DNA of 64,000 nt. Origin: Malacoraja senta (taxonomy: Eukaryota). The DNA is taken from assembly GCA_038087875.1 (NCBI GenBank), contig CM075987.1, positions 21,888,001 to 21,952,000 of the forward strand, read 5' to 3'. A model generated the notes under the pieces. It saw only the letters and a program-made list of their open reading frames with translations, was not told where the DNA came from and made no database searches. This document shows positions 1-64,000 of the stretch, piece after piece (within the stretch, counting starts at the first letter, position 1; each line of letters opens with the position of its first letter). The position numbers were made by a program, and so were the translations under genes.

Positions 1-325
1 ATATTATCTCCAGGACCCTGCTGAAAGAAGTCCCAGAAGGAATATAATGGAGTGCATTATCACTTTTGGTTTGTTTGAGTGATCCAGTTCATTTATGGAA
101 AAGCTTTCTCTTCATTAAAAGATAAGAATCATCCAATATTATAATAGAGTTATTTCCTTTCCAATTTACTGCAAGGCCCGATGTGGGCATTTGTATTTAT
201 GTGTAAAGAAGGAACGGTGGGTTTGCATTAAACACAGTAAGGACAAGTGCATACGTGTGCGTAATATGAGTCTTTTCAAATGCGTCATTTTCTGTGGTTA
301 CATTATGGTCACATCTTGGTCTAAT

Positions 326-396
326 GTGGGGATTAGACCAAATTATGGTCTAATCCCCACGTAAAACCAATTAGACCAAATTATGGTCTAATTGGT
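326..396. repeat. Two tandem perfect hairpins sharing the same AATTA loop
   Basis: 15-bp arms 326-340 / 346-360 and 13-bp arms 366-378 / 384-396. Confidence 0.9.
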
Positions 397-2744
397 CTAA
401 TTCTGTGGGGAGCCACAGAAGGTATTGGTCACAAAAGTCTGGAGTAACTCAGCGGGACAGGCAGCATCTCTGGAGAGAAGGAATGGGCGACGTTTCGGGT
501 CGAGACCCTGCTCCATATGGGTGACCAGAATGTATTAGTCACAGCCACAGAATATTTGTCGCGTTCTGTGGGTGAGCCAATGATAGTGTAGGGAAAGGAT
601 AACTGAAAGTCCAGCAATATGTTCAAACAAGTTGGAATGTCAGCATGTGTGATGGAGAATTTTTATCACAGTTTTTGTTTCTTTCTTATAAATACCAGTT
701 AAGCTTATTCAGAATAAAATCAGTGAAAATTTGCCTGTTTTGTGTTGTTTGATTTTTTTCATTCCCTTAGCTTTATTGTGGAGAAGGGTCCCGACCCGAA
801 GCATCACCTAACCTTGTTCTCCAGAGATCCTGCCTGACCCACTGAATGACTCCCATGCTTTATATCCTTTTATCTCTAGTTAATGTTGATTCTCGGAGCC
901 AACCTTGATGATACGAAACTGTAACTCATGACGATGATACTTGGGGTACATCTCCCTTGCGGGAGATGGAATCTTACGCCACACATTGTCACAAGAGGTT
1001 CCCATCCCGTGACTGAAATGGGTATGTTCACTGTTTGGATGAAGGAAAGGCTAAAGATATGCAGGGCGTAACTGAAGAGTTCATGCCTAGGTATGGGGTT
1101 GCGATGATGAACTCAGTGCCTGGTGCTTGGGGGGAGGAAAAATAAATGAGGTTCCCATTCCTGATCCGTGCGGAAGTGCACATCAGAGCAGGACTATGTA
1201 GTCTTGTAGTGATACTAAAATGGAGACATAAAGAACTGATTTATAAAAAATACAAACTGCTAGAGTAACTCAGTAGGTCAGGCAGCATCGCTAGAGGATG
1301 TGGATAGTTGACACTTTGGGTCATTGCCCTTCTTCGGATTGTAATGGGGGGGGGGGTAAAGTTGGAAAAGAGGTGGGATAAGGTCTTGACCTGAAACATC
1401 ACCTGTTCCTTTTTCCAGAGATGCTGCCTGACCCGCTGAGTTACTACAGCACTTTGTGTCTAAAGCTTGGCAAGTGATAGGTGGATACAGATGAGGGGCA
1501 TTTGATTGGCAGGTGGGTGGACAAAGGCCACAGATGAAAGGGAGCCAAACGGCTGTGAGATAAAGAGAGAAGAGGAGCGGTGTGAAGCCAGAGGAAGGGG
1601 GAGAGGTGGGAGGGGACAGGGGAGATGGGGTGGGGGGGGGGGGGAGGTGTAGGGGAAAGATAGTGGGGCAGGATAGTGGAAGACATTGGTGCACACCAGG
1701 GTAGGTACAGGGAAGGGTGGGGGGGAGGGGGAATAGGGAGGGGTACCGTTGTGCAAGAACGTGTGTGGTACAACATTACGGGGTCATTGGACGTGTTGTG
1801 GGCAGCTACAGGTATTTACGGATACTGCTATGTGAAGAACATGCCAATACTGATGTGGGTTGGTACAAATATGCACAAGTGGAATTGTTCTCTCCCTGGA
1901 CAGACTCAGCTCAAAATAACGTAGCTAGTGTTGAAGGAGTTAACAGATTTACCGCCTTGTCTCTAATCCATCTGGAGAGCGCCATGTGATAGGATGTTGC
2001 CTGTAGTAATAGGCCTGCGACCTTTACAGTGCAGAATGTGCACACACTGTGCTCATCCTAACACTCATTTTTTTTCCCCAAGAATAAACTTTATTCAGAA
2101 CTTTAAAAATATATGCAAAACAAAAAACTCTTCATGCATGTTCTAACTTTCAATAGTGGCATACTCAGGAGTTCTTTAAAGAAAAACACCCTTGCCACTC
2201 ATGTGGCTCCCTGGGGTGATATCCCTTCCCTTGTTTGAGGGGTGCCCCCACTCGACACTGGCCCTCAATGTCCGGCAGCAGAAGGGCCCTAGACTGTGGT
2301 CCTCCCCCACCCCGCGCAGCTGTGGGGAGGGCAGAGGGGAGCGGAGTATCAGAGAACTCTGCGCTGTGTCCTTATTTGACAAGCAAATTTCCGCTTGTGG
2401 TGAGGGCGTTGATTGTTGTGAAGGACTCAAGATTTCAGTACCGAACAGGCATCGAGTTTCAACCCAAGTCAAATCAGGTAGTTTAAAAAAGACCAAAATC
2501 AGTTTTGGAGCAGCTGATGAAATGCTGAACAGGTTCTGAAAGTTCTTATGCTGAGTATGCAAATAACTGAATGACTTGCTCCATTGTATGAAGGCAGCAA
2601 TCGGCAATTACTAACCGGTAGTTTCTCATATGCTTGGGCTGGACACTGTGGCCTGCTGTCACCATCCCCTCGACAATGCCACTAGTTCCTTGAATGGGTT
2701 CAAGACCCGCACCAAAATTTCCCAGATCAGTGATAATTGTGTAT

Positions 2745-3062
2745 AGAATCACGAGGGGAATCGATAGGTGAATGCAGCACAATCGTTTACCCAGAGTCAG
2801 GGAATCAAGTACCAGAGGCCATAGGTTTAATGTGAGAGAGGAAAGATTTAGCAGGAACCTGAGAGGGCAACATTTTCACTCAGAGGGTGGCACTGGAAGG
2901 TATAAGGAAGTAGCTGAAGCATATAAAAACATTTGGACAAGTATATAGATAGGAAAGGAATATGGGCCAAACCTGGGTATATGAGACTAGCTTAGATAGG
3001 GCATATTGGTTGGCAGTGACGGGTAGGGCCCAAGGGCCTGTTTCTATGCTGTATGGCTATGA
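2745..3062 (+). mobile_element. CR1/HER1-type LINE 3' fragment
   Basis: ESSTRGHRF..RFSRNL..FTQRV-type ORF2 end and GGGCCTGTTTCTATGCTGTA tail. Confidence 0.75.
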
Positions 3063-3361
3063 ATATGACTCTATCTCTGTGCCTATGGCTGACTGAGTAA
3101 TATTTTGCCAATAAGTTAGAAGTTGTTGGTTTGGGGATCCCAACATGAGTAGCAACATAAAAACAGTCATGTGAGTCTTGGACCTGCCCTGCCAAGTCGG
3201 CGCAGGAACATTAGATAGGCTTGTTTTAAAGAATAACAGGGATACTTTACCTGGGGTCTGACATATATAAATCCTGCAACAAACATCATTTAAACAACGA
3301 CATGATCAGGACATTATCAGGGTACTTTTTGTGGGAGTGAAACCTTACTTGACGTGCAACA

Positions 3362-3640
3362 GTACGGCACAGAAACAGGCCCTTCTGCCCACAAAGTCCG
3401 TGCTGAATACAATGCCAAGTTAAATTAATCTTCTCTGCCTGCAACATGATCCCTATCCTCCATTCGCTGCATATCCTCGTGCCAGTGTAAAAGTCTCTTA
3501 AATGTCACGATCATAACCGCCTTCACCACCACCACCACTGCGTTCCAGGCACCCACCACTCTGTGTACTAATACAAGTTGCCCTGCACATCTCTTTAAAC
3601 TTTGCCCTTCTCACCTTAAAGGTTTGCCCTCTTGTCATTA
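3362..3640 (-). mobile_element. CR1-type LINE 3' fragment
   Basis: TRGQTFKVRRAKFK.. on the minus strand and the shared tail. Confidence 0.7.
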
Positions 3641-4209
3641 ACATTTGGAGTAAGTTGGAATAAATTGTTTGCAACATTTCCTCTGTAACATTTGCTCTGT
3701 TACACCAGTGAATATATTTCAAAAGTATTTTACAGGCTGTAAGGTGCTTTGGGATTCAGGTGATGTTGACAGGTACAATATGAAGCAAGTCATCCTTGAT
3801 CCCATGGACTGCCTAAGAAAATAAATATAAATGTAAGTCCCTGTAGCTCTGAAGGACTACCATACCATCTGATGGCCAGCGGGTCTAACTGACCACTGAC
3901 TACCTATTTTCATCCAGTGCCAGACAATCCAGAATGATTCTAGATTTGTGTAGGAAGGAACTGCAGATGCTGGTTTGCACCAGAGATATACACAAAATGC
4001 TGGAGTAACTCAGCGGGTGAGGCAGCATCTCTGGAGAAAAGGAATAGGTGACGTTTCGGGTCAAGATCCTTTTTCAAAATGAAGTCATGTTTCCAGATTT
4101 GACTGTTAACCTGCACTAATTTAGATCCCAACAAAAGGGGGAATGCAGTGATTATTTGCCCTTAGTTCTCCCTTTACTGGGAACATTCTGACCAATTGCT
4201 CCTGTCTTT

Positions 4210-4520
4210 GCTCTTTCTGTCCTGGGCCTCCTCCGTGGCCAGAGTGAGTCCCACTACAAACTGGAGGAGCAGCACCTCATATTTCGCTTGGGCAGTTTAC
4301 ACCCCAGTGGAATGAACATTGGCTTCTCCAATTTCAATTGCTTTCTCCCTCCTTTCCCTCCCCTTCCCAGCTCTCCCACAGCCTACTGTCTCCGCCTCTT
4401 CCTTTCTTCTTCCCACCCACATCAGTCTGAAGAAGGGTCTCGACCCGAAACGTCACCTATTCCTTCGCTCCATAGATGCTGCCTCACCCGCTGAGTTTCT
4501 CCAGCATTTTGTCTACCTTC
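4210..4520 (+). mobile_element. Penelope-like element 3' end (GIY-YIG C-terminal remnant plus pLTR with hammerhead motif)
   Basis: Translates VLGLL..KLEEQHLIFRLGSLHPSGMNIGFSNF, followed by a pyrimidine tract and CTGAAGAAGGGTCTCGACCCGAAACGTC. Confidence 0.8.
4427..4454 (+). ncRNA. Minimal type I hammerhead ribozyme motif
   Basis: CUGAAGA, extra A, stem II GGGUC/GACCC, GAAA, palindromic ACGU helix III, GUC cleavage triplet; helix I only about 2 bp (GU/AC). Confidence 0.65.
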
Positions 4521-5413
4521 AATTGTTCCTGATTGTTGTGCAATGATTTATCTGGGCATTGTACTACATGGAACAAACAACAGAGAAACAGACCATTCAG
4601 CTCAACGTGTCTATGCCATTACTTAAAATCCACAGGAAACTCATTCTATTCAATTGGAACTTTCCAATTTCCTTGGTGTCCTTCTGCTCCCTTTCCACTT
4701 AGACAAGACAAGACAAGACAAGACACTTATGTACTAATACAACAATAAACTAAACTAAACTAACAAAATACATGTCACATCTTTCCCAAACAGTATCAAT
4801 TCTGTGTTTTAATTTGGCAATATGATCCATATTCACTTTCGGACGTGTACATTTTTATTTAGTGACTGTCTTATATTTATAACCCATCCAGATATGGAAA
4901 CAATTTCTCTCCATCCCCACCTTCATAATTTTGATTCTCCTCTAAGTCTATTTTCTAAAGAAATAAGCCACAGCCTGTTCCATCTTCTGATAGATGCAAC
5001 ATATCAAATCTTCCTCCACTGCTTCTGAACAACTTTTGTAATTCGAAGACCAGAACAGTATTCTCTGTGGTCTAACTATTCTGTACAACATTGAATATTT
5101 TTGTATTACTCTTCCCCTCGAAATGGCCCTAATTACTTTTTATAAAACAGTGTTCTTGTTTTAGTGGTTTCTACATTTGCATCCCCATATATATTTGCTT
5201 CTCTATCCATTTAGTTTTATTAACTACCCAGGAATGGGTGTTGTTGTTACGTTGACCACAAAATTACATCTCCCTCTTTGTTATCTCAAATTTTATTTTC
5301 GAATTTGCCTTTTATATGTATATGAAATATATGTCTATGTCTTAGTGATATTGCTCCACATTGTTAGATCTCAGTTTGTTATCACCTGCAAAAGTGACAT
5401 TCTCTCTTCATGT

Positions 5414-5621
5414 GTCTAAGAAGGAACTGCAGCTGCTGGAAAATCGAAGGTAGACAAAAGTGCTGGAGAAACTCAACGGGTGCAGCAGCATCTATGGAGC
5501 GAAGGAAATAGGCAACGTTTCGGGCCGAAACGTCTGAAGAAGGGTTTCGGCCCGAAACGTTGCCTATTTCCATCGCTCCATAGATGCTGCTGCACCCGCT
5601 GAGTTTCTCCAGCACTTTTCC
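5414..5621. mobile_element. Palindromic Penelope-pLTR-derived short element
   Basis: Arms of about 73 bp (~5457-5529 / ~5543-5618); 10-bp TSD CTCTTCATGT at 5404-5413 and 5622-5631. Confidence 0.85.
5534..5561 (+). ncRNA. Hammerhead motif variant at the centre of a palindromic element
   Basis: CUGAAGA-A-GGGU-UUCG-GCCC-GAAACGUU; stem II keeps pairing through a U-G pair and a UUCG loop. Confidence 0.55.
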
Positions 5622-5737
5622 CTCTTCATGTTATGTGTCCAAACCTTCTCTGCATGTACTGAACTGCAGTGATTGCAGCTAGGATCCTGCGGGGGCATCA
5701 GTTCCCCTTTCACCTTTCTTGAAATTGGATGGAAAAA

Positions 5738-6045
5738 GGTCATAAGATCATAAGGTCATAAGTGATAGGAGTAGAATTAGGCCATTCGACCCATCAAGTC
5801 TACTCCGCCATTCAATAATGGCTGATCTATCTCTCCCTCCTAACCCCATTCTCCTGCCTTCTCCCCATAACCTGACACCCGTATTATTCAAGAATCTATC
5901 TATCGCTGCCTTAAAAATATCCACTGACTTGGCCTCCACAGCTTTCTGTGGCAAAGAAGTCCACAGATTCACCACCCTCTGACTAAAGAAATTTCTCCTC
6001 ATCTTCTTCCTAAAAGCACGTCCTTTAATTCTGAGGCTATGACCA
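5738..6045 (-). mobile_element. CR1-type LINE 3' fragment
   Basis: GHSLRIKGRAFRKKMRRNFFSQRVVNLWTSLPQKAVEAKSVDIFKAAIDRFL, the typical CR1 ORF2 C-terminus. Confidence 0.88.
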
Positions 6046-6324
6046 GGACGGGGCTCACGGCTGGTGTTCCCCATAATCAAATAGGTATGTGCCATTTGCT
6101 CTAGCAGCCTCCAGGTGCTGCATATGGTCTTGGGGACGATACATATAATTGTCTATCTATGGACGTTATTCCTTGGTGTGATTTGACACCTGGGGGTGAC
6201 CAATATACTGTATAAGAGGATGGTAGGGCAGATGGGACCAGGTTGCAGGAGGTAAGGGAATTGAGAGGAATGAACAAAGGGAGAAGTCTAGGTGGTCAGG
6301 TAAGTGTGTGCGGGAGGAGACCAC

Positions 6325-6480
6325 TGGACATGGGTACCTGATATTGGAAAATTCAATGTTCATACCAATGGGATGCAAGCTACCCAAGCAGAAAATGAGA
6401 AGTTGTTCTTCCAATTTATGTTTGGCCTCCCCATAACAATGGAGAAGGCTGAGAACAGTTAGGTCAATGTGGGAATGGAA
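6325..6480 (-). mobile_element. Penelope-like element GIY-YIG C-terminal remnant
   Basis: ORF 6166..6516 contains DLTVLSLLHCYGEAKHKLEEQLLIFCLGSLHPIGMNIEFSN, homologous to 4210-4340. Confidence 0.75.
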
Positions 6481-6729
6481 AGGATAGATAAAATAACAAG
6501 CAACCAGAAGCTCCATCTGCCCGTCATCCCCTCCCCATCTGGATTCACCTATTGCTTACCAGCTTCCATCCCATCCCACTATGTAATTCTGTATACCGGC
6601 AATCTCTCCTGTTCCCTCTCATCCCTAATTCAGGGTCATCGATTTACACCTTTAGCCTCCACAGATGTTGCTTGGCCTGATGAGTTCTTCTGTAACTGTT
6701 TTAGTGACATTGATTGAGCGTTAATTATT

Positions 6730-6783
6730 GTGGTGGAAGATTGCAACCTTCATGTGGTCCGCCCTGTTTCCACGAATGCAATC
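6730..6783 (+). ncRNA. Minimal HDV-like self-cleaving ribozyme fold
   Basis: P1 GTGGTGG/CCGCCCT (G1-U wobble, one mismatch); P2 GATTGCA/TGCAATC (7 bp perfect); P3 ACC/GGT; L3 TTCATGT; J4/2 CGAA. Order matches the HDV nested double pseudoknot. Confidence 0.75.
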
Positions 6784-6870
6784 AACCCGGCGTGCACAAT
6801 CAAATAAGATCAAATAGAACAAGTTGTCCTACAACTTTAGGCTGTGCACGCCATACACGAGAAGAAGAGG
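6730..6870 (+). mobile_element. Short non-autonomous retroelement (Vingi/Ingi-type) with 5' HDV-like ribozyme and GAA tail
   Basis: TSD GTTAATTATT(G) at 6720-6730 and 6871-6881; 3' end CCATACACGAGAAGAAG; internal perfect 10-bp inverted repeat 6789-6798 / 6843-6852. Confidence 0.75.
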
Positions 6871-7871
6871 GTTAATTATTGGTCTGGACACTGAAAATAA
6901 CTCCATGAGATGCTATTTACATCTGCATAAAAGAACATTCAATGTCTCAGTGTAACACCTCATTCAAAAGGTTGGTCTTCTCAGTAGTGTATCTCAACAT
7001 TATCTTGGCTATATTTAAGAGGGAGTTAGATGTGGCCCTTGTGGCTAAAGGGATCAGGGGGTATGGAGAGAAGGCAGGTACGGGATACTGAGTTGGATGA
7101 TCAGCCATGATCATATTGAATGGTGGTGCAGGCTCGAAGGGCCGAATGGCCTACTCCTGCACCTATTTTCTATGTATCTATGTATCTAACATTATCTCAA
7201 TTATGAACTTCTATGGACTGTGCCAAAGGATATGGGGATTTTGCACTACTATTATGGATATTAATTTGTTAATTTTTTTGTTTATTATTATATATTATAT
7301 ATATATAATATATTATTTATTACCTATTATGCTGCTGCAAGTAAAAGCTTCATTGTTCCATTGCTGGTACATATGACAATTACACACTCTTGACTCTTGA
7401 CTCAAATCTCTGGAATGAAGCACAATTTCCCTAGCCTTCTGACAAGAGGAAAAAGTGCTTCTAATTACCAGCTCAGGATTCAACGGAACACAACTGACAG
7501 CAGAGGTCTTGCTCTGGAATCATACTGTCCCACCCTGTGTGTATAAAGGGACATGCTTCAATGTACAAACACTTCTCGACTTATGCAACAGGCGACTTAC
7601 ATAAACTTGCATTTACGTTAACAATTGTTAACATAATTCAGACCCTGGTGCAATCAAGACATTTTGTAATTTCCACAACACTGTACGATCACTCAAGTTT
7701 ACATTGGAAACAAGCCGGCATACCCAGAAGGCCATGCACACAGAAAGTGCCCCAACGGTGAGACAGAACTCAAGCCAGCAATGGCGGCTCTGCTTACCCA
7801 GAAGGCCGCATACCTCAGAGAGTGCCCTGGACACATCCAGATGTCGCTGAGACAATTAATACTCTCAGTGA

Positions 7872-8004
7872 AGATAGACACAAAATGCTGAAGTAACGCT
7901 GCGGTACAGGCAGCATTCCTGGGCAGAATGCAGAGATGCTGCGTTACTCCAGCATTTTGTGTCTATCTTCGGTGCATACCAGCATCTGCAGTTCATTGTT
8001 ACAC
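7872..8004. mobile_element. Palindromic Penelope-pLTR-derived short element (internally deleted)
   Basis: 14-bp TSD AATACTCTCAGTGA at 7858-7871 and 8005-8018. Confidence 0.8.
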
Positions 8005-8280
8005 AATACTCTCAGTGAGTTATTTCGGGCAGCGGATGAAGATGGTGATGCCGACCTACGTAAAATTTGACTTACGTAAGGGTTGATGGAACATGATCCT
8101 TATGTAAGTTGGAGAGTGCCTAAATAGGAGATTTGATCTGTTTTTGAAAAGATAAAGCTTGTTCTGGTTAATACCCATTGCTCAACTAATTAACTAAAAA
8201 ATCGATTGATCTGGTCATTATTAGATCGTTGTTATTTGAGGGGCCTCTCTGTGTGTGAATTAACTGCTATGTTGTACACA

Positions 8281-8605
8281 TCTTCTTCTTGTATTTGAGG
8301 CAGCAGAAGTTATGTAACGCCCTCCAGGTGCTGTAGCCAGTTCAATGTGCTGTTGTCGAGGGCCGTGAGGTCTACCCCTCCACCAGGGAGGCGGAGGACA
8401 GCGCAGTCGAAAATGACGTGCTGCGCTGTTTGCTGGTCTGCTCCACACACGCAGGCTGCTGAAGAACGCAGCCCCCTGCGATGCATGTTGGCGTTGAACC
8501 GGCCGACCCCTGTACGGAGCCGGTTCAGGGCGACCCACCCTTTGCGGGGCAGGTCCAAGCCGGGTGGGGCTATGGTGTTCGGCGCAACAGTGAATTGCGG
8601 AGGTC
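8281..8605 (-). mobile_element. 5'-truncated Vingi/Ingi-like (I-group) LINE 3' end
   Basis: ORF end WVALNRLRTGVGRFNANMH..ACVCGADQQTAQHVIFDC..LNWLQHLEGVT* with a CCHC-like motif, then an AAGAAGAAGA tail. CpG-rich, so probably young. Clade assignment is from memory. Confidence 0.7.
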
Positions 8606-9294
8606 ACATGACAACAGTGATCAGAGCTCAGGACTATTTAAATGGCGTTAGCATTTTAGCAACTTTTGACTTGGTGAAAGGCACATTGTAAGTATAAGGT
8701 ATTTCTGTAGAGTTAAAGCAAGATAGAGACACCTGGACGACTGAGTATGCAAATCAGGATCCAGAGGCAGGATCCAGACTGACAGGTTTTGTGAGTCAGG
8801 AGGTAAGATTGCAGGTAACACAAACGATGATTCGGGACAACAATATGAAAATGATGCACAAAGTGTCAATCCTGATTTGCAATAATTGGCCAAACATTAT
8901 CAACATTCTCTATCCAACAAATCAGATAATCGCCACATACAATGGTTCACAGTATGGGCTATTTTCCTGGGAAATGACTCATTTAAACCATCAGTTAGAG
9001 TTATAGGACCACAAAGGTAATCTTCTCGACACCTGTTGGCAAAGTTATCCTAATTTTGTTTGACTGAGAACCAGTGTAAAACCCTATCGCCCAGGATGTC
9101 AACAAGGGAGGAAGGAAAGAAATGAACAAAAGACTAAAGAGAGGGAAAAAAAGATAGGTAGAGAAAAAGGAAAGAAAAGAATCTGAAAACAATAGAAGAA
9201 AATAAAATAAGCGAAGTAGCAAGCAAGAAAAAAAGAAATAAAGAAAAAAAGAAAAAAACTTACATTTAAATAGTGTATTTTGCACCCTCAGGGT

Positions 9295-9606
9295 TTTAGA
9301 GACACAGCACGGAAACAGGCCCTTCGGCCCACCGAGTCCGCACGTAGCTCCGATCCCTGCACATTAACACTAATCTGCACACACGAGGGAAAATTCAAAT
9401 TAATACCAAGTAAACAAACCCAAGGCAATTAACCTACAAACCTGCACATCTTTCGAGTGTGGAAGGAAACCAAAGATCTCGGAGACAACCCACGCAGTCA
9501 CGGGGAGAATGTACAATCTCCGTACAGACAACACATAGTCGGGACCGAACCCGGATCTCTGGCGCGGTGAGCGCTGTGAGGCAGCAACTCTACCGCTGCG
9601 CCACCT
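9295..9606 (-). mobile_element. tRNA-derived SINE (HE1/V-SINE type)
   Basis: Minus-strand head GGTGGCGCAGCGGTAGAGTTGCTGCC (A box) ... GGGTTCGGTCCC (B box); CR1-type tail GGTGGGCCGAAGGGCCTGTTTCC. Confidence 0.85.
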
Positions 9607-10409
9607 TGCTGGGTGTTCAAGAGGATTTTACAAAGCTCCTTCTGAAATGCAGTTCTTATTGTTAAATAAGAAGCATGGTAGCCAATTTTAACCCAGCAAC
9701 TCCCGCATATATAGATATAACATTCTCAGAATTTGGTATACTCCTATTGTTATTGGATTGGATTCTTATTCTCCAGGGAATTTGGAAAGATGGGGAGAAT
9801 TAGTCAGGGTTCCAGTTCTGGGTCCCCATGCTAATGGAGGAGGCATTGTTAGCACCTTGAACAGTGAAGCACAGGAACAGCCCACAATGTCCATGCTGAA
9901 CATGATGGCAAATTAAATTGATCTCCTCTGCCTGCATGTGATCCAAATCCATCCATTCCCTGTATATCCATGTGCCTTTCTAAAAGCCTTTTAAACGCTT
10001 TTATGGCGTGAGTTAAAGCTTAAATTTGGTTAGCTATCTAGTTTATTTATTGTCACGTACAGAGATACAGTGTAATGTTGATTCTACATGTTATCCGATC
10101 AAAACACACTATACATGAGTACAATAGATCCTTCTGGAACAACACGCAGAGAGTCGCCACGTTGCGGCGCCATCTTGCAACTTCAAAGTCGCTGAAAAAT
10201 CTGATCTTGGCCCAAGGAGATGTGCAATTACTTATTTTCTCGCTTTAAGACCTAGTGGCCTGGCGGCAATGGATGGATGCAGATGGGATCGGCCTGGCCC
10301 AGTGCGATGCCCTCGGCTCCTTCCACCGCCGCTCTGTGCAGTTGCCGCGGACTGCAGGCTGCGTTCGATCCACTCGCTCGCCTGGCGGTTGCAGGGGTTG
10401 CCGCGGCCG

Positions 10410-10895
10410 CATGAGTCCAGGAATGAGTGGGTTAGCATATGATGAACGATTGACAGCACTGGGGCTCTACTCGCTGGTGTTTAGAAGGTTGAGGGTTCAC
10501 CTCATTGAAACTCACAGAATAATGAAAGGCGGAGATAGAGTGGACGTGGAAAGGATGTTTCCACTGGTGGGAGAGTTTCGGAACAGAGGTCATAGCTTCA
10601 GAATTAAAGGGTGCTCTTTTAGAAAGGAGGTGAGGAGGAACGTCTTTAATCAGAGGGTAGTTAATCTGTGGAACATTGCCACAGAGGGCTGTGGAGGCCA
10701 AGTCAGTGGTCTAATTTTGCCCACTAATCTCCTATGTGGGACCTTATCAAAGGCTTTCTGATAGTCCCAGGTACACTACATCCACTGACTCTCTCTTGTC
10801 CATTTTCCTAGTTACAGCCTGAAAAAATTCCAGAAGAATTGAATGGCAGAGTGGACTGGATGGGCCAAATGGCCTAATTCTACTCCTAATGTTAT
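10410..10895 (+). mobile_element. CR1-type LINE 3' fragment with an inverted RT-domain piece (10711-10838)
   Basis: PGMSGLAYDERLTALGLYSL..RGHSFRIKG..NQRVVNLWN on the + strand; VDVVYL..QKAFDKVPHRRLVGKI on the - strand. Confidence 0.85.
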
Positions 10896-11351
10896 AAACC
10901 TGTGACTCCACCAACACCACAGCTCAGTCACATTTGGAGGGGAAGGAGCAGCTGAAAATTATGTTTCTTTCTGCAGATGTAGTCTGCTTTTATATCATCT
11001 GAAAGATATTGGACCGTGGTGAAGTGTTGGGACCTTGTGGTTTTGGAACAGTGTCCAAGGAGCCTGATCATTAGTTACTTCAATAGTTTAGCTTATTGTC
11101 ACGTGTACCGAGGTACAGTGAAAAGCTTTTGTTGCGTGCTATCCAGTCAGTGGAAAGACAATACGGACAGAAAGACAATCAGTCTATCAGTTGTACGGTG
11201 ATTGGGGAGGGGAGAGGTTGTTGGTGAGAAAATAGAGAGCACTGAAAGAAAAAATCTTAAACCAGTATTTCCCTGAGAGAAGATTGGACATACAAACATA
11301 TGAATTATGAGCAGGAGAAGGCCATTCGGTCCATCAAGCCTGCTCTATCAT

Positions 11352-11960
11352 TTCAAAGGTGAAAGGTTTCAAAGGTCTTTTATTGTCACGTGTACCAATT
11401 AAGGTAAAGTGATATGAGAATTACCATACAGCCACGCCAAACAAGCAACAAGACACACAACTACATAAAAGTTAACATAAACATCCACCACAGCGGATTC
11501 CCCCACATTCCTCACTGTAATGGAAGGCAATAAAGTCTAATCTTCTTCCCTCATTTATCTCCCACTGTCGGGGCAGTCGAATCATCCGTCAGGGCGATCG
11601 AAGCTTCTGCAGCCGGCGGTCGAAGCCCCCGCGTCGGGGCGATTGAAGCTCCTGCTGCTTGGGGTTCCCGATGTCGGTCTCTAACCAGAGACTGTGAGCT
11701 CCACAATGTTAAAGTCCGCAGGCACCCTGTGGTTGGAGCTCAGAGGTCGATCCCCGGCAAAGGGATCGCGGGGTCCGTGGTGGTAAGTCCACAAGCACCC
11801 GCAGTGGAACTCTCGAAGTCGGTCTCCAGCAAAGGCCGCCAACTCCTTGATGTTAGGCCGCAGCGCGGACGGAGATAAGATAAAATCGCATCTCCGTCGA
11901 GGTAAGGGATTTGAAAAAGTTTCCCTCAACCCTCTCCCCCCACCCCACACATAAAACAAT
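11352..11960 (-). mobile_element. Unclassified CpG-rich retroposon with (TTTGAAACC)n-type tail
   Basis: Closely similar to 46468-46995; internal tandem units of CGTCGGGGCGRTCGAAGCYCC; the tail repeat reads AAAGGTTTC on the + strand. Confidence 0.7.
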
Positions 11961-13791
11961 CTAAAGAATATTTAATGAGATCGCAGTCGATCTGACTGTA
12001 AGCTTAAATTTGCATTTCTGTTTATCCCCTTCCTTATCAAGTATTGAACCATCTCTGCCTTAAAAATAAAATGGCCAAAGGGGCAGAGGTTTGCCTCCTT
12101 TAGTTAATGCAAATGCAGGCCTGAGGAGGCTTGCGAAGTGAAACTCAGTGCGACTTGCACGTTCAGTTCACGGTCCCTTATATATAAATTACTTTTATGC
12201 AAGTAACATCAAGCCATACACAGTAAGAAATGTGTGCATATCTCGTGGCTCTGTGTATACATGGCACTGGAGCTAAGGACAGGCTGAGAACATGAGCTAA
12301 GGCTAAGAACTAATTTGGCAAAATACATGATACATAAGGTCATAAGTGATAGGAGCAGAATTAGGCCATTCGGCCATCAAGTCTACACCATCATTCAATC
12401 ATGGCTGATCTACCCCTCCTTCCTAACCCCATAACTCTTGACACCTGTACTAATCAAGAATTTATCTATCTCTGCCTTAAAAACACGTATGAAGAACTTG
12501 ATCACAAAGAGTTCAGAATTGATATTAAATTCCTTCAGCACACACAAAATCACTGTGCCACCTATTTCTAGGCTCTGGTGCTCCTGCCATACAGAAACCC
12601 AGGACATTTTCAACTGCAATCTTTTCATAATTCATTGATAGGATGTGGGTTGATGGTGATGCTGTCCAATATCTAATTAATCCCTTAAGCAGTTTAATAT
12701 TTGTGAAGATGATTTACTTGTAATGAATTGCATGCACAACAATAACTCATTCCCTTTATCATGTATCTGTGCATTGTGGATGGCTCGATTGTAATCATGT
12801 ATAGTCTTTCCGCTGACTGACTAACACGCAACAATAGTGTACCTCGGTACACGTGCCAATAAACTAAACTCAAACAGCCTTAAGATAATAACCAGATGAT
12901 GTCGGAGAAGGATAAATATGTACTAGAGTTTTCATGGGAAAATGTGATGGGATAATTTGTACCCACATAAAGAGCGAATGAGGGTTTGGTTGAACGTGAC
13001 ATTCAAACAAATGATACTTTGAAGTTGAAAAAAAGTGCTGGAGGAACTCAGTGGATCAGGCAGCATCTGTGGAGGGAATGAACTGATGACATTTCAGGCT
13101 GGGACCCTTGTTCAGACTCAGTCCCTTCAGTACTTTGTTTATTGCTCGAGATTCCAGTATCTGCAGTTACTTGTTTTTTATTTTTTGAAAATATTTTTTA
13201 TTGGAGAAAAGTACACAACCTATTAACATCATTACAGTCTTACATTTTTAAATTGATAATATTATCAATTATTATTACATTGTCTCCAATACCTTTTGCC
13301 TTTTTTTATTTTTTTAAACTAGATAGAACTAAAAAGATAGATGAAGTACAGAAAGAAAAGAGTGAGAAGAAAAAAGAGAAAAGAGAAAACAAAAAAAAAA
13401 AAAAAATTAAAAAAAAACAAACAAAACAAAACAAAAGAAAAAGATGGTTAAAGAAGAATGGAAAAATTTATTAAAAATAAAAAACTTCATTCGAGATATA
13501 TTCGTACATTTCAGAGTATAGCATTTCATCCATTCTTTAGCCCGAGCATTAGTCAGGTTCCTGTGCTGAACCATTCTGACCCTTTAAATAATCAATAAAG
13601 GGAGACCATGTTCCAACGAATAATTCCTGTTTGTCCAACAGGGAAAATCTGATTCTTTCCACGTTTATCTGCAGTTACTTGTGTCGACACTTTGAAGTGA
13701 TGCTTCTCTCACTTTTGACTGGGTGCGTTACCCCTGGACCTTGCGCTCAGATCTCTGGAGAAGGACATAACCCAACGATCTTAGTGATGAG

Positions 13792-13966
13792 TAGACACAA
13801 GGAACTGCAGATGCTGAACACAAAGTGTAACTCAGTTGCACTTAACTCAGCGGGTTAGGCAGCATCCCTGGAGGTCATCGATAGACAGCGTTTCTGGTCG
13901 GGGCCCCGACCCAAAATATGCCACCCAGAGAGGCTGCCTGGCTCGCTGAGTTACTCCAGCACTAAG
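13792..13966. mobile_element. Palindromic Penelope-pLTR-derived short element
   Basis: 11-bp TSD TTAGTGATGAG at 13781-13791 and 13967-13977. Confidence 0.78.
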
Positions 13967-14723
13967 TTAGTGATGAGAGTTTGCTATGCACTGAGTCATA
14001 ACTGACACGTTTAGAGACAGAATGTGAGGTGGGAACATGGAGAGGGAAGTGAAGCATTGGAGCAAATTACAGAACAGAGGGCAGGAGTAAAGAGTAGCAA
14101 CTTTACTGAAGGGCAGTAATGATGAGTGAGTGAGAGTGAAGGGCCGAGGGAGGGAGCAGTGGTGAGGTGGGGGAGTCGTCCTATTGATAATTAGCTCCTT
14201 ATGGCAGGGCTGGATTCTGTAAGATAAAGAGCATTTAACAGACTCTAAGATGACGCTCAGGAAAACTTTGCATTTTGCTCATTTGTTAATCAAAGTTGGG
14301 CTGACAAGAGGATTGTTTTTCATTTTAAATGAGCTCTTTTGATAAGCAAGAAACTGGTTCAGTTGGCTGGTTGAGATTTCTTACAAGTTTGAAGATATTT
14401 TTTGTCAATTTGCCAATATGTTTTCCTCCCCATTTTTTCCCCCTTTTTTGTTCAAAGTGCGTGACCAACCAGCAGGGATCAATTTCCTGGCTACCAATCA
14501 TTTCTGCTAGGAGTGGGATTAACCAGGCTTCTATTTTTGGCTGTAAAACACACTACCAACCAACTCAATCCTTGATCCACACCACTTCCTATCAAAGTGG
14601 GGAGCACAGCGTTTGACTGCAATGTCCGAGTCATCAAATAAGTAGCCAAATTCACCCTAAACCTAGAATGAGGGGAATGAAGGAGAGTTGTATTCCCACA
14701 AATATTGGGGTATAATCACATTG

Positions 14724-15020
14724 GGGGTCACAGTGGCGCAACTGGTAGGGCTGCTGTCTCCCAGTGCAGAGACTTGGGTTTGATCCTGACCTTGAGTGCT
14801 GTCTGTGTGGAGTTTGCACGTGCTCCCTGCGGGCTCGTGGATTTTCTCCAGGTGCTCCAGCTCCCTCCCACATCCCAAAGATGTGCAGGTTTGTAGGTTA
14901 ATCGGCCTCTGGGTGTGTAGGCAATGAATGTGAAAGTGGGATAACATAGAACTTGTGTGAACAGGATCAATGGTAGGTATGGCCTCGGTGGGCCAAAGTG
15001 CTTGTTTCATGCTGTATGAC
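14724..15020 (+). mobile_element. tRNA-derived SINE (HE1/V-SINE type)
   Basis: Same head, core and tail as the 9295-9606 copy, more diverged. Confidence 0.82.
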
Positions 15021-15147
15021 TTGAATCAATCTTTCAATCAATAAATTAATCCTTAAAGACGCTAAATGGCTTTTAACCCAATAGACAATAGGTGCAGGAG
15101 TAGGCCATTCGCCCTTTGAGCCAGCACCTACCATTCAATGTGATCAT

Positions 15148-15395
15148 TAGAGATTAGAGATTAGAGATTAGAGATTCCTTTATTTGTCATTCAGACTTTC
15201 GGTCTGAACGAAATGTCGTTGCCTGCAGTCATACAAATAATAATAAATGACAAAACACAACAATAAACACAAATTAACATCCCCACAGTGAGATAACCAG
15301 GCACCTCCTCACTGTGATGGAGGCAAAAGTCTTAAAGTCTCTGTCTCTTCCCGCTTTGTCTCCCTCTGCACTGAGGCGATCCAGGCTTCTGATGC
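15148..15395 (-). mobile_element. Truncated retroposon with (ATTAGAG)n tail nested in a CR1 fragment
   Basis: TGTGATCAT duplicated at 15139-15147 and 15396-15404; shares CTCCTCACTGTGATGGA..GGCAAAA with the 11352/46468 family. Confidence 0.7.
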
Positions 15396-15712
15396 TGTGA
15401 TCATGGCTGATCATCCCAATCAGTACCCGTTCTTGCCTTCCCCCATTATCCCTGGCTCCGTTATCTTTAAGAGTCCTATCTAGCTCAGGATACATCGAGC
15501 CCCAAGCAGCGTACGTACCATGATACTGGATTTCTCCAACCCTTATCTGTATGTAAATACTGATAACTGCACTTTAACATACAGTATATAGTCTGCCTCA
15601 GTGAACATATTTTGGCAATTTACTCCATATCTTTATTTCCCCAGTGGTGCAAAATCTTTCCTCCTTCTCACTTCTAACTCTTCGATTCTTAACTCAGCTT
15701 TGGGATTTTAAT

Positions 15713-15888
15713 GTGTAGGAAGGAACTGCAGATGCTGGTTTAAACCGAAGATATACACAAAAAGCTGGAGTAACTCAGCAGTACAGGCAGCATCTCTGGA
15801 GAAGGGTCTCGTCCCGAAACATCACCCAATTCCTCCTCTCCAGAGATGCTGCCTATCCCGCTGAGTCACTCCAGCTTTTGGTGTCTAT
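15713..15888. mobile_element. Palindromic Penelope-pLTR-derived short element
   Basis: 15-bp TSD CTTTGGGATT(T/A)TAAT at 15698-15712 and 15889-15903. Confidence 0.8.
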
Positions 15889-18800
15889 CTTTGGGATTAT
15901 AATAATTGGGTGTTTTTAAAGCATAGATTGATAGGTTCTTGATTAATCAGAGTGTCAAGGGTTACAGGGAGAAGGCAGGAGAATGGTGTTGAAAGGGAAA
16001 AATATAACAGCCATGATCGAATGGCAGAGCAGACTTGATGGGCTGAATGGCCAAATTCTGCTTCCATGTCTTATGGCCTTATTATAATGATTTGCCAAGA
16101 TCAATATTGCCATTCCAGTAATAACCTGGAAAAATTATTGTATCCTTTTTCCAAAAAGAAACCATGAGCATCTCTCTCTTGACTATTAGCCAACACATTA
16201 GATGTCAGCTGCGGCTGTTTGGAAGCTTTTGTAATGTTTGCTGAGGATCTCTGCTCAGTCATTTTGAAACTGTGTTAGCTTTCTGGAGGGAAGAACTAAA
16301 CATAACTAACATATCAGGCTTCCATTATCCCTGGTGCCTGCTTTGTTATTTAATAAACATAGCCTGGCCTACTTCTTGTGCTTACCTTTATAACCCTTGA
16401 TTTCCTCCATATTCCAAACATCTATCATAGAGTTTAAAGTCATACAGCATGGAAACTGGCCTTCGGCCCAACTTACTATGCTGACCAAGATGTCCCATCT
16501 AAAGCTAGTCCTTTTGCTGGTATTTGACCCATATCCCTCTTATCCATGTTATTATCTTACCCATATCTTATCCATGTTACCTGTCCAAGTGTCTTTTAAA
16601 TGCTGTTATATTACCTGGCTCAACTATTTCCTGTGGCAGCTTGTACCATCCCTCCCCTGAGTGAAAAAGGTTGCCCCACAGTGTCCTATCTTTCAATCTC
16701 AGTCTTGACTATTTTCATTGACTGAATGGTCAAATCACCCCAGGATAGAGAATTCCAAAGGTTCACGACCCAGGAGGGTAGTGGGGATGGGGTAGGTGGG
16801 TGTATGGGTTGGTGGAGGAGGGAAGGGGATGCAGGAACACATTTTGCATGTTAAAGAAACCACTTCTTATTTTATTCATGATTGGCCGACCTTAATTCCG
16901 AGACTGCAATTACTCATTTTCGAGTTTCCGACAGGGAGGAAGCAGCTTCTCTTTATCAACCTCGCCAGGACTGAGAATCATTGCATTTTGGTGTGATCCC
17001 TCCTCACTATTCTAAACCTCGGAAAATATGGACCAATTATGCCCCCAAATTTTCACTTCTTTAATTCATTTGCAGAATATTGGCTCTGCTGGCAAACTGG
17101 TATTTTAATAATATGTGGTTTGTTTATTCGAGTTAAGTTTGAGTTTACTTTATTGTCACATTTTACCGAGGTACGGTTGAAAAGCTTTTGTTGCGTGCTA
17201 ACCAGGTGGCGGAGAGACAATGCGTGATTACATCGAGAGATCCACAGTGCCTGTATGGGTAGAGGTTTAAAATAGTGGAGCCGGTTGTAACGCGCGATTG
17301 CAGATCTACTTCTGTGACTAGCACACAAAGAGTCATAGAGTGATAGAGTGATACAGTATGGAAACAGGCCCTTCGGCCCAACTTGCCCACACACTTGGGC
17401 ACCACCTTGGTGCTCTCCCTCAGACGGAAAACCTTTGTCTTCCCAGGGATTGCCCAAATTAGGAAATATTTCAAAATCAATGGGTTCAAATGTAATTTGA
17501 ACCTATAGGAAATGTGCTTTTGGTTTTGACTGCCAGTAAGGACTCTATATTTTCGGTAGAAGAGACATATCCTCCAGACCAGTGACAACAGAGCCTGGCA
17601 GTTGGTAGTGAGGCAGTGTTTGATAAAGTTTATCAGTCGGCTCCAGAATTGGGCTGTGCTCTCCCTGACCTCAGCCCAGAGGCCCTGACCTTGTGAGTGC
17701 GGGAGTTTCAGAATTTAGTCATACTTTGATTGTGTAAATTTTAATTAATAATGGTGACTTTTGCGGCCGGGAGCCAATGCTCAGGAACCCAAGGAAGCAC
17801 TTCCAGCGCAAATTCATTGATGGTTTGATGTCATGATAGGTTGCATTGAACCTGGAAGATTGAAGGGAGTGTGGGAGGAATAATCAAAGTGCTTAATATG
17901 CTGGGAAAAATAATTTTCCTCTCAAAGAGGAGTACAGATCGGTAACTTCCACTGGGTTCTAGTCTATTCGATCTCACTTCATTGGAAAATCCAGTCCAAT
18001 GAGAATTTCAAATTCATAGTTCTTGGAGAATTAGGCCATTCGGCCCATCAAGTTTACTCTGCCATTCAATCATGGCTGATCTATCTTTCCCACACATCCC
18101 CATTTTTTCTGCCTTCGCCCCATAACCCGACACCCTTGTAAATCAAGAATTTGCTGCATTTCCTCGCATGCAAGCACATCCTTCCTTAGGTAAGGGGATT
18201 AAAAATGTACACAAAATTGCAGGTATGGTTCACTGAGGCCCTGTATAATTGAAGGCTTCTTTGCACTTTTCTACGCTTATTGCAGTAACACTAATATAAT
18301 ATATGCCTTGTGATTGTTTCTGTCCACACAGGTCTCTCTGATAATCAATATCTTCTGGGCTTTTACCACCTGATGTCAACAGAAAGGAAAATGCCACTTG
18401 GGCTTAGAGAAAGAAATGATCTATTTGACAAACAACCTTTTAAATCTCAGCAGTGTAAATGTAGGGATAATGTTTCTCTGTCTGGGAATCGGGGGTGATG
18501 GTCTCACTAAAAGGAGTTGACCATTGAAAATGGGGATGTAAAGAAATCTCTCCAAAACCAAGGGGTTGAATCTTTGAAGTTCTCTCCCCAGGAAGATTTT
18601 GTAGCATTAGACACTGGGTATATTAAAGACAAAAATTGATAGAATTTTTAAGGGATCAAGCGATATGAAGTTCATGCAGAAGAGTGGTCAAAGATCAGCC
18701 ACCATCTTACTGAATGGCAGAGTGGGTGTGTGTGGTACAAAGGGTGACTCCTGCTTCAATCCTTCCTGTTCGTATTTGCTTAGAAACAAAAATTAGCAGT

Positions 18801-20033
18801 GGACTGATGTTTATGTCTGTTTTTTAAGGACAATTACTACTCAGTGGCAGGCTTTAATCTGACATTCTGATTTCTTGAGGCTATGTTCTTCCTTGTGTGA
18901 ATCTGCCCAGTCATGGGGTCTCACTGCACTGGTCTGATAAAAGTCCTGTGGTTAATATGCCATCCATCACACTTTAATCAACGGATTGCACCCCACCCTC
19001 CTCTTCCATGCTTATTCTGGACCTGACTACGGCATCCTGACTGTGGGTACAAGCAGGGGGGGGGGGGATAGGGGGGGAGGATTACTGAAGCCCAGGTTGC
19101 GTTTACGAAATGTGAACTACAGTGAAAAATGTTTCCTAAACCCAAATTTCCTCTCAAATAACTTGCGCCTATTTCTATCCCACCCTGAAAGGCACGCAAT
19201 GCACGGACTATCAATCAATCCAGGAGCCAGACTTACGAGGCATCATCAATCAATCCTCCATGCTCTGCTAGAAATGCAGAAGGAACATACGCACAGTCCA
19301 GAAATAAATGACAGCCCTGCCTTCACTTTCCGACTCCTTGCTTGAGAGATAACGCTGAATTCTACACAACGCATATAATCAGGGATGGTGCAGCAATCTT
19401 TAAAAATCCCAAATTGTTCTTATGTTTAACCCAAAACAAATATAGTTTAAGAATCATCGTTTATTTTAGAAAAAGCATTTTGTCATGCTGAGAAGTTTTT
19501 GCCTGGGATCTAAGCATCTTCACTTTCTCAGAGCAGCAACGTTTAATTATCAGTGGTGGGTCAGTGATGCTCTCAGCGAAAGGACAAGGGCCTCAAAGAG
19601 TTTATCGATCATTTGTTACTGCACCGGGGTGTAGCCTAGTCTGAGGGGGCTACTAGACCTGCTGCACACTTTGAACACAAAGTCTAAGCCAACATCAAAG
19701 TCAAAGTCTACCACATTATGGTACGGAGGCAGTGTTAGTCTGAGGAGATAATAAACCATAGTCCTAACTGCCCTCCAAGGAGTTTGCCTGGACGCCTCAG
19801 ACAGTATTTATCTTTCAATTGTCGATGCTTAAAAAAAAGATTTGGTTGCCACATTTCTGAATTTACAATAGAATTTAAAAATCATTCAAGCAACATGCTT
19901 TGGAATGATTCTGAAAGGCTATTGTAGGGGATAAGTCTATTTTTACAGTACAATTAACCAACTAGGAAATCAAAGGAGCAAAAGAGAAGAGAAAATCAAA
20001 ATATCTCAGCAGTGCCTGTGTTGATAGTGATTC

Positions 20034-20237
20034 CTGTAGAAACAGGGAACTGCAGAATCTGGTTTACAAAAAAGACACAACGTGCTGGAGTAACACAGCG
20101 GGTCAGGCAGCACCTCCAGAGAATACGGATAGGTGACATTTCGTGTCGGGAGCCTTCTTCAGAATAGAGTCACCTATCCATGTTCTTCAGAGATGCCGCC
20201 CAACCTACTGAGTTACTCTGGCCTTTTATGTCTTGTT
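20034..20237. mobile_element. Palindromic Penelope-pLTR-derived short element
   Basis: 13-bp TSD TTGATAGTGATTC at 20021-20033 and 20238-20250. Confidence 0.8.
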
Positions 20238-22820
20238 TTGATAGTGATTCTTGCTACAATCAGAAGCAGTGAGTTCAAATAGCCCTCAAAAGTCCAGGGA
20301 TCAGAAGTCTCGGGAGACACCATTTGGAGATTTAGAAGATTATTCACACCATTAGTTCTAATTTTCTGTTCTCCGTCAGCTCTGCAGAAGTAGATAATCC
20401 AGTCATTATTTACACAGTGGTATGGGGAACTTTGGGTACAAATTTGCTGTGACATTCTCACATTACCACTGCACATTACCATTACCACTCAGATGGCTGT
20501 AAAGAACTTTGGAATTTCAAGAACAGCTTCTTCAGGCTCTTGAACACTACACAACACTAACCTCAACAACTATGAACTTGTATGGACTGTGTCTTTGGTT
20601 ACACTACCTACTTCGGTTATTCTGCATAAGTATTACAGCTGAATGTTTTGGATTATATTTATCTGTTTACAGTCCATTTAAGCTGCTGCAAGTAAGAATT
20701 CCATTGTTCTGTTCGCAATATATATCACAATTAAATATTCTTCAAAAAATTAATGATGGTGCAATGGTTTGATGGTGCAATGGGTCCCTCTGCTGGGCAG
20801 AGAAGAGGTTGCCCTTAAATAATAACTACTGAAATTAGTGACACCAATTATATTTGTACATTCTTGTTGCTACTGTTTCAAAGCTACCTCTCACTATTTT
20901 CTGATAGCACTGGGCTGAAATAATTTTACTGTTTCCTATTACTTCTTGAAATAAGATATCGATTGCTCCACATAAGTAAATTTGCCAAACTTCCTAAATG
21001 TACCTGGCCCTTTTTCAACAAGTAACATTGGGTTCAGTTAGAGCATATTGGCCTTCGCCATTTATTTTAATAACCTACACTAAATAACATCTCCAGATTC
21101 AATCTGAAGAAAGGTCTCAAAAAGTCACCTATCCATGTTTTTCTCCAGGGATGTTGCCCGGCCCGCTGAGTTACACCAGTATTTTGTGTCTTCCCTTAGT
21201 AAATCAGCATCTGCAGCTGCTTATTTCTACATTGTTCCATTTTGACAGATTTGATTTGTGACACATTCTACAGGGACTATGTTTGCTCATGTTCAAGTCT
21301 GCAACTGTTACAATTAATTATGAGCTTCACACATTCACCTCATTAATACCATCATATAATCACTTGACAATCCCAACGACTATGTCATTGTAACCTTCTG
21401 CCCTGCTATCCTTGCCGACATGTATTGTACACGTGCTCATTGGGTTCTTTATCTGATACAAGTGAGATATGAAAACCTGGTCACGTTAATAATTTATTCA
21501 AAGGGCTTGTCACGGACAATCTCTGGAGCAATCTGCACACATTGTTCCAGTCCAGAGGGCAGTCACTGGATGAATTATATCAGGGATGGATATTGAGGAC
21601 AATCTAAATGTCATAAGGTGGATTGTTTTAGCCCTAATTTAAGCTTCCTTTTCCCTCTGTTGCCTTCTAGCCAAAGGTGACAAGGTTGGAAAGCTAATGT
21701 TAAATTTTGCCAATGAAGAAGGGATGCATCCAGTACTCATGTCAACATGACCTTTAACCTAACATGTAGCAGAGCAGAATTTCTGTTAGGTAATTTGTTC
21801 ATGTAGACAACACCATTTTCCTCTGGTTCACCGATGCCATACAAAATTTAAAGTGCTCTGCCCTTGATTTCCAAAAATATACAATATCGAACGACAATTT
21901 GCATTTCTAATATATATTTAATGTAGTAAAGCTTTAAATTCTCTCTTTTTGATAAGCTTTAGTTATGAGAAGCAATTCTCCTAATGTCAAAAGTTTGACA
22001 ACAAAATAAAAGGATTGATGAAGAGTTTTGACCTAAAACGCTGCATATTCGTTTCCCCGCACGGATGCTGCTAAACCTGCTGAGTTCCTCTAGCAGATCA
22101 CAAAATACTGGCGTAGTTGCAGCAGGACGGGCAGCATCTCTGGAGCGAAGGAATACGTGACATTTTGTGTCAAGACCCTGAAGAAGGTGACTGAAAGCAC
22201 GAACAGGTTACTAGTTCTGGAAGATCAGCTGTGATCATATTGAATGGTGGTGCTGGCTCGAAGGGCAGAATGGCCTACTCCCGCACCTATTTTCCAATGT
22301 TTCTATGTCCTGCTGAGTTACTCCAGCATTTTGTGTCTATCTTTGGTTTAAACCAACAGATTGGTTGTTGCCTCAGTTTGCAGCATCTGCAGTCTCTTAG
22401 AGTCATAGAGTGATACAGTGTGGAAACAGGCACTTTGGCCCAACTTGCCCAGCTACACTAGTCCCACCTGCCAGCATTTGGTCCATATCCCCCCAAACCT
22501 GTCCTTTCCATGTACTCATCTAACTGTTTCTTAAATTTTGGCAAAGTCCTTGCCTCAACTACCTCCTCTGGCATCTTGTTCCATACATCCACCACCTTTT
22601 GTGTGAAAAAGTTACCCCTCAGATTCTTTTCCCCGTCACCTTAACCCTATGTCCCCTGGTCCTCGATTCACCACAATTCACCTCGATTCCTCTTGTGCCT
22701 CTATTCTTTGTAATATAGCCAATTGTGAAACAATGTTAGAAAATGTAGATAGACACAAAAAAAGAATAGAATAGAAATAGTGGAATCTATTCAAATATTT
22801 GAGATTGCATGCTCTTTGTA

Positions 22821-22865
22821 CCCTCCCTCCCCCTCCCCCTCCCCCTCCCCCTCCCCCTCCCCCCT
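22821..22865. repeat. (CCCCCT)n tandem repeat, G-quadruplex-prone on the minus strand
   Basis: About 7 direct units next to the promoter. Confidence 0.9.
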
Positions 22866-22904
22866 GACAGGCTGAAGAAGGGATGGTCACCTGTCAGTCT
22901 CTCA

Positions 22905-23240
22905 CCTGCAGGGGGGCGGGGATAACAGCGCAACCTCGGGATGATTGGTCCATCAACCTGCCAATCACATACTTCTCCAACGACTGCCCGCCTTAAACAA
23001 TGACGTCAAACGAATCGTTCCCGCTCTGGACTCTCAACCAAACCTACCTGCGGGAAGATCCCGCCTCCGCAGCGCCGCTATTGGCCTCGTCCCCTTCCCC
23101 CTCCAGCGCACTGGTGAATCGGGCCGTCAATCCGCACGGCTTCCGGCCAGCAGGTTAGGTTTCGAAGTCGTCCTCTACTGCCATGACAAGAGAGGGGAGC
23201 AGTCAGGGTCGGTGAGTGAAAAACAGGAGACGTCGGCTGT
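22905..23240. promoter_or_regulatory. CpG-rich promoter region, probable MIGA2 promoter, possibly bidirectional
   Basis: Non-repeat CpG cluster. GC box GGGGCGGGG 22913-22921; CCAAT boxes 22944-22948 (rev), 22961-22965, 23080-23084 (rev); CRE TGACGTCA 23001-23008; ETS-like CTTCCGG 23140-23146. Outward-facing splice donors lie on both strands. Confidence 0.75.
23110..23211 (+). other. MIGA2: Putative first (5'UTR) exon of MIGA2; 5' end uncertain
   Basis: Strong donor G|GTGAGT at 23211/23212 just downstream of the promoter motifs. Confidence 0.6.
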
Positions 23241-23689
23241 AGATTAGCTGTGAAAATGATTCCGATTGCCAATAAAAAATAATTTGCATTTAAAATGATC
23301 TATTGAAATCTTCCCCTTTTAAGGTAGATCTTCCCATTCCACAGACATAGGAGTAGATTTGGGTAGCAACTCGTCAATTTAAATATTAATATACGAGTCA
23401 TTTATTAGCAGGGTGAAATGCCTCTTGATTTTTGTGCTGGAATTTGGTCTGAGTTTTATGTTCTGTTAAAATGGGAGGTGGTTGTGATAAAATAGTGACT
23501 TATTCTTTCTTGTCTAGTGGTTGGTAGCTTTGAGAGAGGTTGATCTGTCCTTTGGTGTGAAGTTCACTGCTTTGTATGCTTTGAGTGTTCTGTCCACACT
23601 GCCATTTACCTCGTTGAACCTTCACATTTGCAATTTTTTAGATCAACTGCTTAAAAATAGAAATCTAGAAACTAACTCCAGATTCTAGG

Positions 23690-24930
23690 GAGTGCACAGT
23701 TGGTAGAGCTGCTGCCTCAAAAGTGCTATAGACCCAGGTTTGATTCTAACTTTGGGTGCTGTCTGTGTGGAGTTCTCCCTGTTGTAGCAATGTTACAAAA
23801 TTTTGAGATTTAAAAAATCAAGTCTGTAATTTATCCCATCAGATAAAGCATAAAAAGACGTTTAATTTGACACCTAATTCACTTTCATATCTTCAGTATT
23901 AAAAAAGTTATGGCCATTTTCATACTCGGAAATTAGCATCTTGTTCCCTATTGCTTTTCCATTGACTTAACACAAAAGCTGTGATCGAGGACTCAAAAGC
24001 CCATAACTTTCTTAAAAATTAGGAGAACTGAAATAAATTTTCAGTTATTATAGATTGAAGCATTCTGAAACAAATATGAAACAATCTTACTTAGATGACA
24101 TGAAATTAAAGCATATAATTAGTTAGTTACCTAATTGTAGCTAATTACAAAATTCAATTACTAGATCTAAACATCTATCAATTTCTTAAGAATAGATTAA
24201 CATTTTTAAATAGCCTAAGAATCCAAATAACATTCACACAAGAATTCACAATATAACATAATTTTTAAATCTCATTGTCATGGATTTATAGGCCAAATGG
24301 AAGGAATTTAATGTTTAACACCTGTAAATTAATGGCCATTTAAATCATCTTGCGAGTGGGTTTTTCTGGAACGCGATCATTTGGAACGTTGCATTTGCGG
24401 TGAATTTAAACCCGTATTGGCATGAAAAATACTGCCGGTTCGTTCGGGGAAATAAATCACCGTTTCGCAACTTAAAATGTGAATTAAAGGCATCTTAAGG
24501 AGCACTTTTATACATAAAATAAACGGCTTTCCTTTACCTGTCCCGTGCATGAAATCCGTCCCCGTTGTCGGTGTTGACGGCTTTAGAAGCTGATTTTAAA
24601 ATAACTCCAGCGCTGAACTTGTTGGGGGACTAAAAAAAAAAATACACAGAACGCCCGTCGGAACGATTCTTCAGCAAAAGCTTGCACTCCAACGAATTAT
24701 AATCCAGGACAAGGTAGGAGAAACCCGCGTTTTAACCCCGCCCCCCCCTCTCAAAGGCGCCAAAATCACGCACACGGCCAGTGGCAGAATTGCAGCGCCG
24801 CTGAAGGTAAGTATTGTAACATACCTACCTGTTGTGTGGGGTTCCTCCTTGTGCTCTGATTTCCTCCCACATCCCAAAGATGTGCGGGTTTGTAAGTGAG
24901 TTTTCCCCTAGTTGCGGATGAGAAAGTACG
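23690..24930 (+). mobile_element. tRNA-derived SINE split by a 1043-bp DNA element
   Basis: Head 23690-23784 (GGTAGAGCTGCTGCCTCA...); core resumes at 24835 (..TTCCTCCCACATCCCAAAGATGTGCGGGTTTGTA). Confidence 0.75.
23785..24827. mobile_element. Non-autonomous DNA transposon (hAT-like TAG...CTA ends) nested in a SINE
   Basis: Imperfect TIR TAGCAATGTTACAA / TTGTAACATACCTA (12/14); CCTGTTG duplicated at 23778-23784 and 24828-24834; interrupts a SINE whose halves flank it. Confidence 0.8.
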
Positions 24931-26444
24931 AAGGAAACCAGAATATTTCGGGCTCCTTCAAATAACCATAGTTTCTCGTTCTTCATGAATCTATGCTGTT
25001 CTTGGTGTATAGTTTAAATTATTTTTAATGGGTGTATTCTGAAGTGGCTTTGTGATCTTGGAATATTCAAACAACTATTCAGCTGACAAATTCCTATTTA
25101 TTTTTGAAGCATTGCTATTGAAACATGATATGGGACAGCTTGCTTGCATGCAGCTAAAAACATAGTGCTGGAGGATTAGTGGGTTAGGCAGCATCTGTGG
25201 AGGAATGGACAGACGACGTTCCAGGTCGGGACTCTTTTTCAGACAAGTTTGCATGCAGCAACTTTATTTTAGTACTCTGCCATTGCTAGAGATTACCAGG
25301 TGGACAGAGGAATTGATACAAGTATACGCACAACATCTTGAAATGCAGCATCAATGTGACCCCTTGGAATCTACCTCTTGTTCAAGGTATAGAAAGAACA
25401 TTCAGCTTGGCATTGTTACATCTAAGAGTTTGCTTCTGGAGCAATTGTATGGGCGCACACAAAAGTCCTGCGTAAACAGTGCAAGGAATACATTACGTCA
25501 CAAATCACCCAATCATCTGCACCACCAGGGACTTTCTGCCCACGTCTGTGGAAGAATCTGCAGTTCTTGCATTGACCTCATCAGCTAACTCATATGCCAG
25601 TTATCCTTGATCTCATGCAACTAAGAAGCAAACTCTCAAATATAGCTTTGTGTGATTAATCATTTTTTTGATCCATCTTGTTTAAAAGAGGAATATTGGC
25701 TGGGATACTGGAGATAACACCTCCTCCATATATTACTTTGGAATCTCAACACTCCTGCACTCAAGTCAGTTCAGCTGTGGCACATCATCTTAGAATTGTG
25801 TCATCATTTTTTTTCATGTGGTAATGGTATCAAAAACAAGAGGGCACAGGTTTGAGGAAAAAGTTTTAAAGGGATTGGACAGAAAAAGTTTTAAAACCGT
25901 GGCTGATATCTGGAATGTGCTGCCAGAGGACTTGGTGGAATCAAATACAATTATTATGTTTAAGAGGCATTTGGACCTGCACTTAAATAGGAAAGGCATA
26001 GAAAGATACACTGTTAATTTGAGCAAATGGAATTAGCATTTGGACAAAAAGGCTGGTAAGGATGTAGTGAGCAAAAAGTTTTGTGATGTGATTTTTGTGC
26101 TCTGTGATTATCTGCAGTCTTCTGACTCAACAGAACTTTGCCTGACACTCAAATGACCTTAGACATAATGAACTGCAGATACTGGTTTACAAAAAAAAGA
26201 CACAAAGTGCTGGAGTAACTCAGGGCCAGGCATCATCTCTGAAGAATGTGGATAGGTGACGTTTTGGGTCGGGACCCTTCTTCGGACTAAACATCTTTTA
26301 TGACTCTTGGCATCTTATTCTCTTATCAGGCTGCTTTTGCAGTTTATGGGATTCACAGTTAATTGAATGATATGGTTTCTCTAATCATGGATCAGATGAA
26401 AAGTTAGGTTTCCTGTTCACCATTGGAACATCATTGTCTTCAGC

Positions 26445-27035
26445 AAGTTAGAGTATTGTGTTCTGTTCTGGACATCATGTTATAGGAAAGATGTTAACAA
26501 CCTGGAAAGGGTACAGAAAAGATGTATGAGAATGTTGCCAGGACTAGAAGGTTTGAGCTATGGGGAGAGGTTGAGTAGGCTGGGACTCTATTCCTTGGAG
26601 CGCAGGAGGATGAGAGGTGATCTTATAGAGGTGTAGCGACTTTGAGTCCTGAAAAGCGCTATATAAATAAAATCTATTATTATTATTATTATACAATCAT
26701 GAGAGGAATAGATTGGGTAGATGCACAGAGTCTCTTGCCTAGTGTAGGTGAATCGAGAACCAGAGGACATAGAGTTAAGGTGAAGGGGAGAAGATTTAAT
26801 AGGAATCTGAGGGGAAACTTTTTCACACAAAGGGTGGTGGGTGTATGGAGCAAGCTGTCAGAGGAGGTAGCTTAGGCTGGGACAAAGCCAACATTTAAGA
26901 AACAGTTAGATAGGTACATGGATAGGACAGGTTTGGAGGGATATGGACCAAACGCGGGCAGATGAGACTATTGTAGCTGGAACATGTTGGCCGGCGTGAG
27001 CACGTTGGGCTGAAGGACCTGTTTCCACACTATCA
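26445..27035 (+). mobile_element. CR1-type LINE 3' fragment with a small L2-like tail insertion (~26636-26690)
   Basis: LEYCVLFW..LERVQKR..LGLYSLERRRMRGDLIEV..MRGIDWVDAQSL..NFFTQRVVGVW. Confidence 0.88.
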
Positions 27036-27535
27036 CTCGATGACTGTATGTTGGTTTGTGGGGTAGATACAAGGAACTGCAGATGCTGGTTTACAAAAAA
27101 ATACACAAAGCGTTGGAGTAACTCAACAGGTCAGGCAGCATCTCTGGAGAACATGGAGGGGTGATCTTATATAGGGTATAAAGTCATTAGATGAATAGTC
27201 ATAGTCTTTATCCCATGGTAGGGGAATCAAGGATAAGAGGGCACATGCTTAAGGTGAGACGGGAAATATTTTACAGGAACCTACACAGGGTCGTATGTGT
27301 ATGGAACAATCTGATAGAGGAAGTGGTTGAGGCAGGTGCAATACTAAAGAGTGGGCAACATTTATTCCTCCTTTTTTATTTCATGTTCTTATCTAGTTTT
27401 CCGTAATATGTTTTATTGATTGAAGGAATGTTGGCTTCGCTGGATGAGCCAGCATTTAGTTGCCCTTGAAAAGTTGATGATGAACTTCTTGAGGTTCTCC
27501 TACTGAGAGATTTCCCTTTCCCCCCGAGTCTCAGT

Positions 27536-27563
27536 CTGAAGAAGGGTCTCGACCCGAAACGTC
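27536..27563 (+). ncRNA. Minimal type I hammerhead ribozyme motif (sense in MIGA2 5' intron)
   Basis: Core identical to 4427-4454. Confidence 0.65.
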
Positions 27564-28254
27564 ACCTATAACTTTTCTCCAGAGATGCTGTCTGACAAGC
27601 TGAGTTACTCCAGCTTTTTGTGTCTATCTTCGGTGTAAACCAGCATCTAGATTTCCTTCCTACACATTTTATCTGCTCCTCTGCGAAATCGCCTCAAGGT
27701 ATGCCTACTTTGAATAAGTCCTCCTCCTCTCTTCGAAGAAAGTACTGCAACATCCTCTCTCGCTGCGATTCCTCCTGCACTCTGACACTACAACCACATT
27801 ATAACCCAGACTCGTTACATTTTTGCACAACTTTCCTTCATTTGTTCTATATCTCTCTACATCACCGTCTATATCTCTCGTTTCCCTTTCCCCTGACTCT
27901 CAGCCTGCAGAAGGATCTTGACCTGAAACGTCACCTTTTCCAGATGCTGTCTGAACTGCTGAATTACTCCAGATTTTTGTTCTTATCTTTGGATTGGAGA
28001 GGATGTTTTCAGTAGTGGGAGATTCTAGGGCCAGAGGGCACAGCTTCAGAGTAAAAGGACATGCATTTAGAATGGAACTGAAGAGGAATTTCTGTAGCCA
28101 GAGGACGGTGAATCTATGGAGTTCATGCTACAGATGGCTGTGGATGGTGCAAACTGCTGCTACTGAATGTCAGTTGTTGATGGGATGTGCCAGGCAAGCA
28201 GGCTGTCCTGTACGGTGTTGAGTTTCTTGAGCACTGTTGAAGTTTCACTCATCC

Positions 28255-28512
28255 GCGGAAACAGGACCTTCGGCCCACCGAGTCCACATCCACCAGCGAT
28301 CCCCGCATACCAATACCATCCGACACACACTAGGGACAACCTACATTTACACCAAGCCAATTAACATACAAACCTGTACGTCTTTGGAGTGTGTGAGGAA
28401 ACCCACTCGGGTCACGGGGAGAACATATAAACTCTACAGACAAGAACCCGCAGTCAGGATCGAACCCTGGTCTCTGGCGCTGTAAGACAGTAGCTCTGCC
28501 ACCGTGCCGCCC
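28255..28512 (-). mobile_element. tRNA-derived SINE (HE1/V-SINE type)
   Basis: Homologous to the 9295-9606 copy. Confidence 0.82.
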
Positions 28513-29617
28513 AAGTGATGGTGATGCCATTGAATGTTCGGGGGTGATAGCTGGATGGATGGTGTAGTTGCACGGCATTTGTGTGGCATGAATGTTACTT
28601 ACCACCTGTCGGTTCGATCCACGATATTGTCTTGCTGCATTTACTCATGGACTGCTTCATTTCCCTGAGAAGTTGCAAATGGTTCTGAAATATTGTGCAG
28701 TCGTCAGTGAGCATCCTACTTCTAACCTAATGATTGAAGTAAGCTAATTGACCAAGCAGCTGAAGATGTTTGTGGCAGGAACGTCTGGCTTGTGGCTGAG
28801 ATGAATGGCTTGCAACTTACCACAAACATTTTCTCCTTGTATCCTTTTTGTGTGACACTTTGTTTTGTGGTTATCATCTAATTGGCTGGGTTGCTGTTGA
28901 GTTCCAAGTTCCTGGATGTTTTGTGCACATTGCCTTGAAAAGGCACCAGGTTAAAGTGCAATGAATGATTAATGATATTGTTAGTGTGCTTCAAGTGTGC
29001 TTCAAGTAAGGAGCACATTTGGCTCAGCATCATATGTGCGGCCAGCAAGTGGATTACAAGGTTGCAGCGTTTAGCCTGAACTTAAATTGCTGCTCTGGTT
29101 GGTATCAAAATCCCAGCAGGAGTTGGGTTGTTTGTACAGATGTTTGGTCATTATTGGCTGTAAATGAGATGCAATCTGCTACAGCACATTGACAAGTAAA
29201 ATTATATTCATGACCTCTGGATGTCTCCAAGTGGTTATGATCAATTAAGTAATTCTAATTTAGTTACAAAGTACTGGAGTAACTCAGAGGGTCATGCAGC
29301 ATCTCTAGAGAATATGCAATGGACCTCAACTTTATTTTATTCTCTGTTGAATCCACCATGTTTTCCAGAGGTTCTTGATTGGTACGGGTGTCAGGAGTTA
29401 TGGGGAGAAGGCAGGAGAATGGGGTTGAGAGGGAAAGATAGATCAGCCATGATTGAATGGCGGAGTAGACTTGATGGGCTGAATGGCCTAGTTCTGCTCC
29501 TATGACATATGAACTTATGAGATGCAGCCTGGTTCGTTAAGTTACTTCAACACATTTGGAAACCAACATTCGCAGTTCCTTGTGTCTAATTAGCATAGTA
29601 AACAGACAGAAAAAGAA

Positions 29618-29815
29618 GATCGACACGAAAAGCTGGAGTAACTCAGCGGGACAGGCCGCATCGCTAGAGAGGAATTTAGAATTCTCCAGTCTGAAGAAGG
29701 GTCTCGACCCGAAAGGTCACCCATTCCTTCTCTCCAGAGATGCTGCCTGTCCCGCTAAGTTACTCCAGTTTTTTGTGTCCATCTTCGGTTTAAACCAGCA
29801 TCTGCAGTTCCTTCC
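29618..29815. mobile_element. Palindromic Penelope-pLTR-derived short element with mutated hammerhead (29691-29718)
   Basis: 15-bp TSD CAGACAGAAA(A/C)AGAA at 29603-29617 and 29816-29830. Confidence 0.8.
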
Positions 29816-32749
29816 CAGACAGAAACAGAAAATGGAAACTTGTATTTATAAGTCACTGCTGCAGTAAAATACATCAAGGTGGATCAAAGGAGTGTTATTT
29901 TATAAAAATTAGTCACAAAATGATGTTAAGAATGAGATGGGGTCAGTGAGGACAAAATACAGTAACTTAGTGTGGCAAATAGCACACTTTTCAAACATGT
30001 ATAGAATTTTTCTAACGTTTTGCAGAGAGGCAGCAATGCATTTGCAGTGGTATTATCAAAAGCCTGTTTACAATTCTTCGTAATGCAGCCTGGTCAGGGT
30101 TATGTTCATTTACTGGGTATGCACTTGGGAAATGCCTGGCTCTGGGAGCTATTCAGGCTTGTCTTCAGAGCTACTTATAACAATATCTAAATCTCTTGAG
30201 TTCCTCCCCAGCACACGTGCAGTGATTTGTTGTTCTGTATAAAATTAACATGGCACAGTCTGGGGTCTGATTTCTTTATCCCACATTTGCTCAGTTATTT
30301 TATCCCTTTACTATCAGATTTGCAGACTTACAGATTTTATACCAAACTATTCACAGGAATTAATTTTTCAATTTCAATTTCAATTAATGTGGTGCTGGCT
30401 CGAAGGGCCGAATGGCCTCCTCCTGCACCTATTTTCTATGTAATGTTTAAATAAGCTAACTGGCTATTATCAAAGGGAAGAAAATCTGCTGCCACCAGTG
30501 TCACAAGCTGCCTCCTTATTTCCTCTTTTTGTAAATTCCCAGTTAATATAACTAATTAATTGGTTCCTCTGTACCATTCCCTTATTACTAGAGTAAGAAT
30601 TTAATTGTGCTATTTTGGTACATTTGATAGTTAAACAGTCTTGACTTTTGACTCCACCCTACTTCCAAATTTGAGCAGGGGAGATGCAAAACACCAGAAA
30701 TAAAAAAAGAACAGGGGTGGAACAGCTCCAAAGGAGGTTATTCTATTTCTGTACCTGGTGATTTTTACATGAGCTAATTGCCCTCCTCCAGTTCTTAGTC
30801 ATTCTGTTAATAATTCAAATAAATGTTTATCCATTTTCCCCTGAAGGATACGTTGGTGTCTCGAGCAATTCCATGTCGCAGAGCATTCTACGCTGCAATT
30901 AAAATAGTAGCATAAAATAAATCTTGTATTTGTACAACATCTTTTTAAAGTAGGAAATGTCTAAGATGCTTTGTTGCAGTCAAACAAGACAGAATTGGAT
31001 AGGATGTGTAGGAAGGAACTGCAGATTCTGGTTTAAACTGAAGATAGACACAAATAGCTCGAGTAACTCAGCGGGTGAGGCAGCGTCTGGAGAAAATAAA
31101 CTATCTGGAGTTTCGGGTTGAGATCCTTCTTGAGACAGATGGAGTTCAAGGTGTTTTATGCAATGGGTAACTGGGTGCTTGCTTGTGCTGGGGAGGGGGA
31201 AGGGAGATTTGGTGCAGGAGCTGAATGGCACAAAGAGCGGCTGACAGAGTCATAGAATTGTGTTAGGTTACTGCCAAAACCTTTATCTTTGAAGATTGGG
31301 ATGAAAACATCAGAGGTGCATCTCTTGAGGAAAATTATAACGAATGGAAGGTAGTTGACCTTCTCCTTTTACAATGTCAGGCATCTTGCATCAAAGAATG
31401 GGGATCAGTTGACATTTGCATCTCATAGCTCGGTATGCAATTTGAGCTACTTTATTGAATTACACCAGTGTAGCTTCACCAGCTAGCAGGAGCCTACAAC
31501 TAGGGGTGGTTTGTTTCATTTAAGTATTATTAGATTTTCATCTTTTGATTTTTACATTATGTAGTTGTGTTATTTTTGAATTTCACATGGAACCAATTAG
31601 TTCTTGATTTTTGTAATATATTTTAATCTATTTTACCTGTTTCATATTGGACTGATTAGGTAACTGTCCCATTGGTGGTCTCTTCCTGATCTGTTGAAGC
31701 CGATGAATGCTCTTGAATTTCCTCTCTAAACCATACTTTAAAAAACATATTTGAACATTCATTCTTTAATATTTCCTCCTTTGGCTTGACGTCCTTTTCT
31801 TGTATGGTTACATATTGGTGAAGCATTTAAGACGACTTCTATGTTAATGGTGCATGTGATTGTATTATGGTGCTCCATCTTTATTAGGGCATTTGCCTAA
31901 GTCCCATTTGCCTGTGCTTGGTCCATATCCCTCTAACCATTTCCTATCCATGTACCAATCCAAGTGTCTTTTAAATGCTGTTATAGTACTTGCCTCAACT
32001 ATTTCCTGTGGCGGGTGGTTCCATATACCTACCATCCTCCGAGTGGAAAAAGTTGCCCCTCAGATTCCTATCTTTCAATCTCAGTCTTGACTATTTTCAC
32101 AGACTGATTCGCCAAATCGCTCTATAGGAGATAATTCCAAACGTTCACAACTTAGTTGGTGGGGTGGGTGTATGGTGTGGTGGTGGAGGGATGGGAGGGG
32201 GAGGGGTGCATTTGCACATTTTGCGTGGTAAAAACACTTATTTCATTCGTGATAAGCCAACCTTAATCCTGAGGCTACAGTAACTCATTCTTGAGTCTCC
32301 AGACAGGGAGGAACCAGCTTCCAATCAGAAACCCAGCCAAGGCTACAAATCATTTGTAATTTGCAGCTCGTTCCAAATACCCACCATCCTCTGAGTGAGA
32401 GAATTGCTCCTCGGGTTACTATTACATTTTTCCCCTCTCAGTTAAACCCATTTCATCTAGTTCTTGATTCCCCTACCCTGGGTAAAAAAGCACTGCATCC
32501 ACCCTATCAATTTCCCTCGTGATTTTTACATACGTCTATAAGATTATTATCCCTTAGCTAGCTGTACTATAAGGAACTTAATGTAACAGTTTTATTAGAA
32601 CAGGAATAGCAATTTTTTCCAGCAGCAGTTCCTCAGATCTTTACATCAGCATCTCATTTCTTTATATTCGTGGTTGGATTTTGAATTTAAAAGTTAGAAG
32701 TTGTAACAGTTCTTCCACTTGATAACATTTTGTTTCTTTTTCTTAACAG

Positions 32750-32854
32750 CATCTACCATTTATTCTCTATCAAACCATGATCTGAATTCCTCCAACCCTG
32801 AGGCCGAAGATATCTGGTGTGATTGTGGGAAGTGAGCCTCGCACTTTATTTCAG
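32750..32854 (+). other. MIGA2: Putative internal 5'UTR exon of MIGA2
   Basis: Long pyrimidine tract plus taacag| acceptor and CAG|gtactg donor, in unique sequence between the promoter and coding exon 1. Confidence 0.5.
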
Positions 32855-34439
32855 GTACTGTATACTCAGGACATTTTCTTAATGTCATTCTTTGCATTAA
32901 TTCAGCAACAAGTTACTTAAAACATTGTTAGTGACCAACCATGAGCCTTCACAGTAGATTACCTGATTTTAACCAATTTAGGCATGGGACAATTGACAAT
33001 TAGTGTTCCATTCTAATGACTCAAAAAGAGTATACATTTTATTCTGAACATTTTATACATATAGAATCTGAAGAAGGGTCTCGACCAGAAACGTCACCCA
33101 TTCCTTCTCTCCAGAGATGCTGCCTGTCCCGCTGAGTTACTCCAGCATTTTGAGTCTACCATACATGTTATTCATTGTGGCCCATTGTCAGACTACTGAA
33201 CGTTTTCAGATTACAAATTAAGCCTTTATGCAGAAAATTGGAAAATATGCAAATAATGCTGGATTGGAGAATTATAGGTTAAGAATCTTGTTACCATTCT
33301 TTTGAAATAGTGGATATGGATATTTGAAATCTTATTTCCTGGTTATACCTTTGGCTTAAGTAATTTCAATAAATGATATGGCTGAGTTGTTGATTTTCCA
33401 ATTTGTACTGTGATGTTGGAAATTCTTATAATAACAACATCAGAATAACATAAGAAACTTGGACATGTATATAACACGTTCAACCCAAACGTTTCCATAC
33501 TGGGGAAGATTCACGGGCAAGGAGGCCAACATAGCGAAGGTCATTTTAGGAGAAACAATAAATAGATTTAGGAAGTGATCAGATTACAAGGCATAGTTAG
33601 TTAGGGAAAAAATAAACCTAGGAGGTTGTAAACCAAGCCGAGGGCAATAAAACCGATCACAAGAAAAGAAAAGTTACTTTTTAACACAGAATGGTTTGTA
33701 AATAACAGGGAACAGACGGTTAAAGATAACTCTGGGTGGGAGGGTGAAACAGATGAAAAACTAGAAAGGAACGTTGATCACTGAATTAATTCATAAATAT
33801 AAAATCTGCATGGAACTATTGTGTCTCAAGAATATAAAAGGGCAGTGGGTGCTGCAAATCAGTGAAGCAATTTGGATTATCTAACTGTTGCCCAGTATGT
33901 GCTGTAAAGGCCATGAATAAACTGACTCGTTTGAGAAACTTGCCACTGCTCTACAAAATTGTCTGTGTGCTGTCTGTATCCAGGTCAAGCACACAATTCC
34001 TTCCAACATGCCAAGAACTGGTTATCTGTATTTGAAAGATCATAAGACATAGGAGCAGAATTAGACCATTTGGCCCATCGTGTCTGCTCTGCCATTCGAT
34101 CATGGCTGATCTATCTTTCCCTCTCAATCCCATTCTCCTGCCTGCTCCCTATAACCTTTGATGCCCTTACTAATAAAGATTTGCTTCACATCTTGTTTAT
34201 ATTCAATCTGTGTTCAATCCATGGTGAGTTTCTCGTTGTCAACAGAAGAGGGGTAAGTGATGCATGATGGGTGCTCAATTAACTGAAGTATGGGACAGTT
34301 TCTTTTAGACACATACCTTGTACTTGATTGTACGACTTGAAATATTGGTCAGTTCTGGGCTAGTCTACATTGCATTTGTCAGCCATTGTATTTTGGACCT
34401 CATTGGTGAACTGTGACGGAACCGTTAGCCGCAGGATTT

Positions 34440-34475
34440 TTTTTCATGGATTCACTGGTGTGAATCCATGAAAAA
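34440..34475. repeat. Perfect 16-bp inverted repeat with 4-nt spacer
   Basis: TTTTTCATGGATTCAC-TGGT-GTGAATCCATGAAAAA. Confidence 0.9.
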
Positions 34476-35559
34476 TTGATTCAGAGGTTGTGAAAGAAAA
34501 TTGTAATTTCACAATTTAAAAATTCCCGAGCACTACATCAGACTGTGTTAGGTAAGGCTCAGGAAGAAATATTGATTGAGAAATATCGGTAAAGTCACAT
34601 GAGTCAATAAAGGTTCTTGCATGTGTGCTGGAAGAGGAATATTGCAATTTAAGCATCCAGTTGAAATGAATGACTTTGCTTGTGTTTAGTACCTGACTAC
34701 CCTTTTAATCCTAACTAGTCAAATTTAAAAAAAAATCTTTCCATGGCCTTGAATGAGACCCATGCAGCTCTTTGCCCCTACCTTCTACGTAATCTCTTTC
34801 AAATCTGCAACACTCTGAACTCGTTATTTATCTCAACTGAGCAAAAATCGACAAAAGTCTGGTGGAATAAACAATAATATCTGTTTTTCTGTTATTCTGC
34901 TTTCGTCTTTATTGGGCCATTTGGTCTTGTCTCTATGTGAATTGTGGAAAAAACACTGAAGTTAAGTTCATTCACAATCTTCCTTGTAACCTTTGGTGTT
35001 TTGCTACATGTGACGAGAGTCGCAATTTATTTTATTAACTAATCTGTTGGTTGTTGCTGTTTGTTGATACACACTTCCTTGTTATCGGGAATACTGTTGA
35101 CCCCAGGTTAAACATTCTTGTTGACAAAGCTGCTTCTAAGTATCATCCAAATTCTGACTTAAGTCAGTAATGAGTGACTTTTGATTGCTTCTAGCTGTAT
35201 ACAACTAAATATAAATGAAAGAAAGCTAAAATCTTAATCATATTGAAATTAAGCCAGATCTTAATCTTGGTTGTAAGTATACATAAGGATAGTATATCCT
35301 ATGATAGTTACTGTACAACCTACATTATTCAGCAGCCCAACTGTTGAAATTGGAAGGAAGCTGAAGAGTGCGACTGTAGGTCTTCTGCCATTGTCACTAC
35401 CTCCCATTACACCTATTGGGTTTCCAATGCAGAATTTACCAACAGTGTCCCATACTTACCCAATCACCTCAGTTTGCTGGTCCATGGTAACTGCACAAAA
35501 ATCTCAGCAACCAGATGCTTGCTTTGCAGACATACAGGAGCAATTAACCACTGTGCACA

Positions 35560-35655
35560 ATGTCGTTGAGGAGAGCAGATGGGGCATCCCTTATCCAAGC
35601 CCTGGCGATGACTGTGGCTGAGATTCCAGTTTTCCTGTACTCTACATTTGGGCAG
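35560..35655 (+). CDS. MIGA2: MIGA2 coding exon 1 (MSLRRADGASLIQALAMTVAEIPVFLYSTFGQ)
   Basis: ATG at 35560 with an in-frame TAA at 35545 upstream; CAG|GTATGT donor; 96 nt, phase 0. Candidate acceptors end at 35529 or 35537. Confidence 0.93.
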
Positions 35656-38600
35656 GTATGTTGACATCCAGTGGGGCAATTCCATTTCTACCTTCCATTT
35701 TCGAGGTGGGCAAAGGCAGGTGAAGGATGAAGTCTTGATTTTGTGCCGTCACCTGTCCTCGCAGTTGAATTTCCTGTCCTGCATGATTCTGTCTTTGAAG
35801 TAGGTACGCCAAGTTCACTTTTTTGAATTTTACTTAATTTTGTATTTATGATTTAAATTCTTAAAAATACGAGATTTTCCAAATGTGATATTGCAGCCAG
35901 TTGCACTGAATTTCCACCCTCATCAATGCCAGGTTAATTGTTCTCTTCTAACACTTAACAGTTAGACAATTACAGTAGCTCCATGCCCGTTGTCCTAACA
36001 TGAGGCTGTGTCGGACTCATCACACACCAGTATCAGACCTGGATCTTTCCGATTCAGTGTTGCATCATAATCACTAACAAATGCAATAAAGTGGTTTCTC
36101 CTGAATTCTTTATCTGGAGTGCTGTGAATATCTAGAAATTGCTACAAGGAGTGGTTGAACAAAATATTCTTGGACAAATTAGCTAAGTTTATGAGAAAGA
36201 AAGTTGGTAAAATGCTATGCTGACATGGAATGAGATTGGATGAGATGCAAGGAACGTAAAAAGAGGAACTTTCATTAAAGGCTAGTTACTCTACTGTAAA
36301 TTCTAGGCAATGTATTTTAACTGGTGAGATGCTACACTTAGAATGGGGAGGGAATGCACGGTCTAATTAGTGCTATGAGCAGTATTTATTTGGCTGATCA
36401 TAGATTGTGTAATGTTACAAATAGTAGTTCAAACTGTATGATATTAATTAATACTTTAAAACATTTAATATGAAATATCAATTAGAATCTCTTCAAAAAT
36501 GTTTATTTGAAAGTAGCCATTTCTCATTTTCTAACCTTCATGATGCAATCTCTTAATAACTCTGTTCCAGTATAATTTTTGGAGTTGTTAAATTTAATGA
36601 ACCAATGACCCTAAGTTTTGTTTTGTGTTAAATTGAGCCAGAATTAGGATCTATTTAAGTACTTTTGGCCAAAGTTCCATAACGATGCACAAGGCTTTTT
36701 TTCAGCTAATTCTGTTGAAACTCCACATGGCTCATGTTGATTACTCTTTCATCTTTTCCTTCTGTGTTTGTGCAGTTTTGAATTTGTTGCATTGATAGCA
36801 TAGAAATGGACCACAGAAGGTAATACTCCACGTTTGATCTCTCCCATCCTATTCACTTTATGATCCAAATGAGAAATCCTTCAACTCAATCATCCCTCGT
36901 GTATTAATTCTGTTTCACCTTTCTGGATCTTTACTATTTTCCTCGGCCATATCTTGCAGTAGTAAGTTCCACGTTCTCATTTTTCTTATTTTTGGGCACC
37001 AGTGTCCAGCCCAGTCACCTTCGATTGGTTTTTAATTTAGTTTGTCAATTTTGAATTGCAAGCATTTGACAAAACAAAAAATAAAAAAGACCAACCGAAC
37101 AATTCTGTTACGTTTATGATGCTCTTGTATCTGGAACACAATATCTAAAGTTAATTGTTGTTATTTATTTTTATGGTTCTATAAATTTTAGTTTTGGAAT
37201 AGATGAGCAGTAGGAAGGTATGATATTGCACTTTCAATACGATGTATTTAAACGTGTAATTATCTTTCACTAGTAGCTAAATGAATGACAAGGTAACTCC
37301 TCCAACACCTTGGCTGAGGAATCTATTTTGACTTGGATTCACTGACTTTGTTTCTGTGTAGTCAAATGCTTCAATGGCTGACTACTAGAAACTGTGTGTT
37401 TGCAACCCAGGTGCTATCTCTCATCTGGGTTCCTAGCCAGAAGCAGCACAAACCTGAAAACATATGTTTTTCACTCACACAAATGAGCTGCAAAATGTAT
37501 TATCTAAATCTCCCCTGCATTAACCATGAGTCCTACACTTTGCAGAGTAGAATTATCTGTTTGCATATAATTATTTGCTGCTGTCAATATGCAGATTTTA
37601 CAGTTTGTCATTTTTTCTGTGTAATCCTTGTGGATTTCAGGTTAAATTAGCCTTGAAAATAGCACAGATGTGAGGCCTTTCTCATTGTTTCTTTAAAATT
37701 ATATTACTCCCCCTTTTTTCATTTTTACTTTCTATTAGTTCCCTCCACCTATTTACAGTTGGAATTGTCTCCTTGATGGAACTTCTTCCATTAATAATCT
37801 AATCAAGCCACTACAATTATTATTTAGTTATCTTCTTGTTGCTTGACCGAATGTTGACATGTGAAGCTGCCTTCTGAGTGTCGGCAGGTGGTTTAATGAC
37901 GCATGCGCACCCACACGCTTTTCTCTTCCATGTCAAGTTTTCTCACAATTTCTCATCTGCTTTCTGGCCTGAGTAATGTTAATGTGGAGAATAAATCAAA
38001 TTTAACTGTTGCAGAGGTTTTGCACTCATCAAAAAAAAGGAGTGGAGATGATAGTAGCAATAGCACATGGATTTATTTCCACTTCAAGTACCAATAGACA
38101 GAAGGAGGCCATTGTACCTGTGCTGGCTGAAGTCATTTGTCTGCAGCCTTTTCCTTTTGAAGTATGTATTCCTAATGGTTGAATTTGTTCAAGTTCCAAT
38201 TTCTAACGGTCTTCTACACCCTAAAAGCCTATAGTTTAGCAGGAACAATTCCTTCATGCACTTTACACTGTGTAAAACTTTCAGACTCTGTTTTGACAAA
38301 AGTGTTTAAAAGGTACCTTTTCCATTTTTACATAACTGAGATTAATTGAGATTTCTTAATTTCTTAATTCTTATTCTTAATTGAGATTTCCAAACATAGA
38401 ACTGGATTGAGTCTGTCCATAGTCATTCACAAAGGACCCTCAAAGTAAAGAAAGAAAAACAGATTTAATCTTACCAGCAACTGGCTGGATTCAAATCCAA
38501 GTTACAGAGGCAATAGACCATCTATATAATAGGCTTTATTGCATATCATTGAGAACTTGCAAGTCAACATGATTCAACAGCTCAATTTTTAATTTTTTAA

Positions 38601-40284
38601 ATTCTGATTGTAATTCTCACTTGTTTTTGCAGCCAATTTACAGTGGGATTTTATAATTTCACTAAGATGGTGGGTCTTGAGTTGCTGATTCATGTGAGTG
38701 TTGACAGTTACTATCAAGTTAGCAGCAGAGTTGAGTGTTGCTATTTATTTAGAACAAAGTTTCTATGACTACCACGACTTTTCTTTGTCATTTGAAATCT
38801 ATATTTAAATGCTTCAAATGTAATCAAAATAATCTAAGAAACTTGGCTTGCCTACTTGATTACTGTGCATGTGTGATTTATTTAAACTTTTTTTTAAATG
38901 AATGTTTTGTGCATTTCTTTTAAATTTCAAAAATAATTATAGAACCAAACGAAATATAACAATTTTTCAACGTATTTCTTTGAATCATTTTCATTAGCAT
39001 ATTTTGGAGTATGTTCACAAAAAGGACTATATTGCATTTAGATATTTGCATGGGGAATTGTTTCCGCTATGCGTCATGTGGACATTACTGACTAAACATG
39101 CATTTGTCATCTATCCTTAATTGCCTGTCAACGGAGAGGATTATCAGGGCAGTTAAAAGATGATAACTTCAAATAGACTTCCAGAACCTCTGACAGTCTC
39201 TGCATAACCACTTAGGATGGGGGGGGGGTTATGAGTGGAAATTTGAACATGGCTTATACTTTTTTGTCAGAAACAATAAATTGAAGGAAAATGGAATGAA
39301 AAACCAATGGTATAGATTGATTCTCTAGCGGTTTAATTCTCTGGCGGTTCCCCCTGTTTCCTCACTGACAACAGATACAGATTATAACATTACCGTATCT
39401 CGTAGTATGCCTGATCATCTCTAGTCATGAGCAGTTGTAATCACAATTGTTCTGCTTTTTACTTTTGCCATCTGTGAGCTTTGTTTGCATTTGTATTTTA
39501 TGACAATGTAGCTTTTGCGCAGCATGGATTGTTGCCTTCAGGCAAAGTGTGAGAATTAATTGGAGTTAACCCAGAGGTTTTTGAGTCCAAACTCAGTTGT
39601 AGATCTTGAACATACCTGCAACCCAGGAGAGCATTGGATACACAGTGACTTAAATGCTGATGAAGTGAAAGATGCTGTATACATATGAACTTCTTTGTGT
39701 TGTTTCATTGTCTCAAGAATCCCGGGGAACTAGGGCAGATGTACCAGGGCTTCCTGGATAAGAATCTCTTGCCAATTAGTGCATTTCCCCATTTAATTCC
39801 TGGGGAGTCAGAAACCATTTGGTCTCAGTTGTGTTTACAGATTTCAGCTCATCTGACACGTTGCTTTCCCTGCGTTCTGGCATCTGTGCTGCTTGTCAAT
39901 TTAATTGGGTTGCTCGATGCAAAGCTCATGATCACATCATTAGCCCTCCACTGAATTGGAATTAAAACCCAACTGCTAAATTCACTGTTATCCTAGCTGG
40001 ATGCCTAGTTACCTCCTTGCTTCACTTACTTAGACTAGGATTGTTACCCTTTATCAGGGTGGAGTGATAATGCTTTATATATGTTACATTTTTCTTGTAA
40101 TTCCTATTAAGGAAAGATGGAATGTATGACCCAGCCAGTGAAGAAAAATTGAAGGGAGTTTAGAGACAAGTATGAGGCATTGTTGCGTTGAATGGCTTAT
40201 TTCTGTGGTTTAAATATTGTTTTATTGTTCTTATGTAAAATGCAATGATGAATTCTAAAAGTCTCTTTTTGATACCATCTGAAG

Positions 40285-40474
40285 TCCATCTTTTCGCAAC
40301 TGAAGTTATCTCCAGGGCTGAAGAAGGTTCTTTTTGCAACTGCTTTGGGCACAGTGGCCTTGGCCCTGACAGCACACCAGCTGAAGAGGAGGCGGCGAAG
40401 GAAAAAGCAAGATGCGGAAAAACGCAAGGAGGCTCAGCTGCCTGCTCTGGGGAAATTTGCACCCTCAAGGAGAG
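40285..40474 (+). CDS. MIGA2: MIGA2 coding exon 2 (SIFSQLKLSPGLKKVLFATALGTVALALTAHQLKRRRRRKKQ...), hydrophobic anchor plus basic run
   Basis: gaag| acceptor, G|gtaaaa donor; 190 nt, ends phase 1. Confidence 0.93.
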
Positions 40475-43400
40475 GTAAAAAGTCATCCTATTTGTTTTTT
40501 TACTCCAAACCTCTGCACTTTCTTCCAAAAGGAACTTACCTATTTTTATGGAGATACCTGGAATTGCAAATGCTGGAATCTTACATATAACATGGTGCTG
40601 GAGTAACTCAGCAGGTCAGGCAGCATTTCTGGAGGACATGGACATCCCCAGAGATGCTGCCTGACCACTGAGTTACTCTAGTACTTTGTGTTCTAACCTT
40701 TTTTTGTGATAAAGGATACTATTAGTATCCAAGTGGTCCACTTTAGTATCCACTTTGTTGCAGAACTATCGAGATAACACTTGGGAACAGCGAGATTGGC
40801 AGATTTTCTGTTCTGTATTCTTGGGATGCTGAGATAATTTAAGTATATCTCAGTTTCAAAAGGCTCATTTACCTCACTATTTCCTCTTTTTCAGATAGGT
40901 AATGTCGTGGAGTATGTCCTAGAGAGATGAAAGCTCCCTTTACAGAGGAGGGTTGGGATGGGAGGGTGGTGGTGATGATGATACAGGGCTTAGTCCTCCT
41001 ACCTCCACCTTCAGCCACTGCATACAATACTGGCACCAAGCCTGGTCCTGTGATAACTTTTGCTTTCACTCATTTAACTCTTTTGGGTAATTCAATTTGG
41101 GAGGGTTAACTAATACTGCAACTTTTCCAAGGTTTACTAACACTATGACCTGCAGATGAAATTGACACAGCATATAAGTCACTGTTACAGGTCAAAATTA
41201 ATTTGTTCTCTGCTTTGTGGACAAAAAGGTTAATGACCCTTTAAATATCACCTCTTATCTTCTGGTCTTTTGCGTGTTGTGCCGCATCCTATTTCATTTT
41301 GCTGACAATCTTTTCATGTAAGTTTCCATTTTCTCTTGCGGTTGGATCACCTGAGACTACAAAACAACAACCAGTATTCAATCTTATCTGCTATTCCTAC
41401 AGACAATTTGCTCACTCTGCCTTTACAGTGCTGCCTTCAGTTTACAGCATTCCTTCCACATTACCCAAGCTTGAATCCCTATGTTGGCCCTTAACCAATT
41501 AGGTACACCAAAGGTATGTCTTTGCCTTTACATGTTATTAATCCAAACCTGTGATTAGATTATCTCCAACCAAAATTGTACCTACTTCATTTCCCACAAC
41601 CAGATATAATAATACCTACTTTGTTGTAGGGATGTTAATGTACTCCTCAGATAAATTCTCCTGAATGCATTTCAGAAATTCCTAACCTCTTGACTTACTC
41701 GAAAATTATACTAATTAATACTGGTGTAATTGAAGTCCCCCAATACTATTACTCTGTAGTTTTTGCACATTTCATTTTCCTGTAGACTTGTTCTATTTTT
41801 CACTGACCATTTGGTCGTCAAAACAATAGTTTCATTTACAAGATAGTGCCTTTTTGTGTTTCTAAATTTAAATTAATTCTGCCTTTCATCCACTCAAGGA
41901 CATTCTCTTTCCAGAACGATGATACATTCTTCATAGTACTCTAACCGTGTTTATTATTTCTTTTTCATTTCATCCAGAAAATTGATTTTCTGATGACGGG
42001 CCTTCGATCTGAAGTGTTATCCGCTTATTTTTCCATGCTTACTGCCTGGCTTGCTATGTGTTTCCAGCATTTTCTGTTTTAATTTTCTAGTCTTTCTCCT
42101 TTTGAACTCTGTTTCGTTGATCACCACCAGCTCCTATTCCCACAAAGCTTTGAGGCTGAAGTTCTCTAATCTCTCTCACTGTACTATGTGTGTTGGCATT
42201 CTTTCTGAATCTGCCTTTGTCTTGCACAGTCTTATTCTGCTTGCACTTAAAACTGTATCACTTTCTGCTCTCATGGTGTTTATAACTTTTTATTTTGTAT
42301 ATTTGCTTTTTACTGCTGTATGCTGATGTCCATCCCTGACCAATTACGTTTGAACTCCCCCCACCATACTGTGAAATTGAATTTGATAATATAATGATTT
42401 GTGGGTACGTATATGAAAAATAGTACTTGAAATCCCCCAAATTATTGCAAGGACTCGCATGATTCACTAATCATTCTCTGTAAGTGAATATTCTATTTGT
42501 TTACTCTGATTCTTGTAATTCCAAATCTTCCCTGGTAGGTGGCTGATTTTTAATGTTCTCGGGGTAACTGAAATGGATAATGATGATGCCTTGCTTTTGT
42601 TGTCCACCTCTGAAAAAGGTATTTGTTAAAAAGAAAGAGCCCCACAATATTTTTGAACCACCTCCCTTCATCTAGCCTGCTCTCTGGAGCCAGCCTAAAA
42701 ATTGAGAAGATAGTGGAAACCATTAGATGAATACAGATTCTCTTTAGGTTGCGAATGGCTTTTACTGATGTCCATATGTCGATTTTATCCTTGAGGCAGA
42801 AAGTATGCAAAATCACTCTATGTATAGTATTGGAAAGAATGATGCTGTGACTGAATAAGCCACTGGAGGCTGCAACTGGTTGATGTTAAAGATCCTTTTC
42901 ACACAAGTGGGTCTTCAGAGAATCTCTTTATCTTCTCTTTTCCCTTTCCTGACACTCTGTAGTACAGTGAGATTTTATACTTTTCACCAAGATAACAGTA
43001 AGCAATTGAGTAGAGCTTCTACTTAAAAATCGCTTATTCGTTAACATTTTGAGTGTAAACTGTGCAGACTTTTATATTTACAGTTAGAGGACATCCCATT
43101 TGGCAGAATCTCATTGAATATTCAAATACTGTTGGCTGGTCCAAGGGGTTCTGAGTGCAAAATTCCAAAATGTACTACTTTTGTTACAATGTTGAGCGAT
43201 GGTTCTCTGGGTGTGCAACCAGCCAGAATATTAATTGATAATCGACCTATCTTGAATACATGGCAGGAATATATCCTTAATGATGTGTCAATGCAGGAGA
43301 AAGCCTCATAATGCCTTTCCCGATCTCATCTTGAGAGTTTCAAAAAGGGCCAATCACCGTGAATATTTATTTATTGTCTTATCCTGCCTTGTTACAATCG

Positions 43401-44046
43401 TCCAGAATCGGGATGTCCCACATTCAATGTTTGGTTTTGATGTCCTTGAAGCATCAGTGGATGTTACACTGTTTAATAGAGTATCATTGCCCAAGTACCA
43501 ATTGCCTGTCAGTTTCCAAAGTAAATATTTTGTGTCACCCGCGAGAAGCAGGCAGCCTGTGCTCTTATTAACAGTGTCAGATTACCACAGGGAGGTTATA
43601 TGTAATATTCTGGCTGTTTTTTTTTTAAAGACTGATTCCTATTTGATCCCGCTCTTATGTATGGGAGCTTGTTCGTATGTGTGGGTGTTCATTAGTCAGG
43701 CATTCATAACCTGTGGAAGGCCTGGCTTACAGTAAGTGAAGGGAAAATACTCTGCAATGTTTCTCACTGAATCCTGTGTTGATCAAATCAGTGCAGGTGA
43801 TAACATGCTGGGAATACATTTATTTTAAAAAACAATGTTAAGAACACCCCCACACTCTAGTGAAAATCTGTGCTTCTCTCATTTGTGTTACTTTTGCTTT
43901 TGTTCACCAAGGCATCAAATGGGTCATGTATTTCTCAATGTGAAGGAGCAAGATGTATTTTCTTTGTTTCATTTAATCTAACTGTACGGTGGTTAGTGTG
44001 CAGACTTCAGCCAGACTGATTGTCTTGATGTCTCTCATCCCTGCAG

Positions 44047-44159
44047 CAACGCCCCCTAGAAGAGTGCAGAGCCCAGGAAGTAAGAGTAACGATACACTCA
44101 GCGCAGTTTCCTCCAGCGTGCTAGGCAGGCGATCTAGCTCTTCACACAGTCTAACATCC
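44047..44159 (+). CDS. MIGA2: MIGA2 coding exon 3 (..TPPRRVQSPGSKSNDTLSAVSS..SHSLTS)
   Basis: ctgcag| acceptor, TCC|gtaagg donor; 113 nt. Confidence 0.92.
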
Positions 44160-44394
44160 GTAAGGAAAATTTCAAACTCTGTTGTTTTTCAATTAACTTA
44201 TGGAGATGAAACATTTCTGGGAGGAAGTAGGACCAGTTGGGTATGTTTCACAGAGAGTCACTGCTGTTATAATGGTCAAAATGACTGCTTCCTGTTCTGT
44301 AAAATTGTTCATTTATAAAGGGTGTAAGAAATGTTCACTTTGGTCATTTATAATGTGTATTTATGGATTTCTTTTATTAAATGATAACTGAAAG

Positions 44395-44512
44395 GTGCGA
44401 CCAGCAAACTCGCCAAGTCCAGGCTCGCCAACGGAAGCGTGGGAAGCTGGAATAGTTCAGGAAGAGAATGAGACAGCAGAGGATTCCAATGCTGAGAACC
44501 TATATGTTATGG
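44395..44512 (+). CDS. MIGA2: MIGA2 coding exon 4 (VRPANSPSP...DSNAENLYVM)
   Basis: aaag| acceptor, G|gtacga donor; 118 nt; NAENLY motif. Confidence 0.88.
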
Positions 44513-46177
44513 GTACGAAGCTTTCATTGCAATCAAATCTTACTTTCCTATACTTGAATCAATGGACAGATGCATTAGCAGGTAGATTGGAGAGGCTGAC
44601 TTGATGATAGCGCCTAAGTATATTGTAGCTGTAACTTATTTGTTTCTGTATTAAAGGAAGAAAATAAATAATCTATTTACAATAACACATTTTTAATGTT
44701 TGGATCCTTTTTTAAACAAAAACTAGATTTGATTGCTGGACATAAACAGTGGATGAGTTCTGCTTGAATTATCATCTCTGAGTGGTTGGTTTGCTCTTTG
44801 ATCACCAGTTCATGGAAGGAAATAATTCTGCCCAGTGTGCCTGCGCCAGGTCTTTGAAAGAGCTGTTTATTTATCCCCACTCATCACACAAAATTCAATT
44901 TTCTTTTTTAACACTACACCCAATTTTCTTTAAGAAAATTGTGCTCCCACCACCAATGCACTCTAGATTATCATTACTTGGAGGAATTGTTTTTTGTCTC
45001 GCTTTGGTACATTAAAAGTTACATTAGTAGCATAAACAGAGCTATCTTCTTTAGTCTTCTTTGTAATTCAAGCCATAACCAGAGAGCCATACAGTATGAA
45101 AACAGGCTCTTCAGCCCACCTTGTCCATGCTGACCAATCTGGCATATTTGGCTAGTCCCATTTGCCTGCATTAGGCCCATTGTCCTCTTAAACCCTTCAC
45201 ATCCATATATCTGTCCAGGTTGAAGACCTCTCCAGCAAGTCAAGGGTAAGTCACGTCCGGTTTAATGTTGTATGAGCAGGTGCAGTGAGGTACAGATACA
45301 ATGAAAATCTTGCTTGCAGCAGCATTGGAGGCACACAGATTCAGACAAACACACAAAACATAAATTATGCATAAATCCCACAAGACTGGGTGGGAAGAAA
45401 GACAGCAAAAATAAAAAAACTCATTAATGCAAAAACATGCAGCTGGAAAGGAATCTATTCCACACTTTACAAGATCCGTCCTCAGCAAGACTTGTCTCCC
45501 ATTCTACTATTATTGTATTGTCCAGTCTTGAGCCCAGAATTTATAGTTAATAAACTGATTTGTTAATGCAAGGTTTCAGAATTGTTTTTCTTTCTAAATA
45601 GATGGAAACCGAAAGCATGCAGGTAACAGGCGGTTGTTTAAAGTACATGAATTATTATTTAGACATGATCTTGAATAACCAGATTGCCTGTTTGGAATCT
45701 GAGCGATCCTTTTCTTTATTCCCTGGCTGATGAGAAAAGAGACTGGGTGAAGAAAATCAATTAATGCTGCTCTCAATCCAGTGTGCTTGATTGGAACCTA
45801 AGGAACCGATTACTCTACGCTCAAGAAATAATTGAGAGAGAGCTGGATTTGGAATCTTAAGTTTTGGATTAATTGTTTGACCCTGCAAATAATATTAATT
45901 GACCATTCTTAAATTCGCAAATGCTTTACTTTGCAAAAATAAGGGCCAAAAATATGATATTATCTTATCACATGAAGCAGTTGAGGTGAATAGCATAGAT
46001 TAATTTAAACGTGGCATAGATTTGTGAATCGGGGAGAAAATAATAGAGAGGGTATGCTGGTGTAGGAAAACTAGTGGGGTGGGAGGAAGTTCAGGTGGAG
46101 CAGAAAGCACTAGTTGAACCAAATGATCCGTATCCTAATTGCATATTTTGTAATGCAGAATTCTATTCAATGATTAG

Positions 46178-46314
46178 GGATGGCGCTGTTTGAAGAAGCA
46201 TTGCAGAAGTGGGAGCTCGCTCTCACCCAGCGGCAATCGAGCTCCTCTGAAAAGGAACGGAAGAATGATCCGAAGAGCCCTGGAGCGAGTGATGGGACCG
46301 GGGATGGCTGTGAG
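46178..46314 (+). CDS. MIGA2: MIGA2 coding exon 5 (GMALFEEALQKWELAL...DGCE)
   Basis: ttag| acceptor, GAG|gtacac donor; 137 nt; FEEALQKWE motif. Confidence 0.9.
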
Positions 46315-46467
46315 GTACACACAGAAGAGGTTATTGGGTAGTGGGTGGAGGAATAAGATTGCTCTGGCAGCCAGCGCTGACTTTATGGGCCGAGGGGTCT
46401 TTCAACAACAACATGCCTGTTTTCTGATATTGTTGTCAGGGCAGGAATCCTGATTGATCCTTCTCTT

Positions 46468-46995
46468 CTTCAAAGGTTTCAAAGGTCTATTATGGTCACA
46501 TGTACCAATTAAGGTACAGTGATATGCGAATTACCACACAGCCATACGAAAAAAAAAGCAACAAGACACACAACTACATTCCTCACTGTGATGGAAGGCA
46601 AAAACATCCCATCTTCTTCCTCTTTATTCGTCGGGGCAGTCGAACCATCCGTCGGGGCGGTCGAAGTCCCCGTGTCGGGGCGGTCGAAGCTCCCACGTCG
46701 GGACGATCGAAACTCGCGTCGGGGCGGTCAAAGCTCCTGCGGCTTGGAGTTCCCGAAGTCGCTCTCTGACCAGAGACCGCGAGCTCCGTGCTTTTTTTTT
46801 TGTCCGCAAGCACCCACGGTTGGAGCTCCGAGGTTGATCCCTGGCAAAGGGATCGCGGGCTCCGCGATGTTAAAGTCCCATAGGCTCCCCGCGGTGGAGC
46901 TCTCAAAATTTGCTCTCCAGCGAAGGCCGCCAGATCCACGATGCTAGGCCGCAGTGCGGACGGAGATACGATATGGAAAATAATCACATCTCCGT
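46468..46995 (-). mobile_element. Second copy of the unclassified CpG-rich retroposon, in a MIGA2 intron
   Basis: Colinear with 11352-11900; 4-5 tandem units of about 20 bp at ~46628-46740. Confidence 0.7.
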
Positions 46996-47339
46996 ATCGC
47001 ATCTTAGTAATGAGTCTCTGTATCCTACCATAGATCAAGTTTGAGATCAACTGAGACCTTTTGTTTGTGTACTTCAGCAACTTGCTAAACAACAAATCAT
47101 TTGAACTAAAATGAACAATCGTATTGAACCAGCGGCATCTTTGACCTCTGCTTGATCACAGTCTTATATTTGGTATCAGTACCAAAACATATTACATTGA
47201 TTTATATCCCTAGATATTGTTTTGGCTTATATGGTTGGGGGTGGCTGGAAGTGGCAGCAGGGGCATGGAATTGAGATCAATTAAGTTAAAAAAACGAACT
47301 AAATATATGTAGAATCTTAAAATACAAATAATTAAACAG

Positions 47340-47454
47340 GAATCCCAAAGAAAGGAGTTTTCACAGAGGCTGGAATCCCTTCTTCATCGAGCTTACCGAC
47401 TGCAGGAAGAGTTTGGGGAGACCGTGCCTTCAAATAGCCTGCTGGCTGATTTTG
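47340..47454 (+). CDS. MIGA2: MIGA2 coding exon 6 (ESQRKEFSQRLESLLHRAYRLQEEFG...LLADF)
   Basis: aaacag| acceptor (A-rich), G|gtaagt donor; 115 nt. Confidence 0.9.
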
Positions 47455-47581
47455 GTAAGTTCCTACTCGGAAGGTGGGGAAAGAATATTCTTTTGTTACA
47501 GATTATGTCATTATAATGGTTTGTTATGGGAATTAATTGATACAGATTAGTGGACACCTTTCCAATTTTCTATTTGCCCAG

Positions 47582-47688
47582 AGTGTGTTGGTCCACTAGC
47601 TCTTCCCTATCGAGAGGACTCTGCAAGATACTATCTGGATGATGATATCACTGTGAGTTCGGAGGACTCGTTTGTTTCAGCAGCAGAG
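47582..47688 (+). CDS. MIGA2: MIGA2 coding exon 7 (..DDDITVSSEDSFVSAAE), FFAT-motif exon
   Basis: cccag| acceptor, GAG|gtgagc donor; 107 nt. Confidence 0.91.
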
Positions 47689-47721
47689 GTGAGCTTAATC
47701 TTGTTTTGTATCATGTTACTA

Positions 47722-48030
47722 TTTAGTTTAGTTCAGAGATACAGCGCAGAAACAGGCCCTTCGGCCCACTGAGTCCACACCGACCAGCAATCCCTGCACA
47801 TTAACACTATCCTAAATATACTCTGGCCAATTTACACTTATACCAAGCCAATTTACCTCCAAACCTGTATGTCTTTGGAGTGTGGGAGGAAACTGAAGAT
47901 TTTGGAGAAAACCCACGGGGAGAACGTACAAACTCCGTACAGACAGCATCCGTAGTCGGCATCGAACTCGGGTCTCCGGTGCTACAAACGCTGTAAGGCA
48001 GCAACTCTACCGCTGCGCCACTGTGCCGCA
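47722..48030 (-). mobile_element. tRNA-derived SINE (HE1/V-SINE type) just downstream of the FFAT exon
   Basis: Homologous to the 9295-9606 copy; TTTAG-repeat tail at about 47722-47735. Confidence 0.85.
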
Positions 48031-49072
48031 CCGTGAAGTGACTGTCTAATTTTGTCCACTATTTCTTTGTTCCTTGTTCTATCTCAGTTTTCTCTTTCTG
48101 TAAACTCAAGTTAGTCTTGAGCTCTGGTTGTATTTCCAAACCCTACCAAGCTGCTTTGGAAAGGCTGCAGATTATCTTTGCATTTAAATCCCTCTATGGT
48201 CTTGACCTCTTTCATTCCTCAATTGAGTTTTTTGTATCCCTTGAATTCTACCTTCTTTGTAAGTACACTAGGTCATAGCCCCACTATGTTCTTTCAGCTG
48301 CCTTGGCCCTAAACTCTGGAATTCCCCTTTGGAAACTACCTGCAGCTATCTTTCCCTGCACCCTCCATTGAGACCCTCCTGAAAGTTTACCTTTTAACCA
48401 GATTCTTAGTTACTTTCTCTAATATCTCAGCCATTTGTCGGAGTCAAGTGTCCAGGTAGCTCAACTTTTGCAGTCCATCCCCTGTTGCCTATGGTGGCTG
48501 CTTAGCTTCTTAATAAACGTGGTCCCATTATGCAAATAACTAGAAGTTTGAGTTTGACATGAACTTGGTTACCAGTCCTTCTGACAGTGGAAGTGATTTC
48601 TCTCTATGCATCAAAACACTTTGTAATTCGCCCTACCAATTTCTCTCCTACTTTGGTGGTTTTCAAGCAGAGTAATGTGCAAGTGCTGTCAGCAGAAGCT
48701 GTGTCTATTTTCTTGATCAATGCACCTCATGATCGGCTACATTTGTACACCGAGTAGTAGGCAGAAGATCTGACTTGGCCTGTGTAGTTCCTCACTGGTC
48801 ACTAATTGCCCTGCTCACATTGCACAGATACCTTTTTAAGAGCTACTCATTGTTTGGTGGAATTGAGTGCAGCAATACCAGCCTTGCGTCCGTTTATGAA
48901 ATAAACTTGAGATTCTGGTCCTCCTAAACTTGGTTAAGAATATCACTGGCTCTAGCTAACTGGACTGTTACACTGTGTTTAATGTTTGAAGGCATTATTG
49001 GTATTTCCTTTTTCCTTACTTGAAGCATTGCACCATTTCTATGTCAGCTCGTTCTACTTCAACACAGATTAT

Positions 49073-49282
49073 ATAGGAAAGAACTGCAGATGCTGGTTTA
49101 AATCGAAGGTAGACACAAAATGCTGGAATAACTCAAATGTACAGGCAGCATCTCTTGAGAGAAGGAATGGGTGATGTTTTGGGTTGAGACCCTTCTTGTG
49201 ACCCGAAACGTCACCATTCCTTCTCTCCAGAGATGCTGCCTGTCCCGCTGAGTTATTCCAGTATTTTATGTCTCTCATCACC
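49073..49282. mobile_element. Palindromic Penelope-pLTR-derived short element
   Basis: Inverted arms; 10-bp TSD CA(C/T)AGATTAT at 49063-49072 and 49283-49292. Confidence 0.75.
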
Positions 49283-49820
49283 CATAGATTATGTTGGTGA
49301 CTAAGTCTGACTGGCTGTTACCCTATCAGTCAGTACCTAATGTGTATTGATCAATGAAGAAATGTAGGTGCTGCTGGACCAGATGTTAGTGTGGATCTGT
49401 GAGTGCAGCAAGTGATGGATGCATTGAAAAATGGAAGTTAGGATACAGGTATTAAAGTTTTTGGATGAGTTCCAGTTTAAGAAGAATGAACACTAAGTGG
49501 TTGGAATGTTAATTGTTGCTCTGCAGTTACTCTACGCTCCAGAGACTACTTGCACTGAGAGGGAAAGGAAACTGCCTAAAATAAATCCTGCATTTATAAT
49601 CAATTTTGAGAAGGCCCTCTGTTGGTATATTGGGTCTGGCAGAAACTTCCAAGTCAGATTCAAATTACGATACTGCAGACTTTACCAGATAACCCTGAAC
49701 ATAGAATGACAAGCCGAGGAAGAGGAACGAAGACTCGGAAGCCTTGTGACCTATTGCATCATTGAAGTAAACATGCAAAAAAATGTTTAAATATAATTCA
49801 TGCTTCTTTTATATCTGCAG

Positions 49821-49933
49821 CTATTTGATTTTTCATTTGATGTGGAAAGATTCAAATTGTCCAGACCATCTGCTTTATACGAGGAAGCTATGAGGGTTGT
49901 TCAGGAGGACAGAGTCTCTTGCCGAACATTCAG
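49821..49933 (+). CDS. MIGA2: MIGA2 coding exon 8 (LFDFSFDVERFKLSRPSALYEEAM...VSCRTFR)
   Basis: ctgcag| acceptor, AG|gtacat donor; 113 nt, ends phase 2. Confidence 0.92.
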
Positions 49934-50764
49934 GTACATGACTTCTGTTTTCTCTGGCCGCCTTGCCTCCACCCTCTCATCTGTAAATAGTTCCTGGAAA
50001 GCAACAAATGTAGGGTGATGTCAGGACCTCTTTGGCATTCTATCACTTTGCAGTGAGTGGCAACAGGTTGCTTAACAAAATGGTTTGGAGGGATGCATTT
50101 AGAAGCTATACTACATGTTGACATTTTTGCACGTAATTGTCAGTGACATCCCTGATTGCTCCCAGGTTCAAGCTAGCACCAGAAATCCACTTTTTCTTTA
50201 CTAACATTTTCATGGCTTTCCAACCACTCTTTCCCAAACCCCTAATCCTATTTCCCCCACCATCTCCGTCATTCCTGATATATCCTCCCAAAATTCTCAT
50301 TATCCTACAATTCTGGTCATTTGTCATTTCCTGATTCCTTCACTCCACTGTTCACTCATTCACTCAGCAACCTTGATTACAAAATCTGAAGTCCCTTCCT
50401 AGATCTTTTTCTCACTCCTGCTACAAATCTCAAAATTATGTGTTTCATCCAGCAGTTAGTCAACTATTCTAAGCTGTTTTAAATAATTAAAATATTTGGT
50501 TTGGTAGATCTGATGGAAGCATCTACGACAAAGCATTCTTAACATTTGGGAATGGTATCTGCAAACACCTCTGCACAAATCTTTGTAAAATTCCGCGCAA
50601 TGTTTCACTAAATTAAAGATCCATTTAGTACACCTTCAATGTCATCAGCTGTAGCAAATTAAAGTCAAAGATCAGCAATCACTGTTCAGCAGTGGGGCTT
50701 TTCTTCAATCAGTATGTGTTTCTCGAGTCACTTTTTGCAATGCTGATGGGAATCTGTATTTCAG

Positions 50765-50837
50765 AACCGAGGTCCTGGAGTGCTACAATGATGAGGATTT
50801 CCTGGCTAAACTACATTGTGTGCGTCAGGCATTTGAG
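50765..50837 (+). CDS. MIGA2: MIGA2 coding exon 9 (TEVLECYNDEDFLAKLHCVRQAFE)
   Basis: tttcag| acceptor, GAG|gtaatg donor; 73 nt; DFLAKLHCVRQAF motif. Confidence 0.95.
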
Positions 50838-51254
50838 GTAATGTTGATGAGACTGCTGAATGGGTGAAGGAGAAAAGTCCTGTAGTAATTTGCCAACGTA
50901 AACTTCCCCAAAACTTGTAATAAAATACGCTTCGCTTCATCTGCTTAATGACTGTGAAGAAGTGGACCATTAGAGGGCTTTTAAAGTTTTTAGCTCTTGT
51001 TGCATATTTCTTAATCATGTTCCTTGTTCCACTCCTCTGAGGCAATTCGAGAAATGAAAGTTAAGCATGACTTAATCAAAGACTTTGCAATCTTTCAGAT
51101 TGATGTTTACTTCGATGGACATGGAATGGATGCTTCCCATTGCAGAAACTAGAGTGTCACTAAAGCTCATTAAAATAATTCGGGAGAAGTGTGCTTGTGG
51201 ATTTCAATACCATTTAGTGGTGGAGGGCTATAACAAATGTCAAAATGTCTAACA

Positions 51255-51890
51255 TTTCTGCCAGCTACGATGTGATTCCACTGCCAGTTACATCTTCCCC
51301 TCCCGACCCTTTGTGCTTTCTGCAGGGACTTTCGTGACACCCTGGTTTGCTCCTTCGTACCTCCCCAGGCACTTTCCCCTGTGGAAGTGTGACACCTGTC
51401 CCTAGACTTCCTAGCTAACCACCATCCAGAGACTCAAACAGTGTTCAGCCAGTTAAATTTTCCTTCCAGTTCCCATATCGAGTGTTCTGTCCTTGGCCTC
51501 CTCCACTGCTAGGGTGAGAATAGCACCTTCATATTCTAGCTGGGTAGTCTACTGCCCAACAGTATGATCATGGAATTTTCCAATTTCAGGTAACTGCACT
51601 CCTCCTTTATCTCTCTTCCTATCTGCGCCACTCCCCTCTCACACCCATTACCCACCTTGCTCCCCCAGTCCTCTTACACCCTGTTTCTTTTCCCTCCTCC
51701 CGCACACATTTCTCACTGGATCCCCTGCTTACCGTTCACCTCCCATTGTTCCCAACTTCCACCACCCCTCATTCAGTTCCTTTCATCACCTTCCTTTCCT
51801 ATTGGATTTCAGAATCTGCGGCCTTTTGTTCTCCACTTATCCCCTGCCAACCTCTGTTGCTGTCTCAAACCTTCCATCCCCCACCTGAAG
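51255..51890 (+). mobile_element. Degenerate Penelope-like element remnant
   Basis: TCTGTCCTTGGCCTCCTCCACTG...GGAATTTTCCAATTTCAG is homologous to 4210-4340 and is followed by a C/T-rich tail. Confidence 0.6.
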
Positions 51891-52123
51891 AAACCTAAGG
51901 AGAATGTTACTTTTGCCGAAAGAAAAACATTACTTTTAAAGAAAACTTGTTTCAATCTCGGGAGCTATGAACTGTAAGGCGCTTATTTTTCTTGCCTTTT
52001 CTGGATCTAGGTATCACTGTTTGTTTTTTCTCTCATTGTGTTACACGGTGGAGTTGGCAGCATTATCTGCATGGAGAATATTCAGTTTCAACTTCTAATA
52101 AAACATTCCTTTTTTCTCCACAG

Positions 52124-52210
52124 ACATTACTACAAGAAGAGGAAAATAGACTATACTTCAGTGAAATTGGAAAGCAGATGATCACAGGACTGATGTCAAC
52201 TGCAGGAAAG
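52124..52210 (+). CDS. MIGA2: MIGA2 coding exon 10 (TLLQEEENRLYFSEIGKQMITGLMSTAGK)
   Basis: Pyrimidine tract and cacag| acceptor, AAG|gttaaa donor; 87 nt. Confidence 0.92.
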
Positions 52211-53274
52211 GTTAAAGAATTGTTTCACCACCCCCTTGCCCTTGTCTCCTCCCCCCCCCACCTCCTCCACCATGTATCTTCATCAACATTCTCTTCAGCC
52301 TCTCCCCCCCCCCACTGAATAGTATTTAATTTGTACCCAGTGTCTATAGATAGATAATAATATGAACATATCTGGTTATCCTTCTGCCATCTAACTATTG
52401 TGACGATAGAACCAATTCATGTAGTGCAGTCTAGGAGGGTATTCTGTAGAGGAGGAGACTGTTGTACTGAAAAGGTTGGGGCACAGGGTCCAAAATGTCC
52501 TGAGATACATAGCTAGAAGACTGGTCATGACATTGTTTGCTGCATATGGAAATGAGTGATTTAGTTTGTAGTATTGTATGTAAGGAAATGTATGACAGAT
52601 AATGTGTCATTTACTGGTGGTGGTGGTGAAGAGGTGAATGGAGTGTGAGGTACTTCCCTGAGTTACATTGGGAAGTATGAACATGCTTCTGAACGTAAGA
52701 TGTCCAAAATTATTGGAACCACCCTGCCCAAAAGAATATCAAAAGAGGACATGATATTGTAACTGTGTTCTACTGCTGGCTTGTAATGGCTGGGGAGGAG
52801 AAGGAAGTCCTGACCATTATGCATTGGCTCGAGTATCAGGAATAGAGAGTATATAGCTTATGATCTGGGTTTGTCACAACTATGCAAAAAATATATAAAT
52901 ATGCTAAATATGTAGTTTGTTAAGTAAGGTGGGATCTATTGGACATCTGATTTCAAGGGAACTATAGTTTGGGAGGTTGTTGGGGGAGCAATTCAAATCT
53001 TTACCAAGGGAAATTTAATTTTAGAATTTTGCAATACGGAATGAGATTGTTCAACTCATTCTGCCTTCTCTTTGAAAGAGCTGTCTGGTCAGATCCATTC
53101 CTGGTTCTTTCTCCTTTGATCTACAATTATAAATGTCAACACGTATCCCCTTTGGTTTGAAAGTTATTATTGAATCATCTTCTACCACTATTTAAGACCA
53201 AATGATAACTTGTTTTTCTAAACAATCTTTTCTGGCCCTGTTGCTATATTCTTTCATGGAACATACAACTGTTA

Positions 53275-53900
53275 GCAGAGGAACAGACCTTTCAGCCCAC
53301 AGTGTCTGTGCCGAACATGATGCCAAATTAAACTAATCCCTTCTGCCTCGACATGATCCGTATCCCTCCATTCCTTGCATATTCATGTGCCTTGCTATAA
53401 GCCTCTTGAATGCCAATGTTGTACCTCCATCCACCACCACCCCCAGCAGCGTGCTCCAGGCACCTCCCATTCTTGGTGTAAACAAAAAACATGCACCACA
53501 CATCTCCTTTGATCTTTCTCCCTCTCACCTTAAAGCTATGCCCTCTAGTATTTGACATTTGAAAACTGAGGGAAAGGTTCTGACTGTCTACCCTATCTAT
53601 GCCTCTCATTTTATAAACTAATCAGGTCTCCCCTCAGCCTCTGACGCTCCAGAGAAAAAAGTCCAACCTCTCCTTGTAGCTAGTGCCTTCTAATCCAGAC
53701 AGCATTCAGGTAAACCTCTGCATCTTTACAGTCATGGGGTGACCAGAACTGCAAACAATACTTCAAACGTGGCCCAACCAAAGTTTTATAAAGCTGAAAC
53801 ATAACTTATTGACTCTTGTGCTTGGTGCCACGACCCATGAAGGCAAGCATACCATATGCCTTTTTACCATTCTTTCTATATGTGTTGTTATTTTCAGGGA
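53275..53900 (-). mobile_element. CR1-type LINE 3' fragment
   Basis: MRGIDRVDSQNL..SNTRGHSFKVRG on the minus strand and the shared tail. Further short CR1 ends lie at about 7005-7175, 12330-12485, 15083-15485, 15920-16085, 16430-16690, 18030-18150, 22400-22680, 25825-26080, 27160-27340, 27995-28140, 29370-29520, 31890-32070 and 34040-34180. Confidence 0.8.
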
Positions 53901-53914
53901 ACTATGGATTTTTA

Positions 53915-54160
53915 TTGTGTAGGAAAGAACTGCAGATGCTGGTTTAAATTGAAGGTAGACACAAAATGCTGGAGTAACTCAGCGGGACAGGCAGCATCAC
54001 TGGAGAGAAAGAATGGGTGACGTTTCGGGTCGAGACCCTTCTTCAAACTGAAGAACTGAAGACTGAATCTGAGGAAGGATCTAGACCCGAAACATCACCC
54101 ATTCCTTCTCTCCTTAGATGCTGCCTGTCCCGCTGAGTTACTCCAGCATTTTGTGTCTAC
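53915..54160. mobile_element. Palindromic Penelope-pLTR-derived short element with two opposed degenerate hammerhead cores
   Basis: Arms of about 90 bp; 13-bp TSD CTATGGATTTTTA at 53902-53914 and 54161-54173. Confidence 0.85.
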
Positions 54161-54369
54161 CTATGGATTTTTACTCTTTGATTCTTCTGTACATTTGATA
54201 TTTATATATTTTTAAATTATATTTATGATATTTCCTTTTGATATTTAATCAAAACGCAACATAACCTCTTAATCAGGTGAACTGAAGAAATTAAAAATAA
54301 TTAAGTTGCTGGGGTTTTGATTTTTCCAATTTGGTGTCGTACAGGCACTCATTCTAGTTTTATAAGTCA

Positions 54370-55428
54370 TCTCTATACATAAAACTCTGATCTTGGATGT
54401 GTATTTATTTGTGTGTTTGTGTGTAATCACATCTTTGCGAAAAAACAACGCAGTAACGGTAAACAATCTACATATTCCGGTAGAGATTTTTCCCTTGGAG
54501 TCCAAACTCGCCTCATCTGAAAATTGCATGCTTTATTTCTCGAGTTATTACTGAAAATGTTCAAAAATCTGACAAAACTTTGAATTTAAAAACGAATGTC
54601 TTTCGCTAATGACGTCACAATGGCTCTGCTCCCTGTGCCGTTCTTCCTCGCGCTGCGGGTGACGTCACCCCCCCGACCCCTCCCCCCCCTCCCAGTTATT
54701 CAAAAGACTCGGCTGGCTCGCTCGGCTCTTCGGCTGCTCGGCTCGGCTCGCTCGGCTGCTTGGATATTTTCTTACGTTGCTTTTATTGTAGATAAGCTTC
54801 CGATTAAAGTTCATTTTTCTGCTTTAACTTCGAAAATGTTAATACATTAATGTTGCATTTATTGTTCTTTAAAGACTTCCCGGTTTTTCACTTAATTGAA
54901 CTAATTCTTAAAGGTAACATTTAATTTCAAAGACAGCGGATTTCTTAGCGATTTCCACGCTTTTTGACTTTTAAAATATTTTCTTACGTTGCTTTTCCCC
55001 GTTTTTTACTTCCCGGTTTTTCACTTCATTGATTTTTGACATCTTTCAAAAGACCACGATTTTTGACAGCTTTCAAAAAACTTTGCAGTTGATTTATTTT
55101 TGTGATTACTGTTTCAATAATACTTAGAACATTTTAATACATTAACGCTCGGGTCCGGTCCTCTCTGGAGGAGAGAGTCCTCTCTATGCCTCTGCCCTCT
55201 CTGTGCCTCTGCCCTCTCTGTGCCTCTGATCTCTCTCTCTCTCTCTCTACACCCCTCTCTAGCCGCACATGTGAGTTGGGGGCTATGAGTGAGTGGATAG
55301 GGCGGGGGATGGGGTAAAAGGACCGAATGAATAATATCAAAGGGGGTGGTTAGTGTGTGTGACACCACAGCCCCCCCCCCTGCAACCGCGCATTGAAGGG
55401 GCGGGACCCAACGGGTCCCACGGTCTAG
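54370..55428 (+). mobile_element. Non-autonomous Helitron-like element in a MIGA2 intron
   Basis: A|TCTCTATACATAAAA 5' end followed by GTTT/GTGT-rich sequence. 3' hairpin GGGACCC-AAC-GGGTCCC (55403-55419) then CTAG|T (55425-55428). No TSD; internal duplications. Confidence 0.7.
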
Positions 55429-55710
55429 TAAGAGTTAAAATTGCAAGTGGTAAGCACGGAAGCAGCAAATTCCAGCCACTGTTCCTCTGTTTCTATAAAT
55501 CTATCCCAAAGTAGAAGGAAAACTCTGTCTTGCTGCCAGAGTATCTCTACTCCAAGTAGGCATTTATGTTCAACTGAGTGCAATGTTGGTTTGAAAGGTG
55601 GCATAGTTAAACTGCTTCAAGAAAGAGGTAACGGTGGGAAGGAATCTGAGTATCCATCACTGATGTAAGAAATAATCACATTGGTTCTTGTCTGCCTTTA
55701 TCATTTACAG

Positions 55711-55809
55711 AATGTAAATAGATTTCATGAGACCTACAAAGAAATGTTGCACCATGCACGAAGAGAAGAAACCTGGGAGACGACAGAGCGGGAACTCAAG
55801 GGACGAGGG
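55711..55809 (+). CDS. MIGA2: MIGA2 coding exon 11 (NVNRFHETYKEML...ETWETTERELKGRG)
   Basis: ttacag| acceptor, GGG|gtagat donor; 99 nt. Confidence 0.92.
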
Positions 55810-56391
55810 GTAGATATTGAGATTATTTCACATTTGCGTGGGGGAGGATGAAGAAGTAAACTATCGTTGTATTGTCATGATGTTTTTCATTTGCTTTACT
55901 AGCCTTGACGTTTTACAATACAAGTTCCCATCAACGCACCATCGAGGCAAATCACCTGCATCAGGATGAAACAAATGCTGGAGGTACTCACCCAGTCAGG
56001 CTACATCCATGGAGAGGGGAACAAAATTAACGTTTCAGGTCAACAGCCTTTCATTGTAACTGGAAAAGTGAGAAAACAAGTTATTTTATGTTGACAGGGG
56101 AGAGAAAACATCTGAGAACGGGTGTAGACAAAGACTGTCCAGGAACACGCATGCTGTTAAGGCCATCTAAGAAAGGGTGATAAATGATTGTTGATTTTAG
56201 CTGATCTGCCTAGTGGAGTGTAAATGACGGAGATGAGTAAGCGCTGTGCTGGAATTGTGTTGTTGGAAACAGGAAATGTCAGAATTATGGAAATGTTCAG
56301 CAAGGCGGGCAGCATCTGTGGAAAGAGGAAAAACAAAGATAATGTTGTAAGTGGATGACCTTGCATCTTTTGTAGGTGAATGATCTTGTAT

Positions 56392-56483
56392 CTGAAGAAG
56401 GGTCTCGACACGAAACGTCGTCTATTTCCTTCGCTCCATAGATGCTGCCTCACTCGCTGAGTTTCTCCAGCATTTTTGTCTAC
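56392..56483 (+). mobile_element. Single-arm pLTR copy starting at the hammerhead CUGA box
   Basis: CTGAAGAAGGGTCTCGACACGAAACGTC at 56392-56419; CTTGTATCT duplicated at 56385-56393 and 56484-56492. Confidence 0.7.
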
Positions 56484-58271
56484 CTTGTATCTTTTGGTGA
56501 TCTATCCCTGCACCCCTCACCTCCTTAGCCTCTAGTTCCAAATTCCCAACTCTGCATATTTTGCTTCCACTTCCCCATGATCTGTAAGCAGCCTCTTGGG
56601 AGTATTTTGCCTCTTATATTGCTCTAACAAAGCAAAATGTAAACTTAAGAAACAGACCTCATCTTTTGTAGGGAATATTGGACCTCGCAGGACCCTGTAT
56701 TGAACTCAACAATTTTAGAACATCCGACTCTTTCCTGTTTGTGTTAGAACTAGTCAGTTCTGAGTGGAGGCATCCACCTGTAATATTTTCACTTTCTGTC
56801 TCCAATATACTGGCAGGTCTTTTGGATATTTGCTGGATTCTCATTTATTTCAGTTCTAGCAGCTGCTATTTTCAGCATTTCACTTTCCAACAATTATTCC
56901 TTTACTTTTTTGGCCCTCATTCATCTTCCTCACTTTACAGACAGATAATTATTTATCTCTTGGATGCCACTGAAGGGGTAGAGGGAAAGCCCTGGACAAC
57001 CTTGGTCTCCATCTCGTTGCAGACTTTCTCTGTGCTCTTCGTTGATCTCCTCTTTGCACATTAAATCATACTGGTTTTCTCACTTTTCAATTTGAAAAGA
57101 GACATTAACAGTTTCTTTCTTCGTAGATGCTGTCTGACCTGCTGAGTACCTGCAGCATTTTCTATTACTGATTCAGCATCTGCAGTTTTGCATTTTTACT
57201 GTATGAAGATTATTTTTGGAATAGAAACCATCCAGTAACTAGTCACATTTGTATTTATTGCTGGAGCAACAGTCAACTAATTATACACTGATACAAAGAA
57301 TAATTGGATCTGATTCATTTGAATTTTTTGTGGTGTAAATTATGTTTTTACAGATTTTTATCAAGTTTGACATTTCAACATGTTTGCTTTGGACTTTCAA
57401 AATGGACTTTTGAATTAGAATGCAATGATATAACTTAATGTAAAGAATTCAGATGATAAATATTCCATCTTTATTTTAAAAATGTCACCTCCTCAATTCA
57501 GTAATAGAGGCCGAATTGGGTTATCAAATTTGCCTCTACATTGGCCTATTTGCAAGTGAATTTCTTTAAATTATTTTTCCACTCTTATTACAACACCCTC
57601 CAGCTCTTCTAATTTGGATTGCTCTGTGGTGTTCATTAGAATATTTTTGGCAATTCGGGTAATGGAAATTCAACCATACTATATTCACAAATTGCCTCTC
57701 CAAAAATTTGAGACATGGAATAAAAGTTGATTTCGCGGAAATCGGGGGGGGGGGGGGGGGGGGAAAGCAAATGAATACAAAATATTTGTTATAAACTCGC
57801 AATTATAGACATGTGCAGATAACACAACTTCACATTATGAAAAATCACGATTATGGACTGTTTACCTGAATGCAAGCCCCGTAATGCAGAAGTTGCTTAT
57901 ATTATCTCTGACATCTCTAAACCAGTCTGAAGAAAGCTATCGACCCAAAACATCACCTATCCCATCCCTGCTGCCTGACCTGCTGTGTTCCTCCAACACT
58001 GTGCTTTGCACTTCAAATTAATGATCATCTGGTCACATATTGCATTTTCTAGGATTTTGCAATGTGATGTTAACTGGCTGTTTTCATTAGCAGCACTTGG
58101 GATGTCAAAACGATGTGCAAAGCAGAACTTCTAAATGGTTGTTAATCTGAAGTGCTAATTCTAGTTCTCCATTTGCAGGCATTGACTGGTCTGCTCAGTA
58201 TATCTACCAATTCCTTTTTGAATATTATGTGCAAATTTAATTTCTGTAACTAGGAAAGTCTTTATCCACAG

Positions 58272-58406
58272 GTTGTATGCATGAACTTCTTTGACATTGT
58301 GTTGGATTTTATTCTGATGGATGCCTTTGAAGATCTCGAAAACCCACCTTCATCTGTGGTTGCTGTTTTACGGAACCGCTGGCTCTCGGATAGTTTTAAG
58401 GAGACG
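58272..58406 (+). CDS. MIGA2: MIGA2 coding exon 12 (VVCMNFFDIVLDFILMDAFEDLENPP...WLSDSFKET)
   Basis: cacag| acceptor, ACG|gtaatt donor; 135 nt; highly conserved Miga-domain motif. Confidence 0.96.
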
Positions 58407-59071
58407 GTAATTTATTCCAGTCTACATTGGCAAACATAGCAAGGGTGATTTGCAAACTGTGTGTTACATTCAAATGATTTAAAATCATTTTGCATTGTTC
58501 TGAAGGTGGTTGCTAAAGATACTTGGGTCCGATTGGGAACTAGGCTTAACATACATCTCCATTATTACAGTGTAATTTTTCGATGACGTTGGTTTCAAGA
58601 TGGGGAACGAGTGAGTCGGAAGGCACAGACATAATTTATTATTTTTGAAGTAACACTCACACTAAGAACCACTTGAATTATTTAAATGTATCATTCTGTA
58701 ATTGCACCTGCATTTCGTTCAACCCTGCACCCCACGGTCCATGGGAATGCTACAATGCATAATTAATGTAGTAAGATTATTTTCAGGACCTAAGCTGGTA
58801 ACAAACAGCACAGATAATTTACTCGTAGCCATTCTCTGCTTTAATCTGAATAGAATACTTTGGTCTCCAGCTCCATCGGTCTGAGGAAGGGTCCTGATCC
58901 AAAATGTCGCCTGCCCATTCCCTCTACAAATGTTGCCTGACTTGCTGAATTGCTCCAGACCTTTGTGTTTTCTCAAGATTCCAACATCTGCAGTTCCTGT
59001 ATCTCTACTTTGGTCTTGTATTTTTTTAATTTTTTATTTGCAATGATTTGACTTCTGTTTTCTTTCTGCAG

Positions 59072-59125
59072 GCTCTTGCTACAGCTTGTTGGTCAGTGCT
59101 GAAAGCAAAAAGGCGATTATTACAG
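59072..59125 (+). CDS. MIGA2: MIGA2 coding exon 13 (ALATACWSVLKAKRRLLQ)
   Basis: ctgcag| acceptor, CAG|gttggt donor; 54 nt. Confidence 0.95.
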
Positions 59126-59285
59126 GTTGGTAAACAAAAGAATAAGGGTGGTGGATGATACAATGAGAATGAAATCCAGTGCTGGTATTTCAGCTGCAAG
59201 GAAATTAAATTTGGTGAAAGATTTGAAATGGGCAATATTCTTGTTTTAATATATGATGCTTACTTTTTTTTCTTTGCAACCATAG

Positions 59286-59402
59286 GTCCCTGATGGCTTC
59301 ATTTCCCACTTTTATTCTATTTCGGAACACGTCAGTCCTGTACTTGCCTGGGGTTTTTTAGGACCCAAGCAGCACCTTTGTGAAGTATGTACTATCTTTA
59401 AG
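59286..59402 (+). CDS. MIGA2: MIGA2 coding exon 14 (VPDGFISHFYSISEHVSPVLAWGFLGPK...IFK)
   Basis: catag| acceptor, AAG|gtgaga donor; 117 nt. Confidence 0.95.
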
Positions 59403-60348
59403 GTGAGAATTCCTTTTAAAATTCTTTGACTCATAGTATCACGGTTCAGTGCAAAAGGGAATTCAACTTCAGGGCTACGGATTGTGATGATTCTGCTTTT
59501 GTTTTTTTTCTCAGTTTCTCTGGGGATAAGAATGTCACTAACAAAGACAGCATTTATTGTCCTTCCCAGTTGCCCTTGAGAATGTAGTAATTAGCTGCTA
59601 CTGTAAATAACAAGAGCTTTGTTTGGTAAAGATACCCCCAGTGTTGCAGTGTAAAAGCTTTTATGATTTTGGACAAAAGGCATGACGAACCTCATGAAGC
59701 ACGTTTCCCTGCATCTACTGCCTTGTTTTTAATAGTTGGGGGTTTGAAAAATGCTTTGCATTATGGATCTTGATTTAGAATAGGTGAGACATATCCTGAG
59801 CCTTGACCATGTAAAGGATCTGAACTAACATGACCAGGGAAGCACATCTGTAGCCATTACTGCATTGTTGATTAGTGTGTGTAATGGTATCAAATACAGA
59901 TAGTGAGAGCTTTTAGAATCACATGCAGAAGAAGGAAGCCACTTGATTGATCTTATTTTTCTCAGTTCTAAAGAAACTGCCAGTGAATTATATCTTTCTC
60001 TTCTTTTGCAAAAGTTTTTTGTTAATATTCACTTAACATTTCGAACCTTTGGTGAATTCCATGTGAATCCTGACATGCAAACCACAACAGACATGAATTT
60101 GAATGCTTCAACAAATTTCATTTTGTAAACTCGGCCACCTATTACTAATTATTGCCACCCACGGGAACTGCATAATGCTGCAGTACACGTGCAATGATTA
60201 GATTCTTAAATTCAAAATGTTTAAAGTTGAAATATAACGTTCTAATCAATGGAAAAAGGATAGCAGAAAAGGTGGGGGAAGGGATTTCTGTGTATACTGC
60301 AAAATAATTTTGTGTGCAATTTTTACAACTTGTCACTTTGTTTTGTAG

Positions 60349-60555
60349 CAACAAATTATCCAGTATTTGAAGGACATATTTGATACGGACAAAATGCGAT
60401 ACACAACTGTAAATTTGCTGGCAGATGACATTGTTCAGTTATCGCAGCGACGCAGTGAGATTCTCCTTGGTTACCTGGGAATTGATGCAATAATGACAAT
60501 GAATGGGATGATACCTACTGACAATGGACCTTTGGAAGAGAGCAATCCTGTGTGA
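60349..60555 (+). CDS. MIGA2: MIGA2 last coding exon (QQIIQYLKDIFD...NGPLEESNPV*)
   Basis: ttgtag| acceptor; TGA at 60553-60555; 207 nt. Confidence 0.94.
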   Translation, partial: QQIIQYLKDIFDTDKMRYTTVNLLADDIVQLSQRRSEILLGYLGIDAIMTMNGMIPTDNGPLEESNPV

Positions 60556-60740
60556 AGGCCAAGCACAAAGGATGCAACAAACAACTGAGAATTTGTGAAT
60601 AGTATCTGATTCCTGGATGGCCCCATATTAAGGAGACTTGCAAGAGTCCTTATCAGAATACTCCACATACATTGAGGTCGGCTCATTCTGTTGGGTATCA
60701 ATATTTTAATATATAGTATTGGTTGGGGAAAGATGAAATA

Positions 60741-62382
60741 CAGTGCCCTCCATAATGTTTGGGACAGACCCATCATTTATTTATTTACCTCTGTAATCCA
60801 CAATTTGAGATTTGTAATAGAAAAAATCACATGCGGTTAAAGTGCACATTGTCAGATTTTAAAAAGGCCATTTTTATACATTTTGGTTTCACCATGTAGA
60901 AATTACAGCAGTGTTTATACATAGTCCCCCCCCCCATTACAGGGCACCATAATGTTTGGGACACAGCAATGTCATGTAAATGAAAGTAGTCATGTTTAGT
61001 ATTTTGTTGCATATCCTTTGCATGCAATGACTGCTTGAAGTCTGCAATTCATGGACATCACCAATTGCTGGGTGTCTTCTCTGGTGATGCTCTGCCAGGC
61101 CTGTATTGTAGCCATCTTTAGCTTATGCTAGTTTTGGGGGCTAGTCCCCTTCAGTTTTCTCTTCAGCATATAAAAGGCATGCTCAATTGGGTTCAGATCG
61201 GGTGATTGACTTGGCCACTCAAGAATTTACCTTTTTTTAGCTTTGAAAAACTCCTTTGTTGCTTTAGCGGTATGTTTGGGATCATTGTCTTGTTGTAGAA
61301 TGAATCGCTGGCCAATGAGGCAGTTGTTTGAACTTGAGCAGATAGGATGTGTCTATTCAGATTCATTATGCTACTACCATCAGCAGGTGTATCATCAATG
61401 AAGATAAGTGAGCCAGTACCTTCAGCAGCCATACATGCCCAGGCCATAACACCCCCACCACTGTGTTTCACAGATGAGGTGGTATGCTTTGGATCTTGGG
61501 CATTCTCTCAGAGTTCCTTCTCGCCTTCATACTTTGCTCTTGCCATCACTCTGATATAACTTAATCTTTGTCTCATCTGTCCACAAGACCTTTTTCCAGT
61601 ACTATGGTTGCTCTTTTAAGTACTTCTTGGCAAACTGTAACCTGGCCATCCTATTTTTGCGGCTAACCAGTGGTTTGCATCTTGCAGTGTAGCCTCTGTA
61701 TTTCTGTTCATGAAATCTTCTTCGGACAGTGGTCATTGACAAATCCACACCTGATTCCTGAAGAGTGTTTCTGATCTATCGGACAGGTGCTTGCGGGTTT
61801 TTCTTTATCATAGAGAGAATTCTGTCATCAGCTGTGGCGGTCTTCCTTGGCCTCCCAGTCGCTTTGCGATTAGTAAGCTCACCAGTGCTCTCTTTCTTCT
61901 CAATGATGTTCCAAACAGTTGATTTTTGTAAGCCTATGGTTTGGCTGATGTCTCTAACAGTTATATTCTTGTTTCTCAGTCTCATAATGGCTTCGTTGAC
62001 TTTCTTTGGCACAGCTTTGGTCCTCATATTGATAAACAGCAATACAAGTTTCCAAAGGTGATGTAAAGACTGGAGGAAAGACTAGGTGCTGGGAGGTCTC
62101 TTATACCTGCATTAAGGAGGCAATTAAACACACCTGAGCAATTACAAACACCTGGGAAGCCATGTGTCCCAAACATTATGGTGCCCTGAAATGGGCAGGA
62201 CTATTGCTGTACACAGCCGTAATTTCTACATGGTGAAACCAAAATGTATAAAAATACCCTTTAATAAAATCTGACAATGTGCACTTTAACCATTTCTTTT
62301 TTATTACAAATCTCAAATTGCGGAGCACAGAGGCAAATAAATAAATAATGGGTCTTTGTGCCAAACAATATGGAGGGCACTG
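60741..62382 (-). mobile_element. Tc1/mariner DNA transposon, IR/DR (Sleeping Beauty-like) structure, full length, degenerate
   Basis: TA at 60739-60740 and 62383-62384; CAGTGCCCTCC...GGAGGGCACTG ends. About 220-bp inverted repeats, each with two CCATAATGTTTGGGACA-type direct repeats (60750-60766, 60947-60963, 62165-62181, 62357-62373). Confidence 0.95.
60996..62027 (-). pseudogene. Disrupted DD34E Tc1 transposase
   Basis: MRTKAVPKKV..GRPRKT N-terminus; VLWTDETK; KHSGGGVMAWACM; QQDNDPKH..WPSQSPDLNPIE (34 residues between D and E, one a stop); KGYATKY* end. Contains stops and frameshifts. Confidence 0.93.
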
Positions 62383-64000
62383 TAGGATGTTATTCTTGAG
62401 TAATCATATATTCTAGGGAAGAAAATATGTTTCTTTAATGGAGACCCCAAAGATCACAAGACTGGGAATATGCTCCCTTCCAATTTTATTGTAACATCAC
62501 ATGAGATATGGGAACATTGAAACAGTTCTTAACCAGAGATGCCTAGATGTGGGGGTAATTACATTACCTTGTCTACCAGTGAGCCATTTGAACCAGAAAA
62601 TGTGGTGGTGATCATTGGATATCAGTGTAGTAACAAATACACTAAAATGGGCCTTTGTGCTCCTGGGTTAAAGATGTAAAACTTTATCCAGTGTTCCCTG
62701 TCCAATCAAATTCCCATCGCTACTATTAAATCATAGAATGATACCGTGCAAAGGGATCTATTATTGACAAAACTATCATTGTTGCACAAAAAGAGCACTG
62801 TGTGTGAAACTGAAAGCACTTTTAAATAAATCATTCACCTGAATGAAATGAAAAATGAAGAAAATATGAAAAAAATAGAAAAAGATATCACCAGAATCTG
62901 CAGATCAATACTTTTTTTAAGGAAATAATTTGATCGTTCTTGTGAATAATATCCTACTTGATATTATTTCTTGACCTGTGCCAACCAATTACCCTCCAGA
63001 TCCCGTGCGGGTCTGTTGCCCTAAACAATGTCACTGAGGAACAAACAATGGATTGTAGACTTTGGAAGACATGGATAGAGGATATTACAAAACGTCACCT
63101 ATCGTTGACTTCTCGAGATGCTACCTGACCCACTGAGTTACTCCAGCATTTTGTGTCTTTTTGTAAACAGCCATCTGCAGTTCCTTGTGTTTGGATCGTA
63201 GGCTTTACTTGTTTCGGTATTTTACAGGATAAACGTGTTTTCCAACAGGAAATGAATGTTCCATAATAAACGCAGCCTGTGTTTGATGTTATAAACGGCC
63301 TTCTCATTTTTTTTAAATTGCCTTGCCAAAGTGTAACTAGGTACTTGGTAATTATTCCAAAAGGCAGAAATGGATTGTAAAGAGTGATTTTGCTTGTGTC
63401 AAATAGAATTGTAGCAAATCTCTCAGATGCAGTAACACAAATATATGGGGGGAAAAAACATAATTATTACCCATCTAGTCTATTGACATCTATATCTTAT
63501 GATCAATAGATGATGCTAATGCTAATTAGTACTTTATAATTTCAGTTGCTGTGTTGAAGAAATTTGGAACAATTCTATCTGCTGCAAGCAGCATAATTCC
63601 CTAGAATCCCATTTCTGTCTTTTGGAAGAATTAACTGTCCACCACCGCTCTCAAAACAAAAAAATACTTGCTGTAGGGAAATGTGAATTTCTTTGTGGAA
63701 GTTGGGATTAATGTTTTAATTTTGCATTTTGTTGGAACTTCCCATGTGAAGCCCAGTCTGGGCTCCTTGTAAACTAGTCTGGAGATAATCTGCTGACTCC
63801 TGGAAAACTGAATGAATCTAACCAATATTCCTTATTTCCCATCAAAGTTCAATATTGTCTGATAATATAAAATGCTTTGATATCTTTTCCAGAATTATAT
63901 CTTGGTTACTGAAGGCTTAAGGCTCAGCTAAGCAAATCCATAGTTTTTTTTAAAGACTCAATTTGTGGGACTCTTTGGTTTTCCTGTGCTGCGCTATAAT

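Follow-up and report, generated by a model that had tools for sequence, protein, structure and literature searches.

Minimal hammerhead ribozymes have been known in Penelope-like elements (PLEs) since 2014, and the skate motif described here belongs to that known kind. PLEs have been described with pLTRs in direct or inverted orientation, an optional 30–40-bp tail at one end, and target-site duplications (TSDs), and dimer cleavage of PLE hammerheads has been published. The published minimal descriptor demands a helix I of 3 bp (Cervera and De la Pena 2014, PMC4209133); by our count of Fig. S3 in that paper, helix I has at least 3 bp in 50 of 56 motifs, and the six 2-bp cases are G-C only. In Anolis, the PLE hammerhead acts with help from protein and is not required for insertion in vitro, and RNA-seq ends at the hammerhead site were not found (Frangieh et al. 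2024, PMC11167929). A preprint reports non-LTR retrozymes in one chondrichthyan (bioRxiv 10.64898/2026.07.22.740005). The skate motif is likely the minimal hammerhead belonging to a Neptune-type PLE of chondrichthyans, and has been passively multiplied at the head of short retrocopies truncated on their 5' side; it is probably inert, carried along by a very abundant short repeat.

The window, by which we mean the whole 64-kb stretch of skate DNA analysed, contains 47 nhmmer matches (E≤0.01) to a repeat of about 100–135 bp with two alternative 3' ends about 35 bp apart, and 25 of these pieces cover the hammerhead core. The initial annotation's family of more than ten motif copies is thus larger than claimed. 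Its exact 28-mer is present at 4427–4454 and 27536–27563 and its variants at 5534, 29691, 33068 and 56392, and all six of its degenerate copies were found (20135, 26258 and 54019 on the minus strand; 54069, 57927 and 58881 on the plus strand). The 28-mer has ten matches at up to three mismatches in the window, versus none in 100 shuffles. Depth on the core is 10–20 times that on the pyrimidine tract and 5–6 times that on the GIY-YIG part. The features are as follows.

3947–4081, minus strand: inverted pLTR copy with tail, on the 5' side of the truncated element 3947–4523
4213–4338, plus strand: C-terminal remnant of a GIY-YIG endonuclease, Neptune-type Penelope-like
4339–4426, plus strand: pyrimidine tract ending CAG/T directly before C3; family-wide 5' boundary at 4422–4426
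4427–4454, plus strand: hammerhead core, helix II (4 bp and a tetraloop), C15.2-G16.2 and GUC; putative cleavage after 4454, helix I being 4425–4426 with 4455–4456 only
5534–5561, plus strand: core with a GUU triplet and a G.U-containing helix II, inside the head-to-head palindrome 5413–5627 (10-bp TSD)
20039–20242, no strand: palindromic insertion, 13-bp TSD; core at 20135–20162 (minus), helix II broken
26258–26285, minus strand: decayed copy, U4>C and G12>A
27536–27563, plus strand: second exact core copy, in a full unit of about 135 bp (27532–27666) that includes about 25 nt of upstream pyrimidine tract
29691–29718, plus strand: right arm of the palindrome 29615–29820 (10-bp TSD); its core has lost the helix III palindrome (C15.2>G)
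33068–33095, plus strand: solo copy whose core lacks the closing pair of helix II (C11.1>A)
35548–59426, plus strand: MIGA2 coding span in the window (host gene, not element)
49073–49279, no strand: insertion in a MIGA2 intron, a head-to-head palindrome with 81 predicted base pairs and a damaged core
53916–54166, no strand: head-to-head palindromic insertion in a MIGA2 intron, 13-bp TSD, 94 predicted base pairs; cores at 54019–54046 (minus, C3>T) and 54069–54096 (plus, G16.2>A)
56392–56419, plus strand: core with C11.2>A, which breaks helix II; sense in a MIGA2 intron, solo, 9-bp TSD
57927–57954, plus strand: decayed sense copy in a MIGA2 intron, G12>A and G16.2>A
58881–58908, plus strand: decayed sense copy in a MIGA2 intron, G12>A, 11-bp TSD

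The repeat forms the 3' end (pLTR) of a PLE of the Neptune/Nematis type, probably Neptune. As first annotated, a GIY-YIG C-terminal remnant precedes the 4427 copy, and the proposed Penelope-derived origin stands, with a pLTR adjoining this remnant and palindromes bearing TSDs. The remnant matches homologues at 66–78% identity, which are RT, CX4-5CX2C and GIY-YIG proteins with Pfam GIY-YIG scores below the curated cut-off; the RT/zinc-finger-like/GIY-YIG architecture is that of the homologues, the window itself having only C-terminal remnants, and these GIY-YIG remnants escape Pfam. The C-terminus of the zebra-shark protein P0032 reads SLMKGLRPKRQL, resembling the window frame SLKKGLDPKRHL over the core, with a BLAST E-value of only 0.02. 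Neither a motif scan (0 matches) nor a protein-based locus search (no confirmed locus) gave a counterpart in viral and metagenome contigs.

The inverted pLTR arrangement, the optional tail at one end and the TSDs expected of PLEs are all found. Among 20 neighbouring pairs less than 500 bp apart, 16 are head-to-head and one is same-strand (tandem), with its second copy damaged, so that the same-strand neighbours needed for cis dimers are almost absent. TSDs of at least 10 bp flank six of the nine abutting palindromes tested, versus TSDs of at least 9 bp at 3 of 400 random intervals, and a tail of about 35 bp is present on a single arm in all ten abutting palindromes and in 12 of the 16 head-to-head pairs.

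The motif is of the minimal type I hammerhead kind, a core with a palindromic C15.2-G16.2, as initially proposed. The CUGANGA ... GAAA-N-N-UH core is present in the 25-copy consensus and in four individual copies, with an extra A between A9 and G10.1 in 24 of 25 core copies and G-C or G.U at G10.1-C11.1 in 20 of 22. C15.2 is kept in 18 and G16.2 in 19 of the 25, the losses being mostly CpG transitions; helix III consists of this palindromic pair only and is not formed in the monomer. Helix II had been drawn with 5 bp closed by a 2-nt loop, which is sterically implausible, and is redrawn here with 4 bp and a tetraloop, within the descriptor range (3–7 bp, loop of 3–10 nt). Helix I is the weak point: it has 2 bp only (U-A, G-C), followed by an A.C mismatch, and in 19 of 22 copies positions 2.3 and 1.3 do not pair. 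Substitutions at 1.1 and 1.2 mostly keep G.U pairs, which speaks against inertness, though such substitutions are also the commonest mutations. No window copy passes the published descriptor, with its helix I of at least 3 bp; four satisfy the rest of it, each with a 2-bp helix I, against a background for the core descriptor of 10 matches in 100 random windows. The copies at 4427–4454 and 27536–27563 therefore cannot be called intact ribozymes, helix I being 2 bp and never 3 bp. This shortfall makes the motif an atypical variant of the minimal hammerhead rather than a different kind, because hand-found 2-bp G-C variants are listed in PMC4209133.

Covariation of stem II between subfamilies, raised initially as a check, is not seen: none of five helix II pairs is changed on both sides and nothing exceeds shuffles. 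The GGGTTTCGGCCC form adds G.U wobbles, with no compensatory changes, and this supposed subfamily is confined to the two arms of one insertion (5413–5627). Rfam covariance models returned no hammerhead family among ten matches up to E=1 in the window; miRNA-model matches on the palindromes were rejected as hairpin artefacts scoring below gathering thresholds. In folding predictions made without known active minimal hammerheads as controls, active hammerhead pairs have low probability in native context and two copies co-fold into something other than a hammerhead dimer.

Core, helix II and helix III palindrome survive together in just 3 of the 25 copies. CpG decay strikes the catalytic G12, with G12>A in 7 of 25 window copies and 12–14% of depth genome-wide. 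Of the non-CpG cells of the core, 226 of 249 agree with the consensus, whereas the 3' flank gives 1072 of 1273 (p=0.006 by Fisher's test, the cells not being independent); by column the difference gives p=0.11 (Mann-Whitney), and p=0.32 against the best-conserved flank block. Genome-wide, among the variants listed, those within 4427–4454 are CpG transitions only, and several common non-CpG subfamily variants fall in 4455–4489. Since the core looks better conserved than the flank and its listed variants are CpG-only, master elements may have kept the motif under selection. Four subfamily consensuses keep all 11 core positions, the extra A and G10.1-C11.1, bar CpG decay; one of 11 core columns is variable (G12, CpG) versus 14 of 54 flank columns, a comparison that is circular, the flank falling to 2 of 42 once the clustering columns are removed.

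Copies mostly start 1–5 nt 5' of CUGA. Of the 47 matches, 35 span the cleavage site, 25 start at the head and two start within 2 nt of the site; the top-listed 5' loose ends lie at 4422–4425 in four of four runs, with none of these at 4455. The copies thus read through the GUC site and would derive from uncleaved RNA. In each of the four runs the copies give way to unrelated AT-rich flanks at 4424/4425, and bases 5' of a putative +1 are present in about half of the copies (C-4 in 12 of 25, T-5 in 13 of 25). The TCAGTCT at this boundary can be read as a 3' splice site or as an initiator. We note that the last loose letter before 4424 is G in three of four runs, possibly a copied cap and too weak for use, and that a window-wide scan for the TCAGWCTGA palindrome with one mismatch gave 19 matches against 18.7 expected, which is chance level. 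Two of three GIY-YIG remnants have a donor-like site and an acceptor-like site lies ahead of CUGA; no spliced pLTR joint appears among the 15 of 275 joints listed. Rescue of helix I by splicing is rejected unless another donor is used, because the donor-like site of the other two remnants ends in CAG and would keep the A.C mismatch. Only two points are unusual: helix I is weak, and the 5' boundary, an initiator or a splice acceptor, is sharp.

The very large ribozyme family initially proposed is accordingly upheld for its very high copy number and not for its ribozyme part: helix I falls short of the published minimum, damage affects 22 of the 25 core-bearing copies, and copies span the cleavage site instead of starting there. 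Sense copies do lie within MIGA2, which is on the plus strand, with exon-bearing frames at 35548, 40273, 44392, 46174, 47551, 50655, 51971, 55669, 58254 and 59286; the first of these, without a Pfam match, is presumably MIGA2 from a motif. Each core-bearing sense copy within the coding span has a break in core, helix II or helix III, which leaves none intact. For the host, the long hairpins predicted in MIGA2 introns (50–94 pairs) may be of more consequence than the ribozyme.

As a mechanism, the PLE protein would make a staggered 7–14-bp break in target DNA, and cDNA priming would follow at one end or at both, from two start sites internal to the RNA. Uncleaved RNA would be copied through the GUC site, copying usually stopping 1–5 nt 5' of CUGA, and head-to-head joining of two such cDNAs would yield the palindromes, whose one-arm tail would follow from two RT start sites as in the Anolis PLE (PMC11167929). 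Inserted copies would then decay, fastest at CpG (C11.1/G12, C15.2/G16.2). Judged from sequence, the copies in the genome, those of the MIGA2 introns among them, most likely lack cleavage activity, because helix I has 2 bp, the monomer lacks helix III and a same-strand partner is rare. That the hammerhead of the master element cleaves at all seems to us slightly short of an even prospect on the same basis, and any such activity would depend on a dimer or on protein made by the element.

Other readings bear on these points. It is hardly credible that the repeat resembles the hammerhead consensus by chance: the Rfam and covariation results would fit, but the motif sits in the pLTR right after the PLE ORF with every idiosyncrasy of PLE minimal hammerheads, and the core descriptor matches rarely in random windows. 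An active family, in which many copies would cleave as dimers in cis or in trans, perhaps helped by protein, and would process pre-mRNAs such as that of MIGA2, could appeal to a complete core consensus with A9.1, G10.1-C11.1 and palindromic C15.2-G16.2 like published minimal hammerheads, to a core slightly better conserved than its flank, to the published dimer cleavage, and to a copy number so high that some intact copies must be transcribed. We consider it very unlikely, however, given the 2-bp helix I, the co-fold prediction, the single same-strand pair with its damaged copy, the want of an intact sense copy in MIGA2, and palindromic copies that are predicted to be locked in long hairpins.

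It is somewhat unlikely that the ribozyme is vestigial even in the lineage's master element, with a degenerate helix I and a sequence kept as a promoter, splice-acceptor or protein-binding signal. The A.C at 2.3–1.3 occurs in nearly all copies, with no compensating variant among those listed for two organisms; flank blocks equal the core in conservation; and the 5' strand doubles as CAG/T after a pyrimidine tract and as an initiator-like TCAGTCT. Hammerhead mutants were also without effect on PLE insertion in vitro (PMC11167929). Core retention in four subfamilies, however, exceeds the needs of a splice site or initiator and counts against this. The unit of about 135 bp could instead be a self-standing, non-autonomous SINE-like element, its discrete ends and huge number of copies being due to re-transcription from an initiator at A4424 and re-mobilisation by PLE protein. 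Core depth and the AT-rich flanks starting at 4424/4425 would agree with this, non-autonomous PLE derivatives and an internal TATA-less promoter in Penelope having been published; it is nonetheless unlikely, since about half of the copies carry bases 5' of the putative +1 and the same boundary is expected if truncation favours a splice acceptor or the TCAG-T-CTGA palindrome. Equally doubtful is a broader version, in which a skate pLTR fragment turned into such a unit with at least 10^5 copies, its 5' end fixed at the helix I strand, its 3' ends set by two RT start sites, its ribozyme RNP-dependent or repurposed, and its palindromes fossils of two-ended priming. If true, the ribozyme, which lies at the very 5' terminus and has just 2 bp in helix I, folds only inside the PLE ribonucleoprotein or has been repurposed, and the long-arm/short-arm palindromes are a genome-scale fossil record of two-ended priming with a different start site at each end.

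Under the preferred reading of passive multiplication, copies that start at the ribozyme and read through its site support the view that cleavage is not a step in PLE cDNA making, and the strict tail asymmetry of the palindromes offers an inexpensive way of testing, on genome sequence, the Anolis model of two start sites and two strands.

Compared with the minimal hammerheads of PMC4209133, the skate motif shares the CUGANGA core, the extra nucleotide before G10.1, G10.1-C11.1, GAAA-C/G-UC without a helix III loop, the pLTR position after the RT-EN ORF, mostly solo truncated copies, and opposite-strand pairs 100–700 bp apart. It differs in a 2-bp helix I that includes one A-U pair and in a repeat density far above the 4,000–9,000 per genome given there; chondrichthyans are absent among the 56 motifs of Fig. 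S3. The Anolis Poseidon PAc (PMC11167929) has the same optional tail, two RT start sites about 30–40 nt apart, cutting and extension of both DNA strands, and uncleaved RNA as template, but it is Poseidon where the skate element is Neptune, its helix I is annotated as present, and its cleavage, putative for the skate motif, is shown with protein. The non-LTR retrozymes (bioRxiv 10.64898/2026.07.22.740005) are likewise short PLE-related units with type I hammerheads, but form head-to-tail tandem arrays, whereas skate units are solo or head-to-head, with one tandem in 20 close pairs. The Drosophila virilis Penelope pLTR shares a 2-bp helix I but differs in having two G-C pairs and an extended helix III, and the 3' end of its spliceosomal intron maps to the 5' end of helix I; the skate counterpart would be the donor-like CAG/GTA at the ORF stop and the pyrimidine tract with CAG/T, and splicing as predicted would put the same CAG ahead of U2.1.

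The 28-mer containing the hammerhead core and its GUC cleavage site lies at the head end of a longer repeat. Both exact copies reported in the initial annotation (4427-4454 and 27536-27563) were confirmed, the degenerate copies it named are all present, and 10 sites in the window match the 28-mer with ≤3 mismatches, against none in 100 shuffles. A window search with a profile built from 10 hand-picked copies yielded 47 repeat pieces at E≤0.01; the 44 with E<1e-5 were used to analyze arrangement, 25 core-covering pieces to analyze conservation, and the 22 ungapped among these to count base pairs. The pieces diverge from the window consensus by a median of 15% (range 4–33%), and there is one core per 2.6 kb.

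We identify the repeat as the terminal repeat (pLTR) of a Penelope-like element (PLE). The GIY-YIG C-terminal remnant said to precede the 4427 copy is indeed there, and is one of three in the window:

4213-4335, + strand, GIY-YIG C-terminal remnant
6343-6513, - strand, older GIY-YIG C-terminal remnant, with a donor-like CAG/GTA at the ORF stop and then a pyrimidine tract
51441-51587, + strand, older GIY-YIG C-terminal remnant, with the same donor-like CAG/GTA at the ORF stop and then a pyrimidine tract

The best protein matches of the 4213-4335 remnant are from Leucoraja erinacea, placing the host among the skate-like cartilaginous fishes. All three remnants match proteins in which a PLE-type RT is combined with a CX4-5CX2C motif and a GIY-YIG domain, the layout described for Neptune/Nematis, with Pfam GIY-YIG scores in these homologues of 17–22 bits, below the cut-off of 22.6. 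A zebra shark homologue (P0032) extends beyond the ORF end into a peptide resembling the window frame over the core (E=0.02), which is only a hint. Three annotated proteins (P0001-P0003) end in the PLE endonuclease tail, joined to unrelated sequence (another RT, DUF4518, a 7TM receptor); such fusions presumably reflect errors in the gene models, or the repeat having been exonised. About 300 bp past the third remnant, the segment at 51887-51911 (+), starting CTGAAGAA, may be a heavily decayed hammerhead from an older family.

At 3947-4523 an inverted pLTR with its tail precedes a truncated endonuclease, after which come a pyrimidine tract and a second pLTR, as in a textbook 5'-truncated PLE. 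Among 20 neighbouring pairs less than 500 bp apart, 16 are head-to-head, three tail-to-tail and one tandem. Target-site duplications of 10–14 bp flank six of the nine abutting palindromes tested, and duplications of ≥9 bp were found in 9/18 units of all kinds tested vs 3/400 random controls. In all ten abutting palindromes, and in 12 of the 16 head-to-head pairs overall, the arms differ in length, one stopping at about model position 100 and its partner at about 135; this difference is the optional 30–40-bp PLE tail, which Frangieh et al. attribute to two RT start sites (PMC11167929). At 54040-54075, the centre of one palindrome (53916-54166), the first bases of the motif recur in several short, staggered copies, which suggests repeated rounds of template jumping at the 5' boundary.

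Contigs from four public runs, covering two organisms and two studies and of unrecorded kind, were aligned to 4140-4560 at 80% likeness, and 100,000–188,000 per run match. Summed depth on the core is 5–6 times that on the GIY-YIG part and 10–20 times that on the pyrimidine tract, the latter drop arising partly from subfamilies with a different upstream tract. Contig depth is not copy number, and the ratio of core to unique-flank depth is 0.6–1.1 x 10^5 with overlapping words corrected for 31-fold (2–3 x 10^6 uncorrected); from these ratios and the density of cores in the window, a copy number of at least the order of 10^5 is a reasonable estimate. Among the six top-listed 5' loose ends per run, 4422, 4424 and 4425 recur in every run, those at 4424 and 4425 with unrelated AT-rich flanks beyond, and 4455, just past the putative cleavage site, is absent. 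In the window, the cleavage site falls inside 35 of the 47 pieces, and two begin close to it; upstream, T is present at -1 in 24/25 copies, and conservation fades to near background by -6.

We propose that target-primed reverse transcription would copy uncleaved RNA, starting at two internal sites and priming on one end or both ends of a staggered target cut, that the cDNA would terminate just 5' of CUGA, and that head-to-head joining of cDNAs would give the palindromes. The 5' boundary itself can be read in several ways. TCAGTCT, with +1 at 4424, fits the initiator consensus. An internal TATA-less promoter is described in Penelope (PMC2377424). The pyrimidine tract and CAG/T fit a 3' splice site, two of the remnants have the donor-like CAG/GTA noted above at the ORF stop, and a D. 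virilis PLE has an intron end at helix I (PMC4209133). The sequence TCAG-T-CTGA forms a short palindrome as well, and rotifer PLEs are known to have palindromes at inverted junctions (PMC3846280).

The consensus has the full minimal-hammerhead signature defined by Cervera and De la Pena (PMC4209133): CUGAAGA, extra A, G10.1-C11.1, GAAA, palindromic C15.2-G16.2 and GUC, with a helix II of 4 bp and a tetraloop. Its weak point is helix I, where U2.1-A1.1 is paired in 21/22 copies, G2.2-C1.2 in 13/22, and the third position, A.C, is unpaired in 19/22. The published descriptor, which demands a 3-bp helix I (PMC4209133), has no match in the window when implemented exactly, and four (4427, 5534, 27536, 29691) with helix I relaxed to 2 bp. 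The core, helix II and the 15.2-16.2 pair are all kept in only 3/25 copies (4427, 27536 and 5534), the last predicted to be locked within a long hairpin. G12 and G16.2, both in CpGs, are changed in 7/25 and 6/25 copies and decay like other CpGs; in the public runs, variants inside the core are, among those listed, CpG transitions only (9–15%), A1.1>G occurs at 10–13%, and none of the 40 variants listed repairs the A.C mismatch. ViennaRNA gives helix I a pair probability <0.05 in every context tried, and a dimeric hammerhead is absent from the predicted co-fold of two copies; both results are weak, there being no active minimal-hammerhead control. Covariation in helix II, proposed initially as a check, did not emerge: no pair is changed on both sides, and no measure exceeds shuffles. 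Conservation of core over flank is equivocal (by cells, 91% vs 84%, p=0.006; by columns, p=0.11; against the best flank block, p=0.32).

MIGA2 is on the + strand, with eight exon-bearing frames (40273-59426) matching Pfam Miga at E≤0.001, besides a weaker match in a ninth frame; the best PDB match of one such exon is Mitoguardin 2. The exon at ~35548, without a Pfam match, we take from its motif to contain the ATG. Sense copies do lie within MIGA2, as initially noted, and these bear cores in the coding span:

41989, + strand, core-bearing sense copy
54069, + strand, core-bearing sense copy
56392, + strand, core-bearing sense copy
57927, + strand, core-bearing sense copy
58881, + strand, core-bearing sense copy

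None is intact, the core, helix II or the helix III pair being broken in each, and the remaining sense pieces there lack the head; these defects make cleavage of MIGA2 pre-mRNA unlikely. The intact copy at 27536 lies outside this span, 8 kb upstream of the exon with the ATG. MIGA2 introns also contain palindromic insertions predicted to form long hairpins, which account for sub-threshold matches to miRNA models:

40558-40692, palindromic insertion, 50 predicted pairs
49073-49279, palindromic insertion, 81 predicted pairs
53916-54166, palindromic insertion, 94 predicted pairs

Ten palindromes of this kind lie within the 64 kb, and intronic double-stranded RNA, relevant to editing and small RNAs, could arise from them in large amounts.

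Elsewhere in the window there are Tc1/mariner-type transposase remnants (61196-62081, -; HTH domains and a weak Sleeping Beauty HTH match), a LINE-like remnant (8313-8603, -; weak zf-RVT match), and recurring GC-rich stretches of 400–550 bp with long open frames (11362-11897, 16558-16982 and 46472-46995), the one tested having no Pfam match.

No publication on the skate family was found in the literature searched, with most subscription papers and repeat databases outside its scope, and one elasmobranch genome preprint does not mention Penelope or ribozymes. A 2026 preprint describes related retrozymes in one chondrichthyan (bioRxiv 10.64898/2026.07.22.740005), and PLE minimal hammerheads are already known (PMC4209133; reviewed in PMC6765202). 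In Fig. S3 of PMC4209133, none of the 56 motifs is chondrichthyan and, by our count, 50 have a helix I of ≥3 bp, the six with 2 bp using G-C only. The skate repeat belongs to the known PLE minimal hammerheads, among which its helix I is atypically weak.

What the first reader, a model, noticed from the sequence alone, without database searches (positions are those of the whole stretch)
6730..6783. 54-nt minimal HDV-like ribozyme at the exact 5' end of a tiny retroelement
Seen: P1 6730-6736/6759-6765 (G1-U wobble, one T-C mismatch), J1/2 AA, P2 GATTGCA 6739-6745 / TGCAATC 6777-6783, P3 ACC/GGT, L3 TTCATGT, one G for P1.1, P4 reduced to TTTCCA, and J4/2 CGAA with candidate catalytic C6773. The predicted cleavage site coincides with the element/TSD boundary. 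Known: HDV-like ribozymes process the 5' ends of R2, RTE, L1Tc/ingi and related non-LTR elements, and P4 is dispensable. Inference: this is a natural P4-less ribozyme in a chondrichthyan SINE-like element. L3 may be CpG-decayed from TTCACGT, so this copy may be weakened.
Basis: partly seen in the sequence, partly recalled or inferred. Interest (0 to 1): 0.85.

Follow-up and report, generated by a model that had tools for sequence, protein, structure and literature searches.

The report
Self-cutting RNA heads tiny retroelement
The flagged 54 bases are a worn copy of a hepatitis-delta-type self-cutting RNA fold that forms the first third of a 140-base jumping element, a cut-down version of a larger jumping gene that starts with the same fold; this is a new example of a known arrangement, and cutting itself has not been tested.

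Summary
Observation confirmed. Window 6730-6783 fits the HDV-like double pseudoknot as described. A covariance model built only from ribozyme motifs of distant relatives finds exactly 6730-6783 (32 bits, E about 7e-6; next hit 11 bits).

The element (6730-6870, 11-bp target-site duplication) belongs to a family with at least 3,838 copies. It is an internally deleted derivative of a compact single-ORF LINE (endonuclease plus reverse transcriptase). Its first ~73 nt match the LINE 5' end and its last ~44 nt the LINE 3' tail.

In 32 of 42 copies with a clean duplication, the duplication ends within 1 nt of G1, the predicted cleavage site. Eight homologous 5' ends show compensatory changes in 13 of 19 pairs. 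The relatives have a P4 helix. This LINE and its derivative carry 6 nt instead.

The window copy has three changes from the family majority and is probably weakened. Self-cleavage is inferred, not shown.

HDV-like ribozymes at LINE 5' ends, internally deleted derivatives and P4-less natural variants are all in print, so this is a new member of a known kind. One related metagenomic LINE carries a 5' ribozyme that passes Rfam's CPEB3 threshold.

The parts
6720..6730 (.). Left target-site duplication GTTAATTATTG. Its last G is also G1 of the element.
   Evidence: exact 11-nt repeat of 6871-6881.
6730..6783 (+). P4-less HDV-like ribozyme fold (decayed copy); predicted cleavage 5' of G6730.
   Evidence: Model R1 match 32 bits, E 7.1e-6, exactly these ends; descriptor; family alignment.
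6730..6736 (+). P1 5' strand GTGGTGG (family majority GGGGTGG). T6731 is a copy-specific mismatch.
6739..6745 (+). P2 5' strand GATTGCA; pairs with 6777-6783.
   Evidence: 99.5% of cells paired within the family; 7 of 8 P2 pairs change on both sides among homologs.
6746..6748 (+). P3 5' strand ACC; pairs with GGT 6756-6758.
   Evidence: 2 of 3 P3 pairs covary.
6749..6755 (+). L3 TTCATGT (majority TTCACGT). C6751 pairs with G6766 (P1.1). T6749 and G6754 are invariant among the 8 homologs.
6759..6765 (+). P1 3' strand CCGCCCT. The parent LINE and an older subfamily have CCACCCT, so the pair with U5 is U-G or U-A.
   Evidence: pair 5/32 is UG in 15 and UA in 11 distinct rows.
6766..6772 (+). G6766 (P1.1 partner) plus TTTCCA in place of P4 (majority TTTCGA). 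C6771 allows a competing helix, GGUGGAA with UUUCCAC.
   Evidence: the minimum-energy fold of the window copy is the alternative helix; 20 model positions of P4 replaced by 1 nt.
6773..6776 (+). J4/2 CGAA; candidate catalytic C6773. The second position varies (G, T or A) between subfamilies.
   Evidence: C44, A46 and A47 invariant in 29 of 29 rows; 6774 is G or T. C invariant in 8 of 8.
6777..6783 (+). P2 3' strand TGCAATC.
6784..6802 (+). Remainder of the segment derived from the LINE 5' UTR. It includes GGCGTGCACA 6790-6799, the 5' arm of a 10-bp stem.
   Evidence: query 8-77 matches L087 3582-3651 at 90%; derivative positions 1-73 match the LINE 5' end at 96%.
6803..6828 (+). Central ~25 nt with no match in either LINE end. 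It contains one arm of a small hairpin (AAGTTGT with ACAACTT).
6829..6870 (+). Segment shared with the LINE 3' tail (CTACAACTTTAGGCTGTGCACGCC...) plus an AAG-type microsatellite end. TGTGCACGCC 6843-6852 is the 3' arm of the stem.
   Evidence: derivative positions 99-142 match the LINE 3' end at 95%; loose ends at 6829 read LINE 3' sequence.
6871..6881 (.). Right target-site duplication GTTAATTATTG.

Best explanation
Window 6730-6870 is one old insertion of a ~139-nt non-autonomous non-LTR retroelement. The element is an internal-deletion derivative (SIDE-like) of a compact, single-ORF LINE of about 3.2 kb that encodes an AP-endonuclease and a reverse transcriptase. Both the LINE and the derivative begin with the same 54-nt HDV-like double-pseudoknot fold, in which P4 is replaced by 6 nt.

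Proposed mechanism:
1. The elements have no recognisable promoter of their own and are transcribed as part of longer host transcripts (inferred).
2. The fold cleaves the RNA just 5' of G1, using the C at the first J4/2 position (inferred by homology; not assayed).
3. The LINE protein recognises the ~45-nt 3' tail with its AAG repeats and copies the RNA into a nicked target by target-primed reverse transcription (inferred from the shared tail and the 7-13-bp duplications).
4. Copying to the end of the cleaved RNA gives insertions that start at G1 (shown: the copies do start there).

The window copy differs from the family majority at three ribozyme positions and is probably a weak or dead ribozyme.
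For: Family and ends.
- A 24-mer of the 3' module has 3,838 exact matches in the genome (reversed control 0).
- Of 30 loci sampled by that 24-mer without regard to the 5' part, 26 reach the ribozyme region, 2 are LINE tails and 2 are 5'-truncated.
- Of 54 copies examined, 42 have an exact duplication of 7 nt or more. Its end lies 0 nt (18), -1 nt (9) or +1 nt (5) from G1.

Parent LINE.
- Its 3' region carries RVT_1 (E 2.4e-23).
- Homologs are ~1000-aa single ORFs with PF03372, PF14529 and PF00078 on ~3.3-kb contigs. The best is 73% identical and 1019 aa long.
- Its 5' end carries the same ribozyme about 150 nt before the endonuclease domain.

Homology of the fold.
- Among metagenomic relatives, 8 of 25 loci that include the ORF start (6 of 23 distinct) have an HDV-like motif just upstream of the ORF on the coding strand. 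In the strict scan there were 6 hits on the plus strand and 0 on the minus strand. Decoy bases at the catalytic position gave 5 hits over 6 letter-strand combinations.
- One of these motifs passes Rfam's CPEB3_ribozyme threshold (55.6 bits against a gathering score of 35).
- Across 8 homologs, 13 of 19 pairs change on both sides. 95.8% of cells are paired against 72.7% in shuffles (0 of 500 as high) and 37-47% when the partners are slid.
- T20, G25 and T26 of L3, which the descriptor did not require, are invariant.
- Model R1, built without any sequence of this genome, finds 6730-6783.

Fold and subfamilies.
- The nested minimum-energy fold of majority copies is exactly P1 plus P3.
- The three positions at which subfamilies differ lie in unpaired J1/2, in a U-A/U-G pair of P1, and at the variable second position of J4/2.

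Literature. P4 is dispensable and natural P4-less forms exist (PMC3774820 and PMC10879173, passages read).
Against: - No cleavage assay and no RNA 5'-end data. All 24 runs offered were assembled contigs, and contigs cannot show RNA ends.
- Rfam does not reach gathering score for the window. For a majority LINE copy the best match is HDV-F-prausnitzii at 17.5 bits against a gathering score of 44, E 1.3.
- Within the family there is no informative covariation: 95.7% paired against 95.6% in shuffles, with 113 of 500 shuffles as high.
- Six of the eight rows in the covariation alignment were picked by a descriptor that demands pairing. The percentage paired is therefore partly circular; the both-side changes and the strand and decoy controls carry the weight.
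- Folding energies of the 54-mers are not better than shuffles (z from -0.32 to +0.92). This is expected for a pseudoknot but gives no support.
- All relatives found have a P4, so loss of activity on losing P4 cannot be excluded by sequence alone.
- A precise 5' end is also what a fixed transcription start would give.
Confidence: 0.78

Rival explanations
1. The fold is real and inherited from a ribozyme, but the P4-less version no longer cleaves. It is kept at the 5' end because the LINE protein or the ribosome uses it (5' RNA binding, translation start). The uniform 5' end would then come from a transcription start or another processing step.
For: All six distinct relatives with a motif have a P4; only this LINE and its derivative lack it. 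Reviews say that R2 protein binds the 5' RNA and that HDV-like folds can promote translation initiation (PMC6765202, passages read). The derivative keeps about 20 nt of 5' UTR beyond the ribozyme.
Against: [quoted passage not shown] The derivative has no ORF, so a translation role cannot explain why it retains the fold. Core positions stay invariant in 29 of 29 family rows. Thousands of copies arose after P4 was lost and still start at G1.
Confidence: 0.15
2. The element is an ordinary SINE transcribed by RNA polymerase III from internal boxes, starting at G1. The ribozyme-like fold would be incidental.
For: Copies have a uniform 5' end. The stretch GTTTCGAC loosely resembles a B box; the B-box consensus is recalled and comes from no call.
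Against: No tRNA by ARAGORN. No tRNA, 5S or 7SL match at E<=10 in Rfam. The same 73 nt head a protein-coding LINE. The fold is homologous, with compensatory changes, to motifs at the 5' ends of distant LINE relatives.
Confidence: 0.04
3. Chance look-alike with no shared ancestry with HDV-like ribozymes.
For: Rfam gathering scores are not reached. Folding energy is unremarkable.
Against: 0 descriptor hits in 25 Mb of random sequence and 0 outside the family in 363 kb. The independent model hit has the exact ends. There is covariation across homologs.
Confidence: 0.01

Closest known systems
HDV-like ribozymes at the 5' ends of non-LTR retrotransposons (R2, R4, RTE, Baggins, L1Tc). Seen here in PMC6765202 and PMC3774820 (passages read). 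The primary paper, Ruminski et al. 2011, is not held.
   Same: Double-pseudoknot fold as the first bases of a promoter-less LINE. The predicted cleavage site is the element's 5' end. It lies a short distance upstream of the ORF. Insertions are dispersed and flanked by duplications.
   Different: P4 is replaced by 6 nt. The clade of this LINE was not determined: a compact single ORF fits RTE or Vingi by architecture only. No activity data exist.
SIDEs, the short internally deleted elements of R2 (Eickbush and Eickbush 2012, PMC3414825, abstract seen; also described in PMC6765202), and NARTc of L1Tc (PMC3383444, abstract seen).
   Same: A non-autonomous derivative that keeps the parent's 5' ribozyme and its 3' end, has lost the ORF, and is presumably mobilised in trans.
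   Different: Only ~139 nt long. Dispersed genome-wide with at least 3,838 copies, against about 34 detectable LINE 5' ends. About 25 central nt are of unknown origin.
Natural P4-less (minimal) HDV-like ribozymes: silkmoth R2 and an abalone example (PMC3774820, passages read); drz-Mtgn and theta ribozymes of phages (PMC10879173, passages read).
   Same: P4 is replaced by a few nucleotides while P1, P1.1, P2, P3 and the J4/2 C are retained. Total length is about 54 nt.
   Different: The setting is a dispersed LINE and its deletion derivative in a large eukaryotic genome. PMC10879173 states that nearly 99% of minimal forms were confined to phages in their survey.
Mammalian CPEB3 ribozyme (Rfam RF00622).
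   Same: The family-majority L3 (UUCACGU) and the derivative's J4/2 (CGAA) equal the RF00622 consensus as printed. A related LINE 5' ribozyme (L169) passes the RF00622 threshold.
   Different: The window and the LINE copies tested do not match RF00622 at E<=10. P1 and P2 sequences differ. CPEB3 has a P4 and is a single intronic locus.

Membership tests
HDV-like self-cleaving ribozymes | Nested double pseudoknot with the strand order P1, P2, P3, L3, P3', P1', P1.1, (P4), J4/2, P2' | tested here: met
   Descriptor hits. Pair counts: 95.7% paired within the family; 13 of 19 pairs covary among homologs. Model R1 hit. The feature is as described in PMC13635239 (passages read).
HDV-like self-cleaving ribozymes | Cleavage site directly 5' of P1, with G1 in a G-U wobble | tested here: met
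   G1-U36 in 20 of 26 distinct family rows and in the window copy (G6730/T6765). The element's 5' end lies within 1 nt of G1 in 32 of 42 copies. Only the sequence feature was tested, not cleavage.
HDV-like self-cleaving ribozymes | Catalytic cytosine at the first position of J4/2, followed by conserved A residues | tested here: met
   C44, A46 and A47 are invariant in 29 of 29 rows and in 8 of 8 homologs. In the homolog set they are partly required by the descriptor.
HDV-like self-cleaving ribozymes | P1.1 pairing between L3 and J1/4 | tested here: met
   C22-G37 in 26 of 26 distinct rows and 8 of 8 homologs. There is only one Watson-Crick pair. Non-canonical second pairs are known (PMC13635239, passages read).
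HDV-like self-cleaving ribozymes | P4 helix | tested here: not met
   6 nt (majority TTTCGA) stand in place of P4. Model R1 aligns 1 nt to 20 P4 positions. The literature treats P4 as dispensable (PMC3774820 and PMC10879173, passages read), so this does not exclude membership.
HDV-like self-cleaving ribozymes | Score at or above an Rfam gathering threshold (RF00094, RF00622, RF02682 or the drz families) | tested here: not met
   None in the window. LINE copy L096 131-184 matches RF02682 at 17.5 bits against 44, E 1.3, with ends equal to the predicted ribozyme.
HDV-like self-cleaving ribozymes | Mg2+-dependent self-cleavage abolished by changing the catalytic C to U | not testable with these tools
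Internally deleted non-autonomous derivative of a LINE (SIDE-like) | 5' end and 3' end both derived from one autonomous parent; no ORF; flanking target-site duplications | tested here: met
   Derivative positions 1-73 match the LINE 5' end (96%) and 99-142 match the LINE 3' end (95%). Duplications of 7-13 bp, apart from one 18-bp match in a microsatellite flank. About 25 central nt are unexplained.
RTE or Vingi clade of non-LTR retrotransposons | Placement by reverse-transcriptase phylogeny | not tested
   Only the architecture is known: a single ~1000-aa ORF with endonuclease and RVT_1 on about 3.2-3.3 kb and a C-terminal Cys/His motif. No named reference sequences were available.
CPEB3 ribozyme (RF00622) | Rfam gathering score of 35 bits | tested here: not met
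   No match for the window or for the LINE copies tested at E<=10. Met only by the metagenomic relative L169 (55.6 bits).

The most novel reading that the evidence does not exclude
The 5' ribozymes of this compact single-ORF LINE lineage and the mammalian CPEB3 ribozyme share one ancestry, so the CPEB3 ribozyme would be a domesticated LINE 5' end. Within that lineage, the element studied here is a naturally minimised and still active 54-nt P4-less form. Its 139-nt derivative would show the smallest set of RNA parts (ribozyme head plus ~45-nt tail) that the LINE machinery needs to copy an RNA into the genome thousands of times.
Probability: 0.3. Interest if true: 0.72.

Novelty: new member of a known kind. 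Interest (0 to 1): 0.55.

Why it matters
The family is a clean natural example of how little RNA a LINE needs to mobilise a passenger: a 54-nt self-processing head, about 20 nt of 5' UTR, and a tail of about 45 nt. Compact single-ORF LINEs (RTE, Vingi) with their 5' and 3' UTRs are now used as gene-insertion tools (PMC13708176, passages read). A derivative that outnumbers its parent's detectable 5' ends by about a hundred to one points to the UTR parts that matter.

It also places a P4-less HDV-like fold in a large eukaryotic genome. Recent surveys found minimal forms almost only in phages (PMC10879173). The CPEB3-like ribozyme on a related LINE offers a testable route to the origin of the mammalian CPEB3 ribozyme. 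My searches (and passages of PMC10919898) found no paper that links CPEB3 to a LINE 5' end. That library lacks most subscription journals.

Tried and rejected
- **Negative IUPAC patterns.** I looked for the 3' module not preceded by the ribozyme (4 hits) and the ribozyme not followed by the derivative's body (17 hits). Both gave only internal-deletion variants. The LINE was missed because it and the derivative stay alike for about 20 nt beyond the ribozyme.
- **Local blastn.** A search of the element against the window and the first 51 loci found no partial relatives.
- **Within-family covariation** is uninformative because the copies are 96% alike.
- **RNA evidence.** The look-up of sequencing runs offered only contigs. 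Read laying showed the element in contigs of three coded organisms (682, 1021 and 137 contigs laid) and one contig of an RNA library. It found no places where molecules begin or end, so nothing can be said about expression or cleavage.
- **A more distant LINE relative in this genome.** Its presumed 5' region (L108, 591 nt) has no HDV-like motif. The copy may be truncated, so nothing follows from this.
- **MAFFT alignment A4** mis-registered two rows and was not used for a model.
- **Earlier notes of this scan** held nothing on this genome or sequence.
- **Paper searches.** One search was badly framed and returned only shark anatomy papers. One search ('HDV-like' with 'shark') found 2 papers, neither on such an element.

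Full report
**The observation.** Window 6730-6783 reads GTGGTGG AA GATTGCA ACC TTCATGT GGT CCGCCCT G TTTCCA CGAA TGCAATC. The 141-nt insert is flanked by GTTAATTATTG at 6720-6730 and 6871-6881, so G6730 is shared between the duplication and the element. Rfam finds nothing at gathering score in the window and no HDV-like family at E<=10 in 6650-6950. ARAGORN finds no tRNA.

**The family.** The element is a repeat. The genome search gave 1,516 first-look candidates, of which 40 were scored at 96-100% identity. A 24-mer of its 3' part has 3,838 exact matches (1,949 plus 1,889; reversed control 0). I took 30 loci by that 24-mer, which does not condition on the 5' part. Of these, 26 reach the ribozyme region, 2 have quite different upstream sequence, and 2 are 5'-truncated.

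I then examined 54 copies: the window, 28 of the loci most similar to it, and 25 of the unbiased loci. Two pairs are segmental duplicates. Three loci (L020, L056 and L062) were dropped because an anchor motif was mutated; L056 is one of the two LINE-tail loci. In 42 copies there is an exact duplication of 7 nt or more (7-13 bp, apart from one 18-bp match in a microsatellite flank). Its end lies 0 nt (18 copies), -1 nt (9) or +1 nt (5) from G1. The other 10 lie 2-9 nt away, and 12 had no exact duplication by this method.

The first seven bases are GGGGTGG in 39 of 54 copies. This gives a perfect 7-bp P1 with a G1-U wobble. The window copy's T6731 is its own change.

**The window copy against the majority.** The family majority and contigs of three other coded organisms agree on three points:
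- C at 6753 holds 95-99% of contig depth, so the ancestral L3 is TTCACGT.
- G at 6771 holds 86-93% of depth, so the P4 replacement is TTTCGA.
- 6774 is polymorphic, G or T.

The window copy therefore differs from the majority at 6731, 6753 and 6771. Its minimum-energy fold is a competing helix (GGUGGAA with UUUCCAC) that uses C6771 and the candidate catalytic C. Majority copies fold as P1 plus P3.

**The parent LINE.** The two odd loci of the unbiased sample share only the last ~40 nt with the element. Upstream they encode the C-terminus of a LINE ORF. Longer copies carry RVT_1 (E 2.4e-23). Public homologs are ~1000-aa single ORFs with PF03372, PF14529 and PF00078 on ~3.3-kb contigs. The best is 73% identical and 1019 aa long.

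One longer copy (L087) holds, about 150 nt upstream of the endonuclease domain, a 70-nt stretch 90% identical to positions 8-77 of the window element (E 1.5e-23). A search with LINE-specific 5' UTR sequence found only 34 candidates. I fetched 20 of their 5' junctions.

Complete or nearly complete junctions begin at or within a few bases of G1 of the same fold (L096 and L098 at G1; L088 has T in its place, and L102 starts about 2 nt in, with a short duplication). They read P1 GGGGTGG with CCACCCT, J4/2 CTAA, and the same 6-nt P4 replacement.

A copy of the derivative (L078) matches the LINE 5' end over its positions 1-73 (96%) and the LINE 3' end over 99-142 (95%). About 25 central nt have no match. 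The element is therefore a short internally deleted derivative of this LINE and has no small-RNA head of the classical SINE kind.

**Is the fold more than chance?** I ran two descriptor controls.
- A strict P4-less descriptor asked for a 7-bp P1 starting with G, J1/2 of 0-4 nt, P2 of 6-8 bp, a 3-bp P3, a 7-nt L3 with C at position 3, G after P1', a 3-9-nt linker, and J4/2 of the form C-N-R-A. It found 44 start sites in 363,350 bases on both strands. All 44 are in family copies. Decoys gave A 0, G 0, T 1.
- The same descriptor found 0 sites in 25 Mb of Markov random sequence.

The descriptor was written after seeing the sequence, so these figures are an upper guide to significance.

**Homologs.** Within the family, covariation cannot be tested. 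95.7% of cells are paired against 95.6% in shuffles. The only subfamily-level changes in the 54 nt lie in J1/2, in a U-A/U-G pair of P1, and at the second position of J4/2.

I therefore fetched 75 metagenomic loci encoding relatives of the ORF (276,481 bases). A general descriptor that allows a P4 gave 6 hits on the coding strand and 0 on the other strand. Decoys gave A 1/0, G 0/1 and T 2/1 (plus/minus).

With one mismatch allowed, 8 of the 25 loci that include the ORF start have the motif just upstream of the ORF. That is 6 of 23 distinct loci, because three are one locus. All have a P4 region of 23-43 nt. One of them, L169 2188-2271, passes Rfam's CPEB3_ribozyme threshold (55.6 bits against 35, E 6.9e-13).

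I aligned the LINE copy and the derivative copy with these six. In that alignment 13 of 19 pairs change on both sides. 95.8% of cells pair, against 72.7% in shuffles (0 of 500 as high) and 37-47% when the partners are slid. The percentage paired is partly circular, since six rows were chosen by a pairing descriptor. The compensatory changes, the fixed place upstream of the ORF and the strand bias are not circular. T20, G25 and T26 of L3, which the descriptor did not demand, are invariant.

I then built a covariance model from five relatives only, modelling P2, P3 and P4. Run over the whole window with filters off, it finds exactly 6730-6783 at 32.0 bits and E 7.1e-6 (rough). The next hit scores 11.2 bits. 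A majority LINE copy gives a sub-threshold match to RF02682 whose ends equal the predicted ribozyme (17.5 bits against 44, E 1.3).

**Mechanism.**
- Shown: the fold, its homology to LINE 5' ribozyme motifs, its place as the first bases of both the LINE and the derivative, the shared 3' tail, and the duplications.
- Inferred from the known biology of ribozyme-terminated non-LTR elements (PMC6765202 and PMC3774820, passages read): co-transcription with host RNA, self-cleavage 5' of G1, recognition of the tail by the LINE protein, and target-primed reverse transcription to the cleaved end.
- Not shown: catalysis and RNA 5' ends. Only contigs were on offer.

The main rival is that the P4-less fold survives as a binding or translation module without cleaving. 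The derivative has no ORF and still keeps the fold and the G1 start, which argues against a purely translational role.

**Comparison with what is known.**
- HDV-like ribozymes at the 5' ends of R2, R4, RTE, Baggins and L1Tc, and R2 SIDEs, are established (PMC6765202; PMC3414825 abstract; PMC3774820).
- P4-less natural forms are reported for silkmoth R2 and abalone (PMC3774820) and for phage minimal and theta ribozymes (PMC10879173).
- I found no paper on such an element in cartilaginous fishes: one search returned 2 papers, neither relevant. The library is incomplete, and the organism behind this genome is not known to me.

This is therefore a new member of a known kind. Three things are notable: its small size, its copy number relative to its parent, and the loss of P4 within a lineage whose other members keep it.

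**Verdict.** Catalysis is untested, and the window copy is probably weakened. Interest is moderate.

Noticed in passing
L167 3617-3690, L168 3586-3659, L169 2199-2272 (one locus seen in three metagenome contigs, 99.8% alike): A decayed LINE relative (37% identity to the query ORF, with frameshifts) carries, about 150 nt before its endonuclease domain, a ribozyme that passes Rfam's mammalian CPEB3_ribozyme threshold (55.6 bits against 35). Its P1, P2, P3 and L3 are nearly the RF00622 consensus. This hints that the CPEB3 ribozyme comes from a LINE 5' end. The organism is unknown.
   Followed up: partly
L091, L094, L095, L096, L099-L102, L105-L107 (LINE 5' junctions): In 11 of 20 LINE 5' junction loci (10 distinct), the DNA directly upstream of the LINE start is an inverted piece of the LINE's own 3' region. 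Breakpoints differ on both sides. This is not the classical twin-priming layout. It could be template switching at the RNA 5' end, or nested antisense insertion into older copies. It remains unexplained.
   Followed up: partly
window 6790-6799 with 6843-6852; LINE copies L088-L104 and L082/L084: The 5' UTR stretch just after the ribozyme (GGCGTGCACA in the derivative, GACGTGCACA in the LINE) is complementary to TGTGCACGCC in the shared 3' tail. The match is 10 of 10 in the derivative and 9 of 10 in the LINE, built around the palindrome GTGCAC. It could bring the two RNA ends together.
   Followed up: no
window 6660-6940 laid on runs X1, X4, X6: Near-identical copies of the element occur in hundreds of contigs of three other coded organisms (682, 1021 and 137 contigs laid). 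The share of the CTAA variant differs (T at 6774 in 49%, 39% and 9% of depth). The family is thus shared among related genomes or samples.
   Followed up: no
L087 3535-3583: In this LINE copy, about 48 nt resembling another interspersed repeat (cacagtggcgcaatggtagagttgctgcc...) interrupt the ribozyme between P1 and P2, after a long G run.
   Followed up: no
window 7000-7180: A different interspersed repeat (...gggccgaatggcctactcctgcacctatt...) lies 130 nt downstream of the element. The same motif occurs in the flanks of L067 and L072.
   Followed up: no
L037 (G000:C1:355370564-355373596): One copy consists of the ribozyme plus about 16 nt, directly followed by what looks like its target-site duplication (cagcatcata). 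It is either a 3'-deleted insertion or a later deletion.
   Followed up: no
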